Shown one piece after another: positions 1 through 47,035 of a DNA stretch of 47,035 bases. This stretch comes from Abditibacteriaceae bacterium. Its GTDB lineage: Bacteria > Armatimonadota > Abditibacteriia > Abditibacteriales > Abditibacteriaceae. The notes beneath the pieces were generated by a model that saw only the letters and a program-made list of their open reading frames with translations, was not told where the DNA came from and made no database searches. Made by a program: the position numbers and the translations under genes. How positions within the stretch are numbered: the first letter of the stretch is position 1; every line of letters starts with the position of its first letter. The DNA is taken from NCBI GenBank assembly GCA_031372065.1, contig JANMKN010000192.1:1-47035 (forward strand), given 5' to 3'.

Positions 1-430
1 TAAATCACGTTTAGCGTGCGCTAATTACGATTTAGCGTGCGCTAATTACGATTTAGCGTGCGCCAATTACGATTTAGCATGCGCCAATTACGATTTAGCG
101 TGCGCCAAACGTGATTTAGCGTGCGCTAAATCACGTTTAGCGTGCGCTAATTACGATTTAGCGTGCGCTAAATCACGTTTGGCGTGCGCCAAATGACTTT
201 TTTGCTTCCCCGAACAGTCGTCGGGCGCGCCAAATGACTTTTTCGGCTCCCAAAAATCACGTTTGGCGCGCCCGACGCATTTTTTTGCTCCCCGAAAAGT
301 CGTTGAGCGCGCCCGACGTGTTTTTTTGCTCCCAGAAAACGCTCCTCGCAGGCGCGAGGCCTTTTTTCGGAGCAAAAAAACGCGTTTCCGGCGGTCAACG
401 AGCTTTTGGGGAGCAAAAAAACGCGTTTCC
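1..430. repeat. Degenerate 21-bp tandem array A (runs off the window start)
   Basis: Nine near-identical units (t/c)aa-N7-tt(a/g)gc(g/a)tgcgc at 1-189, then degenerate alternating units. GGAGCAAAAAAACGCGTTTCC is exact at 369-389 and 410-430. Confidence 0.95.
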
Positions 431-605
431 CGGCGCTCTGCCCGCTTAATCCAATATACAAGAGGTCTGAATCATCTATGAATCGCGAAATTTTCGATGT
501 CATTTCGAATGCGAAACCCATCGCATTTTGGGCGGCGCCTTTCTCTTGTTCGAAGGCGGCGAAATGGCGGCGGTGCTGCAAATCGCCATGATGGGAAATT
601 TGCCT

Positions 606-624
606 TTGTAAACACTTGTAAACA
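606..624 (+). promoter_or_regulatory. Direct repeat, candidate transcription-factor site
   Basis: TTGTAAACA at 606-614 and 616-624 (10-bp period), about 55 bp upstream of the ATG at 678. Confidence 0.35.
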
Positions 625-677
625 GCGAATCAAAGGCGTAGTAAAATTATCCAATAGCAACAGTTTCAAGGAGAACC

Positions 678-1301
678 ATGCAAATTAAGAAATTTATCGT
701 CGTTTCGCTTTTGGCAGGCGCTTTGAGCCTTGGCGCTCAAGCGCAACCCAACGTCAATAACGGTCAGGCCGTTAATCCGCCGAATCAAGTGCCTTTTGGC
801 GGCCTAAACGGGCAAGATTGGCAAAAAATGACGCCCGAACAGCGTCGCGAAGCCATGCTCAAGATAACCGAGCAAATGCTGCGCGGTGGCATGGATATGT
901 TGAATGTCCAAGACAAAGCCACGCAAGATGCCGTTGTCGCCTTCGCGATTGAACAGGAAAAAGCCTTGGAGCCGGTGCGCGAAAAGCATCGCAAAGTGGC
1001 GCAATCGCTTATCAATAACGCAGTGACCGAGCAGCAAGTTGGTGCTTTAATGGAAGAATTGCGCGTCGCCGAAACCGAGGCGCGCGACAAACGAGGGAAA
1101 GACATTGACGCGCTGGAAAAACAAATTCATTTTTCACAAAAACCGCGTCTTTCGGCCTTGTTGTCGCTTTCAGGTTTGACTGGCGAACAAACTGGCTTTA
1201 TGAACGGCGTTTTGGGCAATATCATGGCGAGCATGGCGAATGTGCAAGCCAATGCCGCGCTGCCGAATTTACCCGCTGGGCCACCACGCGCGGCGAATTA
1301 G
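678..1301 (+). CDS. Secreted helical hypothetical protein (Spy/CpxP-like composition)
   Basis: AAGGAG RBS, Sec signal ending GAQA, Met/Gln-rich 'MTPEQRREAM' helical region. Confidence 0.8.
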   Translation: MQIKKFIVVSLLAGALSLGAQAQPNVNNGQAVNPPNQVPFGGLNGQDWQKMTPEQRREAMLKITEQMLRGGMDMLNVQDKATQDAVVAFAIEQEKALEPVREKHRKVAQSLINNAVTEQQVGALMEELRVAETEARDKRGKDIDALEKQIHFSQKPRLSALLSLSGLTGEQTGFMNGVLGNIMASMANVQANAALPNLPAGPPRAAN

Positions 1302-1320
1302 GTTGCTGACAGTGGAAAAA

Positions 1321-1349
1321 GTAGGGACGTGATTCATTCACGTCTCTAC
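1321..1349 (+). repeat. GTAG-type REP-like palindrome
   Basis: GTAGGGACGTGA-TTCAT-TCACGTCTCTAC, 12-bp stem with one G.U, just after the stop at 1301. Confidence 0.65.
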
Positions 1350-1426
1350 CATGATGGTCGTTGAGCTTTGCTTCTGGCGAAGAATTGAGCAAGAGTGCCC
1401 TGTCAAAAACATTTTAAACTGCAATT

Positions 1427-3871
1427 ATGCGATTCTTTCATCGAATCTTGTGCGCCGTGCTGTTTTTGAATGCCGCTGCCCGCGCCGACACGCAGTGGAT
1501 TCCCATTAACAACGATTTGCCGCGTTTGGCGCAAATCAAAAAAGTAGATTATCTGCGCGAAGTGCATCCGCTTTTGCAGGAAAAGTGCGGCAATTGCCAT
1601 CTGAACGGCAAAAGCAAAGGCGGTTTGCGCCTTGATTCGCGCGAGGCGATTCTCAAAGGCGGCGAAAGTGGCCCGGCTGCCGTAGCCGGCGATGCCAAAA
1701 ATTCGCTGCTTCTCAAACTGGTCCAAGGCCACGATCCCAACCGCCTCATGCCGCCTGTTGGCCCGAAACTCACGCCGCAGGAAACTGAAATTCTGCGCGT
1801 GTGGATTGAGGGCGGCCTCTCGTTTGAAGGCGCCGCGCCTGCTGCTTACAAACCGCAACTGGCGCCGCGCGAAGTCCAAGTGCCGCTCGGCAATGGCAGC
1901 GCCCTTGACCGCGTTTTGGCTGCGTATTTCAAAGAACACGATGTCAAAATGGCCGCGCCGGTGAGTGATCGCGTTTTTGCGCGGCGCGTTTATTTGGATT
2001 TAATCGGGCTTTTGCCCGCGCCTGCCGAATTAAACGCTTTTATTGATGATAAAACGCCCGACAAACGCGAAAAACTCGTGCGAAATTTGCTTTCGCGTGA
2101 CGACGATTACGCGACGCATTGGCTGACTTTTTGGAACGATGCCTTGCGCAACGATTACGCTGGCACGGGCTACATTGACGGCGGGCGCAAGCAGATTACC
2201 AACTGGCTTTACGAGGCGCTGAAAACCAATAAATCCTACGATAAATTCGTGGGCGAGCTGATTAATCCGACGCCCGAATCGGAAGGTTTCACCAAAGGCA
2301 TTATCTGGCGCGGCACCGTCAACGCCAGCCAAACGCCGCCGATGCAAGCCTCGCAAAATATCTCGCAGGTTTTTCTCGGCATAAACATGAAATGTGCCTC
2401 GTGTCACGACAGTTTCACCAGCGACTGGAAATTGGCCGATGCTTACGGTTTGGCTGGCATTTACGCCGATGCGCCCTTAGAAATGGTGCGCTGCGATGTG
2501 CCGCTGGGCAAAATCGCGCCGGTGAAATTTCTTTATCCCGAACTCGGCACCATTGATGGCAACGCGCCGCGCGGCGAACGCCTGACACAATTGGCGCGCG
2601 CCTTAACTTCCAACCAAAATGGGCGCTTTGCGCGCACTGTTGTCAACCGCGTGTGGGCGCGTTTAATGGGGCGCGGCTTAATTGAGCCAACCGACGAAAT
2701 GGATCGCCGCCCGTGGAGCGAAGATTTGCTCGATTTTCTGGCAAGTGATTTTGTGCGCAATGGCTACGACCTCAAAAAATTGATGCTTACTATCGCCACT
2801 TCGCGCGCTTATCAAATGTCCTCGGCAGCAGGCAGCGAAAGCAGCGAAAAATATGTTTTCACCGGGCCAGCCGTCAAGCGTTTGAGCGCCGAACAATTCG
2901 CCGATGCGCTTTACACTCTCACCGGCGCGTGGCCGCAAATGCCCGCCGCGCCTCTTGGCGGCGGCAAAGCGCTAAACATCGGCGCTAAATGGATTTGGAA
3001 CACGCCAAACGCCGCTAAATCTGTTCCCGGCGGCCATATTTTCGTGCGCAAAACGTTTTCCTTGCTCGAAGTGCCGCTTTTAGCGCCCGCGACGATGAGT
3101 TGCGACAACGAATTTATTTTGTGGGTCAACGGCAAAAAAGCCGCAGCGGGCGCCGACTGGCAAAACCCCGTTTCACTCAATTTAAAACCGCTGCTCAAAA
3201 AAGGCCAAAACACCATCGCCGTGCAAGCAATCAACTGGCCTGATGCCGAACTGCAAAAGGGCTTGAATATCCAAGGCGAAAGCCCGTCGGGTTTCATCTT
3301 TTCGGCGTTGCTGCGCTTTGAAAAAGCGCCCGAACAAACCTTAAACAGCGACGCGACATGGCAAGTCGCAGTCAACGCGCCCGCCGGTTGGGAGAAACCC
3401 GATTTTGCCGCTACCGCTTGGCAAAACGCGACGGAACTTTTCGAGGTGAGCGGCGGGCCTTGGAAACTCGGCGAGCAACTCGGTCTGGCTTTAGGCCGCC
3501 AAGTTTATGATCGCCCAATTCGCGCCGCGCTTTTGAAAGCCGATACTTTAACCGTCGCTTTGGGCCGTCCAAACCGCGAAGTGGCTGTCACAACGCGGCC
3601 TTCGCAAGCCACTACTTTGCAAGCCCTCGAACTCACCAATGGCCGCACCCTTTCGGCACTTCTGCAAGCGGGCGCCGCGCGCGCATTAGAAGAATCGAAC
3701 GATCCAAAAGTCATTGCCACTAACCTATGGCAGCGCGCTTTAGGCCGCGCACCGAACGATCAAGAATTGAAAGAAGCGATGGCTCTTATCGGCAACCCGG
3801 CCTCGCCCCAAGGCGTCGAAGACTTGCTGTGGGTTTTAACCATGCTGCCCGAATTTCAGTTGATTTATTGA
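1427..3871 (+). CDS. Planctomycete-type cytochrome c / DUF1549-DUF1553 (PSD1) protein with an inserted lectin-like domain
   Basis: Signal peptide; CGNCH then KSKGGLRLD; RRVYLDLIGLLP; second heme motif CASCHD; FARTVVNRVWARLMGRGL; KRLSAEQFADAL; QALELTNG. Confidence 0.9.
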   Translation: MRFFHRILCAVLFLNAAARADTQWIPINNDLPRLAQIKKVDYLREVHPLLQEKCGNCHLNGKSKGGLRLDSREAILKGGESGPAAVAGDAKNSLLLKLVQGHDPNRLMPPVGPKLTPQETEILRVWIEGGLSFEGAAPAAYKPQLAPREVQVPLGNGSALDRVLAAYFKEHDVKMAAPVSDRVFARRVYLDLIGLLPAPAELNAFIDDKTPDKREKLVRNLLSRDDDYATHWLTFWNDALRNDYAGTGYIDGGRKQITNWLYEALKTNKSYDKFVGELINPTPESEGFTKGIIWRGTVNASQTPPMQASQNISQVFLGINMKCASCHDSFTSDWKLADAYGLAGIYADAPLEMVRCDVPLGKIAPVKFLYPELGTIDGNAPRGERLTQLARALTSNQNGRFARTVVNRVWARLMGRGLIEPTDEMDRRPWSEDLLDFLASDFVRNGYDLKKLMLTIATSRAYQMSSAAGSESSEKYVFTGPAVKRLSAEQFADALYTLTGAWPQMPAAPLGGGKALNIGAKWIWNTPNAAKSVPGGHIFVRKTFSLLEVPLLAPATMSCDNEFILWVNGKKAAAGADWQNPVSLNLKPLLKKGQNTIAVQAINWPDAELQKGLNIQGESPSGFIFSALLRFEKAPEQTLNSDATWQVAVNAPAGWEKPDFAATAWQNATELFEVSGGPWKLGEQLGLALGRQVYDRPIRAALLKADTLTVALGRPNREVAVTTRPSQATTLQALELTNGRTLSALLQAGAARALEESNDPKVIATNLWQRALGRAPNDQELKEAMALIGNPASPQGVEDLLWVLTMLPEFQLIY

Positions 3872-3881
3872 GGTAACTTGG

Positions 3882-4139
3882 ATGCTGATAATGAGCGAGG
3901 AACAAAAGAAAAATTGGGAGTTTGCCAAGCAACTCAGCCGCAATGTGCGCGCAGATGCTGATTCTCCGTATGCCGGAAAATATGTGGGCATCCAACGCGA
4001 ACAAGTTTTGGCGGTGGCAGACACGCCAGAGGAACTCCACGCTAATTTGCAAGCACAGGGGGCTGACTTGGAAGCAGTAATGGTCATTCAAGCGAGCGTT
4101 GACCACGATCAAATTTATAAGCTCTGGAAGTGCGGCTAA
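3882..4139 (+). CDS. DUF5678-like small protein
   Basis: YAGKYVGI...VLAVADTPEEL pattern; GAGG RBS overlapping the upstream stop. Confidence 0.6.
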   Translation: MLIMSEEQKKNWEFAKQLSRNVRADADSPYAGKYVGIQREQVLAVADTPEELHANLQAQGADLEAVMVIQASVDHDQIYKLWKCG

Positions 4140-4540
4140 TGCCTCGCGCGACATGGCTTTTATACAATGATTTGCCTGTAGTTGAAATTCAACTGCAAGA
4201 CAATTTCGGCTTCATGCATAAACGTATTTTGTTGGCAGATACTGGTGCCGGGCCGCGTCATGCGCCATTTCAATTGGTGTTAAGCGAAGCCGACTGCAAA
4301 CTGCAAAATAGCCTGAGAGTAGATCAAGTAGCAATCGGTGGGGCGATTATTGGTAGCTTTGCGGTTTACCGTTTGGAAATTGGAATTCCTAATTTGAATC
4401 TTACTTGCCGAGTTTCCGTAGCCGCTGTTCCCGCAGGCGCCTTGCCGGAAGGTTTGCAAGGTATAGCGGCCTTTCGTTTCTTGAATAGTTTCACTTACGG
4501 CAATTTTGGCAACGAGAACGAGTTTGGTTTGGAGAGATAA
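4139..4540 (+). CDS. Retropepsin-like (clan AA) aspartyl protease
   Basis: LADTGA catalytic motif; C-terminal GIAAFRFLNSF resembles the hydrophobic-G-x-x-FL motif. ATG 4139 overlaps the upstream TAA (alternative GTG 4130). Confidence 0.65.
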   Translation: MPRATWLLYNDLPVVEIQLQDNFGFMHKRILLADTGAGPRHAPFQLVLSEADCKLQNSLRVDQVAIGGAIIGSFAVYRLEIGIPNLNLTCRVSVAAVPAGALPEGLQGIAAFRFLNSFTYGNFGNENEFGLER

Positions 4541-4543
4541 ATT

Positions 4544-5959
4544 ATGACGTTTTCCCGACGCAATTTTTTGAAAACGGCCAGTGCTGCAACTTTATCAGCA
4601 CTGGCTGCGCGGCCTTCGCAAGTGTGGGGCGTGGAGAAGCCTGAAAAAGTGGAAGCAACCGCCGACACGCTCATTGTTTTGTGGATGGCGGGCGGCATGG
4701 CGCATACCGAAACCTTCGACCCGAAGGCTTACACTCCGTTTGAAATCGGGCTTGACCCGAATCGGGTTTTGTCTACTTTTCCCGCCATTAACACTGCGGT
4801 AGACGGTATCAAATTCTCGCAGGGGTTGGAAAAAATGGCCTCGGTGATGAATCGCGGCACGCTGATTCGCACTTACACGGCGGCAGATTTGGGCAAAATT
4901 TTGCATTCGCGCCATCAATATCACTGGCATACGGGTTATGCGCCGCCACAAACTGTTGCCGCGCCGCATATCGGCTCGTTTATCGCGCGCACTTTGGGGC
5001 CGGTGAATCCGGCGATTCCGGCTTTTGTGGACATCGGGCAGCGTCTCGATTTGGGCGAAGGCGAAGAACTCAAAGCGTTTCATACTGCCGGTTTTTTGGG
5101 CAGCGAATACGGCCCGTTTTTGATTCCGCAACCGGCCCAGGCAATGGAAACCGTGCGCCCCGCGATGGAAGCCGGACGCTTTGCCAACCGGCAGGAAGTG
5201 TGGCGTCGCATGGTGGCCGATGGGCCATTGGGCGATGCGGGCGATTTTCAGAAAGAATCGCTGCTGCGCTCGATGGAAAACGCGCATCGTTTGCTCAGTT
5301 CTCCCGCCGCTAAAGCCTTCGATTTAACCCAAGAACCCAAAGAATCGTTTGATATTTACAACACGGGCCGCTTCGGACTTGGTTGTTTATTGGCGAAGCG
5401 CCTGACCGAAGCCGGGGCGCGTTTTATCGAAGTGACCAGCGAATATATTCCGTTTGAATATTGGGATTCGCACGAAAACGGTCACACGCGCGCCGAAATG
5501 ATGAAAAAGCAAATTGATGCGCCGATTGCTCAACTGATTCTCGATTTGGAAAAAAGCGGGCGACTTGACCGCACTTTGGTGGTTTTAGCCAGCGAATTTA
5601 GCCGCGATATGATGCTCGAAGGCCGTCCCGGTCAAAAAGTGCCCGACCAAGTCGTCGTGCCTGACAAAATGACCGAAATGAAGCATTACGGAATGCATCG
5701 CCACTTCACCGATGCCGGCAGCGTTTTGCTTTTTGGCGGCGGCATGAAAAAGGGCTATCTTTACGGCACCACAGCGGACGAGCGACCTTGCAAAACCATT
5801 GACAAGCCAGTTTATATCGCTGATTTGCACGCCACGATTTATCGCGCGATGGGCATTTCTCCCAAGCTGTCTTACGAAGTGGAACAACGCCCGTTTTATG
5901 TCACGCACGACGGCAAAGGTGTGCCCATTAAAGAATTATTTGCGCGCGAATTAATTTAA
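4544..5959 (+). CDS. DUF1501 family protein, Tat-exported
   Basis: SRRNFLK Tat motif; LWMAGGMAHTETFDPK; FGLGCLLAKRLTEAGARFIEV; WDSHEN; SEFSR. Confidence 0.92.
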   Translation: MTFSRRNFLKTASAATLSALAARPSQVWGVEKPEKVEATADTLIVLWMAGGMAHTETFDPKAYTPFEIGLDPNRVLSTFPAINTAVDGIKFSQGLEKMASVMNRGTLIRTYTAADLGKILHSRHQYHWHTGYAPPQTVAAPHIGSFIARTLGPVNPAIPAFVDIGQRLDLGEGEELKAFHTAGFLGSEYGPFLIPQPAQAMETVRPAMEAGRFANRQEVWRRMVADGPLGDAGDFQKESLLRSMENAHRLLSSPAAKAFDLTQEPKESFDIYNTGRFGLGCLLAKRLTEAGARFIEVTSEYIPFEYWDSHENGHTRAEMMKKQIDAPIAQLILDLEKSGRLDRTLVVLASEFSRDMMLEGRPGQKVPDQVVVPDKMTEMKHYGMHRHFTDAGSVLLFGGGMKKGYLYGTTADERPCKTIDKPVYIADLHATIYRAMGISPKLSYEVEQRPFYVTHDGKGVPIKELFARELI

Positions 5960-5997
5960 GGCCCAAACTGCAAGCGCAATTAAAATCGAGGTAGAAA

Positions 5998-6591
5998 ATG
6001 GCGACTACAATCACGGAAAACTTGCCTCTTATCGGACGGCGCAGCTTCTCGGCTCAGGAATACGACCGTCTGGCGGAACTCGGCTTTTTCGATGACGAAA
6101 AACTCGAATTGATCGAGGGAGAGATCATTCCAAAAATGACACATAATCCACCACACGCGACGGCCTTATATAAGGCCCAAATCATCCTGATGCGTGTTTT
6201 TCAAGGAGGCTTCATGGTGCGCGTTCAGTTGCCGCTGGCATTAGGCCCGCGCAGCCGCCCTGAGCCGGATGTTTGCGTGGTGCAGGGCCAACCCGAAGAT
6301 TTCGCGCGCGCTCACCCGACAGCGGCTGTTTTGGCGCTTGAAGTTTCTGATTCCACCTTGCGCCAAGACCGCGAAACCAAATCAGCGCTCTATGCGCGCC
6401 ATAATATCGCCGAATATTGGATTGTGAATTTGATAGACGGCACGCTCGAAGTTTTTCGCAACCCCGCCGCACAAGAAGGCACCTTACTGGGACACGCTTA
6501 TCAAGAGCAACGCGTATTGCGCGCCGGAGAAAGCATCGCGCCGCTGCTAAGACCAGAAAATTCCATCGACGTCGCCGATTTATTGCCGTGA
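5998..6591 (+). CDS. Uma2 (DUF820) family putative endonuclease
   Basis: ELIEGEI, PEPD, LEVSDSTLRQDR, K-x-x-LYARHNIAEYWIVNL. Confidence 0.92.
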   Translation: MATTITENLPLIGRRSFSAQEYDRLAELGFFDDEKLELIEGEIIPKMTHNPPHATALYKAQIILMRVFQGGFMVRVQLPLALGPRSRPEPDVCVVQGQPEDFARAHPTAAVLALEVSDSTLRQDRETKSALYARHNIAEYWIVNLIDGTLEVFRNPAAQEGTLLGHAYQEQRVLRAGESIAPLLRPENSIDVADLLP

Positions 6592-7679
6592 AATTTTTGT
6601 GGCGTTATTGTGCGCTGATTTGCCTTTTGCTGGCCGCTCTCTTTGGTGTTTCCTGCTCGTCTCAAACTCCCTTTGGCGGCACAATTCCGACGCCCGGCAC
6701 CAATTGGAAAACAGGACGCGCAAAAATCAAATTGTCTGCGACGATGCTTGCTTCGTTGGATGCCGTCGAAGCGCACAATCCCCATTGCTTGGGCCTTTTG
6801 CGAACGCGCGGAAAAGCCGCGTATCGTTTGCAAACGTGTTTCCCTTTTGAAAAATCGCACGAAAGCGGAAGCGCTATTGATGTCGCTGTTGGCGACTGGA
6901 ACGATGATGGCAAAGTTGATTTGTTGGACGCGTGTTTAGTCGCTTCGAGTTTGGAATCGCGCGGTTGGCGCGGCAGTTTAGGCGTTTACGGGCACAAAAC
7001 AGCGCAAAGTGGCACATTTTGGGTGCATTGCGATGCCGACACGAATGGAAACGAGCGTTGGGGTGGTTTGCGTGATGAAAATAACCATAGTGCGCAAGCT
7101 GTGATTTGGTCGGCGCAAGAACTGGCTTTGCCCGTGCGATGCAAGGAAAGCGGCCTGAAAGCGCGTCAATTGCGCCTCGAAGTGCAAAAACAACCGTCTT
7201 TGTGGCGCTTAGATAAGCAAGCGCAAACATTGAATTTGCATCCGGCAGTTTTAGTTTATGCGGGCAAAAGGCTCGTCAAAGCATATCCGGCGGCGCTGGG
7301 CTTTGATGCCATTGGCGACAAGCAAAAGCGCGATGATTATCGCACACCCGAAGGCGAATTTTATCTGTGCGAACACAAGAAAAACAGCCAATTTTATCGC
7401 GCCTTGCGCCTCAGTTATCCCAACGCGGAAGATGCGGCGCGCGGCTTGCGTGCCGGGTTGATTGACCGAAGCACGCACAACCGCATCGCGCGCGCCATTC
7501 GCGAAAAACGTGTGCCGCCACAAGACACAAAACTCGGCGGCGACATCATGATTCACGGCGGCGGCATCGGGCGCAACTGGACATGGGGCTGCGTGGCGTT
7601 GGAAAATCAGAGTATCAAAGAATTATTCAACTTTTTGCCATCCGGCGTGCGCGTTACGGTGCGCGCCCCACAACGATAA
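6588..7679 (+). CDS. L,D-transpeptidase (YkuD) with an N-terminal M15-like Zn-peptidase domain, probable lipoprotein
   Basis: GTG 6588 overlaps the Uma2 stop (GTGA). Signal ends FGVSC; SHESGSAID and VHCD motifs; D-x-RTPEG, LSYPN, IHGG...WTWGCVAL. Confidence 0.8.
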   Translation: MKFLWRYCALICLLLAALFGVSCSSQTPFGGTIPTPGTNWKTGRAKIKLSATMLASLDAVEAHNPHCLGLLRTRGKAAYRLQTCFPFEKSHESGSAIDVAVGDWNDDGKVDLLDACLVASSLESRGWRGSLGVYGHKTAQSGTFWVHCDADTNGNERWGGLRDENNHSAQAVIWSAQELALPVRCKESGLKARQLRLEVQKQPSLWRLDKQAQTLNLHPAVLVYAGKRLVKAYPAALGFDAIGDKQKRDDYRTPEGEFYLCEHKKNSQFYRALRLSYPNAEDAARGLRAGLIDRSTHNRIARAIREKRVPPQDTKLGGDIMIHGGGIGRNWTWGCVALENQSIKELFNFLPSGVRVTVRAPQR

Positions 7680-7689
7680 AACGACTTTC

Positions 7690-7974
7690 ATGTTAGAGAT
7701 TTGCGCATTGTGCGAACGCGCCGTGGATTATTTGACGGTGCATCATTTGTTTCCAAAATCGCAAGGTCGCCGCGCCGGGCGCAAGATTTACGAATTACCC
7801 ACCGTGCGCCTTTGCCGCGCCTGTCATCGCCAATTGCACGCTTTGTTTTCCAACAAAGAATTGGCGCGCGAATTAGATTCGCCCGAAAAATTAAAAGCGC
7901 ATCCGGCGATGGAAACTTTTTTGGCTTGGGTGAAAAAACAAGACCCCAACAAGAAAATCAAAGTGCGCCGCTGA
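7690..7974 (+). CDS. Small HNH-like endonuclease (YisB-like)
   Basis: CALC...TVHHLFPK...LCRACHRQLH. Confidence 0.85.
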   Translation: MLEICALCERAVDYLTVHHLFPKSQGRRAGRKIYELPTVRLCRACHRQLHALFSNKELARELDSPEKLKAHPAMETFLAWVKKQDPNKKIKVRR

Positions 7975-7978
7975 AAAC

Positions 7979-8020
7979 GCAAAACGGCTCGCCTGATTTT
8001 CATCAGGCGAGCCGTTTTGC
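7979..8020. terminator. Bidirectional intrinsic terminator
   Basis: Perfect 19-bp stem GCAAAACGGCTCGCCTGAT-TTTC-ATCAGGCGAGCCGTTTTGC between convergent genes. Confidence 0.85.
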
Positions 8021-8032
8021 ATTTTGAATTTA

Positions 8033-8770
8033 CTACTGTGGCAAAGAGCAAGTGACACTCACTCCTCCGGGCGCCACCCACTCCGGACACAATTGGCGAT
8101 AAAGCTTATCTTGCCGCTGCGATTTGACATGACCATCGGCGTAGAGCGCGTTGTCCATGTCCAAATGCACCGCTTTACGGATGGTAAAACTCGTATTGGA
8201 CGAATAAACGTAAGGAGCCGCTGTCACGCTGGGTCTAAAGACAATGCGGCTTTCGACATAGGAATCAAGGCCATCATAAAGAACTACAGTTTCGGTAGGC
8301 TTAGTCAAAGTGGCTAAAGCCAAAGGTGTAGGCGGCGGCGGTGTCGCTCCTCCGCAATAGCTTACGGAAAACATATAACCCGCGCCCCAATAACTCATCG
8401 CATTAGTTGCTGTGGGGGGCGAGCCAGGCGAAGCCGTTCCGCTGGGACAGACAAAAATCTGCTTAGTCTTCACATAAGGTTGAATGCGAAAGGGCCATTC
8501 AAATCCGTCAGTAAAAGGCGCGCCGCCCGCGCCGCCTTTGCAGGATTGGCTGCTCACCGGATAATTTTCGTCATAATCCTGCGTGTATTGCGCAAACCCC
8601 AGAGAAAGCTGTTTCATATTATTCAGGCAGTTTGTTTTGCGCGCATTTTCACGGGCGCGGGCAAAAACGGGAAACAAAATCGCCGCGAGAAGCGCTATTA
8701 TCGCTATGACGACAAGCAATTCGATCAGCGTGAAACCACGGCGTGTTTGAGAAAAACAGTGAGAATTCAT
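8033..8770 (-). CDS. DUF1559 prepilin-type N-methylation protein with H-X9-DG motif
   Basis: [65 protein letters not shown]. Confidence 0.95.
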
Positions 8771-9015
8771 AAGATTGTCTCCTGAAAGTGATGCTTTATT
8801 CTAACCACTTTGCTTGCACTTCAAACACGAATGCTATGCAATTTCGCTCAAAAGATGAGCCATTTTGCGTTTTCAAAAAATAAATCACAAAATTTAGAAA
8901 AATCAGGCGATTATCGTGTGATTTTGTAAGTAAAGTCTCGCATGATTCATTGAAACCTACGCACGATTAACTGAACCTATCACACGTTTTACAGAATCAT
9001 CCATGTGACTTGGCC

Positions 9016-12000
9016 TTACATTTCATCCATCAAAGTCACCACGGAAGTGTTGTCTTTCAATTCGATGCTGTAGCGCGAAGGAAACGCGTCGGCGAATTCG
9101 TCTTGGTGCGAGACTAAAATGATGCGGCTGAGTTCGTCCTTGAGGTTGTGCAGTTCTTCAATGATTTCGCGGCGGCCTTCTTGGTCGAGACTGCCGAAAC
9201 CTTCATCAATAATCACCGATTCGATGCGCCGCGTGCCGCTTCCGGCGAACTGTCCGATGCCGAGTGCCAGTGAAACTGCGACGCGAAAGCGCTGACTGCC
9301 GCTGAGAAGGTAAACCGGCATTGGGTCTTCGCCCGCTTCGCTGTTGTAGGCCAACAAGTCCAATGCGCGCACGGCTTTGCCAGCGGGTTCGTTGCCGTCG
9401 TGTCGCAATTCGATGCGCAAAGTGCCGCCTGAGATGCGATCTAAAACCTGATTGGCATTGGAAACAATGCCGCTTTCGGCCTGCTGCAATAGATAACGCT
9501 GCAAACGATCACGCCCCAGATAATCAGCTAAAATTTTATAAAGCTGCGCTTGTTTTTCGACTTTCTTGAGGTCTTTTTCGGTTTCAAAACGCCGCGCTTT
9601 CAAGTCTTGGAGACGCTGCGTTTCCTTTTCATAAATGTGCTGCTCGGCCAAGGCGCTTTCATGTTGACGGCGCGCGGCGTTTTCTTCGTTTGCCACTTCG
9701 TCTGGCGAACGCCGCGCTGCCACAGGAACATTGTCGGACTCGTCTTCGATTTGCCGCAGACGCTTTAAATGCGCTGCGTTATCGCGTTGGGCATTTTGCA
9801 GCAAGGCTAATTTTTCGTCGGCGCCGCGCAAAAGTCCGATTTCGTTTTGCCACTCTTGCAATTGCGTTTCGCTGAGAGTTTTCGCAGTTTCCCGCCACGA
9901 TTCCGGCACGTTTGCCAGCGCATTTCGCAAGGCGCGTTCGATGCCTTCGCGCCGCGCATTTTCTTGCGCGGCTTGCGTTTGCGCGCGCTGCTGTTCGTCG
10001 CGCGCCGCTTCGATGGCGCCTTGCAAAGTATCGACTTCGCGCGCGGCGTTTTTCAGGGGCGCTTCCAAATTTTGAAAGTCGCGCACGGCCTGTTGCGCTT
10101 CGTTTTGCGCCTGCTCATGCGCGGCGCGGATTTCGCTTTCGCGCTCTGGCGAGTATTCGCCCTCTCTCGCTTGACGAATGCTTTCATAGGGCGCGCGACG
10201 CGAGCGCAAATCGTCGCGCATGGCTTTTTGGCCTTGCAGTGTTTGCAGTTTCGCTTGTGCCGTAGCCGCTTCTTGGGCCAAGCGCGTAGCGCCTTGCAAA
10301 TCCTCGTCGTCGGGATAAAACGCCGCGATTAAATCGTTCCATTTACCCTCGCGGGACGCATCAATTTTGCTTTGATAATCGGCGGGCAAAGCGACAAAGG
10401 CTTCTTCGCCGCGCGTTTTTTCCGTGGCGCCCAGTTCGCGCGCTTTGGCGATGTTGCAATCAAGACGATAAATATCTTCGTTCAAGCGTTGCAGGCGCAC
10501 GTTGAGAACCTTGGCCTCGCTTTGCAAAGTTTCGTGTTCGGTTTGCAGTTCATCGCTGCGCGTTTTGGCGGCTTGCGCTTCCTCGCCGGCGCGCGAAAAT
10601 TCGCCCCTAATGCGGTCTTTTTCGGCTTCGATGTGTTCCTGCGTCAAAGGTTGACCGCAATATTCGCATTCGGCGCGATTTTCCTGACTTTTCAAGCGTT
10701 CGACGCGCTGGCGAATCTGTTCGCGCAGCGTTTTCATTTCGGTGGCGCGTTGCTGCGCGTCCAAAACTTCTTGGCGTAATTTTGGCTCGCACGCTTCGAC
10801 TTCGCCGAGCCTTGTGAGCGCCTTTTGCTGCTCATCGCGCTTGATTTTTAATTCGGCTTCGGTTTGTTTGGCTTCGTTTTTTAACTGCATAAACGCCGCG
10901 CGCGACGAGGCGAATTGCCGCAGCCATGGCAAGGCGTTTTTGATCTCCTGACCGTGTTCGGCGGCGGCTTTGGCAACCGAAATTCGCGTGTCGAGATCAA
11001 TGGCAAAATGCGACAACTCGGCATCGAGATTCGCCAATTCGCGCCGCGCATTTTCCAGTTCGTCCAAAGCCGGAAGATGACCGCGCAATTCGATTTCTTG
11101 TTCGCGCGTCACTTCGCGTTGCGTTTGCAAAGCGGCGTGTTGATTTTGCAAAGCGGCCAATGAATTTTGCGCCTCGCCGAGCCGCGTTTTGGCGTTTTCA
11201 AAAGCCGTTTGCGCCGTGTGCAAGGCGGCATTTTGGCGCGCGATGGTTTGCTCGCATTGCTGCAAGCGCGCGCTTTCGCTCCACACTTCGCTCAGTCGTG
11301 GCAACGCGCCGTTTAAGTCAAGCAAACGCTTGGCGTCGGCTTCGATTTGCGCGGCTTGCGCGAACAATTCCTGCGCGCCGCGCAGTTGCTTTTCGATGAC
11401 CGCTTGTTCTTCACGCAGTTCCTGCCAGCGTTCGGCGCGCACCAAAAGCTGCGTCCATTGCAAGTGCTTTTGATGCGCGGTTTGGGCCTGTTCTTCCCAT
11501 GCTTTGGCGTGCGTTTCGGCTTCTTTGATTTGCTCTTCGTCCACAATCGCCAAGTCAGTCAGGCGCACATTCAAATTCTTGGCGGCCCCTTCAAAATCGC
11601 GGCGCGCATTATCGGCGTGCGCGTGCAATTTTTCGTAGGCTTCCAAGCCGACAATTTGCGAAAGCATCTCGTGACGCTTTTTCGGATCGGCTTCCAAAAG
11701 CGCGTCGCTTTTGCCTTGTTGCAGCATGACTGAGGCCGTGAAAGTCAGTTCATCCAGCCCGATAGTGTGCGCCACCCATTCTTCAAAGCCATCTTTGTAA
11801 TCGCTGTTAGAAATGGTGCGCGCTTCGTCCGCCATGCCTTTACCGGCGGGTGGATTGGGGCCTTTGAGATGCCACGCTTGAAACGTCGGCTTGCCGCTTT
11901 TGGCGAGAGTGCGCTTGACGCGATAATCGTCTTCGCCAATGCGAAAATCAAACTCAACCAGCAGGTTGCTGGCGCCTTGATTTATCAGTTCTTTGGCGTT

Positions 12001-12174
12001 CTGCTTGCCGCCGCGATGCACGCCGTAAAGCACCCAGGTTATCGCATCGAAAACCGTAGATTTGCCCGACCCGTTGGGGCCGGAAAGCATCCATAACTTG
12101 GAGCCTTCAAAATTAAACGTGGCTTCATCACGGTAGCTCATGAAGCCTTGCAATTGCACGCGTAGTGGAATCAT
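9016..12174 (-). CDS. sbcC: SbcC/Rad50 SMC-family ATPase
   Basis: Walker A GPNGSGKS, Q-loop LQQG, long coiled coil with CEYC zinc hook, signature LSGSQ, Walker B IIDEGFGSLD, LVSH. Confidence 0.93.
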   Translation of the reverse strand: MIPLRVQLQGFMSYRDEATFNFEGSKLWMLSGPNGSGKSTVFDAITWVLYGVHRGGKQNAKELINQGASNLLVEFDFRIGEDDYRVKRTLAKSGKPTFQAWHLKGPNPPAGKGMADEARTISNSDYKDGFEEWVAHTIGLDELTFTASVMLQQGKSDALLEADPKKRHEMLSQIVGLEAYEKLHAHADNARRDFEGAAKNLNVRLTDLAIVDEEQIKEAETHAKAWEEQAQTAHQKHLQWTQLLVRAERWQELREEQAVIEKQLRGAQELFAQAAQIEADAKRLLDLNGALPRLSEVWSESARLQQCEQTIARQNAALHTAQTAFENAKTRLGEAQNSLAALQNQHAALQTQREVTREQEIELRGHLPALDELENARRELANLDAELSHFAIDLDTRISVAKAAAEHGQEIKNALPWLRQFASSRAAFMQLKNEAKQTEAELKIKRDEQQKALTRLGEVEACEPKLRQEVLDAQQRATEMKTLREQIRQRVERLKSQENRAECEYCGQPLTQEHIEAEKDRIRGEFSRAGEEAQAAKTRSDELQTEHETLQSEAKVLNVRLQRLNEDIYRLDCNIAKARELGATEKTRGEEAFVALPADYQSKIDASREGKWNDLIAAFYPDDEDLQGATRLAQEAATAQAKLQTLQGQKAMRDDLRSRRAPYESIRQAREGEYSPERESEIRAAHEQAQNEAQQAVRDFQNLEAPLKNAAREVDTLQGAIEAARDEQQRAQTQAAQENARREGIERALRNALANVPESWRETAKTLSETQLQEWQNEIGLLRGADEKLALLQNAQRDNAAHLKRLRQIEDESDNVPVAARRSPDEVANEENAARRQHESALAEQHIYEKETQRLQDLKARRFETEKDLKKVEKQAQLYKILADYLGRDRLQRYLLQQAESGIVSNANQVLDRISGGTLRIELRHDGNEPAGKAVRALDLLAYNSEAGEDPMPVYLLSGSQRFRVAVSLALGIGQFAGSGTRRIESVIIDEGFGSLDQEGRREIIEELHNLKDELSRIILVSHQDEFADAFPSRYSIELKDNTSVVTLMDEM

Positions 12175-13430
12175 GCGGCCTCCTCGGTCAGGCTGGCTGG
12201 CATCGCACTGTCCAAAACTTCCACTAAAATCTGCTCGCCCAATTGCAAAAGTTCATCGCGCTGCGAGTGCGTGGCAAGCTGCGTTTGCAAATAGTCGCGC
12301 ACAGTTCCGGCAACATCGTGCATCCGGCGCGTTGCGCGTTGCGGCGCAATGTCATCGCGGCCAATTTCGATTAATTCGCGTGTATACCAACGCGGAAATA
12401 GAGCGGTGATTTGGCGACACAATTCGTCGCGATTGTCCTGCCCCGGCTCCCAGCGCAGCGTGTATTTTACAAGCGCTTGTTTTGCTTGCGCATCGTTTTC
12501 GTATTTGGCTTTTAATGCGGCGATTTCGTGTTCTGGTTCGGCGATGTTGAAATACCAAATCGGCGATGTTTCGAGCGGCAAAATTTGCGGCGCGCCTTGC
12601 AAACCTTCGGCGCCAATTTCAAAAAGCACGATGCTTTTCTCGTCGTGTCGCTCGGCAAAATCAAGGCGCTCTACGCTGCCGCAATAACGAACGTGCGGCG
12701 CGCCGGGAACGGCTTCCTGTGGCTTGTGAATGTGCCCATAGGCAACATACGACCACGAAGTTGGCACATCGCTTGGCTCGAAAATTACGTCTTCCAATTC
12801 GGTCACGCGATACAGATTGTGCGTTTGCGCGCCGCGCACATGAATATGGCTAATCAGCACAGCGGGCTGCGTGACATCAATACGCGCGCGCTGTTGTTCG
12901 AGCGCGGTTTTAAACTGCGTTTGCACGGCGCGATTTTTCTCTTCGACGTTGTTGTAATGCGCGTCCGAATCGCGTAAATAATAGCGCGGCGTCGGGTAGG
13001 GCATCAGCAAAAACTGCACGATTTGTCCGGCGCCGTCGCGCAATTTCAAAAGGCGCGGCGCGGGCGCGATATAAAGCCTGCCACCCGCCACCACGCCATC
13101 GGCGCTTTTTTCGACGGGCGACACTAAATCCAAAGCGTCGCGCAGCATTTCAAAAAACACATCGCGGTCATGGTTGCCGCTGATGGCTAAAATGGCGCCG
13201 CCGCGATTGAGAAACGGCAAAAAGATGCGACGAATTTCACCCACCGCGCCGCGCATTTGTTCAATGCGACTGCGCTCGGAAAACAAGTCGCCCGCGACGA
13301 TCATCACGTCCACGGCGTGTTCTTCCAAATACTGGGCAATTTGTTCAAGCGATTGACAAATATCCGCCGAACGATCCACGCGCCCAAGGGTGTCGTTCAT
13401 GTGCCAGTCGCCGGTATGCAAAATTTTCAT
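12171..13430 (-). CDS. sbcD: SbcD/Mre11 metallophosphoesterase nuclease
   Basis: ILHTGDWH, AGDLF, GNHD, GHIH, RYCGS motifs; ATGA overlap with sbcC. Confidence 0.93.
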   Translation of the reverse strand: MKILHTGDWHMNDTLGRVDRSADICQSLEQIAQYLEEHAVDVMIVAGDLFSERSRIEQMRGAVGEIRRIFLPFLNRGGAILAISGNHDRDVFFEMLRDALDLVSPVEKSADGVVAGGRLYIAPAPRLLKLRDGAGQIVQFLLMPYPTPRYYLRDSDAHYNNVEEKNRAVQTQFKTALEQQRARIDVTQPAVLISHIHVRGAQTHNLYRVTELEDVIFEPSDVPTSWSYVAYGHIHKPQEAVPGAPHVRYCGSVERLDFAERHDEKSIVLFEIGAEGLQGAPQILPLETSPIWYFNIAEPEHEIAALKAKYENDAQAKQALVKYTLRWEPGQDNRDELCRQITALFPRWYTRELIEIGRDDIAPQRATRRMHDVAGTVRDYLQTQLATHSQRDELLQLGEQILVEVLDSAMPASLTEEAA

Positions 13431-13444
13431 GTCTTAAAACGGGA

Positions 13445-13578
13445 AATAGAACACGGAGCTACGCTACGCGGAAACGGCACGGGTTTTCACGGGTTCAGAG
13501 AGGGTTTTTATTGTTCAATCCACAAAGAAACCGTGTTCATCCGTGCCGTTTCCGCGTAGCGTAGCTCCGTGTTCTATT
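13445..13578. repeat. Long inverted-repeat element (MITE/REP-like)
   Basis: Perfect 38-bp arms at 13445-13482 and 13541-13578 around a 58-bp core; recurring CACGG/CCGTG sub-motifs. Confidence 0.9.
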
Positions 13579-13584
13579 CAAAAT

Positions 13585-15432
13585 TCAATCATCAAACAGG
13601 TCGTTGTAATTCGCCGTGCCGTTCAGAGAATTTGGTTCGACAGCGGGCGACAGGGCCTCGTTCGGGTTCATGGCCCACGCGGGAAATGGCACGCGAATGT
13701 GCATCGGTTCGCGGAAATTGTCTTGCACGATCAGCTTTTCATCGAGCAGTAAATTTTCGGCTTTGCGCCGCGCGGTTTGGCTGAGAAAACTCCAAACCGG
13801 ATGCGAAAGTTCCAGCGAACCGCTTTTGCCCAAAACGCGCAGGCCGCAGTTTTCGATGACGCGCTCCGATACCTTTGAGGCTTGCTGCTGCGCGCCCAAA
13901 AGAATGATGCCTTGCGAACGCATTTCTGCGGCGACCAGTTCGATAAGCTGCGTAATCGGATCGCGTGAGCCGCGCGGCGCGAAGCGATTTAATTCGTCCA
14001 ATGTCACCAAATAGGTCAGGCCTTTAACCGCGTTGGTGCCTGTCCGCGCTTGCACCAATTGACGAAGCACCGTCGCGACGACAAAGCGCTGCAATTCGGG
14101 CCGCGCCGAAAGCGCGTTGAGGTCAATAACAATTGGGTCGGTGGTGTCGCCGGCCACAATGCGCAGCGGGTTGCCGTTGTCGTCATCCAAGCGCAAAACG
14201 CCGCGCCCATCGTAAATGAGATTCAGCAAACGCCGATATAATTTGCGCCATGTGCCTTTGACATGGCCGCGCAACGCGCCATCGGTTTCGCCCAGACATT
14301 GATCGTAAACCCATTCTTTGAAGTCGTTAAAATTCGGCGTCGCTTTGCCCAGTGGTTTGGCGTTTAACGAGCGCTCCGAACTGCCGTCGTGATTAAGTTT
14401 TTCGTGCGTTAGCAGGCTTTCGATGTCCATCACAAGGGCGCGGAAATTGGCGTCGTGGGCATCGCTTTCGGAAAACAAAAATTCCAGTAAGCCTTCTTCG
14501 ATGATGTTGCGAAAACTCCACGAATACGGTTTCACATCGCCGCGCCCCGAAGTGGGAACCGGCAGCGTGCCGACTGGCATTTGCGCGGCGTAATAGGTGA
14601 CGTTTTCAAACGCGCCGGGATTTTCGATGCCGATTTGCGCCCAATCAGCGCGATGGTCTTCGCGGAATTTGGTGCTGCGCCTGTCCATGTGAAACAGGTC
14701 GTAATTCTTCACATTGAGAATAATTGGCACCACGCGCAAACGATTTTCGGCAGCGGGCAAGGCTTTTTTCTGGCGCCGCGCTTCGTGCAAAAGCAAATAA
14801 TTTATCAGCAGCAGAAAACTCGATTTTGTGCCGCGTCCGGCGGTGCCATTGACGTTCATGTGACCGCCGTTTTCGCCTAAAACATAAGCCAAATCAATGG
14901 TGCCCGGCCCGACGGTGTTGTTGCCGCCATTTTTGATGAGGCCAATTTGCAAGCGATTGCGCGGCTCTACTTCGTCCACGCGATAAGCCATTTCGGCGTC
15001 TTTGTTGGTGGCAAGCATCACATCGCTGCGTTCGCGCGGCGGCGTGAAAAGTGGTGGCTCGGTGCGCAAAATGGCGGCGGCGGCCCATGTGTAGCCTTCG
15101 CTGGCAAAGGGCGGCTCGTAATTCAAATCGCCATCGGCTTCGTCCACTTCGTGGCCCATGTTGCGCTTGCGCGAGGAGCGATGCACTTCGTCAATAATGG
15201 CGTAAAAAGTGAAATCCTGCCCGGCAATTTTGCTTTGGCAAGTGACAAGTTGGGTTTTTTCGACAAGCGCATCGGGCGGCACCCAAAAGGTGAAGCATTC
15301 GCTGGTCGCTTCCTGCCCACCGGGTGCGCCGACGCGCCCAATGCAAGTGCGGTCATTGGCTTTTTCAATCGGGCCGCGCGGGCGATTTATTATATCTTCG
15401 GTTGGGGCGTTTTCTGTGCTGTTTAAATTCAT
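13585..15432 (-). CDS. herA: HerA-family (FtsK-HerA) ATPase
   Basis: N-terminal HAS-barrel-like region; HMNVNGTAGRGTKSS Walker A variant; LVTLDELNRFAP Walker B; EMRSQGIILLGAQQ; adjacent to sbcD-sbcC. Confidence 0.8.
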   Translation of the reverse strand: MNLNSTENAPTEDIINRPRGPIEKANDRTCIGRVGAPGGQEATSECFTFWVPPDALVEKTQLVTCQSKIAGQDFTFYAIIDEVHRSSRKRNMGHEVDEADGDLNYEPPFASEGYTWAAAAILRTEPPLFTPPRERSDVMLATNKDAEMAYRVDEVEPRNRLQIGLIKNGGNNTVGPGTIDLAYVLGENGGHMNVNGTAGRGTKSSFLLLINYLLLHEARRQKKALPAAENRLRVVPIILNVKNYDLFHMDRRSTKFREDHRADWAQIGIENPGAFENVTYYAAQMPVGTLPVPTSGRGDVKPYSWSFRNIIEEGLLEFLFSESDAHDANFRALVMDIESLLTHEKLNHDGSSERSLNAKPLGKATPNFNDFKEWVYDQCLGETDGALRGHVKGTWRKLYRRLLNLIYDGRGVLRLDDDNGNPLRIVAGDTTDPIVIDLNALSARPELQRFVVATVLRQLVQARTGTNAVKGLTYLVTLDELNRFAPRGSRDPITQLIELVAAEMRSQGIILLGAQQQASKVSERVIENCGLRVLGKSGSLELSHPVWSFLSQTARRKAENLLLDEKLIVQDNFREPMHIRVPFPAWAMNPNEALSPAVEPNSLNGTANYNDLFDD

Positions 15433-15530
15433 GTTGGCTCCGGCTTATAGTGTAGTTTCTCGAAAGCGATTCGGCGTGTGACAAAAATCGCCGGAATTTA
15501 TTACGGGCGATGTTTTGTAGTTTTTGATTA

Positions 15531-15586
15531 ATTCATGTTACGCAGTCGTTCTTTCCAGCACCACAAACCAACTGCGTGACATGAAT
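15531..15586. repeat. Inverted repeat between the GH16 gene and herA
   Basis: ATTCATGTTACGCAGT (15531-15546) pairs with ACTGCGTGACATGAAT (15571-15586), one wobble, 24-nt loop. Confidence 0.6.
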
Positions 15587-15600
15587 GATTAATTTGACGC

Positions 15601-16338
15601 CTAATTTTTCTTTTCGGGCGTGAACGAAAATTTGCTAATAACAATTTCGGCACCTTGGCCGTTTTGCGGCGCTTGGCCGCGAAACAGCCAGAAGTTGAGG
15701 TGCAACGGCAGCGGGTTTTGCGGAATAAGTTTTTGCGGCTCGTCCGGCGTGCATTTCCAGTTGGCGATGATGTTTTGCTCGTCGTCATGATGGCCGCCGA
15801 GCATCCAGAATTCCACGCTTTTGGCTGACCAATCGAAGCGGTTGGTGGTGTAATCGCCATCCAGTTTGAAATCGAAAGGATGCGTTTGGATTTTGTTTTT
15901 CGCTTCCGGCACAGCGGGCCACACCGAGAAATTGCCCATCGGCGTTTCGGCTTTGCCCCAACGCGCGAATTCGATGTCTATTTCGTTGGTGCCATCCGGC
16001 CCGATTTCGGGCCGCGTATAAGGAAACAGGCCCAGCACGATTTGCGGATCGAATTGGTCGGTGCGCCCCACGATTTGCCATTGATAGCGGCCAAAACCAA
16101 AACGCTGTTTGGAATACAATTCGGCGCACTGCCATTTGCCATCGCGCTGTGAAATTTTCAAATGCAAACGGCCCGCATCGTCCAGCCAAACGTTGTTTTC
16201 GTCCCACGCATTCGGCCCCGGCCCCATCAGCGGCGCGTTTTTGACTGTCCATTCGTAACCGGAAAAAGTGAGGCTCTTTTCGGCAAAAACAGGCAGGGAA
16301 ATGGTTATCAAGGCAAGAAAAAGCAATTTGGTTGGCAT
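15601..16338 (-). CDS. Secreted glycoside hydrolase family 16 protein
   Basis: Signal peptide; EIDIE catalytic motif; GRLHLKI, FGFGRY, LHLNFW. Confidence 0.88.
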   Translation of the reverse strand: MPTKLLFLALITISLPVFAEKSLTFSGYEWTVKNAPLMGPGPNAWDENNVWLDDAGRLHLKISQRDGKWQCAELYSKQRFGFGRYQWQIVGRTDQFDPQIVLGLFPYTRPEIGPDGTNEIDIEFARWGKAETPMGNFSVWPAVPEAKNKIQTHPFDFKLDGDYTTNRFDWSAKSVEFWMLGGHHDDEQNIIANWKCTPDEPQKLIPQNPLPLHLNFWLFRGQAPQNGQGAEIVISKFSFTPEKKN

Positions 16339-16410
16339 GAAGCAAAAGTATCGCAGGAAAACAGCGAATCCGCGCGGCGGTTTAAAGGCCCAATTATGTG
16401 CTCGCTGCTC

Positions 16411-16440
16411 TTGACAATTTCACCCCGTAAACCTTACAAT
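16411..16440 (+). promoter_or_regulatory. Sigma70-type promoter
   Basis: TTGACA (16411-16416), 18-nt spacer, TACAAT (16435-16440). Confidence 0.65.
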
Positions 16441-16446
16441 GATTCC

Positions 16447-16631
16447 CATTATGTCTCTGATGCTATTTCGGGGAGGGAACCCCGCTACTTTTGTTGCTAA
16501 TACCAAAGTAGCTTTTGGCGTGTCTAAAAGGGTTTCGCCCCCCCCCACGAAATTTGCCAAATTTGCAGCATTCTGTTGACGAAAATCGTAAAAGTTAAAA
16601 AGCCGTCCGCGTTCGCGTGGGCGGCTTTTTT
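16447..16631 (+). ncRNA. Candidate structured non-coding RNA of about 185 nt, family not recognised
   Basis: Bounded by the promoter and a plus-strand terminator. Nested pairings GATGCT/AGCATT, ATTTCG/CGAAAT, G-run/C-run and GGAACCC/GGGTTTC enclose two hairpins. Confidence 0.5.
16597..16631 (+). terminator. Intrinsic terminator
   Basis: AGCCGTCCGCG-TTCG-CGTGGGCGGCT then a T-run. Two G.U pairs and the UUCG loop fit only the plus strand. Confidence 0.85.
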
Positions 16632-16655
16632 CGTTGTCAAACGCCAAAATCGCAA

Positions 16656-16864
16656 GAGTTTTCTGGATTTCTTCAAGAGAAATCCAGATTTCCCTTGAAG
16701 AAATCTGGCTGGTGCTTTGAGAAATCCAGATTTCTCTTTGAGCAATCTGGCTGGCGCTTTGGGAAATCTGGCTGGCGCTTCGAGCAAGCGACTTTCCCGA
16801 AAGGAAATCCGGCTTTCCCTTTGAGAAATCTGAATTTCCCTTGAAGAAAGCCGGATTTCTCTTG
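16656..16864. repeat. Degenerate 21-bp tandem array B
   Basis: Ten units such as GAGAAATCCAGATTTCCCTTG and GGGAAATCTGGCTGGCGCTTC; unit 16782-16801 is only 20 bp. Confidence 0.9.
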
Positions 16865-16942
16865 ACTTTGGGGCCGTTTTAGCCTGTTTTGCCGTAAAAA
16901 TCGCTGAAAAAGTCCCGATTAAGGGCAAAAAAGGAGAAAACC

Positions 16943-17053
16943 ATGAGTCACACCTCGGAAATCAGCATCCCCTACGGACGCAAGTTGGCCGATGCCGCCA
17001 TCACCACCATCCTCGCCCGTTTGGTGTTGGCATCTCGGTTTCCGTGTTTTTGA
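16943..17053 (+). pseudogene. 36-codon ORF with strong RBS, possible truncated gene or small protein
   Basis: AAGGAG at 16931-16936 then ATG; MSHTSEISIPYGRKLADAAITTILARLVLASRFPCF*. Too short for the ORF track. Confidence 0.4.
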
Positions 17054-17118
17054 TGGATTGGTTGGTGGTTGGCTCGCAGTCTCCGCTTTGTGCGCGCAGA
17101 TGGCGAATCGTGTGTTTC

Positions 17119-18462
17119 TTACTTGTCAGTTCGTTTTAAAGGGGGATTTTGAAAGAAATTAACGCGCACTTTGAGGCCGGCTTGCACGTTTTCTAAAATC
17201 AGGTTCCAATTGTTGATTTCGCAAATGGCTTTGCAAATGGCGAGGCCCAAACCGTTGCCGCCGGTTTGCGAATGGCGCGCTGCATCAGGACGAAAAAACG
17301 GCTCGCACAAGCGTTGCAAATTATCGGATTCAATCGGGGCACACTCGTTGAAAATTTCAAGATGCGGCCCGTTCTCGGACAGTAAAACGCGAATTTCACC
17401 GCCGTCGGGCGTGTATTTTACGGCGTTTTCCAATAAATTGCGCACTAAAACTTCGGGATGATTGCCGGGCGCGCGCAAGAGCATTTTGTCGGGCACAATG
17501 CTTTCTATGTGCAGATTCTTCGCGTCAATAGTCGCGCGTTGCGACATCAAAAAGCGCTCGCAAATATCGGCTAAATCGGCTTCCTGCAAAGGCGGTTTCG
17601 CGTTCGACATTTCCAGTTGATTCAAAAACAAAAGCGCCTGCACCAATTCGCTAAGACGGCGCGTTTGCGCGTCAGCTTCGACAATGGTTTCCCGATATTG
17701 CGCGGCTTCGCGCGGGCGCTGCAAGGCCAATTCCAAATGGCCTTGCAAGGCTTGCAAAGGCGTGCGCAATTCGTGCGAGGCCGCTGCATAAAAGCGTCCG
17801 CGCGCCGCTGCTGACGCGCGCTGAAATTCCAGCAATTGATTGAAAGTCGCCACCAAATGGGTGATTTCTCTATCGTTTGAAGGCGCTTCCAGATGCGCCG
17901 TTTGGCTTTTCTCGGTTCCCCTGCGCGCCTGTGACGCCAAATGGTCAATCGGCGACAAGGTGCGCCCCACCAAAATCCACGCGCCGCCTGCCGAAGTGCA
18001 AATAATAAGCAGGCTCAGTCCCATGAGAACAAAGGCCATTTCGTCGGTGCGCCGCTCGGTGGCTTGCCACGGCAACGCTACGACAAATATGGTGTCGCCA
18101 TGCGCCAAATTTGCAAAGCGCCACGCCTCCTTTGCGGGCGGCCACACAGGTGCTTGCTGCGCTTGGCCCGGCGGTGGAATGATGATTTGCCCGCTGCGAT
18201 TGGTGGCGAATAAGACGCTGCCCAGCCATCGCAAATCTTCGTTTTGTTCTTGCACAAACTCTTGCATTTGCGCTTTGCTGTGGCCGGCTTCGGATAATTC
18301 GTGTTGCACTTGCGCGATGCTATCGGCCAAAACCTGATCGGCCTGCTGGCGCGTGATATAGCGCGTGTAAAGCACCAGCGTCGCGCTGGCGGTCAGCGTG
18401 ACGGCGGCAATGCCTGTCGTAAACAAAGCCGTCATGCGGGCGCGCATGGAATTCAAGCGCAT
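17119..18462 (-). CDS. Sensor histidine kinase (2 TM, HAMP, HisKA, HATPase_c)
   Basis: ASHELRTPL H-box, NLLENAVKY N-box, PFFR, GGNGLGLAI. Confidence 0.95.
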   Translation of the reverse strand: MRLNSMRARMTALFTTGIAAVTLTASATLVLYTRYITRQQADQVLADSIAQVQHELSEAGHSKAQMQEFVQEQNEDLRWLGSVLFATNRSGQIIIPPPGQAQQAPVWPPAKEAWRFANLAHGDTIFVVALPWQATERRTDEMAFVLMGLSLLIICTSAGGAWILVGRTLSPIDHLASQARRGTEKSQTAHLEAPSNDREITHLVATFNQLLEFQRASAAARGRFYAAASHELRTPLQALQGHLELALQRPREAAQYRETIVEADAQTRRLSELVQALLFLNQLEMSNAKPPLQEADLADICERFLMSQRATIDAKNLHIESIVPDKMLLRAPGNHPEVLVRNLLENAVKYTPDGGEIRVLLSENGPHLEIFNECAPIESDNLQRLCEPFFRPDAARHSQTGGNGLGLAICKAICEINNWNLILENVQAGLKVRVNFFQNPPLKRTDK

Positions 18463-19133
18463 GAATCATCTGCCTTCAAGCGGAAGCCGACACCGCGCAC
18501 GGTTTGAATCAAAGGGCGCGCGTGGCCTTTATCAATTTTGTGGCGCAAGTAAGAAACGTAAACATCCAGCACGTTATCGTTGCCGCCAAAATCGTATTGC
18601 CAAACGTGATCGAGCAATTCGGCCCGCGTCAGCACACGCCCGGCATGACGCATGAGAAATTCGAGCAAAGTAAATTCTGTCGCCGATAAAGCAATGCTAT
18701 GCCCGCCGCGTTCGGCATGGCGCGTGGCGGGGTCAAGTTTCAAATTGTCTATCACTAAAACCGGCGGTGTGATGGTGCCACGCCGCAGCAAAGCGCGCAT
18801 CCGCGCCAGCATTTCGGCGGCTTGAAACGGTTTGACAATGTAATCATCAGCGCCTGCATCAAGCCCGCTGATTTTGTCTTCAAGGGCATCGCGCGCCGTG
18901 ATAATCAAAATCGGCACGCCCGAACCTTGCGCGCGCAAATGGCGACAAACTTCAAAGCCGCTCAAACCCGGCAGCATGACATCAAGCAAAATCAAATCGA
19001 ATTTCTGGGCTGTGGCGAGTTCCAGTGCCAATGCGCCATCCGCGCACGAGGTTGGCGTGTAACCGGCCTCAGCGATGGCTTGCTGAAGAAAGCGCGCCAC
19101 GCTGGCATCATCTTCCACAATGAGAATTTTCAT
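18453..19133 (-). CDS. OmpR/PhoB-family response regulator
   Basis: MKILIVEDD, LLDVMLPG, GADDYIVKPF, winged helix VYVSYLRHKID...TVRGVGF. Start set at ATG 19133. Confidence 0.95.
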   Translation of the reverse strand: MKILIVEDDASVARFLQQAIAEAGYTPTSCADGALALELATAQKFDLILLDVMLPGLSGFEVCRHLRAQGSGVPILIITARDALEDKISGLDAGADDYIVKPFQAAEMLARMRALLRRGTITPPVLVIDNLKLDPATRHAERGGHSIALSATEFTLLEFLMRHAGRVLTRAELLDHVWQYDFGGNDNVLDVYVSYLRHKIDKGHARPLIQTVRGVGFRLKADDSCA

Positions 19134-19204
19134 CGAAATTAGTGTAACGATGGCGCGCCTGAACACCCTTTTTCAAATCTCGCAGTTGTGTTTGTTACTT
19201 CAAC

Positions 19205-19244
19205 CAAAACAAAAGACGAGCCGGAAAATCCGGCCCGTCTTTTG
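19205..19244 (-). terminator. Intrinsic terminator after the PepSY gene
   Basis: Minus strand CAAAAGACGGGCCGGA-TTT-TCCGGCTCGTCTTTTG followed by TTTT. Confidence 0.7.
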
Positions 19245-19271
19245 GTGAAACAATTGTGTGCCACAAGACGC

Positions 19272-19658
19272 TTATTTCTTGTCGTCGTCTTTTTCGTCCT
19301 TATCGTCCTTGCCCTTTTCGTCGTCGTCTTTTTCGTTGGGGTCTTCGGCTTCGACTTTCAAAACTTTGCCCGTGTTGGCATCCACGACAACATCAAACAT
19401 TTTGCCGTCTTCGGCAGTGATGTCTATGCCGTAAACCACGATGCCGCCTTCTTTTTCCAGTTCGACTTCGGTCACTTTGCCGGGTTTGGCTTTGAGCGCG
19501 GCGGCTTTGGCCTGCGCCTCGGTGATTTTGGCCTTCAGCTTGTGGTGTTTGGTCGGCTTTGCTGGTTTTCCTGTTTCAGCAGCATTTGACACCATAAAGG
19601 TGCCGGTCAGGGCCAGCACGCAAGTGCCGGCAGCGATGATTTGACGAATGTTCTTCAT
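19272..19658 (-). CDS. Secreted PepSY domain protein
   Basis: Signal peptide; ITEAQAKAAAL...PGKVTEVELEKE...VYGIDI...VVVDANTGKVL; acidic tail; GGAGG RBS. Confidence 0.9.
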   Translation of the reverse strand: MKNIRQIIAAGTCVLALTGTFMVSNAAETGKPAKPTKHHKLKAKITEAQAKAAALKAKPGKVTEVELEKEGGIVVYGIDITAEDGKMFDVVVDANTGKVLKVEAEDPNEKDDDEKGKDDKDEKDDDKK

Positions 19659-19682
19659 AAATTTCCATCCTCCGTGCTTCCT

Positions 19683-19727
19683 ATTTTATGTGCCTCGCGC
19701 CCGCAAAACCTGAGAAGAATCTGAGAA
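19683..19727 (-). promoter_or_regulatory. Promoter with OmpR-type direct-repeat box
   Basis: Minus strand TTCTCAG-N4-TTCTCAG (19727-19710, 11-bp period) over the -35 position, TAAAAT -10 at 19688-19683. Confidence 0.6.
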
Positions 19728-19729
19728 TT

Positions 19730-22700
19730 TTAAGCCGAACGGCGGCGCAATGAAACATAAACCATCGGCGCAAAAAGCAGGGTGAATAGCGTGGAAAAAC
19801 TAAGTCCGCCAATCACAGCGATGGCGAGCGGTTTTTGCATTTCGGCTCCGGCGCCAAGGCCCATCGCCAAAGGCACAAGGCCTAAAATTGCGGTTAAAGT
19901 CGTCATCAAAATCGGACGCAAACGCACGCGCCCAGCGTGCAAAACGGCCAAAGTGGGTTCCTCGCCCGCCGCTTCGTTTTTCTGCGCTTGATCGAGCAAT
20001 AAAATGCCATTTTTTACCACCACGCCGACCAGCATAATTGCGCCCATAAACGAAGAAACATTGAGCGGCGTGTGCGTAAGCCACAAGCCAAACGCCACGC
20101 CGAAAAGCGCCAATGGCATGACGGCTAAAATGGTAATCGGCGCGCGAAATGAGCCGAATTGAAACAGCATCACGGCGAAAACTAAAACAATCGCCAGCAG
20201 CATCACGAGCGCTAAATTATTAAAAGCCGCTTGCTGCGATTGGTATTGGCCGCCCAGTTCCCACGTCACGCCCAGCGGCAGTGAAAAATCGTGCATCACG
20301 CCGCGCACATTGGCGACTGCGCTGCTTAAATCGGCGCCTTCGAGATGGGCCGAAACCGCTACCATGCGCCGCTGATTTTCGCGGCCAAGTTCAGTCGTGC
20401 CGGGAACGCTTTCGAGCCTCGCCAATGAAGAAAGCGGCACAGAAAAACCGCCCGGCGCGGCAATTGGCAAAGCGGCGAGTTGGGCTTTGTCCGAGCGCAA
20501 AATTTGCGGCAGGCGCACGCGGACGGGAATTGAACGGTCGGTTTGCAGCAATTGCGTGGCGACGTTGCCCAGCAAGGCGGTTTGCGTTTGATCGGCGATT
20601 TGCGAAGCCGAAAGTCCAACGCGGCCTGCGCGGTCGGGCAGGACATTGGCAACAAGTTCCGGCCCAGCTTCGACGACACCACTCTGCACGTCTACAAAGC
20701 CGGGCAGTTTTTCGATTTTGACGGCGATTTTTTTTGCCGTCTCATCTAAAACTGCTTTATCTTCGCCGAATAATTTCACTTCCATGGGCGACGGTGCGCC
20801 CGATAAATCGCCAATGATATCTTGCAAAATTTGCACAAACTCCACATCGGTGCCCGGCACTTCTTCGACAACTTCAGCGCGAATACTGTCTATTACGCTT
20901 TCGATGTCGCGGCGCGGGCGATTTTTCAGCATGACGGCAAAGTCTCCGGTGTTCGGTTCGGTAATAAAAAAGCCCATTTCGGTGCCGGTGCGCCGCGAAA
21001 ACGAAGTCACTTCGGGCGTTTTCGACAGGATTTTTTCGATACGAAAAAGCAAGCGATTGCTTTCATCAAGCGAGGTGCCCGGCGGCGTGAAATAATCGAG
21101 AATAAACGAGCCTTCGTCCATTGTAGGCATGAAGCCGGTTTCGAGTTTGGTGCCGAAAAACAAGGTGCCGCCGATGATGCACGCGATGCCCGGAACCAGT
21201 AGCCAACGATGTTTCAAGGCGCCGCCGAGCAAGCGTTCGTAGCCGCGCAGCAAGCGGTCGAAAACTGGCCCGTGTTCGCGCTGCCCGGTGCGAATTTTCA
21301 AAAACGTGGCGCACAAACTGGGGCTGACAAAAAGTGCCAAAACCAAGGAAACGAGCAGGGCAATTGTCAACGTTAGCGCCAGCGCCGAAAAGAAGGCGCC
21401 TGCCACGCCGGAAAGCAGCGCCAGCGGCAGAAAAACCACAACCGTTGTCAACGTTGACGAAATCATCGGCGCTGCAATTTCCTGCGCCGCCGCGCGCACC
21501 GAATCGGCGGGCGATTCGCCATGCGAGAGATGACGAAAAACGTTTTCCACCACCACAATCGCGTCGTCAATGACAAGCCCGATGCCAACGGCCAACGCGC
21601 CCAATGTCATTAGATTTAGCGTTAAACCGACCCAGCGCATAAAGGCAAACGAAATCAAAACTGTGGCCGGAATAATGGCGCCCGTCACCAAAGTGGCGCG
21701 CCAATCGCCGAGAAACAGCATCAGCACCACGATAGCCAGCACGCCGCCGATGAGAACCGCATCGCGCACGCTGGTAATGGCATCGTTGATGAGAATTGTC
21801 TGGTCGTAAAACGTCGAAAGCCGCGCGCCTTTGGGCAATTCGCGGCGCAAGGTTTTTAGTGCTTCCTGCACACCTTGCGCCACAGAAACCGAATTCGCAT
21901 CCGGCTGGCGCACGATGTTGAGTAGCACACTTTCGCGTCCTTCGGCGGTGACGATGGTTTGCCGGTCTGCCTCTGAAGCGCGAATTTGCGCCACATCGCG
22001 CAAATGCAGCGGCACGCCGTTGCGCTGCGCCACGACGACTTCGCCAAGCTGGGCCATGCCTTGCGCCTGACCGGAAACAAGAGCCTGATATTGTTGAAAC
22101 TGCGCATCAAAACGGCCCGCCGCGCGCACCGTGTTCGATTGCGCGAGCGCGTCCGAAACGTCTTGCAAAGTCAAGCGATAAGCCGCCAAGCGCTGCGGGT
22201 TGACTTCGACAGAAATTTCCGGCGCGCTGCCGCCTTGCACCACAACTTTTGCCACGCCCGGCACACGCGAAAGGCGCGGACGCAAGGTGTAAGTCGCCAA
22301 TTCCCACAACTGCGACTGGCTTAATTTTTCCGATTGCAGCGACAAACCGAGAACAGGAAATACCGTTGGGTTCATGCGTTCGACGCTAACATCGGTGCCA
22401 GCGGGCATGACGCCGCGCGCTTCGGCGATTTTTGCATTGACTAAATTTTGCGATTGCACAATGTCGGTGCCATCGGCAAAATCAGCGGAAATTTCCGCGC
22501 CGCCGCGCTGCGATTTGGACAGCACGCGCGTGACGTGCGGCACGCCTGCAACAGCTTCTTCAATCGGGCGCGTGATGCCCGTTTCCACTTGGCGCGCGGG
22601 CATATCGCCCGCTTCAGCAATGATAACAAGGCGTGGAAAAGTCACGTCCGGCAGAATCGAAACCGGAAAGGTGCCCGCCAAATAAAGCCCACCCAAGCAA

Positions 22701-22762
22701 GCCACCAAAGTGACAAACAGCACCGCTTTAAAATGCGTGGTGGCAAAACGAGCGAAGTTCAT
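19730..22762 (-). CDS. RND efflux permease (CusA/CzcA/AcrB superfamily)
   Basis: LNLMTLGALAVGIGLVIDDAIVVVEN, GVVVKNGILL, RLRPILMT, PLAIAVIGG. Start set at ATG 22762 (track uses GTG 22783). Confidence 0.95.
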   Translation of the reverse strand: MNFARFATTHFKAVLFVTLVACLGGLYLAGTFPVSILPDVTFPRLVIIAEAGDMPARQVETGITRPIEEAVAGVPHVTRVLSKSQRGGAEISADFADGTDIVQSQNLVNAKIAEARGVMPAGTDVSVERMNPTVFPVLGLSLQSEKLSQSQLWELATYTLRPRLSRVPGVAKVVVQGGSAPEISVEVNPQRLAAYRLTLQDVSDALAQSNTVRAAGRFDAQFQQYQALVSGQAQGMAQLGEVVVAQRNGVPLHLRDVAQIRASEADRQTIVTAEGRESVLLNIVRQPDANSVSVAQGVQEALKTLRRELPKGARLSTFYDQTILINDAITSVRDAVLIGGVLAIVVLMLFLGDWRATLVTGAIIPATVLISFAFMRWVGLTLNLMTLGALAVGIGLVIDDAIVVVENVFRHLSHGESPADSVRAAAQEIAAPMISSTLTTVVVFLPLALLSGVAGAFFSALALTLTIALLVSLVLALFVSPSLCATFLKIRTGQREHGPVFDRLLRGYERLLGGALKHRWLLVPGIACIIGGTLFFGTKLETGFMPTMDEGSFILDYFTPPGTSLDESNRLLFRIEKILSKTPEVTSFSRRTGTEMGFFITEPNTGDFAVMLKNRPRRDIESVIDSIRAEVVEEVPGTDVEFVQILQDIIGDLSGAPSPMEVKLFGEDKAVLDETAKKIAVKIEKLPGFVDVQSGVVEAGPELVANVLPDRAGRVGLSASQIADQTQTALLGNVATQLLQTDRSIPVRVRLPQILRSDKAQLAALPIAAPGGFSVPLSSLARLESVPGTTELGRENQRRMVAVSAHLEGADLSSAVANVRGVMHDFSLPLGVTWELGGQYQSQQAAFNNLALVMLLAIVLVFAVMLFQFGSFRAPITILAVMPLALFGVAFGLWLTHTPLNVSSFMGAIMLVGVVVKNGILLLDQAQKNEAAGEEPTLAVLHAGRVRLRPILMTTLTAILGLVPLAMGLGAGAEMQKPLAIAVIGGLSFSTLFTLLFAPMVYVSLRRRSA

Positions 22763-22777
22763 GAAGTGCTTTGTTAA

Positions 22778-22801
22778 GGGCACGCCGTAGCGTGTCCCTA
22801 C
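22778..22801 (-). repeat. GTAG-type REP-like palindrome
   Basis: Minus strand GTAGGGACACGC-TACG-GCGTGCCC; its TAG is the MFP stop codon. Confidence 0.55.
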
Positions 22802-24690
22802 TTTTCCTCCGCCTTGCCCGCCAATTTCACCTCGGCGCCATCTTCTAATTCATACTGGCCGAGGCGGATGACGCTTTCGCCCGCTTTGAGGCCGGAACGG
22901 ATTTCGACAAGGCCGTTTTGCGCCGCACCGACGCTGATTTCGCGCTGCTGCGCCTTGCCATTTTTCATCACAAAAAGCGCCGGTTTGCCTTCGCGCGTGA
23001 TGACGGCTTGCGGCGGAACGGTAACGGCTAAAGGCCGCGTGGCGGTGATTATTTCTGCACTGGCGAGCGCGCCAATTTTCAGGGCGCCGCTGGCATCGAA
23101 AACCGCAAGGCGCACGGCGAGAAGGCCACTTTGCGGATCAATTTGCCCGACGCTGCGCACTTGCGCTGAAAAAGTTTTATTTGGCGCGCTTTCGGCGCGC
23201 ACGCGGGCCGTTTGTCCGGCGCGCAATGCGGCGGCGCTTTCGGCGGGCAAATTCGCCATCAAATCGAGCGAGCGCGTGTTGGCAATTTCGACAACGGGCG
23301 TGGTAGTGTCGGCCACATCGCCGGGATTAAGATTGCGTTTGAGAACTAAACCCGACAGCGGCGCGCGCAATTCGAGCGTGGCGGCTTGCGCGATGGCGGC
23401 AGTGACATCGGCGCGTTTGGCTTGCACAGCGGCGCGGCGCGCTCCGGCGTCGGCGGCTTTGACGCTCACTTGCACCTGCGCGGCGCGCGCCGCTTCGAGC
23501 GCGGCTTGCATTTGTGTCACTTGCGCGTCGCCGGTTTGCCTCGCTTGCTGCAAGGCTTCGCGCGCCGCATCCACTTTGAGTTGCGCGGCGCGAATATCTT
23601 CGGGCCGCGTTTTGCCCGCTTGCGCCGCATTTTTCTCGGCTAAATTGAGCGCGGCTTTGGCTTCGCTAATTTGCGCGTCGCCACTTTTTTGCGCGGCTTG
23701 CAAAGCCTGTTTCGCGCCCTCGACGCGCAGTTGCGCGGCTTGAATTTCTTCGGTGCGCGCGCCCGCTTTGACAAGAGCCAGAGCGTCTTGCGCGCTTTGC
23801 AAATTCGATTCGGCGACGCTTAAAGCGGTCTTGGCATCTTCCAATTCGCGGCGCGGCTTGATGCCTTTATCGAAGAGAAATTGCACGCGTTCAACTTCCG
23901 CTGCTGCGCGCTGTTTTGTGGCTGCGGCGCTGTCCACGGCGCGCTGCGCTTGCGCGATTTCTTGCGGGCGCGCTCCTGCTTTGGTTTTGTCCAGTTCCGA
24001 TTGCGCTTGTTCGATAGCGTTCTGCGCTTGTTGAACGGCACTTTCGCGCGCGGCTTGGGCCGACGTTAAAGTCAATTTTGCTTGGTCAACCGCGCCTTGC
24101 ACATCGGGCGCTTCTGCGGCGAGACGGGCGCGTTGCCAATCGTTGCTGGCCTGTTGAAGCGCGTTTTGCGCCTGCGTAATGTTTTGTGTCCGCGTTTGGC
24201 GCGCGGCCCCTAAATTCAGCGTCGCTTGCTTGATGGCATTATTGGTTTCGCTTTGCGTGGCCCGCGTGGATAAATCGGCGCTGTGAGCGTCAGCCTGCGC
24301 AGCGGTAACAGCAGCGAGAGCGCTTCCGGTTTGTGCCCGCGCTGCTTGATTGTCAAGGCGCGCGATTAATTGTCCTTGGCTGACATATTGGCCTTCGCGC
24401 ACGAAAACGCCCGTCAACCGGCCCGCCACAGGCGGCGCCACGCGCGCGCTTTCGCCTTGTCCGGGCGTGAGCGTGCCTTGCGCCGCGATGGTTGTTTCCA
24501 TCGGATGTAGCGCCGCTGCAATGACTTCCACGGCAACCGGCGCCGAAGATTCTTCTTCGTCTTTGGTTTCGCTTGTGGTTGTTGTAGAAACCTTTGTTTG
24601 CGTGGTGTTTTGATGGCGCCACAGCGCGATGCTGGCGCATAAAATGAGAATCAGCAAAACCGAGATAATGCGAGACGTTTGCGCTTTTAT
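22798..24690 (-). CDS. RND periplasmic adaptor (membrane fusion protein) with very long alpha-hairpin
   Basis: Lipoyl halves VAPPVAGRLTGVFVREGQYV and LRAPLSGLV; GLKAGESVI. Start proposed at ATA 24690; first canonical start is TTG 24657. Confidence 0.9.
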   Translation of the reverse strand: MKAQTSRIISVLLILILCASIALWRHQNTTQTKVSTTTTSETKDEEESSAPVAVEVIAAALHPMETTIAAQGTLTPGQGESARVAPPVAGRLTGVFVREGQYVSQGQLIARLDNQAARAQTGSALAAVTAAQADAHSADLSTRATQSETNNAIKQATLNLGAARQTRTQNITQAQNALQQASNDWQRARLAAEAPDVQGAVDQAKLTLTSAQAARESAVQQAQNAIEQAQSELDKTKAGARPQEIAQAQRAVDSAAATKQRAAAEVERVQFLFDKGIKPRRELEDAKTALSVAESNLQSAQDALALVKAGARTEEIQAAQLRVEGAKQALQAAQKSGDAQISEAKAALNLAEKNAAQAGKTRPEDIRAAQLKVDAAREALQQARQTGDAQVTQMQAALEAARAAQVQVSVKAADAGARRAAVQAKRADVTAAIAQAATLELRAPLSGLVLKRNLNPGDVADTTTPVVEIANTRSLDLMANLPAESAAALRAGQTARVRAESAPNKTFSAQVRSVGQIDPQSGLLAVRLAVFDASGALKIGALASAEIITATRPLAVTVPPQAVITREGKPALFVMKNGKAQQREISVGAAQNGLVEIRSGLKAGESVIRLGQYELEDGAEVKLAGKAEEK

Positions 24691-25922
24691 GGTAATGTGC
24701 CTCCGACGGCGCGTTGCAAATCGGCGCGGGCGATGTTGAAAGCGGCCAGTGCGCGCGTGTATTCGGTTTGTTCGCTGCGCAAAAGTTGCTGGGCATCCAA
24801 AACTTCCAGATAGGAACTGGCGCCTTTTTCGTAGCCGGTTTGCGCCATGTCGAGCAGTTCTTTGGCTTGATCAAGGCGCCCTTTGCGAAACGATTGGACC
24901 ACGCGCCGCGCGCTTTGCAGCGTATTGAAAGTGGTTGTAACTTCGAGGGCCAAAGCACGCTCGGTTTCTTGCACATTGGCTTTTTGTTCTTCTAAAGCCG
25001 CCTGCGCTTCGCGCACTCCGGCGCGGTTGCGGCCCCGGTCAAAAAGCGGCATTTCGATACCGACGCGCACCGATAAACCGTTGTTAGACGGATAAATTTT
25101 GCCCTTGCGCCCTTCGACAAACGCGTCCGGCTTGCTTTGCGAGCGCGCTTCGCGGATGGCCGCTTCGCGCACTTTGATTAAAGCACTCGCGCTTTGCGAA
25201 TCGGCGCGCTTTTGCGCGGCGAAATCTTGCAAAATTTGCAGATTGAGATCGTCAGTTTGAAAATCTAACGTGCCCGTCAAATGCAGCGCAGCGTCTTGTG
25301 CCAAACCTAAAAGCGAACGCAAATTGGCGTAGCGATTTTCGCTTTCGCTGCCCGCTTTTTCGAGTTCCCCTTGGGCGCGGGCCACTTCGATGCCTGCGCG
25401 CACCACATCGCGCCGCGCCACATCGCCCGCTTGAAATTGCGCTTGTCCGGCATCCAGAAATTTTTGATTGGCCTGCAACGATGAGGCGGCTAATTCGCGC
25501 TGCGCATCGGCGCTCAAGGCTTCAAAATACGCGCTGCGCACGGCAAAATCCAGCGTCGCTAAAGCGCCGTTTTGCTGTGCCTCGGCAGCGGCCAATTCGC
25601 CTTGGGCCACGCCTGCGCGCGCGGCGCGCTTGCCGCCCAATTCAAAAATTTGCGCCGCTAAAATGCCTTCGTCAAAACCGCCGGTTTGCCCTTTCAGCGC
25701 GTAAGGTTGCGCAACGGCTAAAGTGGGATTGGGCGGCGAAGCGGCGACTTGTAAATGGGCTTTGGCGCCTTGCACGCGCGCGTTGGCGGCATCAAGCGCC
25801 GGGCTGTTTTTATGGGCCAGCGAAAGCGCCTGTTCCAACGATAAATCTTGCGCTGATGCCCAAGGCGCCGCGAAAATAAAGGCGCCGCATAAAGTGAAAA
25901 GAGACTTTGAGAAAAAAGGCAT
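24687..25922 (-). CDS. TolC-family outer membrane efflux protein
   Basis: Signal peptide; LSLEQALSLA, PNPTL, ELGGKR, MPLFDRGR, YEKGASSYLEVLDAQ. Start ATG 25922 or TTG 25940. Confidence 0.93.
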   Translation of the reverse strand: MPFFSKSLFTLCGAFIFAAPWASAQDLSLEQALSLAHKNSPALDAANARVQGAKAHLQVAASPPNPTLAVAQPYALKGQTGGFDEGILAAQIFELGGKRAARAGVAQGELAAAEAQQNGALATLDFAVRSAYFEALSADAQRELAASSLQANQKFLDAGQAQFQAGDVARRDVVRAGIEVARAQGELEKAGSESENRYANLRSLLGLAQDAALHLTGTLDFQTDDLNLQILQDFAAQKRADSQSASALIKVREAAIREARSQSKPDAFVEGRKGKIYPSNNGLSVRVGIEMPLFDRGRNRAGVREAQAALEEQKANVQETERALALEVTTTFNTLQSARRVVQSFRKGRLDQAKELLDMAQTGYEKGASSYLEVLDAQQLLRSEQTEYTRALAAFNIARADLQRAVGGTLP

Positions 25923-26069
25923 CAAGCAGAGATTTTTCAAAAGCTGTGCGACAATTGCAAGCCCGCGCCGTGTTCTTTGCCACGCTGGTCGTGAATAAGC
26001 GGCGGCAAACGCAGAGTTGCCACCAAAGAAAAATGAAAGCGGGCGCCATTAAAGTTGTTCACATTGCCT

Positions 26070-26114
26070 ATTGTGCCAAAGGGCAGATGGGGAAACTTTG
26101 GAAAATCCTGAGAA
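26070..26114 (-). promoter_or_regulatory. Candidate promoter with a degenerate copy of the TTCTCAG box
   Basis: TTCTCAG at 26114-26108, a 4/7 copy at 26103-26097, CACAAT at 26075-26070; same spacing as at the PepSY promoter. Confidence 0.4.
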
Positions 26115-26140
26115 TGCGCATTTTGTTTGCAGATTGAAAA

Positions 26141-26341
26141 CTACCGGGGCCGATGGCGCGCCACTTCAAACAAAAATCCCAGCGCGATGATAAACATTAT
26201 CACGACCATCGCCACGATAACATAGATAATTCGGGTGCCAACAGGATCAGCGGAGGAAGGTATGTCATCGCCAGTTGCTCCTGCTGCATTGACGCCATGC
26301 TGCGCCCCATCGTCATCGGTGCTGCCATTTTGAGAAATCAT
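26141..26341 (-). CDS. Small single-pass membrane protein
   Basis: Acidic N-terminus, one hydrophobic helix, basic C-terminus; in series with neighbouring ORFs. Confidence 0.65.
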   Translation of the reverse strand: MISQNGSTDDDGAQHGVNAAGATGDDIPSSADPVGTRIIYVIVAMVVIMFIIALGFLFEVARHRPR

Positions 26342-26352
26342 AGAAACTGCTT

Positions 26353-26682
26353 TTAAACGTCTGGTGTTGCTGGCGGCTCATCTTGCTTTTCTCTGAGCGC
26401 GGCACCAAATTCTTTGGCCCACAGTTCAATGATTTCCACTGTTGCGTAAGCGTTGGGATTGATTTTTATCTGCCACAACGGTGCGGTTTTTATATCGTGG
26501 CCGGGTTCTAACATTTTGAAAACTTCGGGCAAATCGGGATTGCAATCGGCCAAAAAACTGCGTGCCTCGGTGCTCAAATGCACTGGCTCAACTTCTTTGA
26601 CGATTTCGGCTTCAAAAAACAAAGCGCGTTCGACAAACTCCGCGCGCCGCAATTGAGCTTCAATGGCATATTTTACTTGCAT
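26353..26682 (-). CDS. Hypothetical protein
   Basis: 109-aa ORF with natural composition, fills the gap in a minus-strand gene run. Confidence 0.65.
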   Translation of the reverse strand: MQVKYAIEAQLRRAEFVERALFFEAEIVKEVEPVHLSTEARSFLADCNPDLPEVFKMLEPGHDIKTAPLWQIKINPNAYATVEIIELWAKEFGAALREKQDEPPATPDV

Positions 26683-26703
26683 AATTGGTCAGGGGTTCAA
26701 TAC

Positions 26704-26928
26704 TCACTTGCTGCTGCCCCCTAATTTGCCGAGGTCAAGAAAATTCTTATCGTCGGACAAATCCTGTGAGATGCGATCAAAAACTTTCCACGCTTCACTC
26801 TCGTTGGCATGATGCGCCAAGGGAGTGACTTCTGTGCCGAAATGCACCTCAACGGTGCCGTTGGAAACTGTTACTGCTGTTGCCTGATCCAGATTGCACA
26901 ACACGCCAAATTCACTGCGAATCCACAT
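26704..26928 (-). CDS. Hypothetical protein
   Basis: 74-aa ORF, ATG start, purine-rich upstream, beta-then-alpha pattern. Confidence 0.65.
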   Translation of the reverse strand: MWIRSEFGVLCNLDQATAVTVSNGTVEVHFGTEVTPLAHHANESEAWKVFDRISQDLSDDKNFLDLGKLGGSSK

Positions 26929-26987
26929 AAACGTTTTTCCCTTTCGTTCGGACTTGGTGCCTTACTGCAAGCATATCAAATACCGGC

Positions 26988-27701
26988 TTATTTAGCCGAA
27001 AGCTGATCCAACTGGCGCTGAATTTTCACCGCTCCCGCCAACGCTGGAACCGCCAGCGCATTGAGCGGCGCGCCAAACATGCGACACACATCCAAACCCC
27101 ATACGGCGTGACCAAGCGCATTGACGTGACACGGGTCACGCATTAAATCGCGAAACGCTTCCACGTCGTGAGCGCGCAACAATTCCCAGCGCGGCAGATT
27201 ATCCAATAGCGGCACGCTTTTCATGTCGGCCACCTCGCGCACGATTTGCATGAAATCCAAAAAATGTGCAGCGTGCATTGCATCAAGGCGCTCGCCATTG
27301 AAGCTGTAATAGGTTTGCAAAACCGGCACGCAAGTGGGCAAAGCCAAAAGCCGCGCCGTAATTTCCTCAAGGTTGGCGCGAAATTCCTCGGCGCTCATAT
27401 TACGTTCTGGATTGGAATCGTTGCCGCCGATGGTGACAATAACCGCGTGCGGCTCATAGAAGGCCACATCACGCTCCAAACGCCCCAATAATTCGCGCGT
27501 CGTCTCGCCGCTGATGCCAACATTGATGCAATGATGCACGCGCCCATAGCGATGCCGCAAACCCACATCCAGCCAATCGAACCAGTTATGCGCGCCTTCG
27601 CAATGCTCCGCGCGTTCTGTATTCGATGAGCCAAACGCCACAATGCGCGTTAATGGCTCGGTGCGAAAGCGTTGGATGAGTTGATGGAAATCGTTTGGCA
27701 T
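26988..27701 (-). CDS. SGNH/GDSL hydrolase
   Basis: Block I VAFGSSNT, block II NVGISG, block III GGND, block V DPCH. Start set at ATG 27701. Confidence 0.88.
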   Translation of the reverse strand: MPNDFHQLIQRFRTEPLTRIVAFGSSNTERAEHCEGAHNWFDWLDVGLRHRYGRVHHCINVGISGETTRELLGRLERDVAFYEPHAVIVTIGGNDSNPERNMSAEEFRANLEEITARLLALPTCVPVLQTYYSFNGERLDAMHAAHFLDFMQIVREVADMKSVPLLDNLPRWELLRAHDVEAFRDLMRDPCHVNALGHAVWGLDVCRMFGAPLNALAVPALAGAVKIQRQLDQLSAK

Positions 27702-27802
27702 AGGGCATTCAGTTTGACATGACAAAGGTTTCGACAACTTGAGTGCTGGCAAACAATTTCGCTGAACGATAGCATAAATTGAAAGATACAGTTCGACACA
27801 AA

Positions 27803-28438
27803 ATGAAAAATGCTCAGTCGTTTTACCTCAAAACCATTGCTTGGACTTTAGGCTTAATTGTTGGCGGATTGTCTTTGGCGCTTGGCTGGCTTCCAGTGGT
27901 GGAGGCTTCAACAGAGCGTGTCCTCCAAACGTATATGAAATCGCGCATGGGAAAAATAGATTCAGCGGTCAAAGGCTATCATCAACAAAAACATATTTTT
28001 CCTCTCTCGTTGAACCAGCTTGATACTAATGGTTTGCGCTTCAACGTGGATAACAATGGCAATGTTATAGACATTTGGCATCACCCTATTCTTTACTCGG
28101 TAAAAGGTAACAACTACCGGATCATTTCTTTAGGGCGGGATGGGAAGCCTGGTGGCAATGGAGTGGATTGCGATTTGTCGAATGACGATCTCAATCCGAA
28201 TGACGACACAATAACCTTCAGCGAATTTCTCCTCAATCCAATGGCTATCAACACCTGTATGATTTGCTTTCTTGCCGGTTCGATTGCCGGTTATAGAAGT
28301 TGGCTCGCGCTGCGAGCGATAGAGTCCAGTCAGAAAAAGTCGCTGAAACTAATGCTCAGGTTATTCTATGTGGGCGTCTCAACTCTTTTTGTAGCGTATC
28401 CACTTCTTCTTCTCACTGCTGCTTTGCAAAGGCATTGA
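27803..28438 (+). CDS. Membrane protein with a GspG (T2SSG)-like C-terminal pseudopilin domain
   Basis: DIWHHPILY...YRIISLGRDGKPGGNGVDCDLSN resembles GspG DPWG-x-x-Y...SxGxDGxxGG; TM helices on both sides; visibly AT-richer than flanks. Confidence 0.7.
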   Translation: MKNAQSFYLKTIAWTLGLIVGGLSLALGWLPVVEASTERVLQTYMKSRMGKIDSAVKGYHQQKHIFPLSLNQLDTNGLRFNVDNNGNVIDIWHHPILYSVKGNNYRIISLGRDGKPGGNGVDCDLSNDDLNPNDDTITFSEFLLNPMAINTCMICFLAGSIAGYRSWLALRAIESSQKKSLKLMLRLFYVGVSTLFVAYPLLLLTAALQRH

Positions 28439-28581
28439 GGATTAAGACTCCAGCCGTAGAATTATCCTTTAGGGCGAGGTTTTTAATTCCCATTTTTTCA
28501 ACAATTTAGTATCATGTCTCTACAAAAAATATGGCCCTTCATCATAGCGATGAAGGGCCATTTGGCTGATAACAACAGCAG

Positions 28582-29250
28582 TTAAGCCGTTGGTGTGGTG
28601 GTCGTCTTGGATTGCGGCGCGGCTTCGATGTCGGAGGCTGACTTCCATTCTCGCAAGGTTTGCTCGTCGTCCTCGAAAACGTTTTTGACGATGGCGCCCA
28701 AAGAACGCACGGCGCGTAGTCCGAGGCGCAATTGCGTTTCAATGGCGGGTGTCGCGCCGCTGCTGCTCTGGTCGCCTTCGTCCTGCTTGTCTTCGGCGTC
28801 TTGCACGTCTTTCTTGGCCTTGGTTAAACGCGTCAGAAAGTCGGCTTTCATGCCGTAGGCCACGAAATGCTGCGCTACGGGCGTGGCCTTGAGGATGTAG
28901 TTTTGCGCGGCGGTCAGCCACGTTTGCAGGTTGCGCCCGGAGGGCAGGGGGAAGTCGTCGGCGATGTCGGGCAGGTCGTCATCGAAGTCAATGGCATCGG
29001 CGGTGTCGTGCATCCGTTTCATGATTTTATACATCCGCTCGAACGCTGCGCCACTGGCTATCACAGCGCCATGCGCCGTGTTGGAACTGCCTTGCTGTTG
29101 CGGCGATAGCTCGTCAATACGCGTCACGCTTTGCGTGACTTTGGTCAACCACATTTGCCCGGCTGTGGGCAAGTCATCACCGTGCGCGTCGCCAAAAACC
29201 AGCACGCCACGCAACATATTGAGCCGTCTCCGGCTGTAATCGTCCATCAT
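28582..29250 (-). CDS. Uncharacterised all-alpha protein (222 aa)
   Basis: AAAGGAG RBS before ATG 29250; amphipathic helices, FPLP, FVAYGMKADFL, IVKNVF...W. The track extension to 29400 runs into array C. Confidence 0.85.
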   Translation of the reverse strand: MMDDYSRRRLNMLRGVLVFGDAHGDDLPTAGQMWLTKVTQSVTRIDELSPQQQGSSNTAHGAVIASGAAFERMYKIMKRMHDTADAIDFDDDLPDIADDFPLPSGRNLQTWLTAAQNYILKATPVAQHFVAYGMKADFLTRLTKAKKDVQDAEDKQDEGDQSSSGATPAIETQLRLGLRAVRSLGAIVKNVFEDDEQTLREWKSASDIEAAPQSKTTTTPTA

Positions 29251-29333
29251 GCGCTCCTTTGTGATTACGGCAGAATGCAACGCCAGTATGACATATTTTA
29301 TAGTGCCAATTGCAAGGGGCGTTTTGCGCTTAT

Positions 29334-29601
29334 TTGACAGCCTTCGAGACGACATAAATGCCCACTGAGCAGGCGCAAATGCCCACCGAGCGCACGTCAA
29401 CGCGCACTTAGTTCGCCTGACGGCAACTTTGGCCTCTTGACAGCAACTTTGGCGGCTTGACGGCGCCTTAGACTATCTGAGAAGTGGGTTTAGGCGTTAC
29501 AAATGCCAACTGAGCCGTCTTGATAACAACTTTGCCGACTTGACGACAACTCAGACGACAAAAAAGCAGGATTTGTCCACTTGAAACGTAGATTTTGGCG
29601 T
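29334..29601. repeat. Degenerate 20/21-bp tandem array C
   Basis: TGACGGCAACTTTGGCCTCT, TGACAGCAACTTTGGCGGCT, TGATAACAACTTTGCCGACT, TGACGACAACTCAGACGACA (20-bp period); AAATGCCCAC(T/C)GAGC twice at 21-bp spacing. Confidence 0.8.
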
Positions 29602-29609
29602 CGGATCGT

Positions 29610-32600
29610 CTACTTAATTTCCCATTGGCCCCACAAATTTGGTGTCAGCATGGCTTCGGAGGGCACATCGGAGGTAATGCCTGTCGCTTTGTTGCTCCAA
29701 TAAATGCGCGCGGTGGTTTGGCCGTTGTTGCCGCGCAAAATACCGATGTCGCCTTGTAGGGTTTGGCCGTTTTGCGGCTGCAATTTCAGCGTCGCAAGGG
29801 GAATGGAAATCTCAAAGTTGCCGTCTTTGCCCGCCAGTTGCACTTGGTCGCTGACATCGTCCACTTTATCCAAAGTGATGGTGCGCCACGGCGAGGAAAA
29901 CGGCACGGCGTCTTTGGTGCCGGGCACAACCGCGCGATAAAGCAACGCCTTCGTTTTGCCTTTCACTTGTGTGATAAGCAGGCGCATATCGCCTTCGACG
30001 GGCTGGGCGCGCTTCGGGTCGGCGTTTGGGTTGGCGGCAATCATTAAATCTAAGGCGCCGCCGGTTTTGAAAAGGGCATTGGGCGATTCGCCGGTGTTAC
30101 TTAGCAAATCTTTATCGCCGGTTTGCCACGCCGCGAATAATTTATCGCCCGCGATGGCAACCGCGCCCGTTACGTTATACGGTTTGGAATTGGAATTAAA
30201 ATTCGCCGCCATGCCGCGCTTGTCAATGTCGGCCCACGACGCATTGTTCCACTCGCTCAAATCGCCGTCCACTTGCGGCGCATTTTGGCGCAGTGCAACT
30301 AACAAGGTGCCGCGTCCTTGCGTGGCTTGGCGCGCGGCTTCGCTTTGCACGAAGTAGTTTTGCGCCGCCGTTAAATCGTCTTTGGTAAGGCGCAAAGTTT
30401 GGTCGGGCAGGCGCTTGATATTTTCCAAACCTTCGAGGCGCACAAGGCTGGTGCGGGCACCGTCCACGACGTAAATTTGGCCGTCTTGCGTTTGCGTGAT
30501 GGTCGGCCAAAAGTTTTCGTCGTGCAGCGAAAGGCCGTTCAATTTCATGCCGCGCTTGGCGATGGGCATAGCCCACAAAGGCGCGCCGCGCACGTCTTCA
30601 AAAAGCTGATCTACAAAAAGGCCGTCCTGCGTCAGCAAATACATATTGCCCATGTTGCCGTTGAGTGCCCACAATGGCCCGGCTTCGCCTTTGGGCGTGA
30701 CGATGTGGCCCAGCAGCCGCGTCGGGCCGATAATTTCGCCGGGAAAAGTCCGCTGCGCTGCTTCGTGCGAGGGATGCAAACCCGGCCACAAGTTTGGATA
30801 GCTCCAAAGCGCGACGCCGTTTTTGGTGCCGCCGATGCTGTATTGCGAATAAGGCTGCGGCGGCGGGTAGTGCAGCGTCCAACCATTCGTGCCGGCGATG
30901 GCTTGCCCGCCGCCCGATGAATTTTCGCCCTGCGCGCCGCTTGCCAAAACTTCGCCAGCTTTTAAATCGTAGATTGGTGCGCCTTGCGCTGTATATTTTT
31001 GCACGGCGTAGCGCATGGTTTTGTCGTCCACACGCGACACGATAAAAGCGCCATCCGGCATCATGGTCACGCCGCTGGTTTGTGCTTTTTGAAACGTCAC
31101 TTCTTCGGCGTCGGGTTCGCCGTTGCCATTCAAATCACTCCATGCAAAAAGCAGTGGATTGCGTCGGAATTCGTTGGCATCCACGCCCTGCGGCCAGCGC
31201 GTTTTGAAAGTGGGTTCTTCAAATAATTTGATGTCGCGCGTCGAACCCAAAGCGGCGACAGGCACGGCCAAATTATCGCGCAGCAACCATAACTGGCACA
31301 CTTGCGCGCCGTTGGTGGGGCTGGAACTGAAAGCGTTGGTCATATATTGGCGCCCGGCCAAATAAATCGGGTCTTGCGGCCCAGCGAAAAAGTGGGCATC
31401 TTCAAACGGGTCGCGCTTTTCGGGACGCAAAAATACATTCACCAGTTGGTCGGTGCCTTTGTTCCAATCAAGGCGAAATTCCAAGCCGCCGCCATGTTCA
31501 TCGGCATAATAAAAACGCGTTTTATCGCGCGGATCGAGCTTGCCGCCGCCGCCATAATGCGCCGGGCCGTAAAAGGCTTTCCACAAGGTGCCGTCGCTGT
31601 TCCACACGCTCACGCGCTTGGGCAAAAAGTCTTCTTCGGCCACCCAAATTCGATTATTTTCATCAACTGTCACGCCGCGCGGATTGTTCATGTGCAGCAC
31701 ATCATACGGCCCCGCTTTGGGCGCGCCCGCTTTGCCGATGGCGCGCAAAAACTTTCCTTCGGGCGAAAATACTTTCACTTGATGACTGTTGCCGCGATCA
31801 GAAATGTAAATGTTGCCTGCGGCATCAAGCGCCAAGCCTTGCGCATCTTCGAGGCCGCTTTTAATGACGATCATAGGCAGTGACGTTCTCGTTAGATCGT
31901 TGCTGCTAAGTGCGAATCGCGAATATTGATTTTTTGACAGCACAAGCAAATGTCCCCATTTATCGAAAGCAAGGCCGCGCGCATCGTCCAACGGTGCAGC
32001 GTCCAATACTTTGCCTTCTTTGGCGTTCACGAAAAGCAGTTGCTTTTGCCCGGAAAGGCTCACGACGATAATTCCATCGCGCGCTGCGAGGCCACTGATT
32101 TCCTGCATCATATTTTTGGAATCAGCGGGTTTGAATTCGTATTTTACGACAGATTTCTCGCCATTTTTGGTGATGGCCGTCAAGCGCAATTCAGCGGTAT
32201 CGGGGCCTTTTGCTGATTCCCAAACCGCCGCGACATAAAGCACATGATCGACAATGGCATTTGGCCCATCATCGCGCGCCATGTAAGGCGCTCCCGTCCA
32301 TGCGCCACCGACGTGACCAAGCCCGCCCTGCTTGCGGCCTTCCAAATCAACCCACGCCAAACCCGCGCCACCTTCGGCGACGTAGCTGCCCAAATAAACC
32401 AGCGGTTTGCCCGTCGGCGTTTTCGTCGCGGGCACAAAAAGCGCGGCTGAAGGGGGCGTATGATTTGTCAGCCAGCCGCCGCTTTTATCGGCGGTTTCCC
32501 ACGCCGGATTTCCGGCGTTGTAAACGGACATTTCATAGCGCAAATTGATTTCGGGATGCATCAAGCCGCGCACGCGATAATCGCCCGGCAAAACGAAGGT

Positions 32601-33920
32601 GCCGGGCACATGATATAACCCGTGACGCGCCGCATCGGTATCGCGGCCCAAGTCGTCCATGCCGTCCCACCACGCCGTATTTTGCCCGGCGGGAAAGGGC
32701 GTGTTAGAAACTAAATTGCGCACGCGCGCGCCGTTTTTATCTTCGATCACTAAGGTGACAAAGCCCGCTTCGCGCAGTATGAATTTAATGGCAATCGGCG
32801 GATGTGATTCGTTTTTTACAACCGGCAAAAGCGCGGTTTGCAGCGGCGCATTGTCCAAGGGCTGCAACGCCAAAAGCTCGCCCAGCCACACGCGCTTGCC
32901 GCCGCTCGGTTTGTTGCGCACATGATCGTGGTCGGAAGTTGTTGGTTGTGTAATTCGGACACGAAGTGCGCGTGTGCTGTAGGTTTCGCCGAAATCAATC
33001 CAGTTGACGCCCAGACGCAGCGGATACCAGTTGTTGAGATTTTTTGCCGTAGTGATTGTTTTCCAATCGTCTTCTTTGGCTTCGTGTGGATGCTTGCTGG
33101 CCGCGCCGTTATAAACCTGAATTTGTGCCCCGGCAAAGCCGGCCCACAACGCGTTTAACCCGCGCAAATTCACCGGCGCAGGCCACATTAAAATCAGGGA
33201 TTCGGGATTGGTCTCCGAAACAATTTGCGCGCCGCCCTCGTTGCCATTATCCCAAGCGCTCCATGTGCCGTCGTTGCTTTCGTTATTGATTAGTGCAGCG
33301 GCTTCGTTGCGCTTGCTGGCTGTCGCAATCGCTTGCGGTGCGAGGTTGGCAAAGCGCTGCGCCAACACATAAACCCCGCCTAAAAGACCGGCGTAAGATT
33401 TATCGTTAAGCTGCGCCGTGTGCGTGAAGCGCAAGGCGCGCGTGGAAATAACCGCAGGAAAAACCCAGACACTATAACTTTCTTCATCGCCCGCTGCGCT
33501 GTTGATCTTGCCGTTGCTAATGCGCTCGGCACTCAGCCACTGCGCGGGGTTTCCCATGTCGCCAAAAGCGGCAGCGTTGTCTTTAAGGGCGCTGACGCGC
33601 ACATCGCCACGCACTAAAACCGAGCCAACTGGCACCGCATTTTTGAAACCGATGCGCGCATGGCGCTCGCCCGGCGTTTTGGAATCGCCGAAAGTCAGAC
33701 CTTGCCATTCGACGCGCGTATTTTGTGTCCAAATAAGGTCTTGCGCGCCTTTTTGCAGCAAATTCTCACGCGTTTCACGGCCATCGACCCAAACCGCCAA
33801 GGCTTCGGGCGCTAAATCCTCGCTTTTCAGCGGCGTTTGAAACGCGCCGCGCTCTTGTGAAAAAGCGGGCAGGCAAACCGTGACCAAAGCGAACAAAATC
33901 GCGCGTTGAAAAAATTTCAT
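29610..33920 (-). CDS. Large secreted protein: discoidin-like domains, FlgD-Ig-like, NHL/beta-propeller, CBM9/DOMON-like C-terminus
   Basis: AGGAG RBS and ATG 33920 (MKFFQRAILFALV); VTLVIEDKNGARVRNL...WDGMDDLG; GLALDAAGNIYISD; PQVDGDLSEW. Confidence 0.85.
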   Translation of the reverse strand: MKFFQRAILFALVTVCLPAFSQERGAFQTPLKSEDLAPEALAVWVDGRETRENLLQKGAQDLIWTQNTRVEWQGLTFGDSKTPGERHARIGFKNAVPVGSVLVRGDVRVSALKDNAAAFGDMGNPAQWLSAERISNGKINSAAGDEESYSVWVFPAVISTRALRFTHTAQLNDKSYAGLLGGVYVLAQRFANLAPQAIATASKRNEAAALINNESNDGTWSAWDNGNEGGAQIVSETNPESLILMWPAPVNLRGLNALWAGFAGAQIQVYNGAASKHPHEAKEDDWKTITTAKNLNNWYPLRLGVNWIDFGETYSTRALRVRITQPTTSDHDHVRNKPSGGKRVWLGELLALQPLDNAPLQTALLPVVKNESHPPIAIKFILREAGFVTLVIEDKNGARVRNLVSNTPFPAGQNTAWWDGMDDLGRDTDAARHGLYHVPGTFVLPGDYRVRGLMHPEINLRYEMSVYNAGNPAWETADKSGGWLTNHTPPSAALFVPATKTPTGKPLVYLGSYVAEGGAGLAWVDLEGRKQGGLGHVGGAWTGAPYMARDDGPNAIVDHVLYVAAVWESAKGPDTAELRLTAITKNGEKSVVKYEFKPADSKNMMQEISGLAARDGIIVVSLSGQKQLLFVNAKEGKVLDAAPLDDARGLAFDKWGHLLVLSKNQYSRFALSSNDLTRTSLPMIVIKSGLEDAQGLALDAAGNIYISDRGNSHQVKVFSPEGKFLRAIGKAGAPKAGPYDVLHMNNPRGVTVDENNRIWVAEEDFLPKRVSVWNSDGTLWKAFYGPAHYGGGGKLDPRDKTRFYYADEHGGGLEFRLDWNKGTDQLVNVFLRPEKRDPFEDAHFFAGPQDPIYLAGRQYMTNAFSSSPTNGAQVCQLWLLRDNLAVPVAALGSTRDIKLFEEPTFKTRWPQGVDANEFRRNPLLFAWSDLNGNGEPDAEEVTFQKAQTSGVTMMPDGAFIVSRVDDKTMRYAVQKYTAQGAPIYDLKAGEVLASGAQGENSSGGGQAIAGTNGWTLHYPPPQPYSQYSIGGTKNGVALWSYPNLWPGLHPSHEAAQRTFPGEIIGPTRLLGHIVTPKGEAGPLWALNGNMGNMYLLTQDGLFVDQLFEDVRGAPLWAMPIAKRGMKLNGLSLHDENFWPTITQTQDGQIYVVDGARTSLVRLEGLENIKRLPDQTLRLTKDDLTAAQNYFVQSEAARQATQGRGTLLVALRQNAPQVDGDLSEWNNASWADIDKRGMAANFNSNSKPYNVTGAVAIAGDKLFAAWQTGDKDLLSNTGESPNALFKTGGALDLMIAANPNADPKRAQPVEGDMRLLITQVKGKTKALLYRAVVPGTKDAVPFSSPWRTITLDKVDDVSDQVQLAGKDGNFEISIPLATLKLQPQNGQTLQGDIGILRGNNGQTTARIYWSNKATGITSDVPSEAMLTPNLWGQWEIK

Positions 33921-33936
33921 GTTGACTCCTACAATA

Positions 33937-33993
33937 ACCCCATCCCCAGCCCTTCCCCTTTGCCGTTTCAAGGGGAAGGGTTGGGGATGGGGT
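33937..33993. repeat. C-rich/G-rich palindromic intergenic element
   Basis: ACCCCATCCCCAGCCCTTCCCCTT, 9-nt loop, AAGGGGAAGGGTTGGGGATGGGGT; 24-bp stem with one wobble. Confidence 0.85.
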
Positions 33994-34002
33994 GTCGTTC
34001 TC

Positions 34003-37000
34003 TCACTCAAATTTCCAGTCGCCCCACGACTGCGGATACAGCCACGCTTCGAGCGGTTCATCGTTGACTAAATTGGTTTGCGTGTTCGACCAATAAGTGC
34101 GCGCCGTGTTGATAAGACCGGCGGCATCGGACGAAATGAAACCGACATCGCCGCGCACGCTTTGCCCTCCTTGCGGGGCCACGCCGATGTCTTTTAACGG
34201 CAAGGCGGCTTCGATGCGATAAAGGTTGCCTTGCTTTTTCACAACCACTTGCGCGCCCGTCAAGATTTCGACGCGCCCAAAATTTTTGGTGCCGACCGGC
34301 GAGGTATAACTTTTGGCTGCCCCGCTTTTCTCCAGCGGCGCCATGAGAACCGCGACAGGTTTGCCGTTTAATTGGGCAATCACGATGCGCTTATCGCCAA
34401 GCTGCGGGTCGTTGTGCGCTTTGCCGCCATTGCCGATTTGAATGTCCACGGCATCGCCGGTTTTGAAAAGGCGCGCGAAATCTTTGCCTTGGTTAAGCCA
34501 CGGCGTCGGGTCTTGCACTTCAAAGAAGGCATACAGATTGGTGGCATCGAAAGCGAGTTGCACCTTAGCGTTATCGGGCTGGCCGGTTCGCGCTATGGGC
34601 ATTTCCGGCACGTCTTTCCACTCGTCGTTTTCGCCGTTGATAACGGGCGCATTTGCCACGCGTTTGATGGTGTAAGTTTTCGCAATGGCTGCTTTTTGAT
34701 TGCGCGCCGTGTTGTCGGAAACGGCCTGCGCCAGTTGCGCGCCGCTAACTTTTAGAGTGCCACCTTCAAAGCGTTGAATGGTGTCCAAACCTTTGATTTC
34801 GAGAATCATTCCGGCCTCGCGCGCCATGCCGGTTGTCAGGCGAATTTTGCCGTCGTTTTGCTTGCCGAACCAACCGTTAAAAGGCTCGCCGCCTTCGCTA
34901 AAGCCTTCCATTGGCATCCCGCGCAGTTGTTCTTCGTTGGAGGGCAAGGCTTCGCCCGGCAAGCGGCCATCTTGAAACAACGCGCCGACAAAAAAGCCGT
35001 CGGTTGTCATTAAAAAGTCCTGCCCCAAATTGCCGCGCATCAAAAATACATTGCCAATGGCGTCGTTAATTTTGGCCACACCGCAGGTTTTGAGCGGGCC
35101 AACCAAAAGGCCCGGTTTGGGCATGGTGGCGTTGTGCGAACCATGCACGCCGGGAAACGGGTTCGGATAATACCATTGAACGGAGTTAGTTTTTAAATCA
35201 ATGGACGTTAATTTTGTCGGCCCGGCATAGCCATCCCAACTCAGGCAAATCAAGCGATCTTCGCCGGCAACCGGAACAAGGTCGCCGTTATCTTTAATGC
35301 CCAAATCGCTTTGGCCTGCCAGTCCATAAACCGGCGCGCCATCGGCTGTAAAACGCAGCGGGCGGTAACGGGTTAAACCATCGGCATAAATGCTAAAATC
35401 ATCGCCGATGCGCCCGCCCCAGCCGTTGTTAATTGGCAAAGCGGCCCTGCCGCCTCTGGTTTCGGTTCCGGCTTGCGCGGCGGGCACAATTTCGCATTCC
35501 ATGCGCTGCACTTTGCCATCGCCGTTTTGGTCATTCCAAATAATGCCGTCATAAGCATTAAGCCCAGCCAATTCGCCAGATGGTTGATACTTCACTTTGC
35601 CGCCGTTATGCTCGGTTTCGCCCGAAATGTGCAACGCCAAACAAATGGCCGCGACAGGCTGCCATTGACCGGCTTTTTCCATGAAAACCACATTGCCGGT
35701 GCCCGATTCGACATCGGGATCGTGCGCAAACATATATTCATGTGCTTGGCCGTTGATGGTGCGCGTAAAGCGCTGCGGAATGACATTGCTGGCCGTTGCG
35801 ATACCAAACGACTCGCCGCGCGTTTTGTCCGGCACCCACAGCACGCTTTGCAATTTCCATGTGCGATTTTTCTTGTCGAGCGCAAATTCCAGCGGCCCGC
35901 AATAAGCCAAATTCGCGTTTTGTTCATGCAAATAACACGAAGCGCCCGCATAGCCTGTGTTGCCCAAATAATCGCGCACGAGTCCATTACGATTCCACAC
36001 CGCCACGCGGCGCGGATAATCCCAACTTTCTACCGTCCAAACTTGATTTTTTGAGTCAACGGCCACCGAACTGAGATGCGAAAGCGCATTGAGATCATAA
36101 GCGCCGCGAATGGCGCGCCCGCCTTTGGTGCCGATGGTGTAAGTTGGCACTCCGTTGGGCGTAAAGGCCTTGATTTGGCTGTCTTTTCCAGCATCAGCAA
36201 TGAGTAAATTGCCGTCGCCATCAATAGATAATGCGACAGGTTTCTCGATGGTGGCAATTGTCGTTGCCGCGCCGTTTTGCAAATTGATTTCACAGGCTTT
36301 GTCGCCCAGCAAAGCGAATAATTTCCCGTTGCGATTAAAGGCTAATGATGTGGCATCCTGCGCATTGAACTGGTTGAGAACTTTGGCCGAAGTCGCGTCT
36401 AAAATCGCAATTTTTCCAGTGCCAAGCGACAGCGCGATTTTGCCGCCTTGCGCGGCGATGCTGTTGATTTCGCCGGAGTTTTCAATGCCTAAAATTTCTT
36501 TGAGTGGCAAGTCGAACGTGCGCTCTTTGCCGTCAAGGACAAACGGTTTTGTCGCGCCAGTTTTTAGGTCGAAGCGGCACAGCGTTTCGTTAACATACCA
36601 ACCCGTCACATAAGCGTAAGCATACTTTTCATCGGCGGCCACTTTGGAAACGCCGCGCCTGTCGGCCCAGCGCTTTTGGCCTGCCCTGTCAAGGCCAATG
36701 ATGCCGCTGCCGCCTTCGGCAAAGGGCCAAGTCACAATTGTCCAATCGCTGCCGCAGGCCACATTATTAGGGGCCGAATGGTCGGCGCCCCAACCGCCGT
36801 TTTGATTGGCTGTCGGCCACGGCGGTGTGCCGGGATTATAAAAGCACATTTCATATTCGGCGCCCAGCCCGCGATGCGTCAGGCCGCGCACGCGATAAGT
36901 GCCTGGCGCGGCTAATTTACCGCGATCATCCAAGCCATCCCATTTTACTTCCACGCTGCGCGTTTTGCCTTTTGAGGCAACGGCGTAGTCGGACGGATTG

Positions 37001-37932
37001 GCATCGGCGACTAATGTGCGAATGCGATTGCCTTTTTCATTTTCGAGAACAACCGTGAAACGCGCCGCCTCGATTGGCAAATTGACGCGTAGCGGGATGC
37101 TGCCTTCGACACGCGCATCGTCGCTGATATATTGGCGCGGCGCGATGTTTCCTTTACCGACAAGGCGCGCATCGCCCCACGAATCGCGCGCCGACCAATA
37201 AAACTCGCGCGAGGTTTTGCCCGGCTGCATATTATCGGCGTAGCGATGCGAGGGAAAAGTTTTGCCCGAAGGGTCACTCCACAAAAATTCGCTGCCCAAA
37301 CGAAACGTCAGATTCGGCGCGATAGTGGGCACCGTTTTGTAGAGCATCTTCCACGGAATTTTAATCTCCTGCACGAAGCCGTTTTTTTCGGGATTCGCGC
37401 GATAAAACATCTGCGCGCCCTGCCCCAAATCGCTGCCGCCTTCGGGCGCTACCAGCAAAGTAACATCTTGCCCGTCGCGTTCATTGTCCGGGTTTTTCCA
37501 GCGCGCAATGTGCAAAACCGGCTGTTTTTTTGTGGTGTAAAACCATGTCGTAATCCACAGTGGATGGTCGGTAAGAACCCGCATTTGCCATGCGTCTTCT
37601 TTCCAGCCTTCGTCGGGATTGTTGGCCGGATCAATCAAGCTAAACATCGGCGTCGGGTCTTTCCATTTCGCTGCGAGATACAAGTTTTCCTTGTCCCACA
37701 TCGCGGCGGTTTCAACTGAATAGCGCTCGCGCACGGCGCTATCGGCAAACACCCAAATGCGCCCCGAAAAATCCCACTCTTTCAAGTCGCCGTCAATTGT
37801 CACCGCGCCCGGCGCGGGCACTACAACCAGGCCCTCATTCTGACTTTGCCGCCCGATCATGTTCTCGGCAGCGTGCGATGAAAGCGCACACAACAAAACG
37901 GCGCCTATGCTCAAACTTTTGAAACTTTTCAT
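34003..37932 (-). CDS. Large secreted protein: CBM9-like, FlgD-Ig-like, beta-propeller, CBM9-like
   Basis: Signal peptide; VTIDGDLKEW...MWDKENLYLA; WDGLDDRGKLAAPGTYRVRGL; PVINGENDEW...FDATNLY. Confidence 0.85.
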   Translation of the reverse strand: MKSFKSLSIGAVLLCALSSHAAENMIGRQSQNEGLVVVPAPGAVTIDGDLKEWDFSGRIWVFADSAVRERYSVETAAMWDKENLYLAAKWKDPTPMFSLIDPANNPDEGWKEDAWQMRVLTDHPLWITTWFYTTKKQPVLHIARWKNPDNERDGQDVTLLVAPEGGSDLGQGAQMFYRANPEKNGFVQEIKIPWKMLYKTVPTIAPNLTFRLGSEFLWSDPSGKTFPSHRYADNMQPGKTSREFYWSARDSWGDARLVGKGNIAPRQYISDDARVEGSIPLRVNLPIEAARFTVVLENEKGNRIRTLVADANPSDYAVASKGKTRSVEVKWDGLDDRGKLAAPGTYRVRGLTHRGLGAEYEMCFYNPGTPPWPTANQNGGWGADHSAPNNVACGSDWTIVTWPFAEGGSGIIGLDRAGQKRWADRRGVSKVAADEKYAYAYVTGWYVNETLCRFDLKTGATKPFVLDGKERTFDLPLKEILGIENSGEINSIAAQGGKIALSLGTGKIAILDATSAKVLNQFNAQDATSLAFNRNGKLFALLGDKACEINLQNGAATTIATIEKPVALSIDGDGNLLIADAGKDSQIKAFTPNGVPTYTIGTKGGRAIRGAYDLNALSHLSSVAVDSKNQVWTVESWDYPRRVAVWNRNGLVRDYLGNTGYAGASCYLHEQNANLAYCGPLEFALDKKNRTWKLQSVLWVPDKTRGESFGIATASNVIPQRFTRTINGQAHEYMFAHDPDVESGTGNVVFMEKAGQWQPVAAICLALHISGETEHNGGKVKYQPSGELAGLNAYDGIIWNDQNGDGKVQRMECEIVPAAQAGTETRGGRAALPINNGWGGRIGDDFSIYADGLTRYRPLRFTADGAPVYGLAGQSDLGIKDNGDLVPVAGEDRLICLSWDGYAGPTKLTSIDLKTNSVQWYYPNPFPGVHGSHNATMPKPGLLVGPLKTCGVAKINDAIGNVFLMRGNLGQDFLMTTDGFFVGALFQDGRLPGEALPSNEEQLRGMPMEGFSEGGEPFNGWFGKQNDGKIRLTTGMAREAGMILEIKGLDTIQRFEGGTLKVSGAQLAQAVSDNTARNQKAAIAKTYTIKRVANAPVINGENDEWKDVPEMPIARTGQPDNAKVQLAFDATNLYAFFEVQDPTPWLNQGKDFARLFKTGDAVDIQIGNGGKAHNDPQLGDKRIVIAQLNGKPVAVLMAPLEKSGAAKSYTSPVGTKNFGRVEILTGAQVVVKKQGNLYRIEAALPLKDIGVAPQGGQSVRGDVGFISSDAAGLINTARTYWSNTQTNLVNDEPLEAWLYPQSWGDWKFE

Positions 37933-37941
37933 AAAAACCTT

Positions 37942-40900
37942 TTACTCTTGTGGCACTCCCGACAATCGCAGTTGCCATAAATTTGCTTCGTCGCCTTGCA
38001 AAACTAAACCGGCGCGGAATGGTGAATAGCCGGTGCAATAACCTCGCACGAAAACTTGATTCCACCCGGCCCGCAATGTTACTTTTTGCGAGGCGACGCG
38101 GCGCAAATCAGTTTCTTCTTTGTAGCTCTCCACCTTAAGGGCTTCACCGTTGAGAAACCAGCGCAAATAGGTTTGCGGGTGGCTTTGAAACTGGAATTCC
38201 AATTCCGTCGCGCGCGGTGCATGAATCCATGTGGCGCCATACCAAACCTCGGCGCCGCCAAAAGCAACGCGGGTATCAAGGTCGGCCACTTGCGCCGCTT
38301 TCCATTTCACCTGTCCCGGATCGTTCCAGTAACCGCGCACCAATTCGCCTTGATAAACCGCGTTCAAATCCACTTTGCCACCATCGGGCGGATAAGTGGC
38401 GGCTTCAAAAAATTCGCGCACGGCTCCTTTCATATCTTTATCGCTGCCGGGCATTTTTCCGTTGGGGTCGTATTTGAAATTCTCCGTGCCCGGCCCTCCA
38501 AAGGGCCCGCAAATTTGCCAGTTTTTCACGAGAATTCCCTTTTCTAAGCCGGCCCATTGCGCGGGCGCCCACGAGCCGGGATAAAGGCGCGCTTCGGTTG
38601 GCTCATCAAAAGTTTCGCGGCTGGCCGAGCCATCGCTGTTGGCCCACCAAAATTTATTGTGCCCGCCAAAAGTCGCCGAAAAATTGACCTGCGTTTTCAT
38701 TCCGCCCGACAGCGTTGGCAAAGCTGGAATCGCCGCGCGTGGAATCTCGGCCAGAAACACAAAACCTTGCCCATCGTCATCAATTTTGTGCGACAATTTC
38801 GCGCCTTCGATTGGCCCGGCGTGTGCAAACGCGGCCTCGCCAACCGGTGTGCGATAAATTTGCGGGCGCGCGTTTTTGCCCGTCCATGTCGGGTATAAAC
38901 CCAATGCGACAGGTTGAAGCGCCGCGCCGTTTTTGAATAATCCAAAGACAAAACGTGCATCGCCCGCGCGTCCTGCCACCGGCCCATTGGGTTTGGCGTT
39001 GGCATCGCCTTGAATATAAAAACTCAAGGTGTCGGCCTTTTGATCGTGTGTGAAAATGCGTTCGAGATTGGGCAAGTTTTTCGGCTCAAACTTCGTTGCC
39101 AACCGCGCGTGCCAGCGCAGCAAAAGCGCATCGGGCCGATACAAAGCGCGCACTTCGACGGTTTGTTTTTCATCGGCAGAAAACCTAATCGGTTCCGCTG
39201 ATTCCCAGCCATTCAGCGAACCATCAAAAGCCGGTTCGCCTAAAGCAGGCATCCACCGCGCGACTTTGGCAATGCCGGCACCGCCCCGCAAACTGAGCGC
39301 GATTTCCGGCGGCGCGGCGATTTGCGAGGCGCTAATCGTCACGCGTTTTTGCAGCATAGCCAGTGGTTTTACGGGGTTTTCTTTGTGCGACCAGCCTTGC
39401 GCTTCATAAAGCAGCGGCGTGTATTTGCCCAGCGCAAAATAAATTTGGTTGTTGTCTTTGTTGGGGTAAATGGCGCCCGCGAAAAATTCGCCCGGCTGTG
39501 GATACAATCCGGCGTTTTGCCCGCGACGCCCATCGGGAAAAATGGTGTCCACATAAAGTCCATCTTCGTTGAGAAGCAGAACTCCGCAGCGCGATTGATC
39601 TATCACGCCCAGCAAGCCATTAATCGGGCGTTGGATGCGCATGGCGCCATACATTTCGCCGTTTTTCGCAATGCCCTGCAAAGCGGTGCGACCTGTGCGC
39701 CATTTTAAGCGATAGCCGCCTTTGCCATCGGGAACGTAGCGCGAAATTTTATGCTGCGCGCCTTCGTTGGCGCTGAAATTTTTGCCGCCGCGCGCCTGAA
39801 TCCAAAAGCCTTCTGCTACGGAACCATCGGCGCCCATCCAATCACTGCTGAAGTTCTCTGCCAACTCATTGCCGCCGTGAATGGCGTCGGCTTTTCCCTC
39901 CGCGCGGGCCTCGAAAATCGGGTCAGTCAGCAGCTTTTTCCACGTTTTGAAAATCGGATTGCCCTGCGCGTCGAAACTCTCTGGCGCCAAATGCCATAAG
40001 GCTTGCCCGCCTTGGCCGAGCGCTAAAAACGAGAGGTCATCGAGCCAGTTTTGGCCGTGATAAATCAGCAGCGAGGCGGGCATTTCCGTAGGGGCGCTTT
40101 CGCCGTTATCCACGCGCCCGTTGCCATTGGCATCATGCCACAGCGCGTAGCTTGTCTTATTGCCCTTGCGCTCTTGCAAAATCGCGGCAGACAGCACGCA
40201 GCGCTCGTTTTCCAACCGGTAAACATTGAATGAGCGCCGTCCGCACAAATAAATTTTGCCGCCGCGCCGCACCAAGCGCACGCGGTCGAGAAGCGGCACG
40301 CGCGCTTCATCTTCCACGAAAGGCCACACTGCGTCCACTGTCCATAGGCGTTTTTCGTAATCTACTTTGAAGCGCGTCAGCCAGCCGCCGTGACCGGGCA
40401 AATAAACGTGTGAGGGGTTTTCGGGGTCAATCGCATAACCATCGTTGGCTTTGGTTTGCAGCGACATAAAATCGCGCACGAATTTGCCGTCGCTATTCCA
40501 TTCGCTGACACGATTCGGCCCGGCGTTTTCTACGATCAGCAAATGGTCTTCGCCTTGCGCATTTGTCCACGTCGCCAACTTGCCGGGCGCCATCAACGTT
40601 TCGCGATCATAAGTGCCCGGTTTTTGCGCGGCTAACCTGCCAAAGGTGCGCGTGATCTTGCCTTGTGCATCAAGCTGATAAACCTTGTTGGCTTTTTCGT
40701 CGCTGAGGTAAAAACGCCCGTGCGAATCGGCTTCCAAATCAAAGGGATTGATGTTTTGCGGCACGATAAAAACACGCCGCCATTCATTTTTCTCAACATC
40801 GGTTTCGCTGACTGCGAAGTCCTCGCCAGCTTTGTGTAAGACATACACTTTCCCGTTTTGCGCTGCCAAACCCTGCGGGCGCGGCAGCGATAACTCACGT

Positions 40901-41799
40901 AAAATCTTGCCGTTTTCGCCATCGTGGACAGTGATTTTATCTGCAAACTCCGTAGCGCTTTCGCCGAAGTCGTGGCCCGCTGTTTCGATGATTTTTTCGC
41001 GCTGGGCGACGAATACCACAGGTTTGTTATGGGCATCGCGGGCAACGGCCATTGCCGTTACCCAGCCTTCGGGGAGATAGGAATTGCTGCGATTGGCGCC
41101 TTCGCTTTTGCCGAACGATTTCCCATCGGTGCGATACACAAATTTCGGCCCGCCATCGGTGCTAAAACCCCATACTGTTTCGCCATCGGTTGTGGCACTG
41201 GTGCCGCCCGCCGCGCCGCCCGATGGGAAGGCGCGCATAAATTGTTCATAGCCGATTGGTTTTTTCAAATCAATTAAGGGCGCACCCAAACCATTTTCCA
41301 GATATTGATAATAAAAAACCGCCACGCCATTTGGCCCGACGGCCACATCGCGCAGCGGCGAACCCACCGGGTCGCCTCCAAACGGCTCCGGTTTATCGAG
41401 TTGTTCCGGCGCCGGCAACCACGAGGAAGCGCCGCCCACGAAACGCGGCGTGATGCTGTGCCATTCGTTATCCACCGGCCATTTTTTCGCGGGCATAAAA
41501 ATGCCTTTGACGGCATAATCGCCCGGCGGAACAGGCATAAAATTATCGTCGAGGCCATCCCACACTTCCGAAAATTTGCCGCCATTTTCTTTGGTTACCT
41601 TGCGCGCCGCGCCACAGGCGAACTGACTGATAATCCAATCGGGATTTTTCGGGTCAACAATCGCCAAGGTCACGCGATAGGTTTGCGGTAGCGGCCCGCT
41701 TGTTGGCAGTTGATAGCTGATGGGCACGCCGACATTATCAACTGCGTTTACGCTGCTGATAAATAGTAGAAACGCGACGAATAAATGTAAGTTTTTCAT
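37942..41799 (-). CDS. Large secreted protein: FlgD-Ig-like, beta-propeller, CBM9-like, extra C-terminal beta-sandwich
   Basis: Signal peptide; WDGLDDNFMPVPPGDYAVKG; DLEADSHGRFYLSD; PAFDGSLNGW; WQICGPF...VTLRAGWNQVFV. Confidence 0.85.
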   Translation of the reverse strand: MKNLHLFVAFLLFISSVNAVDNVGVPISYQLPTSGPLPQTYRVTLAIVDPKNPDWIISQFACGAARKVTKENGGKFSEVWDGLDDNFMPVPPGDYAVKGIFMPAKKWPVDNEWHSITPRFVGGASSWLPAPEQLDKPEPFGGDPVGSPLRDVAVGPNGVAVFYYQYLENGLGAPLIDLKKPIGYEQFMRAFPSGGAAGGTSATTDGETVWGFSTDGGPKFVYRTDGKSFGKSEGANRSNSYLPEGWVTAMAVARDAHNKPVVFVAQREKIIETAGHDFGESATEFADKITVHDGENGKILRELSLPRPQGLAAQNGKVYVLHKAGEDFAVSETDVEKNEWRRVFIVPQNINPFDLEADSHGRFYLSDEKANKVYQLDAQGKITRTFGRLAAQKPGTYDRETLMAPGKLATWTNAQGEDHLLIVENAGPNRVSEWNSDGKFVRDFMSLQTKANDGYAIDPENPSHVYLPGHGGWLTRFKVDYEKRLWTVDAVWPFVEDEARVPLLDRVRLVRRGGKIYLCGRRSFNVYRLENERCVLSAAILQERKGNKTSYALWHDANGNGRVDNGESAPTEMPASLLIYHGQNWLDDLSFLALGQGGQALWHLAPESFDAQGNPIFKTWKKLLTDPIFEARAEGKADAIHGGNELAENFSSDWMGADGSVAEGFWIQARGGKNFSANEGAQHKISRYVPDGKGGYRLKWRTGRTALQGIAKNGEMYGAMRIQRPINGLLGVIDQSRCGVLLLNEDGLYVDTIFPDGRRGQNAGLYPQPGEFFAGAIYPNKDNNQIYFALGKYTPLLYEAQGWSHKENPVKPLAMLQKRVTISASQIAAPPEIALSLRGGAGIAKVARWMPALGEPAFDGSLNGWESAEPIRFSADEKQTVEVRALYRPDALLLRWHARLATKFEPKNLPNLERIFTHDQKADTLSFYIQGDANAKPNGPVAGRAGDARFVFGLFKNGAALQPVALGLYPTWTGKNARPQIYRTPVGEAAFAHAGPIEGAKLSHKIDDDGQGFVFLAEIPRAAIPALPTLSGGMKTQVNFSATFGGHNKFWWANSDGSASRETFDEPTEARLYPGSWAPAQWAGLEKGILVKNWQICGPFGGPGTENFKYDPNGKMPGSDKDMKGAVREFFEAATYPPDGGKVDLNAVYQGELVRGYWNDPGQVKWKAAQVADLDTRVAFGGAEVWYGATWIHAPRATELEFQFQSHPQTYLRWFLNGEALKVESYKEETDLRRVASQKVTLRAGWNQVFVRGYCTGYSPFRAGLVLQGDEANLWQLRLSGVPQE

Positions 41800-41873
41800 G
41801 GGAGCGCCGATTTCGTCTTCAAAGACGTTGGGATGAAGTTATTCTGCGCTGTTAAGCCCGCAAAGACAACTCC

Positions 41874-42104
41874 GCAGCCACAAAATTGTTCATCGCAGCC
41901 ACAAAATTGTTCATTGCAGCCCGAAAACTGACGGTCGCGACGCCCGAACTGAGCTTTGCGACGGCAAAAATGAGCTTCGCAACGGAAAAACTGATGGTCG
42001 CAGCGGCAAAACTGGGCTTCGTAGAGCTAAAAGTGGCCTTCGCAAGCCGAAAACTGTTCATCGCAAAGGCAAAACTGATGATCGTAGAGCTAAAACTGGG
42101 TTTC
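41874..42104. repeat. Degenerate 21-bp tandem array D (11 units)
   Basis: Units such as GCAGCCACAAAATTGTTCATC, GCAACGGAAAAACTGATGGTC, GTAGAGCTAAAACTGGGTTTC in exact 21-bp register. Confidence 0.93.
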
Positions 42105-42335
42105 ACAGTCAGCTTTTTATTTTATGAGACGGCGAAGTTTGTGAATCAGTTGGCATTTCAGACTGTCAAGCCGAATCAGGCGGCGAGGTGGCGAGATGAA
42201 ATAGAAAGCGCCTTCTTGCGAATCGTCTAACATACCTTCGGTCAAGATCGCGATAGATTTCCATAAGTCATCAATAAAATTTGCCACCGCACGGCGAACG
42301 GGTTATTTTAAATAAGGTCTGCGGGAGGAACTCTT

Positions 42336-42731
42336 ATGGATCATTTTGTTTACATCTTTGCCGGTGTTTTTGAAACCCGCGAAAGCGCTTGTGCTTACAC
42401 AGAAGAACAATGGGAACGCGAACCCGGCGCCGAGTTTAGCGATGAAGAATATGCGGCGTGGGAAGAGCGCAACCCAACATGGTTACTCCGCGCGGAACTG
42501 GGCGTTTATCTCGACAGCGATTTCATCGAAACCATTTGGGGCGAGGGGCGCTATGAATACCTTGGCACAATACTGACCGAACCCAATGCGGTAAAAAGCA
42601 TTAGTGCCCTCACGGGCACAGATGACAATACGATGGTTTTGATTTTCGACGAAGCCCTCGGTGATTTCGCTGCCAAGATGCCATCAACTTCCAAACTGCG
42701 ATATTGTGGAAAGTTTGCCTGTCAACTTTAA
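42336..42731 (+). CDS. Immunity-22-like acidic protein
   Basis: GGAGG RBS; YIFAGVFETRESACAY...LGVYLDSDFIE...LRYCGKF resembles the Imm22 pattern from memory. Confidence 0.55.
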   Translation: MDHFVYIFAGVFETRESACAYTEEQWEREPGAEFSDEEYAAWEERNPTWLLRAELGVYLDSDFIETIWGEGRYEYLGTILTEPNAVKSISALTGTDDNTMVLIFDEALGDFAAKMPSTSKLRYCGKFACQL

Positions 42732-42764
42732 GGCAAATATTCTCATTTAAGGCAAATATTCTCA
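42727..42764. repeat. Exact 19-bp tandem duplication
   Basis: TTTAAGGCAAATATTCTCA at 42727-42745 and 42746-42764. Confidence 0.95.
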
Positions 42765-42821
42765 CACATTCGGCGGGGTAGCTTGTCGAACCAAGGGCGT
42801 GTGAGGCACGCTTCAAAACTT

Positions 42822-43736
42822 ATGAAAACTTCAATGAAATTGGCAACCGTATTTGGTTTAAGCGCGATGTTGGCGCCCGCTATTGTGCAAGCACAGGCAC
42901 CTTCGCCACCAACGGCAGCGGAGCAACTCGGCTGGAAATTGGCGGTGCATTCTTACACTTTTCAAAGATTTTCCATCTTTGAAGCGATTGATAAAACCGC
43001 AGCGCTCGGCATTAAGCACATGAGCATTTCCGGCACCGTCAATTTGGCCGAAGCCGAAGGCAAAATCGTCAAGCGCCCCACGCCTTCGCTGACCGAGCCA
43101 GAAGCGGCAGCTATCAAAGCGCGCTTGATAGAAAAAGGCATTGACCCGGTTTTTGTGAACATGGGTGTTGTAAAGCCGAGCATCAACGAAACCGAGAGCC
43201 GCAAGATTTTCGAGGCCGCCAAACGCCTTGGCATCGAAGTGCTGGTGGCCGAACCCGAAGTGCATAACAAAAGGGAAGAACTTGGCCCCGTGATGGATGT
43301 AGTTGAAAAGCTCGCCAAAGAATACAACATCAAAGTGGCGATTCACAATCACCCCGGCCCGAACAATTTTTATTGGAATCCCGATACGGTTTTAGCCGCT
43401 GTGCAAGGCCGTAGCCCGTTATTAGGTGCCTGCGCCGATGTCGGGCATTGGGTGCGTTCCGGTCTTGATCCTGTGGAATGCCTCAAGAAATTAGAAGGGC
43501 GCGTGATTACCTTGCATTTCAAAGACCTCAACGAAAGCGGCCCCAAAGCTCACGATTTGCCGTGGGGCACTGGTGTCAGCAATGCCAAGGGAATGCTCGC
43601 CGAACTCAAACGCCAAAACTTTAAAGGCGCGATTTGTGTGGAGTATGAATACAACTGGGACAATTCTTCACCGGAAATCGGTCAGTCGGCGCAGTGGTTC
43701 AATGCCACCGCCACAGAACTGGTAAAGCAGCCATAG
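42822..43736 (+). CDS. Exported sugar phosphate isomerase/epimerase (xylose-isomerase-like TIM barrel)
   Basis: Signal peptide; SYTF, AIHNH, CADVGHW, LHFKD, PWGTG, CVEYE. Start set at ATG 42822. Confidence 0.9.
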   Translation: MKTSMKLATVFGLSAMLAPAIVQAQAPSPPTAAEQLGWKLAVHSYTFQRFSIFEAIDKTAALGIKHMSISGTVNLAEAEGKIVKRPTPSLTEPEAAAIKARLIEKGIDPVFVNMGVVKPSINETESRKIFEAAKRLGIEVLVAEPEVHNKREELGPVMDVVEKLAKEYNIKVAIHNHPGPNNFYWNPDTVLAAVQGRSPLLGACADVGHWVRSGLDPVECLKKLEGRVITLHFKDLNESGPKAHDLPWGTGVSNAKGMLAELKRQNFKGAICVEYEYNWDNSSPEIGQSAQWFNATATELVKQP

Positions 43737-43749
43737 TCCGTTTCTTCGT

Positions 43750-44196
43750 TTATTGAGCGCTGAGTTCTATTTTGTTGGTGACTTTGGCTTTTGGCGCTTT
43801 TTTGCGGGCAATGGTTTCCGCTGTTTTCTTTTGCACAGCGGTTTTTACTTTGCCGTTGAGAATTACCGTGTCATTGGTCGTGCCGACGCTGATAGTGTGA
43901 CCTTTCATTGCCGGCGAAGCGTTCAGGGCTTTGAGAATATCTACGCCCATCGCTTGCGACATAGTCATCTTCACAGGTGCTTTAACGAGCGACGTTGGCT
44001 TGTCCTTGATTTTGACAGGTGCCGCACCATGTGGCGCGCCCGTGCTTTTGGGGGCGGCCAGTTTGCCATTGGACAGGGCGCCAGTGCCTGCGGTTGAAGG
44101 GGTAGCTGAACCCGTCGCGGTGTGGTCATTGCTTTTGTTGCAGCCGGTCAACGCCAAGAAAAGCGCGCCTCCGAGCAGATAATTGATTGTTTTCAT
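43750..44196 (-). CDS. BON domain lipoprotein
   Basis: Lipobox LTGC; ISVGTTNDTVILNGKV...AETIAR...VTNKI. Confidence 0.85.
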   Translation of the reverse strand: MKTINYLLGGALFLALTGCNKSNDHTATGSATPSTAGTGALSNGKLAAPKSTGAPHGAAPVKIKDKPTSLVKAPVKMTMSQAMGVDILKALNASPAMKGHTISVGTTNDTVILNGKVKTAVQKKTAETIARKKAPKAKVTNKIELSAQ

Positions 44197-44210
44197 ATTC
44201 AAACCTCAGT

Positions 44211-45152
44211 TTACGAAATGACCATGCTACCGCTCGAAGGGTGCGCCAGACGCCAATCTTCGAGCAGTTGATGGGTGTAATGTTGGCTCCAGCCGAGATA
44301 CAGCGCCAAGCCGATATAAAGCGCTGCTACTATCATGCGATTCGTCGGCGAGACATCGAAATAAGCGGTATCTTGCTTTTTCAGCGCGCCCCAAAAGCGA
44401 AAGGCGCCCAAAATCAAGATAATCAGCATAATCGGGCTGTGCGAATTCAGAAACCACACAAACAAGCCGACTAATCCCACGCCCCACAGCATCGGCGACA
44501 GCGCCGCCGTGATGCGCCCGCCATCCAAAGGCGAAACCGGCACCATGTTGAACAAATTAATGAGCAGCGCCGTGGTTGCCAAGGCCAAAAACAAGGTGTT
44601 GCCGGTCACATAATACAAGCCCCACACCGCCGTGGCGCCGATGGTGCCCAGCAGCGGGCCGCCATAGCCGATATAGGCTTCGGTCAGGGCATCGCGCGGA
44701 AATTCCTTGAGCGTAATCAGCGCGCCCATGCCGGGAATAAACATCGGCGCCGAAACGGGGATTTTCTTCCATTTGGCGGCGATGACGTGTCCCATTTCGT
44801 GAACGAAAATCAGCAGCACAAACCCAACGGCGAACTGATAGCCCCACGCCAGCGCGTAGAACCAGATGCTGACCAACATCGAAGCCATCGTGGTGAACAA
44901 CTTGCCGAATTTCAAAAACACCAAGGCACTTTTGAATTTGAACAGCATGGTGCCGAGTGCTGCTAAAAGGCCCCAGAAGCCGCCCTTTTTTTGTGGCTGC
45001 GCGCCGACATGAGTGGACTCGGTAAACACTGGCACTTGATGGAAAGCCGGATTGAAGGCCGGTGGCGGTGTGGGCGACGAAAAATCAAAAGACGGCGACC
45101 CCGCTGGTGCGGAAGGTTGCGCGTTTGGATTCTCAGGAGGAACAGGTTGCAT
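44211..45152 (-). CDS. Site-2 protease (peptidase M50)
   Basis: HEMGH, FIPGMGA, GGP, NLFNMVPVSPLDGG; multiple TM helices. Start ATG 45152 or TTG 45164. Confidence 0.92.
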   Translation of the reverse strand: MQPVPPENPNAQPSAPAGSPSFDFSSPTPPPAFNPAFHQVPVFTESTHVGAQPQKKGGFWGLLAALGTMLFKFKSALVFLKFGKLFTTMASMLVSIWFYALAWGYQFAVGFVLLIFVHEMGHVIAAKWKKIPVSAPMFIPGMGALITLKEFPRDALTEAYIGYGGPLLGTIGATAVWGLYYVTGNTLFLALATTALLINLFNMVPVSPLDGGRITAALSPMLWGVGLVGLFVWFLNSHSPIMLIILILGAFRFWGALKKQDTAYFDVSPTNRMIVAALYIGLALYLGWSQHYTHQLLEDWRLAHPSSGSMVIS

Positions 45153-45256
45153 GAAAAGGAACAACGATTTCTGACAGCGGCACGTTCGCGATATTACACA
45201 ACTTTTCGCAAATAAGACCTGCGCGAGCGCGGTGCTGACGTTAGATTATAAAGACA

Positions 45257-46189
45257 ATGACCAACGAAAATCAAACCCATTCGGACATTCCTGAAATCAA
45301 TTTCGAGCTTTTGCGCTCCCTGCCGCTGCCGACTTACGGCGATGAGGCCGACAAAATGACCAAAGCCGAGCGCGGCAAACTTTTAATCATCGGCGGTTCG
45401 GCTCGTTTGCCCGGCGCCGCGATTTTGGCGGCCCGCGCCGCTTTGCGGGCCGGTTGCGGCACGGTTCGCGTCGCCGCGCCGGAAAATGTGGCGCTTGCCA
45501 TTGGCATCGCCGTGCCCGAACTGATGGTGTTGCCGCTGCCCAGTAATGCCAAAGCTGCTTTGGCGCTGCTCGAAGCGCAAGTGGAGCCGTGCGATGCCGT
45601 TGTCATCGGCCCCGGCTTAGACGAAAATGCCGAAACTGATGCTCTCGTGCGCGGCTTTTTGGCGCTGTGCTTGCTGCCTGCCGTCGTGGACGCGCAAGCG
45701 TTAATTGCGCTGGGGCAAAGCAAAGAAAAGCCATCCGCGCCGCGCATTTTCACGCCGCACGAGGGCGAAATGGAGGCATTGACCGGCAAAACGCTCGGCG
45801 AAGACCACGCCAAAGCCGCGCTGTCTTTTGCCAAATCGCGCGGCGTGACGCTCGCGCTTAAAGGGTCGGAAACCTTGATTGCTGGGCCGGACGGCACAAT
45901 TTATCGCAACACCGCCGGTTCGCGCGCTTTGGGCACGGCGGGCAGCGGCGACGTTTTAGCGGGCATTATCGGCGGCCTTTTAGCGCAAAAAATGGATGCG
46001 ACAGCGGCGACGGTTTGGGGCGTTCATCTGCACGCCTTAACCGGCGAAGCCTTGGCGCAAGACATGGGCGACGACGGCATTTTAGCGAGTGACCTTGCCG
46101 CGCGCCTGCCAATGGTTTTGCGCTATGCTCGCAAACAAGCCGCGCCCACCACCGGCGGACGGCGTTACGGTTTGCGACCATCAGAATGA
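45257..46189 (+). CDS. nnrD: ADP-dependent NAD(P)H-hydrate dehydratase (stand-alone YjeF C-terminal domain)
   Basis: RGKLLIIGGS...GAAILAARAALRAGCG, IGPGL, VVDA, TPHEGE, LKG, TAGSGDVLAG. Confidence 0.92.
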   Translation: MTNENQTHSDIPEINFELLRSLPLPTYGDEADKMTKAERGKLLIIGGSARLPGAAILAARAALRAGCGTVRVAAPENVALAIGIAVPELMVLPLPSNAKAALALLEAQVEPCDAVVIGPGLDENAETDALVRGFLALCLLPAVVDAQALIALGQSKEKPSAPRIFTPHEGEMEALTGKTLGEDHAKAALSFAKSRGVTLALKGSETLIAGPDGTIYRNTAGSRALGTAGSGDVLAGIIGGLLAQKMDATAATVWGVHLHALTGEALAQDMGDDGILASDLAARLPMVLRYARKQAAPTTGGRRYGLRPSE

Positions 46190-46190
46190 A

Positions 46191-46350
46191 GCGCGTCGGA
46201 AGGCTCGTTTCGGAGTGAAACGAGCCTTCCAACGTGCTTGAAGGCCTCAAACCGGAGCGGTTTGGAGGCTGCGACCACGTCGGGAGCCTCTAACCGGAGC
46301 GGTTTGAAGCCTTCCAGCCCGTTTGGAGCCTCCAAACGGGCAAAAACGCC
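46191..46350. repeat. Palindrome-rich degenerate 21/42-bp array E
   Basis: 21-bp-stem hairpin at 46191-46237; GCCTC(A/T/C)AA recurs at 46244, 46286 and 46328; GCCCGTTTGGA-GCC-TCCAAACGGGC hairpin. Confidence 0.75.
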
Positions 46351-46391
46351 CTTTTGTGGGCCTATTTCCTGTTTTGTGAGTCTAAAAACAG

Positions 46392-46967
46392 ATGACCACC
46401 TTCAAAACGCGCCTGCAAATCTACGGGCGATTGCTCAAAACGCATTGGTTTATCGTGCTGTGCTTTTTGGGTTTTTGTTTTATCGCCACTTTATCGGCGC
46501 AAGGTTTTGATCCGCTGTTCTTGGGACTTATAACCTTTTTCCTATGGATTATCGGGCCGAGCCTGATTTTCATCGTCTGCTTCGCCGAACACTATAAAGA
46601 AAAACGAAAAACGCGCTTAAAACCAGAGGATTTGATGGCCTTTGTGATGGCTTTTTCGCTGAGTTTCTCTGTTGTTTTTACTAATTGGCCGCTGCGTTTG
46701 AATTTTCTGATTTCGCATCCGGCCTTAGTGCGGGAAGCGCAAAATTTGGCCGCGAAAATGCCGTCTGTGTATCCGCGCTGGGTCGGCGGCTTTTATGTGC
46801 AAAAATCGGCAGTTGAACATGGTGCCACTTGCTTTTGGACGCAGGGAGATTCGGAAGAGGTAAACCGCTCCGGCATCATATTGAATCCAAAAGGCGGGAA
46901 GCCGCCCTTTAATTTATGGAGCGACGTATCGCTCGGCGACAACTGGCACGCCATATCGGAAGATTGA
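46392..46967 (+). CDS. Hypothetical membrane protein
   Basis: Three hydrophobic helices, WPLRLNF, soluble C-terminal domain ending LGDNWHAISED. Confidence 0.75.
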   Translation: MTTFKTRLQIYGRLLKTHWFIVLCFLGFCFIATLSAQGFDPLFLGLITFFLWIIGPSLIFIVCFAEHYKEKRKTRLKPEDLMAFVMAFSLSFSVVFTNWPLRLNFLISHPALVREAQNLAAKMPSVYPRWVGGFYVQKSAVEHGATCFWTQGDSEEVNRSGIILNPKGGKPPFNLWSDVSLGDNWHAISED

Positions 46968-46968
46968 T

Positions 46969-47031
46969 GTAGGGGCGAACCATGTGTTAGCCCAATTCTG
47001 TGTTGCGGGCGAACACAAAGTTCGCCCCGAC
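46969..47031. repeat. GTAG-type REP doublet (REPIN-like)
   Basis: GTAGGGGCGAAC-CATGT-GTTAGCCC ... GGGCGAACAC-AAA-GTTCGCCCCGAC: two inverted REP-like hairpins starting 2 nt after a stop. Confidence 0.75.
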
Positions 47032-47035
47032 GGTT

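What the first reader, a model, noticed from the sequence alone, without database searches (positions are those of the whole stretch)
1..46350. Five sequence-unrelated intergenic arrays share a 20-21 bp period and similar internal design
Seen: arrays A (1-430), B (16656-16864), C (29334-29601), D (41874-42104) and E (46191-46350) have no common consensus. All are intergenic, roughly 160-430 bp long, with a period near two helical turns, a fixed scaffold and variable positions. A, B and E alternate two unit types (41-42 bp superperiod) and contain palindromic half-units. A, B and C include 20-bp steps that break codon phase, which argues against protein coding. Inference: about one array per 10 kb with the same design but different sequence suggests a shared generating mechanism or function (phased protein-binding platform, recombination-shuffled array, or array processed into short RNAs). 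They do not fit CRISPR, REP or simple VNTR as I know them.
Basis: partly seen in the sequence, partly recalled or inferred. Interest (0 to 1): 0.8.

Follow-up and report, generated by a model that had tools for sequence, protein, structure and literature searches.

The report
Helix-phased DNA arrays with rod proteins
The five repeats are real, apparently non-coding copies of a DNA element found about 290 times in this genome, which when intact sits beside a gene for an unstudied, predicted rod-shaped protein; because the repeat's mirror symmetry tracks that protein's build, the protein likely coats its own repeat, one rod per two turns of the DNA helix.

Summary
All five arrays are real and belong to a genome-wide class: 289 intergenic arrays on a 20/21- or 41/42-bp grid, against none in 400 kb sampled from each of two relatives. 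They share no sequence because each belongs to a different family of array + promoter + gene cassette. The genes encode an unnamed superfamily of 120-330-aa helical rods (some with an Fn3/Ig tail) under purifying selection. Here C is an intact cassette, B precedes a 26-codon stub of such a gene, and A, D, E are gene-less copies (A may be cut by the contig end). New here is a symmetry rule. One-module proteins (predicted antiparallel homodimer, 0.78 against control 0.00) have 21-bp units tending to palindromy; two-module proteins have asymmetric 21-bp or palindromic 41/42-bp units. It held out of sample (40 of 60 against 0 of 13; one family each). Related arrays also lie in frame in recG and a kinase linker, so arrays likely spread without their gene. 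Best reading: the rod coats its array as double-stranded DNA beside its own promoter; binding and purpose are untested. The scan noted this pairing before on other DNA; eight literature searches found no description.

The parts
1..430 (.). Array A: nine near-identical 21-bp units (10-198) running into a palindromic 41-bp (20+21) array (about 178-424). No rod gene follows it on this contig; it may continue past the contig start. The 41-bp part resembles arrays of two-module family f2 cassettes (C9, C14).
   Evidence: (dyad z 5.5 for the 41-bp part)
16602..16631 (+). Terminator-like hairpin with T run just left of array B, shared with the paralogous array on contig C344
   Evidence: sequence
16656..16864 (+). 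Array B: nine 21-bp units whose half-units flip in place; array of a decapitated one-module (family f19) cassette
   Evidence: paralogous arrays on C373 and C344
16932..17053 (+). Ribosome-binding site plus a 36-codon ORF (ATG at 16943) whose first 26 codons are the N terminus of rod-protein family f19; the rest of the gene is missing
   Evidence: E=0.003 among 1867 RBS-ATG starts, the only hit after the three intact f19 genes; next hit E=2.5
28582..29247 (-). Intact gene of the cassette of array C: 221-aa two-module helical rod protein (family f5, P0001), no Pfam family
   Evidence: 3678 clusters at 50% identity; AF2 pLDDT 95; dN/dS 0.29 against paralog C155
29334..29601 (-). Array C: about twelve asymmetric 20/21-bp units, 87 bp upstream of the rod gene
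   Evidence: (dyad z about 0); relative on C329, 74% over 238 bp
41874..42104 (.). Array D: ten exact, asymmetric 21-bp units, gene-less; related to the array of the cassette on C251 (two-module by length)
   Evidence: z 0.4; 67% over 136 bp
46191..46350 (.). Array E: palindromic 42-bp-period array starting 2 bp after the stop of the NAD(P)H-hydrate dehydratase gene; gene-less; not found at the orthologous site of same-genus G001 and G002
   Evidence: (z 3.3)

Best explanation
The five arrays are copies of a dispersed array + promoter + gene cassette, and the gene's predicted rod-shaped helical protein likely coats its own array as double-stranded DNA, one two-fold rod per 21 bp. SHOWN: arrays are coupled to a superfamily of 120-330-aa helical proteins; period and symmetry follow the protein family while the letters do not persist; the genes are under purifying selection; paralogous cassettes are homologous from the array to the stop codon; gene-less arrays include ones followed by a gene stub (B) and ones homologous to cassette arrays at unrelated sites, two of them in frame inside ordinary genes. 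PREDICTED: a module is a short helix, a 54-61-residue helix and a short helix; a one-module protein forms an antiparallel homodimer, and a two-module protein would be the same rod in one chain. INFERRED: a symmetric dimer favours palindromic 21-bp units; an asymmetric pseudo-dimer allows direct 21-bp repeats (head to tail) or palindromic 41/42-bp units (head to head); readout is mostly spacing and symmetry with weak sequence preference; coating next to the -35 box would regulate the cassette's own promoter; the cassette behaves as a self-recognising, semi-selfish unit without an enzyme of its own, so host recombination would have to move it.
For: Coupling: 53 of 59 family genes with at least 400 bp upstream have an array against 58 of 1111 other genes (partly circular, families were found beside arrays). 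Non-circular: 60 of 79 GTDB loci of one-module family f37, with record titles from at least seven phyla, have an upstream array against 1 of 78 downstream, period 21 in 58 of 60 (best 80 of 194 loci); 9 of 19 metagenome loci of the family of gene C against 0 of 15 downstream (20 of 23 loci used, 3 partial matches dropped). Symmetry rule, modules assigned before scoring: one-module/21 bp median dyad z 1.8 (n=26); two-module/21 bp median -0.25, 0 of 28 at z>=2.5; two-module/41-42 bp 11 of 15 at z>=2.5; family level 7 against 8 families p=0.0006. Out of sample 40 of 60 against 0 of 13 at z>=1.5. Models: P0001 helices 3-25, 28-88, 107-130, 137-190; f37 helices 11-26, 39-92, 97-101. f37 homodimer score 0.78, best of 3 controls 0.00, runs agree in at least 94% of contacts, pLDDT at least 85, antiparallel register; that mark was reached by 20 of 30 solved pairs and 1 of 23 single chains. 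Invariant R8, R67, K105 and a basic tail in f37. dN/dS 0.16-0.37 in 11 of 11 paralog pairs. Where a strong sigma-70-like promoter was found (24 of 61 and 27 of 60 cassettes) it lay after the array in 19 and 17, often within 35 bp of the array end (no positional control). In-frame arrays in recG and a hybrid kinase linker are homologous to other arrays, and the period is weak or missing in the orthologs read.
Against: No DNA binding was tested or modelled. The family of gene C has median net charge 0. Only 2 of 7 copies of that family in related genomes have an array, and 10 of 19 metagenome loci lack one at the threshold, so the gene can persist without it. Exceptions to the symmetry rule: one-module family f6 is barely symmetric (median z 0.35), C190_28665 is one-module with an asymmetric 42-bp array, and 20 of 60 f37 arrays have z<1.5. 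Two modules are confirmed by internal repeat for f2, f10, f12, f17 and by model for f5, but only by length for f13, f15, f36 and the singletons. The out-of-sample test compares one family with one family, and many f37 loci are kin. Arrays lie just downstream of the gene in 6 of 7 f7 members and between promoter and start in L063-L065, so a simple upstream operator does not cover all cases. The f37 family motif is weak (16 of 61 arrays against about 4 expected; best of 300 random patterns 9-10). No target duplication, terminal repeat or linked enzyme explains the spread.
Confidence: 0.6

Rival explanations
1. The array works as RNA: it is transcribed into a repeat RNA that the rod protein binds or that is cut into 21/42-nt pieces, in the manner of a type III toxin-antitoxin pair.
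For: Palindromic units would form hairpins. Some arrays lie in the predicted transcript (downstream in 6 of 7 f7 genes; between promoter and start in L063-L065). A terminator-like hairpin flanks B.
Against: The period is 20/21 or 41/42, two or four DNA turns, across unrelated sequences. In 36 of 51 cassettes with a strong promoter call it lies after the array. Two-module 21-bp arrays have no dyad symmetry (0 of 28). No Rfam match in the window at gathering score.
Confidence: 0.12
2. DNA-as-antidote or defence: the array sequesters or represses a harmful rod protein, which is released when host DNA is degraded or the array is lost; gene-less arrays are spare sponges.
For: Asymmetry in this genome: 53 of 59 genes keep an array, while 218 of 289 arrays have no recognised gene. 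Purifying selection, many divergent families and patchy distribution. Among 92 neighbouring proteins of f37 loci, 11 are TPR proteins and 4 are restriction/methylase-type.
Against: 5 of 7 copies in relatives have no array. No catalytic or membrane domain is recognised in the proteins. Most annotated neighbours are ordinary metabolic genes (no background rate measured).
Confidence: 0.12
3. The arrays are a by-product: the protein, or another host factor, imposes a 21-bp slippage or recombination register on nearby DNA, so arrays arise and homogenise locally and have no function.
For: No common sequence; very fast turnover; half-units flip in place; in A one half of a 41-bp unit was amplified into a 21-bp run. 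The recG linker of G001 has a short stretch resembling the repeated peptide.
Against: Arrays at new sites are copies of arrays elsewhere (recG array 67% over 136 bp to the f6 cassette on C118; gene-less arrays 86-89% identical to cassette arrays), not local amplifications. The symmetry still follows protein architecture, which requires contact between protein and array in any case.
Confidence: 0.12
4. The arrays encode heptad-repeat peptides (21 bp = 7 codons).
For: B, D and E have open frames; 148 of 188 arrays of at least 150 bp have at least one open frame.
Against: 20- and 41-bp periods occur (47 of 188 arrays have a period not divisible by three); 40 of 188 have no open frame; A and C have stops in all six frames; variation shows no codon phase (0.475 against null 0.481, n=146).
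Confidence: 0.03

Closest known systems
REPIN/RAYT non-autonomous mobile repeats (PMC3116915, abstract read)
   Same: Hundreds of extragenic repeats in several sequence groups, each group tied to its own nearby gene; lineage-specific expansion; copies without the gene; often close to 3' ends.
   Different: Units are tandem on a 21-bp grid, not REP doublets; about 215 sequence clusters among 343 arrays; the linked gene is a helical rod, not a tyrosine transposase.
Plasmid centromere/operator arrays and their binding proteins: omega2 of pSM19035 (PMC4627068, abstract read), ParR/parC and SopB/sopC (recalled)
   Same: A small dimeric protein encoded beside tandem direct or inverted repeats at its own promoter; array occupancy could regulate transcription. 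This is what the system most likely works like.
   Different: Chromosomal and multicopy; no partner ATPase among neighbours; predicted 54-61-residue helices without the strand of a ribbon-helix-helix; period fixed while sequence is free; no hit in plasmid or phage collections.
BrickBuilt MITE of Porphyromonas gingivalis (PMC4596501, abstract read)
   Same: Intergenic, spacer-less tandem repeat of similar unit length (23 nt) dispersed in one lineage, with promoter activity nearby.
   Different: One sequence in 19 copies with leader, tail and inverted-repeat ends; here many sequences, no shared ends seen, and a linked protein family.
Nostoc small dispersed repeats of about 21 nt (Elhai 2008; recalled, paper not held)
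   Same: Units of about 21 bp that are also found in frame inside genes.
   Different: As I recall them, mostly single inserted units with no linked protein superfamily.
DUF6261 (PF19775)
   Same: Helical proteins of similar length; nearest named cluster in the Atlas (score 0.88, 32% of members), a lead only.
   Different: No Pfam match at E<=0.01 for any of 21 representatives; the two papers naming DUF6261 (search listing only) give no sign of arrays.

Membership tests
CRISPR array | Conserved repeat alternating with unique spacers | tested here: not met
   Units are contiguous and similar over their whole length; no Rfam match in the window
CRISPR array | Adjacent cas genes | tested here: not met
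   No cas family among 36 window ORFs or 92 neighbours of f37 loci; genome-wide cas content not tested
REP/REPIN-RAYT | A few conserved palindromic sequence groups, each in many copies | tested here: not met
   343 arrays fall into about 215 clusters, the largest with 9 members; many arrays are not palindromic
REP/REPIN-RAYT | Linked HUH (Y1) transposase | tested here: not met
   Linked genes are helical rods; a motif scan found 2 Y1-like genes in the genome, 1 near an array
REP/REPIN-RAYT | Non-autonomous dispersal of the repeat | tested here: inconclusive
   Gene-less copies 86-89% identical to cassette arrays, and in-frame copies in two genes; no transposition intermediate or empty site to the base was seen
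MITE (BrickBuilt type) | Terminal inverted repeats or conserved leader/tail and target duplication | tested here: inconclusive
   None visible by eye in 9 cassette pairs and 18 close pairs; homology ends at variable places; copies may be too old
Plasmid centromere/operator systems (omega/parS, ParR/parC) | Tandem repeats beside the promoter of the gene for a dimeric protein | tested here: met
   dimer predicted
Plasmid centromere/operator systems (omega/parS, ParR/parC) | Ribbon-helix-helix or helix-turn-helix DNA-binding fold | tested here: inconclusive
   Models show only long helices and no strand; fold searches gave generic helical bundles, which does not exclude a family
Plasmid centromere/operator systems (omega/parS, ParR/parC) | Partner ATPase/GTPase gene in the same locus | tested here: not met
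   None among 92 of 148 candidate neighbours scanned, nor next to the window arrays
Plasmid centromere/operator systems (omega/parS, ParR/parC) | Protein binds the repeats | not testable with these tools
   Needs EMSA, footprinting or a protein-DNA structure
Type III toxin-antitoxin (ToxIN and kin) | Promoter - repeat array - terminator - RNase toxin gene, co-transcribed | tested here: not met
   Promoter call lies after the array in 36 of 51 cassettes; no toxin family in Pfam or NCBIfam for 21 representatives
DUF6261 (PF19775) | Match to the Pfam model | tested here: not met
   0 of 21 representatives at E<=0.01; Atlas lead only

The most novel reading that the evidence does not exclude
A widespread, undescribed class of DNA-coating proteins: enzyme-less helical rods that read DNA by helical spacing and two-fold symmetry rather than by sequence, each family co-evolving with its own phased array, with the array acting as a self-recognition site that lets the cassette, or the array alone, multiply to hundreds of copies or that keeps a defensive effector in check.
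Probability: 0.35. Interest if true: 0.9.

Novelty: categorically new. Interest (0 to 1): 0.74.

Why it matters
The pairing spans at least seven phyla, and one family alone has 3678 protein clusters at 50% identity, yet the rod domain has no family name and no solved fold, and I found no paper on it. If the rods coat their arrays, this is a new mode of DNA recognition (a coiled-coil ruler of two helical turns) and a new kind of dispersed repeat that fills about 1% of this genome, lands beside promoters and inside genes, and uses no transposase of its own. The symmetry rule turns a vague resemblance into a cheap, direct experiment with orthogonal protein-array pairs.

Tried and rejected
Fold searches: Foldseek gave no match at E<=0.001; VIA best Z 10.4 (rmsd 2.8-3.3, about 180 aligned, generic helical bundles 4e40 and 2yfa), below the level the tool calls meaningful for bundles; f37 best Z 5.5. 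Pfam and NCBIfam: only fn3 in 2 of 21 representatives and sub-threshold hits. No relative in plasmids or phages for P0025 or in viral contigs for f37. A GTDB scan with P0007 found nothing; two alignments were too variable to scan with. Expression: no RNA holder listed. The earlier two-way rule 'period doubles when the module doubles' is rejected: f10 and f17 have confirmed internal duplications and 20/21-bp arrays; it holds mostly one way (15 of 17 arrays with 41/42-bp period sit by two-module genes). A search for gene remnants beside the 218 unlinked arrays found 3 (C98, C233, C298) plus B; the control set was contaminated by real family genes and is not used. A 260-bp palindromic element is not clearly enriched at arrays (11 of 29 against 241 of 877). 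No 7-bp or 10.5-bp substructure in unit variability or AT content, so intrinsic A-tract curvature is not supported. Literature searches without a describing paper: (listings only); the library lacks most subscription papers; no supplements were read.
Full report
OBSERVATION. Segmentation gives 20, 9, 12, 10 and 7 units for A-E; A and C carry net 20-bp steps, B and E a compensated 20+22, D none. The window is contig C321 of a 6.14-Mb, 410-contig genome; an earlier scan note calls the lineage Armatimonadota, which I did not test. Tandem Repeats Finder over the genome peaks at periods 21 (458 rows), 42 (189), 63 (107), 20 (65) and 41 (44). With a crude dicodon gene call (4854 genes, 86% coding) 343 of 438 arrays of this class are intergenic; merging neighbours gives 289 of at least 60 bp, about 54 kb. 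A lag scan finds 212 intergenic regions at lag 21 and none at 16, 17, 19, 23 or 25. The same scan finds 23.5 regions per 400 kb here, but 1 and 4 in 400 kb each of relatives G002 and G009, all low-complexity coding repeats by eye; array E is not at the orthologous site in G001 or G002. Contigs of the probable source run reproduce C, D, E and most of A without a difference. The arrays look non-coding: no codon phase in the variation (0.475 against 0.481, n=146), 40 of 188 without any open frame, 47 of 188 with periods not divisible by three.

THE MISSING HALF: A GENE. Clustering the neighbours of all arrays showed small families found almost only beside arrays. I collected 13 families and 12 further genes or fragments, 90 entries of mostly 120-330 aa, partly linked to each other by profile search. 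53 of 59 with enough flank have an array upstream, against 58 of 1111 other genes (circular in part); family f7 has it just after the stop in 6 of 7. Two non-circular tests agree: 9 of 19 metagenome loci of the family of gene C against 0 of 15 downstream flanks, and 60 of 79 GTDB loci of family f37 against 1 of 78, with period 21 in 58 of 60 and unrelated letters, in records titled Pseudomonadota, Chloroflexota, Acidobacteriota, Verrucomicrobiota, Bacteroidota, Cyanobacteriota and Clostridia. Against universality: only 2 of 7 copies of the C family in related genomes have an array. The genes are conserved (dN/dS 0.16-0.37, 11 pairs). Paralogous cassettes are homologous from within or at the left end of the array to the stop codon, without visible terminal repeats or target duplications. 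Neighbours of f37 loci are mixed, with one DDE transposase and no recurring recombinase, reverse transcriptase or partition ATPase among the 92 of 148 candidates scanned.

THE WINDOW RE-READ. C lies 87 bp upstream of an intact 221-aa gene on the minus strand (P0001). B is followed by a ribosome-binding site and an ORF at 16943 whose first 26 codons match the start of family f19 (E=0.003 among 1867 RBS-ATG starts, next 2.5): a decapitated cassette. The 41-bp part of A resembles f2 cassette arrays, D resembles the C251 cassette array, and E resembles only other gene-less 42-bp arrays. Genome-wide, 71 of 289 arrays are next to a recognised rod gene and 218 are not (52 of these within 500 bp of a contig end); 86 of the 218 share at least six 10-mers with a linked array (no null computed). 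Gene-less arrays favour convergent gaps (43 of 169 against 141 of 1122 gaps of at least 200 bp). Two routes are visible: decay (B, plus remnants on C98, C233, C298) and copying without the gene. Close gene-less copies are 86-89% identical to cassette arrays, one of them ending just before the ribosome-binding site. Two arrays sit in frame in variable linkers of recG and of a hybrid kinase; they are homologous to other arrays of this genome (67% over 136 bp to the f6 cassette; 64% over 193 bp to C243), and the orthologs read have lag-21 scores of 0.33-0.55 against 0.75 and 0.87.

THE PROTEIN. The family of gene C has 3678 clusters at 50% identity, an invariant Trp and several conserved Arg/Lys but no catalytic motif, and no Pfam or NCBIfam family. 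AlphaFold2 (pLDDT 95) gives two modules, each a short helix, a 54-61-residue helix and a short helix; f37 is one such module. Fold searches return only generic bundles. Two copies of f37 are predicted to form an antiparallel dimer (score 0.78, best control 0.00; contacts 63-63, 59-66, 73-49; runs agree in at least 94% of contacts, pLDDT at least 85; the mark is reached by 20 of 30 solved pairs and 1 of 23 single chains). A helix of 54-61 residues is about 80-90 A long and 21 bp of B-DNA about 71 A (standard values, my arithmetic), so one rod per unit is geometrically reasonable.

THE SYMMETRY RULE. Earlier scan notes proposed that the period doubles when the module doubles. I tested this and it fails in one direction: f10 and f17 have clear internal duplications (hhalign probability 98 and 97) and 20/21-bp arrays. 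What holds is a rule on symmetry. With module number assigned by length and domain content before scoring, the dyad symmetry of the unit against column-permuted controls was: one-module, 21 bp, median z 1.8 (n=26); two-module, 21 bp, median -0.25 and 0 of 28 at z>=2.5; two-module, 41/42 bp, 11 of 15 at z>=2.5; one-module, 42 bp, 2 cases. By family, 7 against 8, p=0.0006 (families are related, so this overstates). Out of sample, 40 of 60 f37 arrays reach z>=1.5 against 0 of 13 arrays of the two-module family. This is what a two-fold protein on double-stranded DNA predicts: a homodimer sees the same half-site twice, a fused pseudo-dimer need not, and head-to-head pseudo-dimers give a palindrome of twice the length. 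In the window C, D (asymmetric, two-module kin), the 41-bp part of A and E (palindromic) fit; B has palindromic half-units but scores only z 0.9 on its strict segment. Sequence preference within f37 is weak. A strong sigma-70-like promoter, where found, mostly lies after the array and often abuts it, which suits autoregulation, but arrays in the leader or after the stop show that position is flexible.

VERDICT. Shown: real arrays, coupling to an unnamed rod-protein superfamily, family-specific period and symmetry, selection on the genes, gene-less and in-frame copies. Predicted: rod fold and dimer. Inferred: DNA coating (about 0.6), and with less confidence autoregulation and semi-selfish spread by host recombination. 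Rivals are an RNA role, an antidote/defence role, a by-product of protein-imposed slippage, and coding heptads. It works like a plasmid centromere/operator array with its binding protein and spreads like REPINs, but it fails a defining feature of each. Papers: abstracts of PMC3116915, PMC4596501 and PMC4627068 and passages of PMC12418385, which reports general enrichment of tandem repeats in prokaryotic intergenic DNA but has no occurrence of 'helical' or '21 nucleotides' in its main text; eight searches gave no description, within a library that lacks most subscription journals. The scan has recorded the array-gene pairing in this and other genomes; those notes are leads, not support, and a word search for the symmetry and insertion points returned none.

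Noticed in passing
L208 (G000:C373:6708-6985) and L207 (G000:C216:16720-17060): 21-bp arrays in frame in the N-terminal linker of recG and in the receiver-Hpt linker of a hybrid histidine kinase; homologous to intergenic arrays, period weak or missing in orthologs.
   Followed up: yes
G000:C96:11630-11891 and 28 further copies of at least 150 bp: A separate, nearly fully palindromic element of about 260 bp (long hairpin, -152 kcal/mol), MITE- or REPIN-like; not clearly enriched at arrays.
   Followed up: partly
G000 genome-wide: 123 short intergenic runs with 7- or 14-bp period (median 34 bp), of varied sequence, apparently a separate class.
   Followed up: partly
L036, L037, L042 (G012, G009, G004): An array-less copy of the rod gene at a shared position, divergent from a gene that reads like fabH (my reading, no family search): possibly a domesticated member.
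   Followed up: no
window 29610-41799 (-): Three tandem paralogs of 1285-1480 aa, two with FlgD-Ig and one each with NHL or CBM9 matches, bracketed by arrays C and D.
   Followed up: no
G000:C404:2903-3106, C403:3768-3933, C73:237-387, C313:15371-15503: Genuine coding heptad repeats in large secreted-type proteins, with synonymous variation and no tie to the intergenic arrays.
   Followed up: partly
L095, L102, L106, L115, L121, L126, L136, L146, L158, L162: f37 cassettes directly downstream of genes ending in long TPR repeats, mostly in Acidobacteriota records; may reflect shared ancestry or a preferred site.
   Followed up: no
G000:C150:179-382, C3, C336, C172, C382: Array family with a 103-105-bp superperiod and conserved flanks of 100-170 bp, no recognised rod gene.
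   Followed up: no
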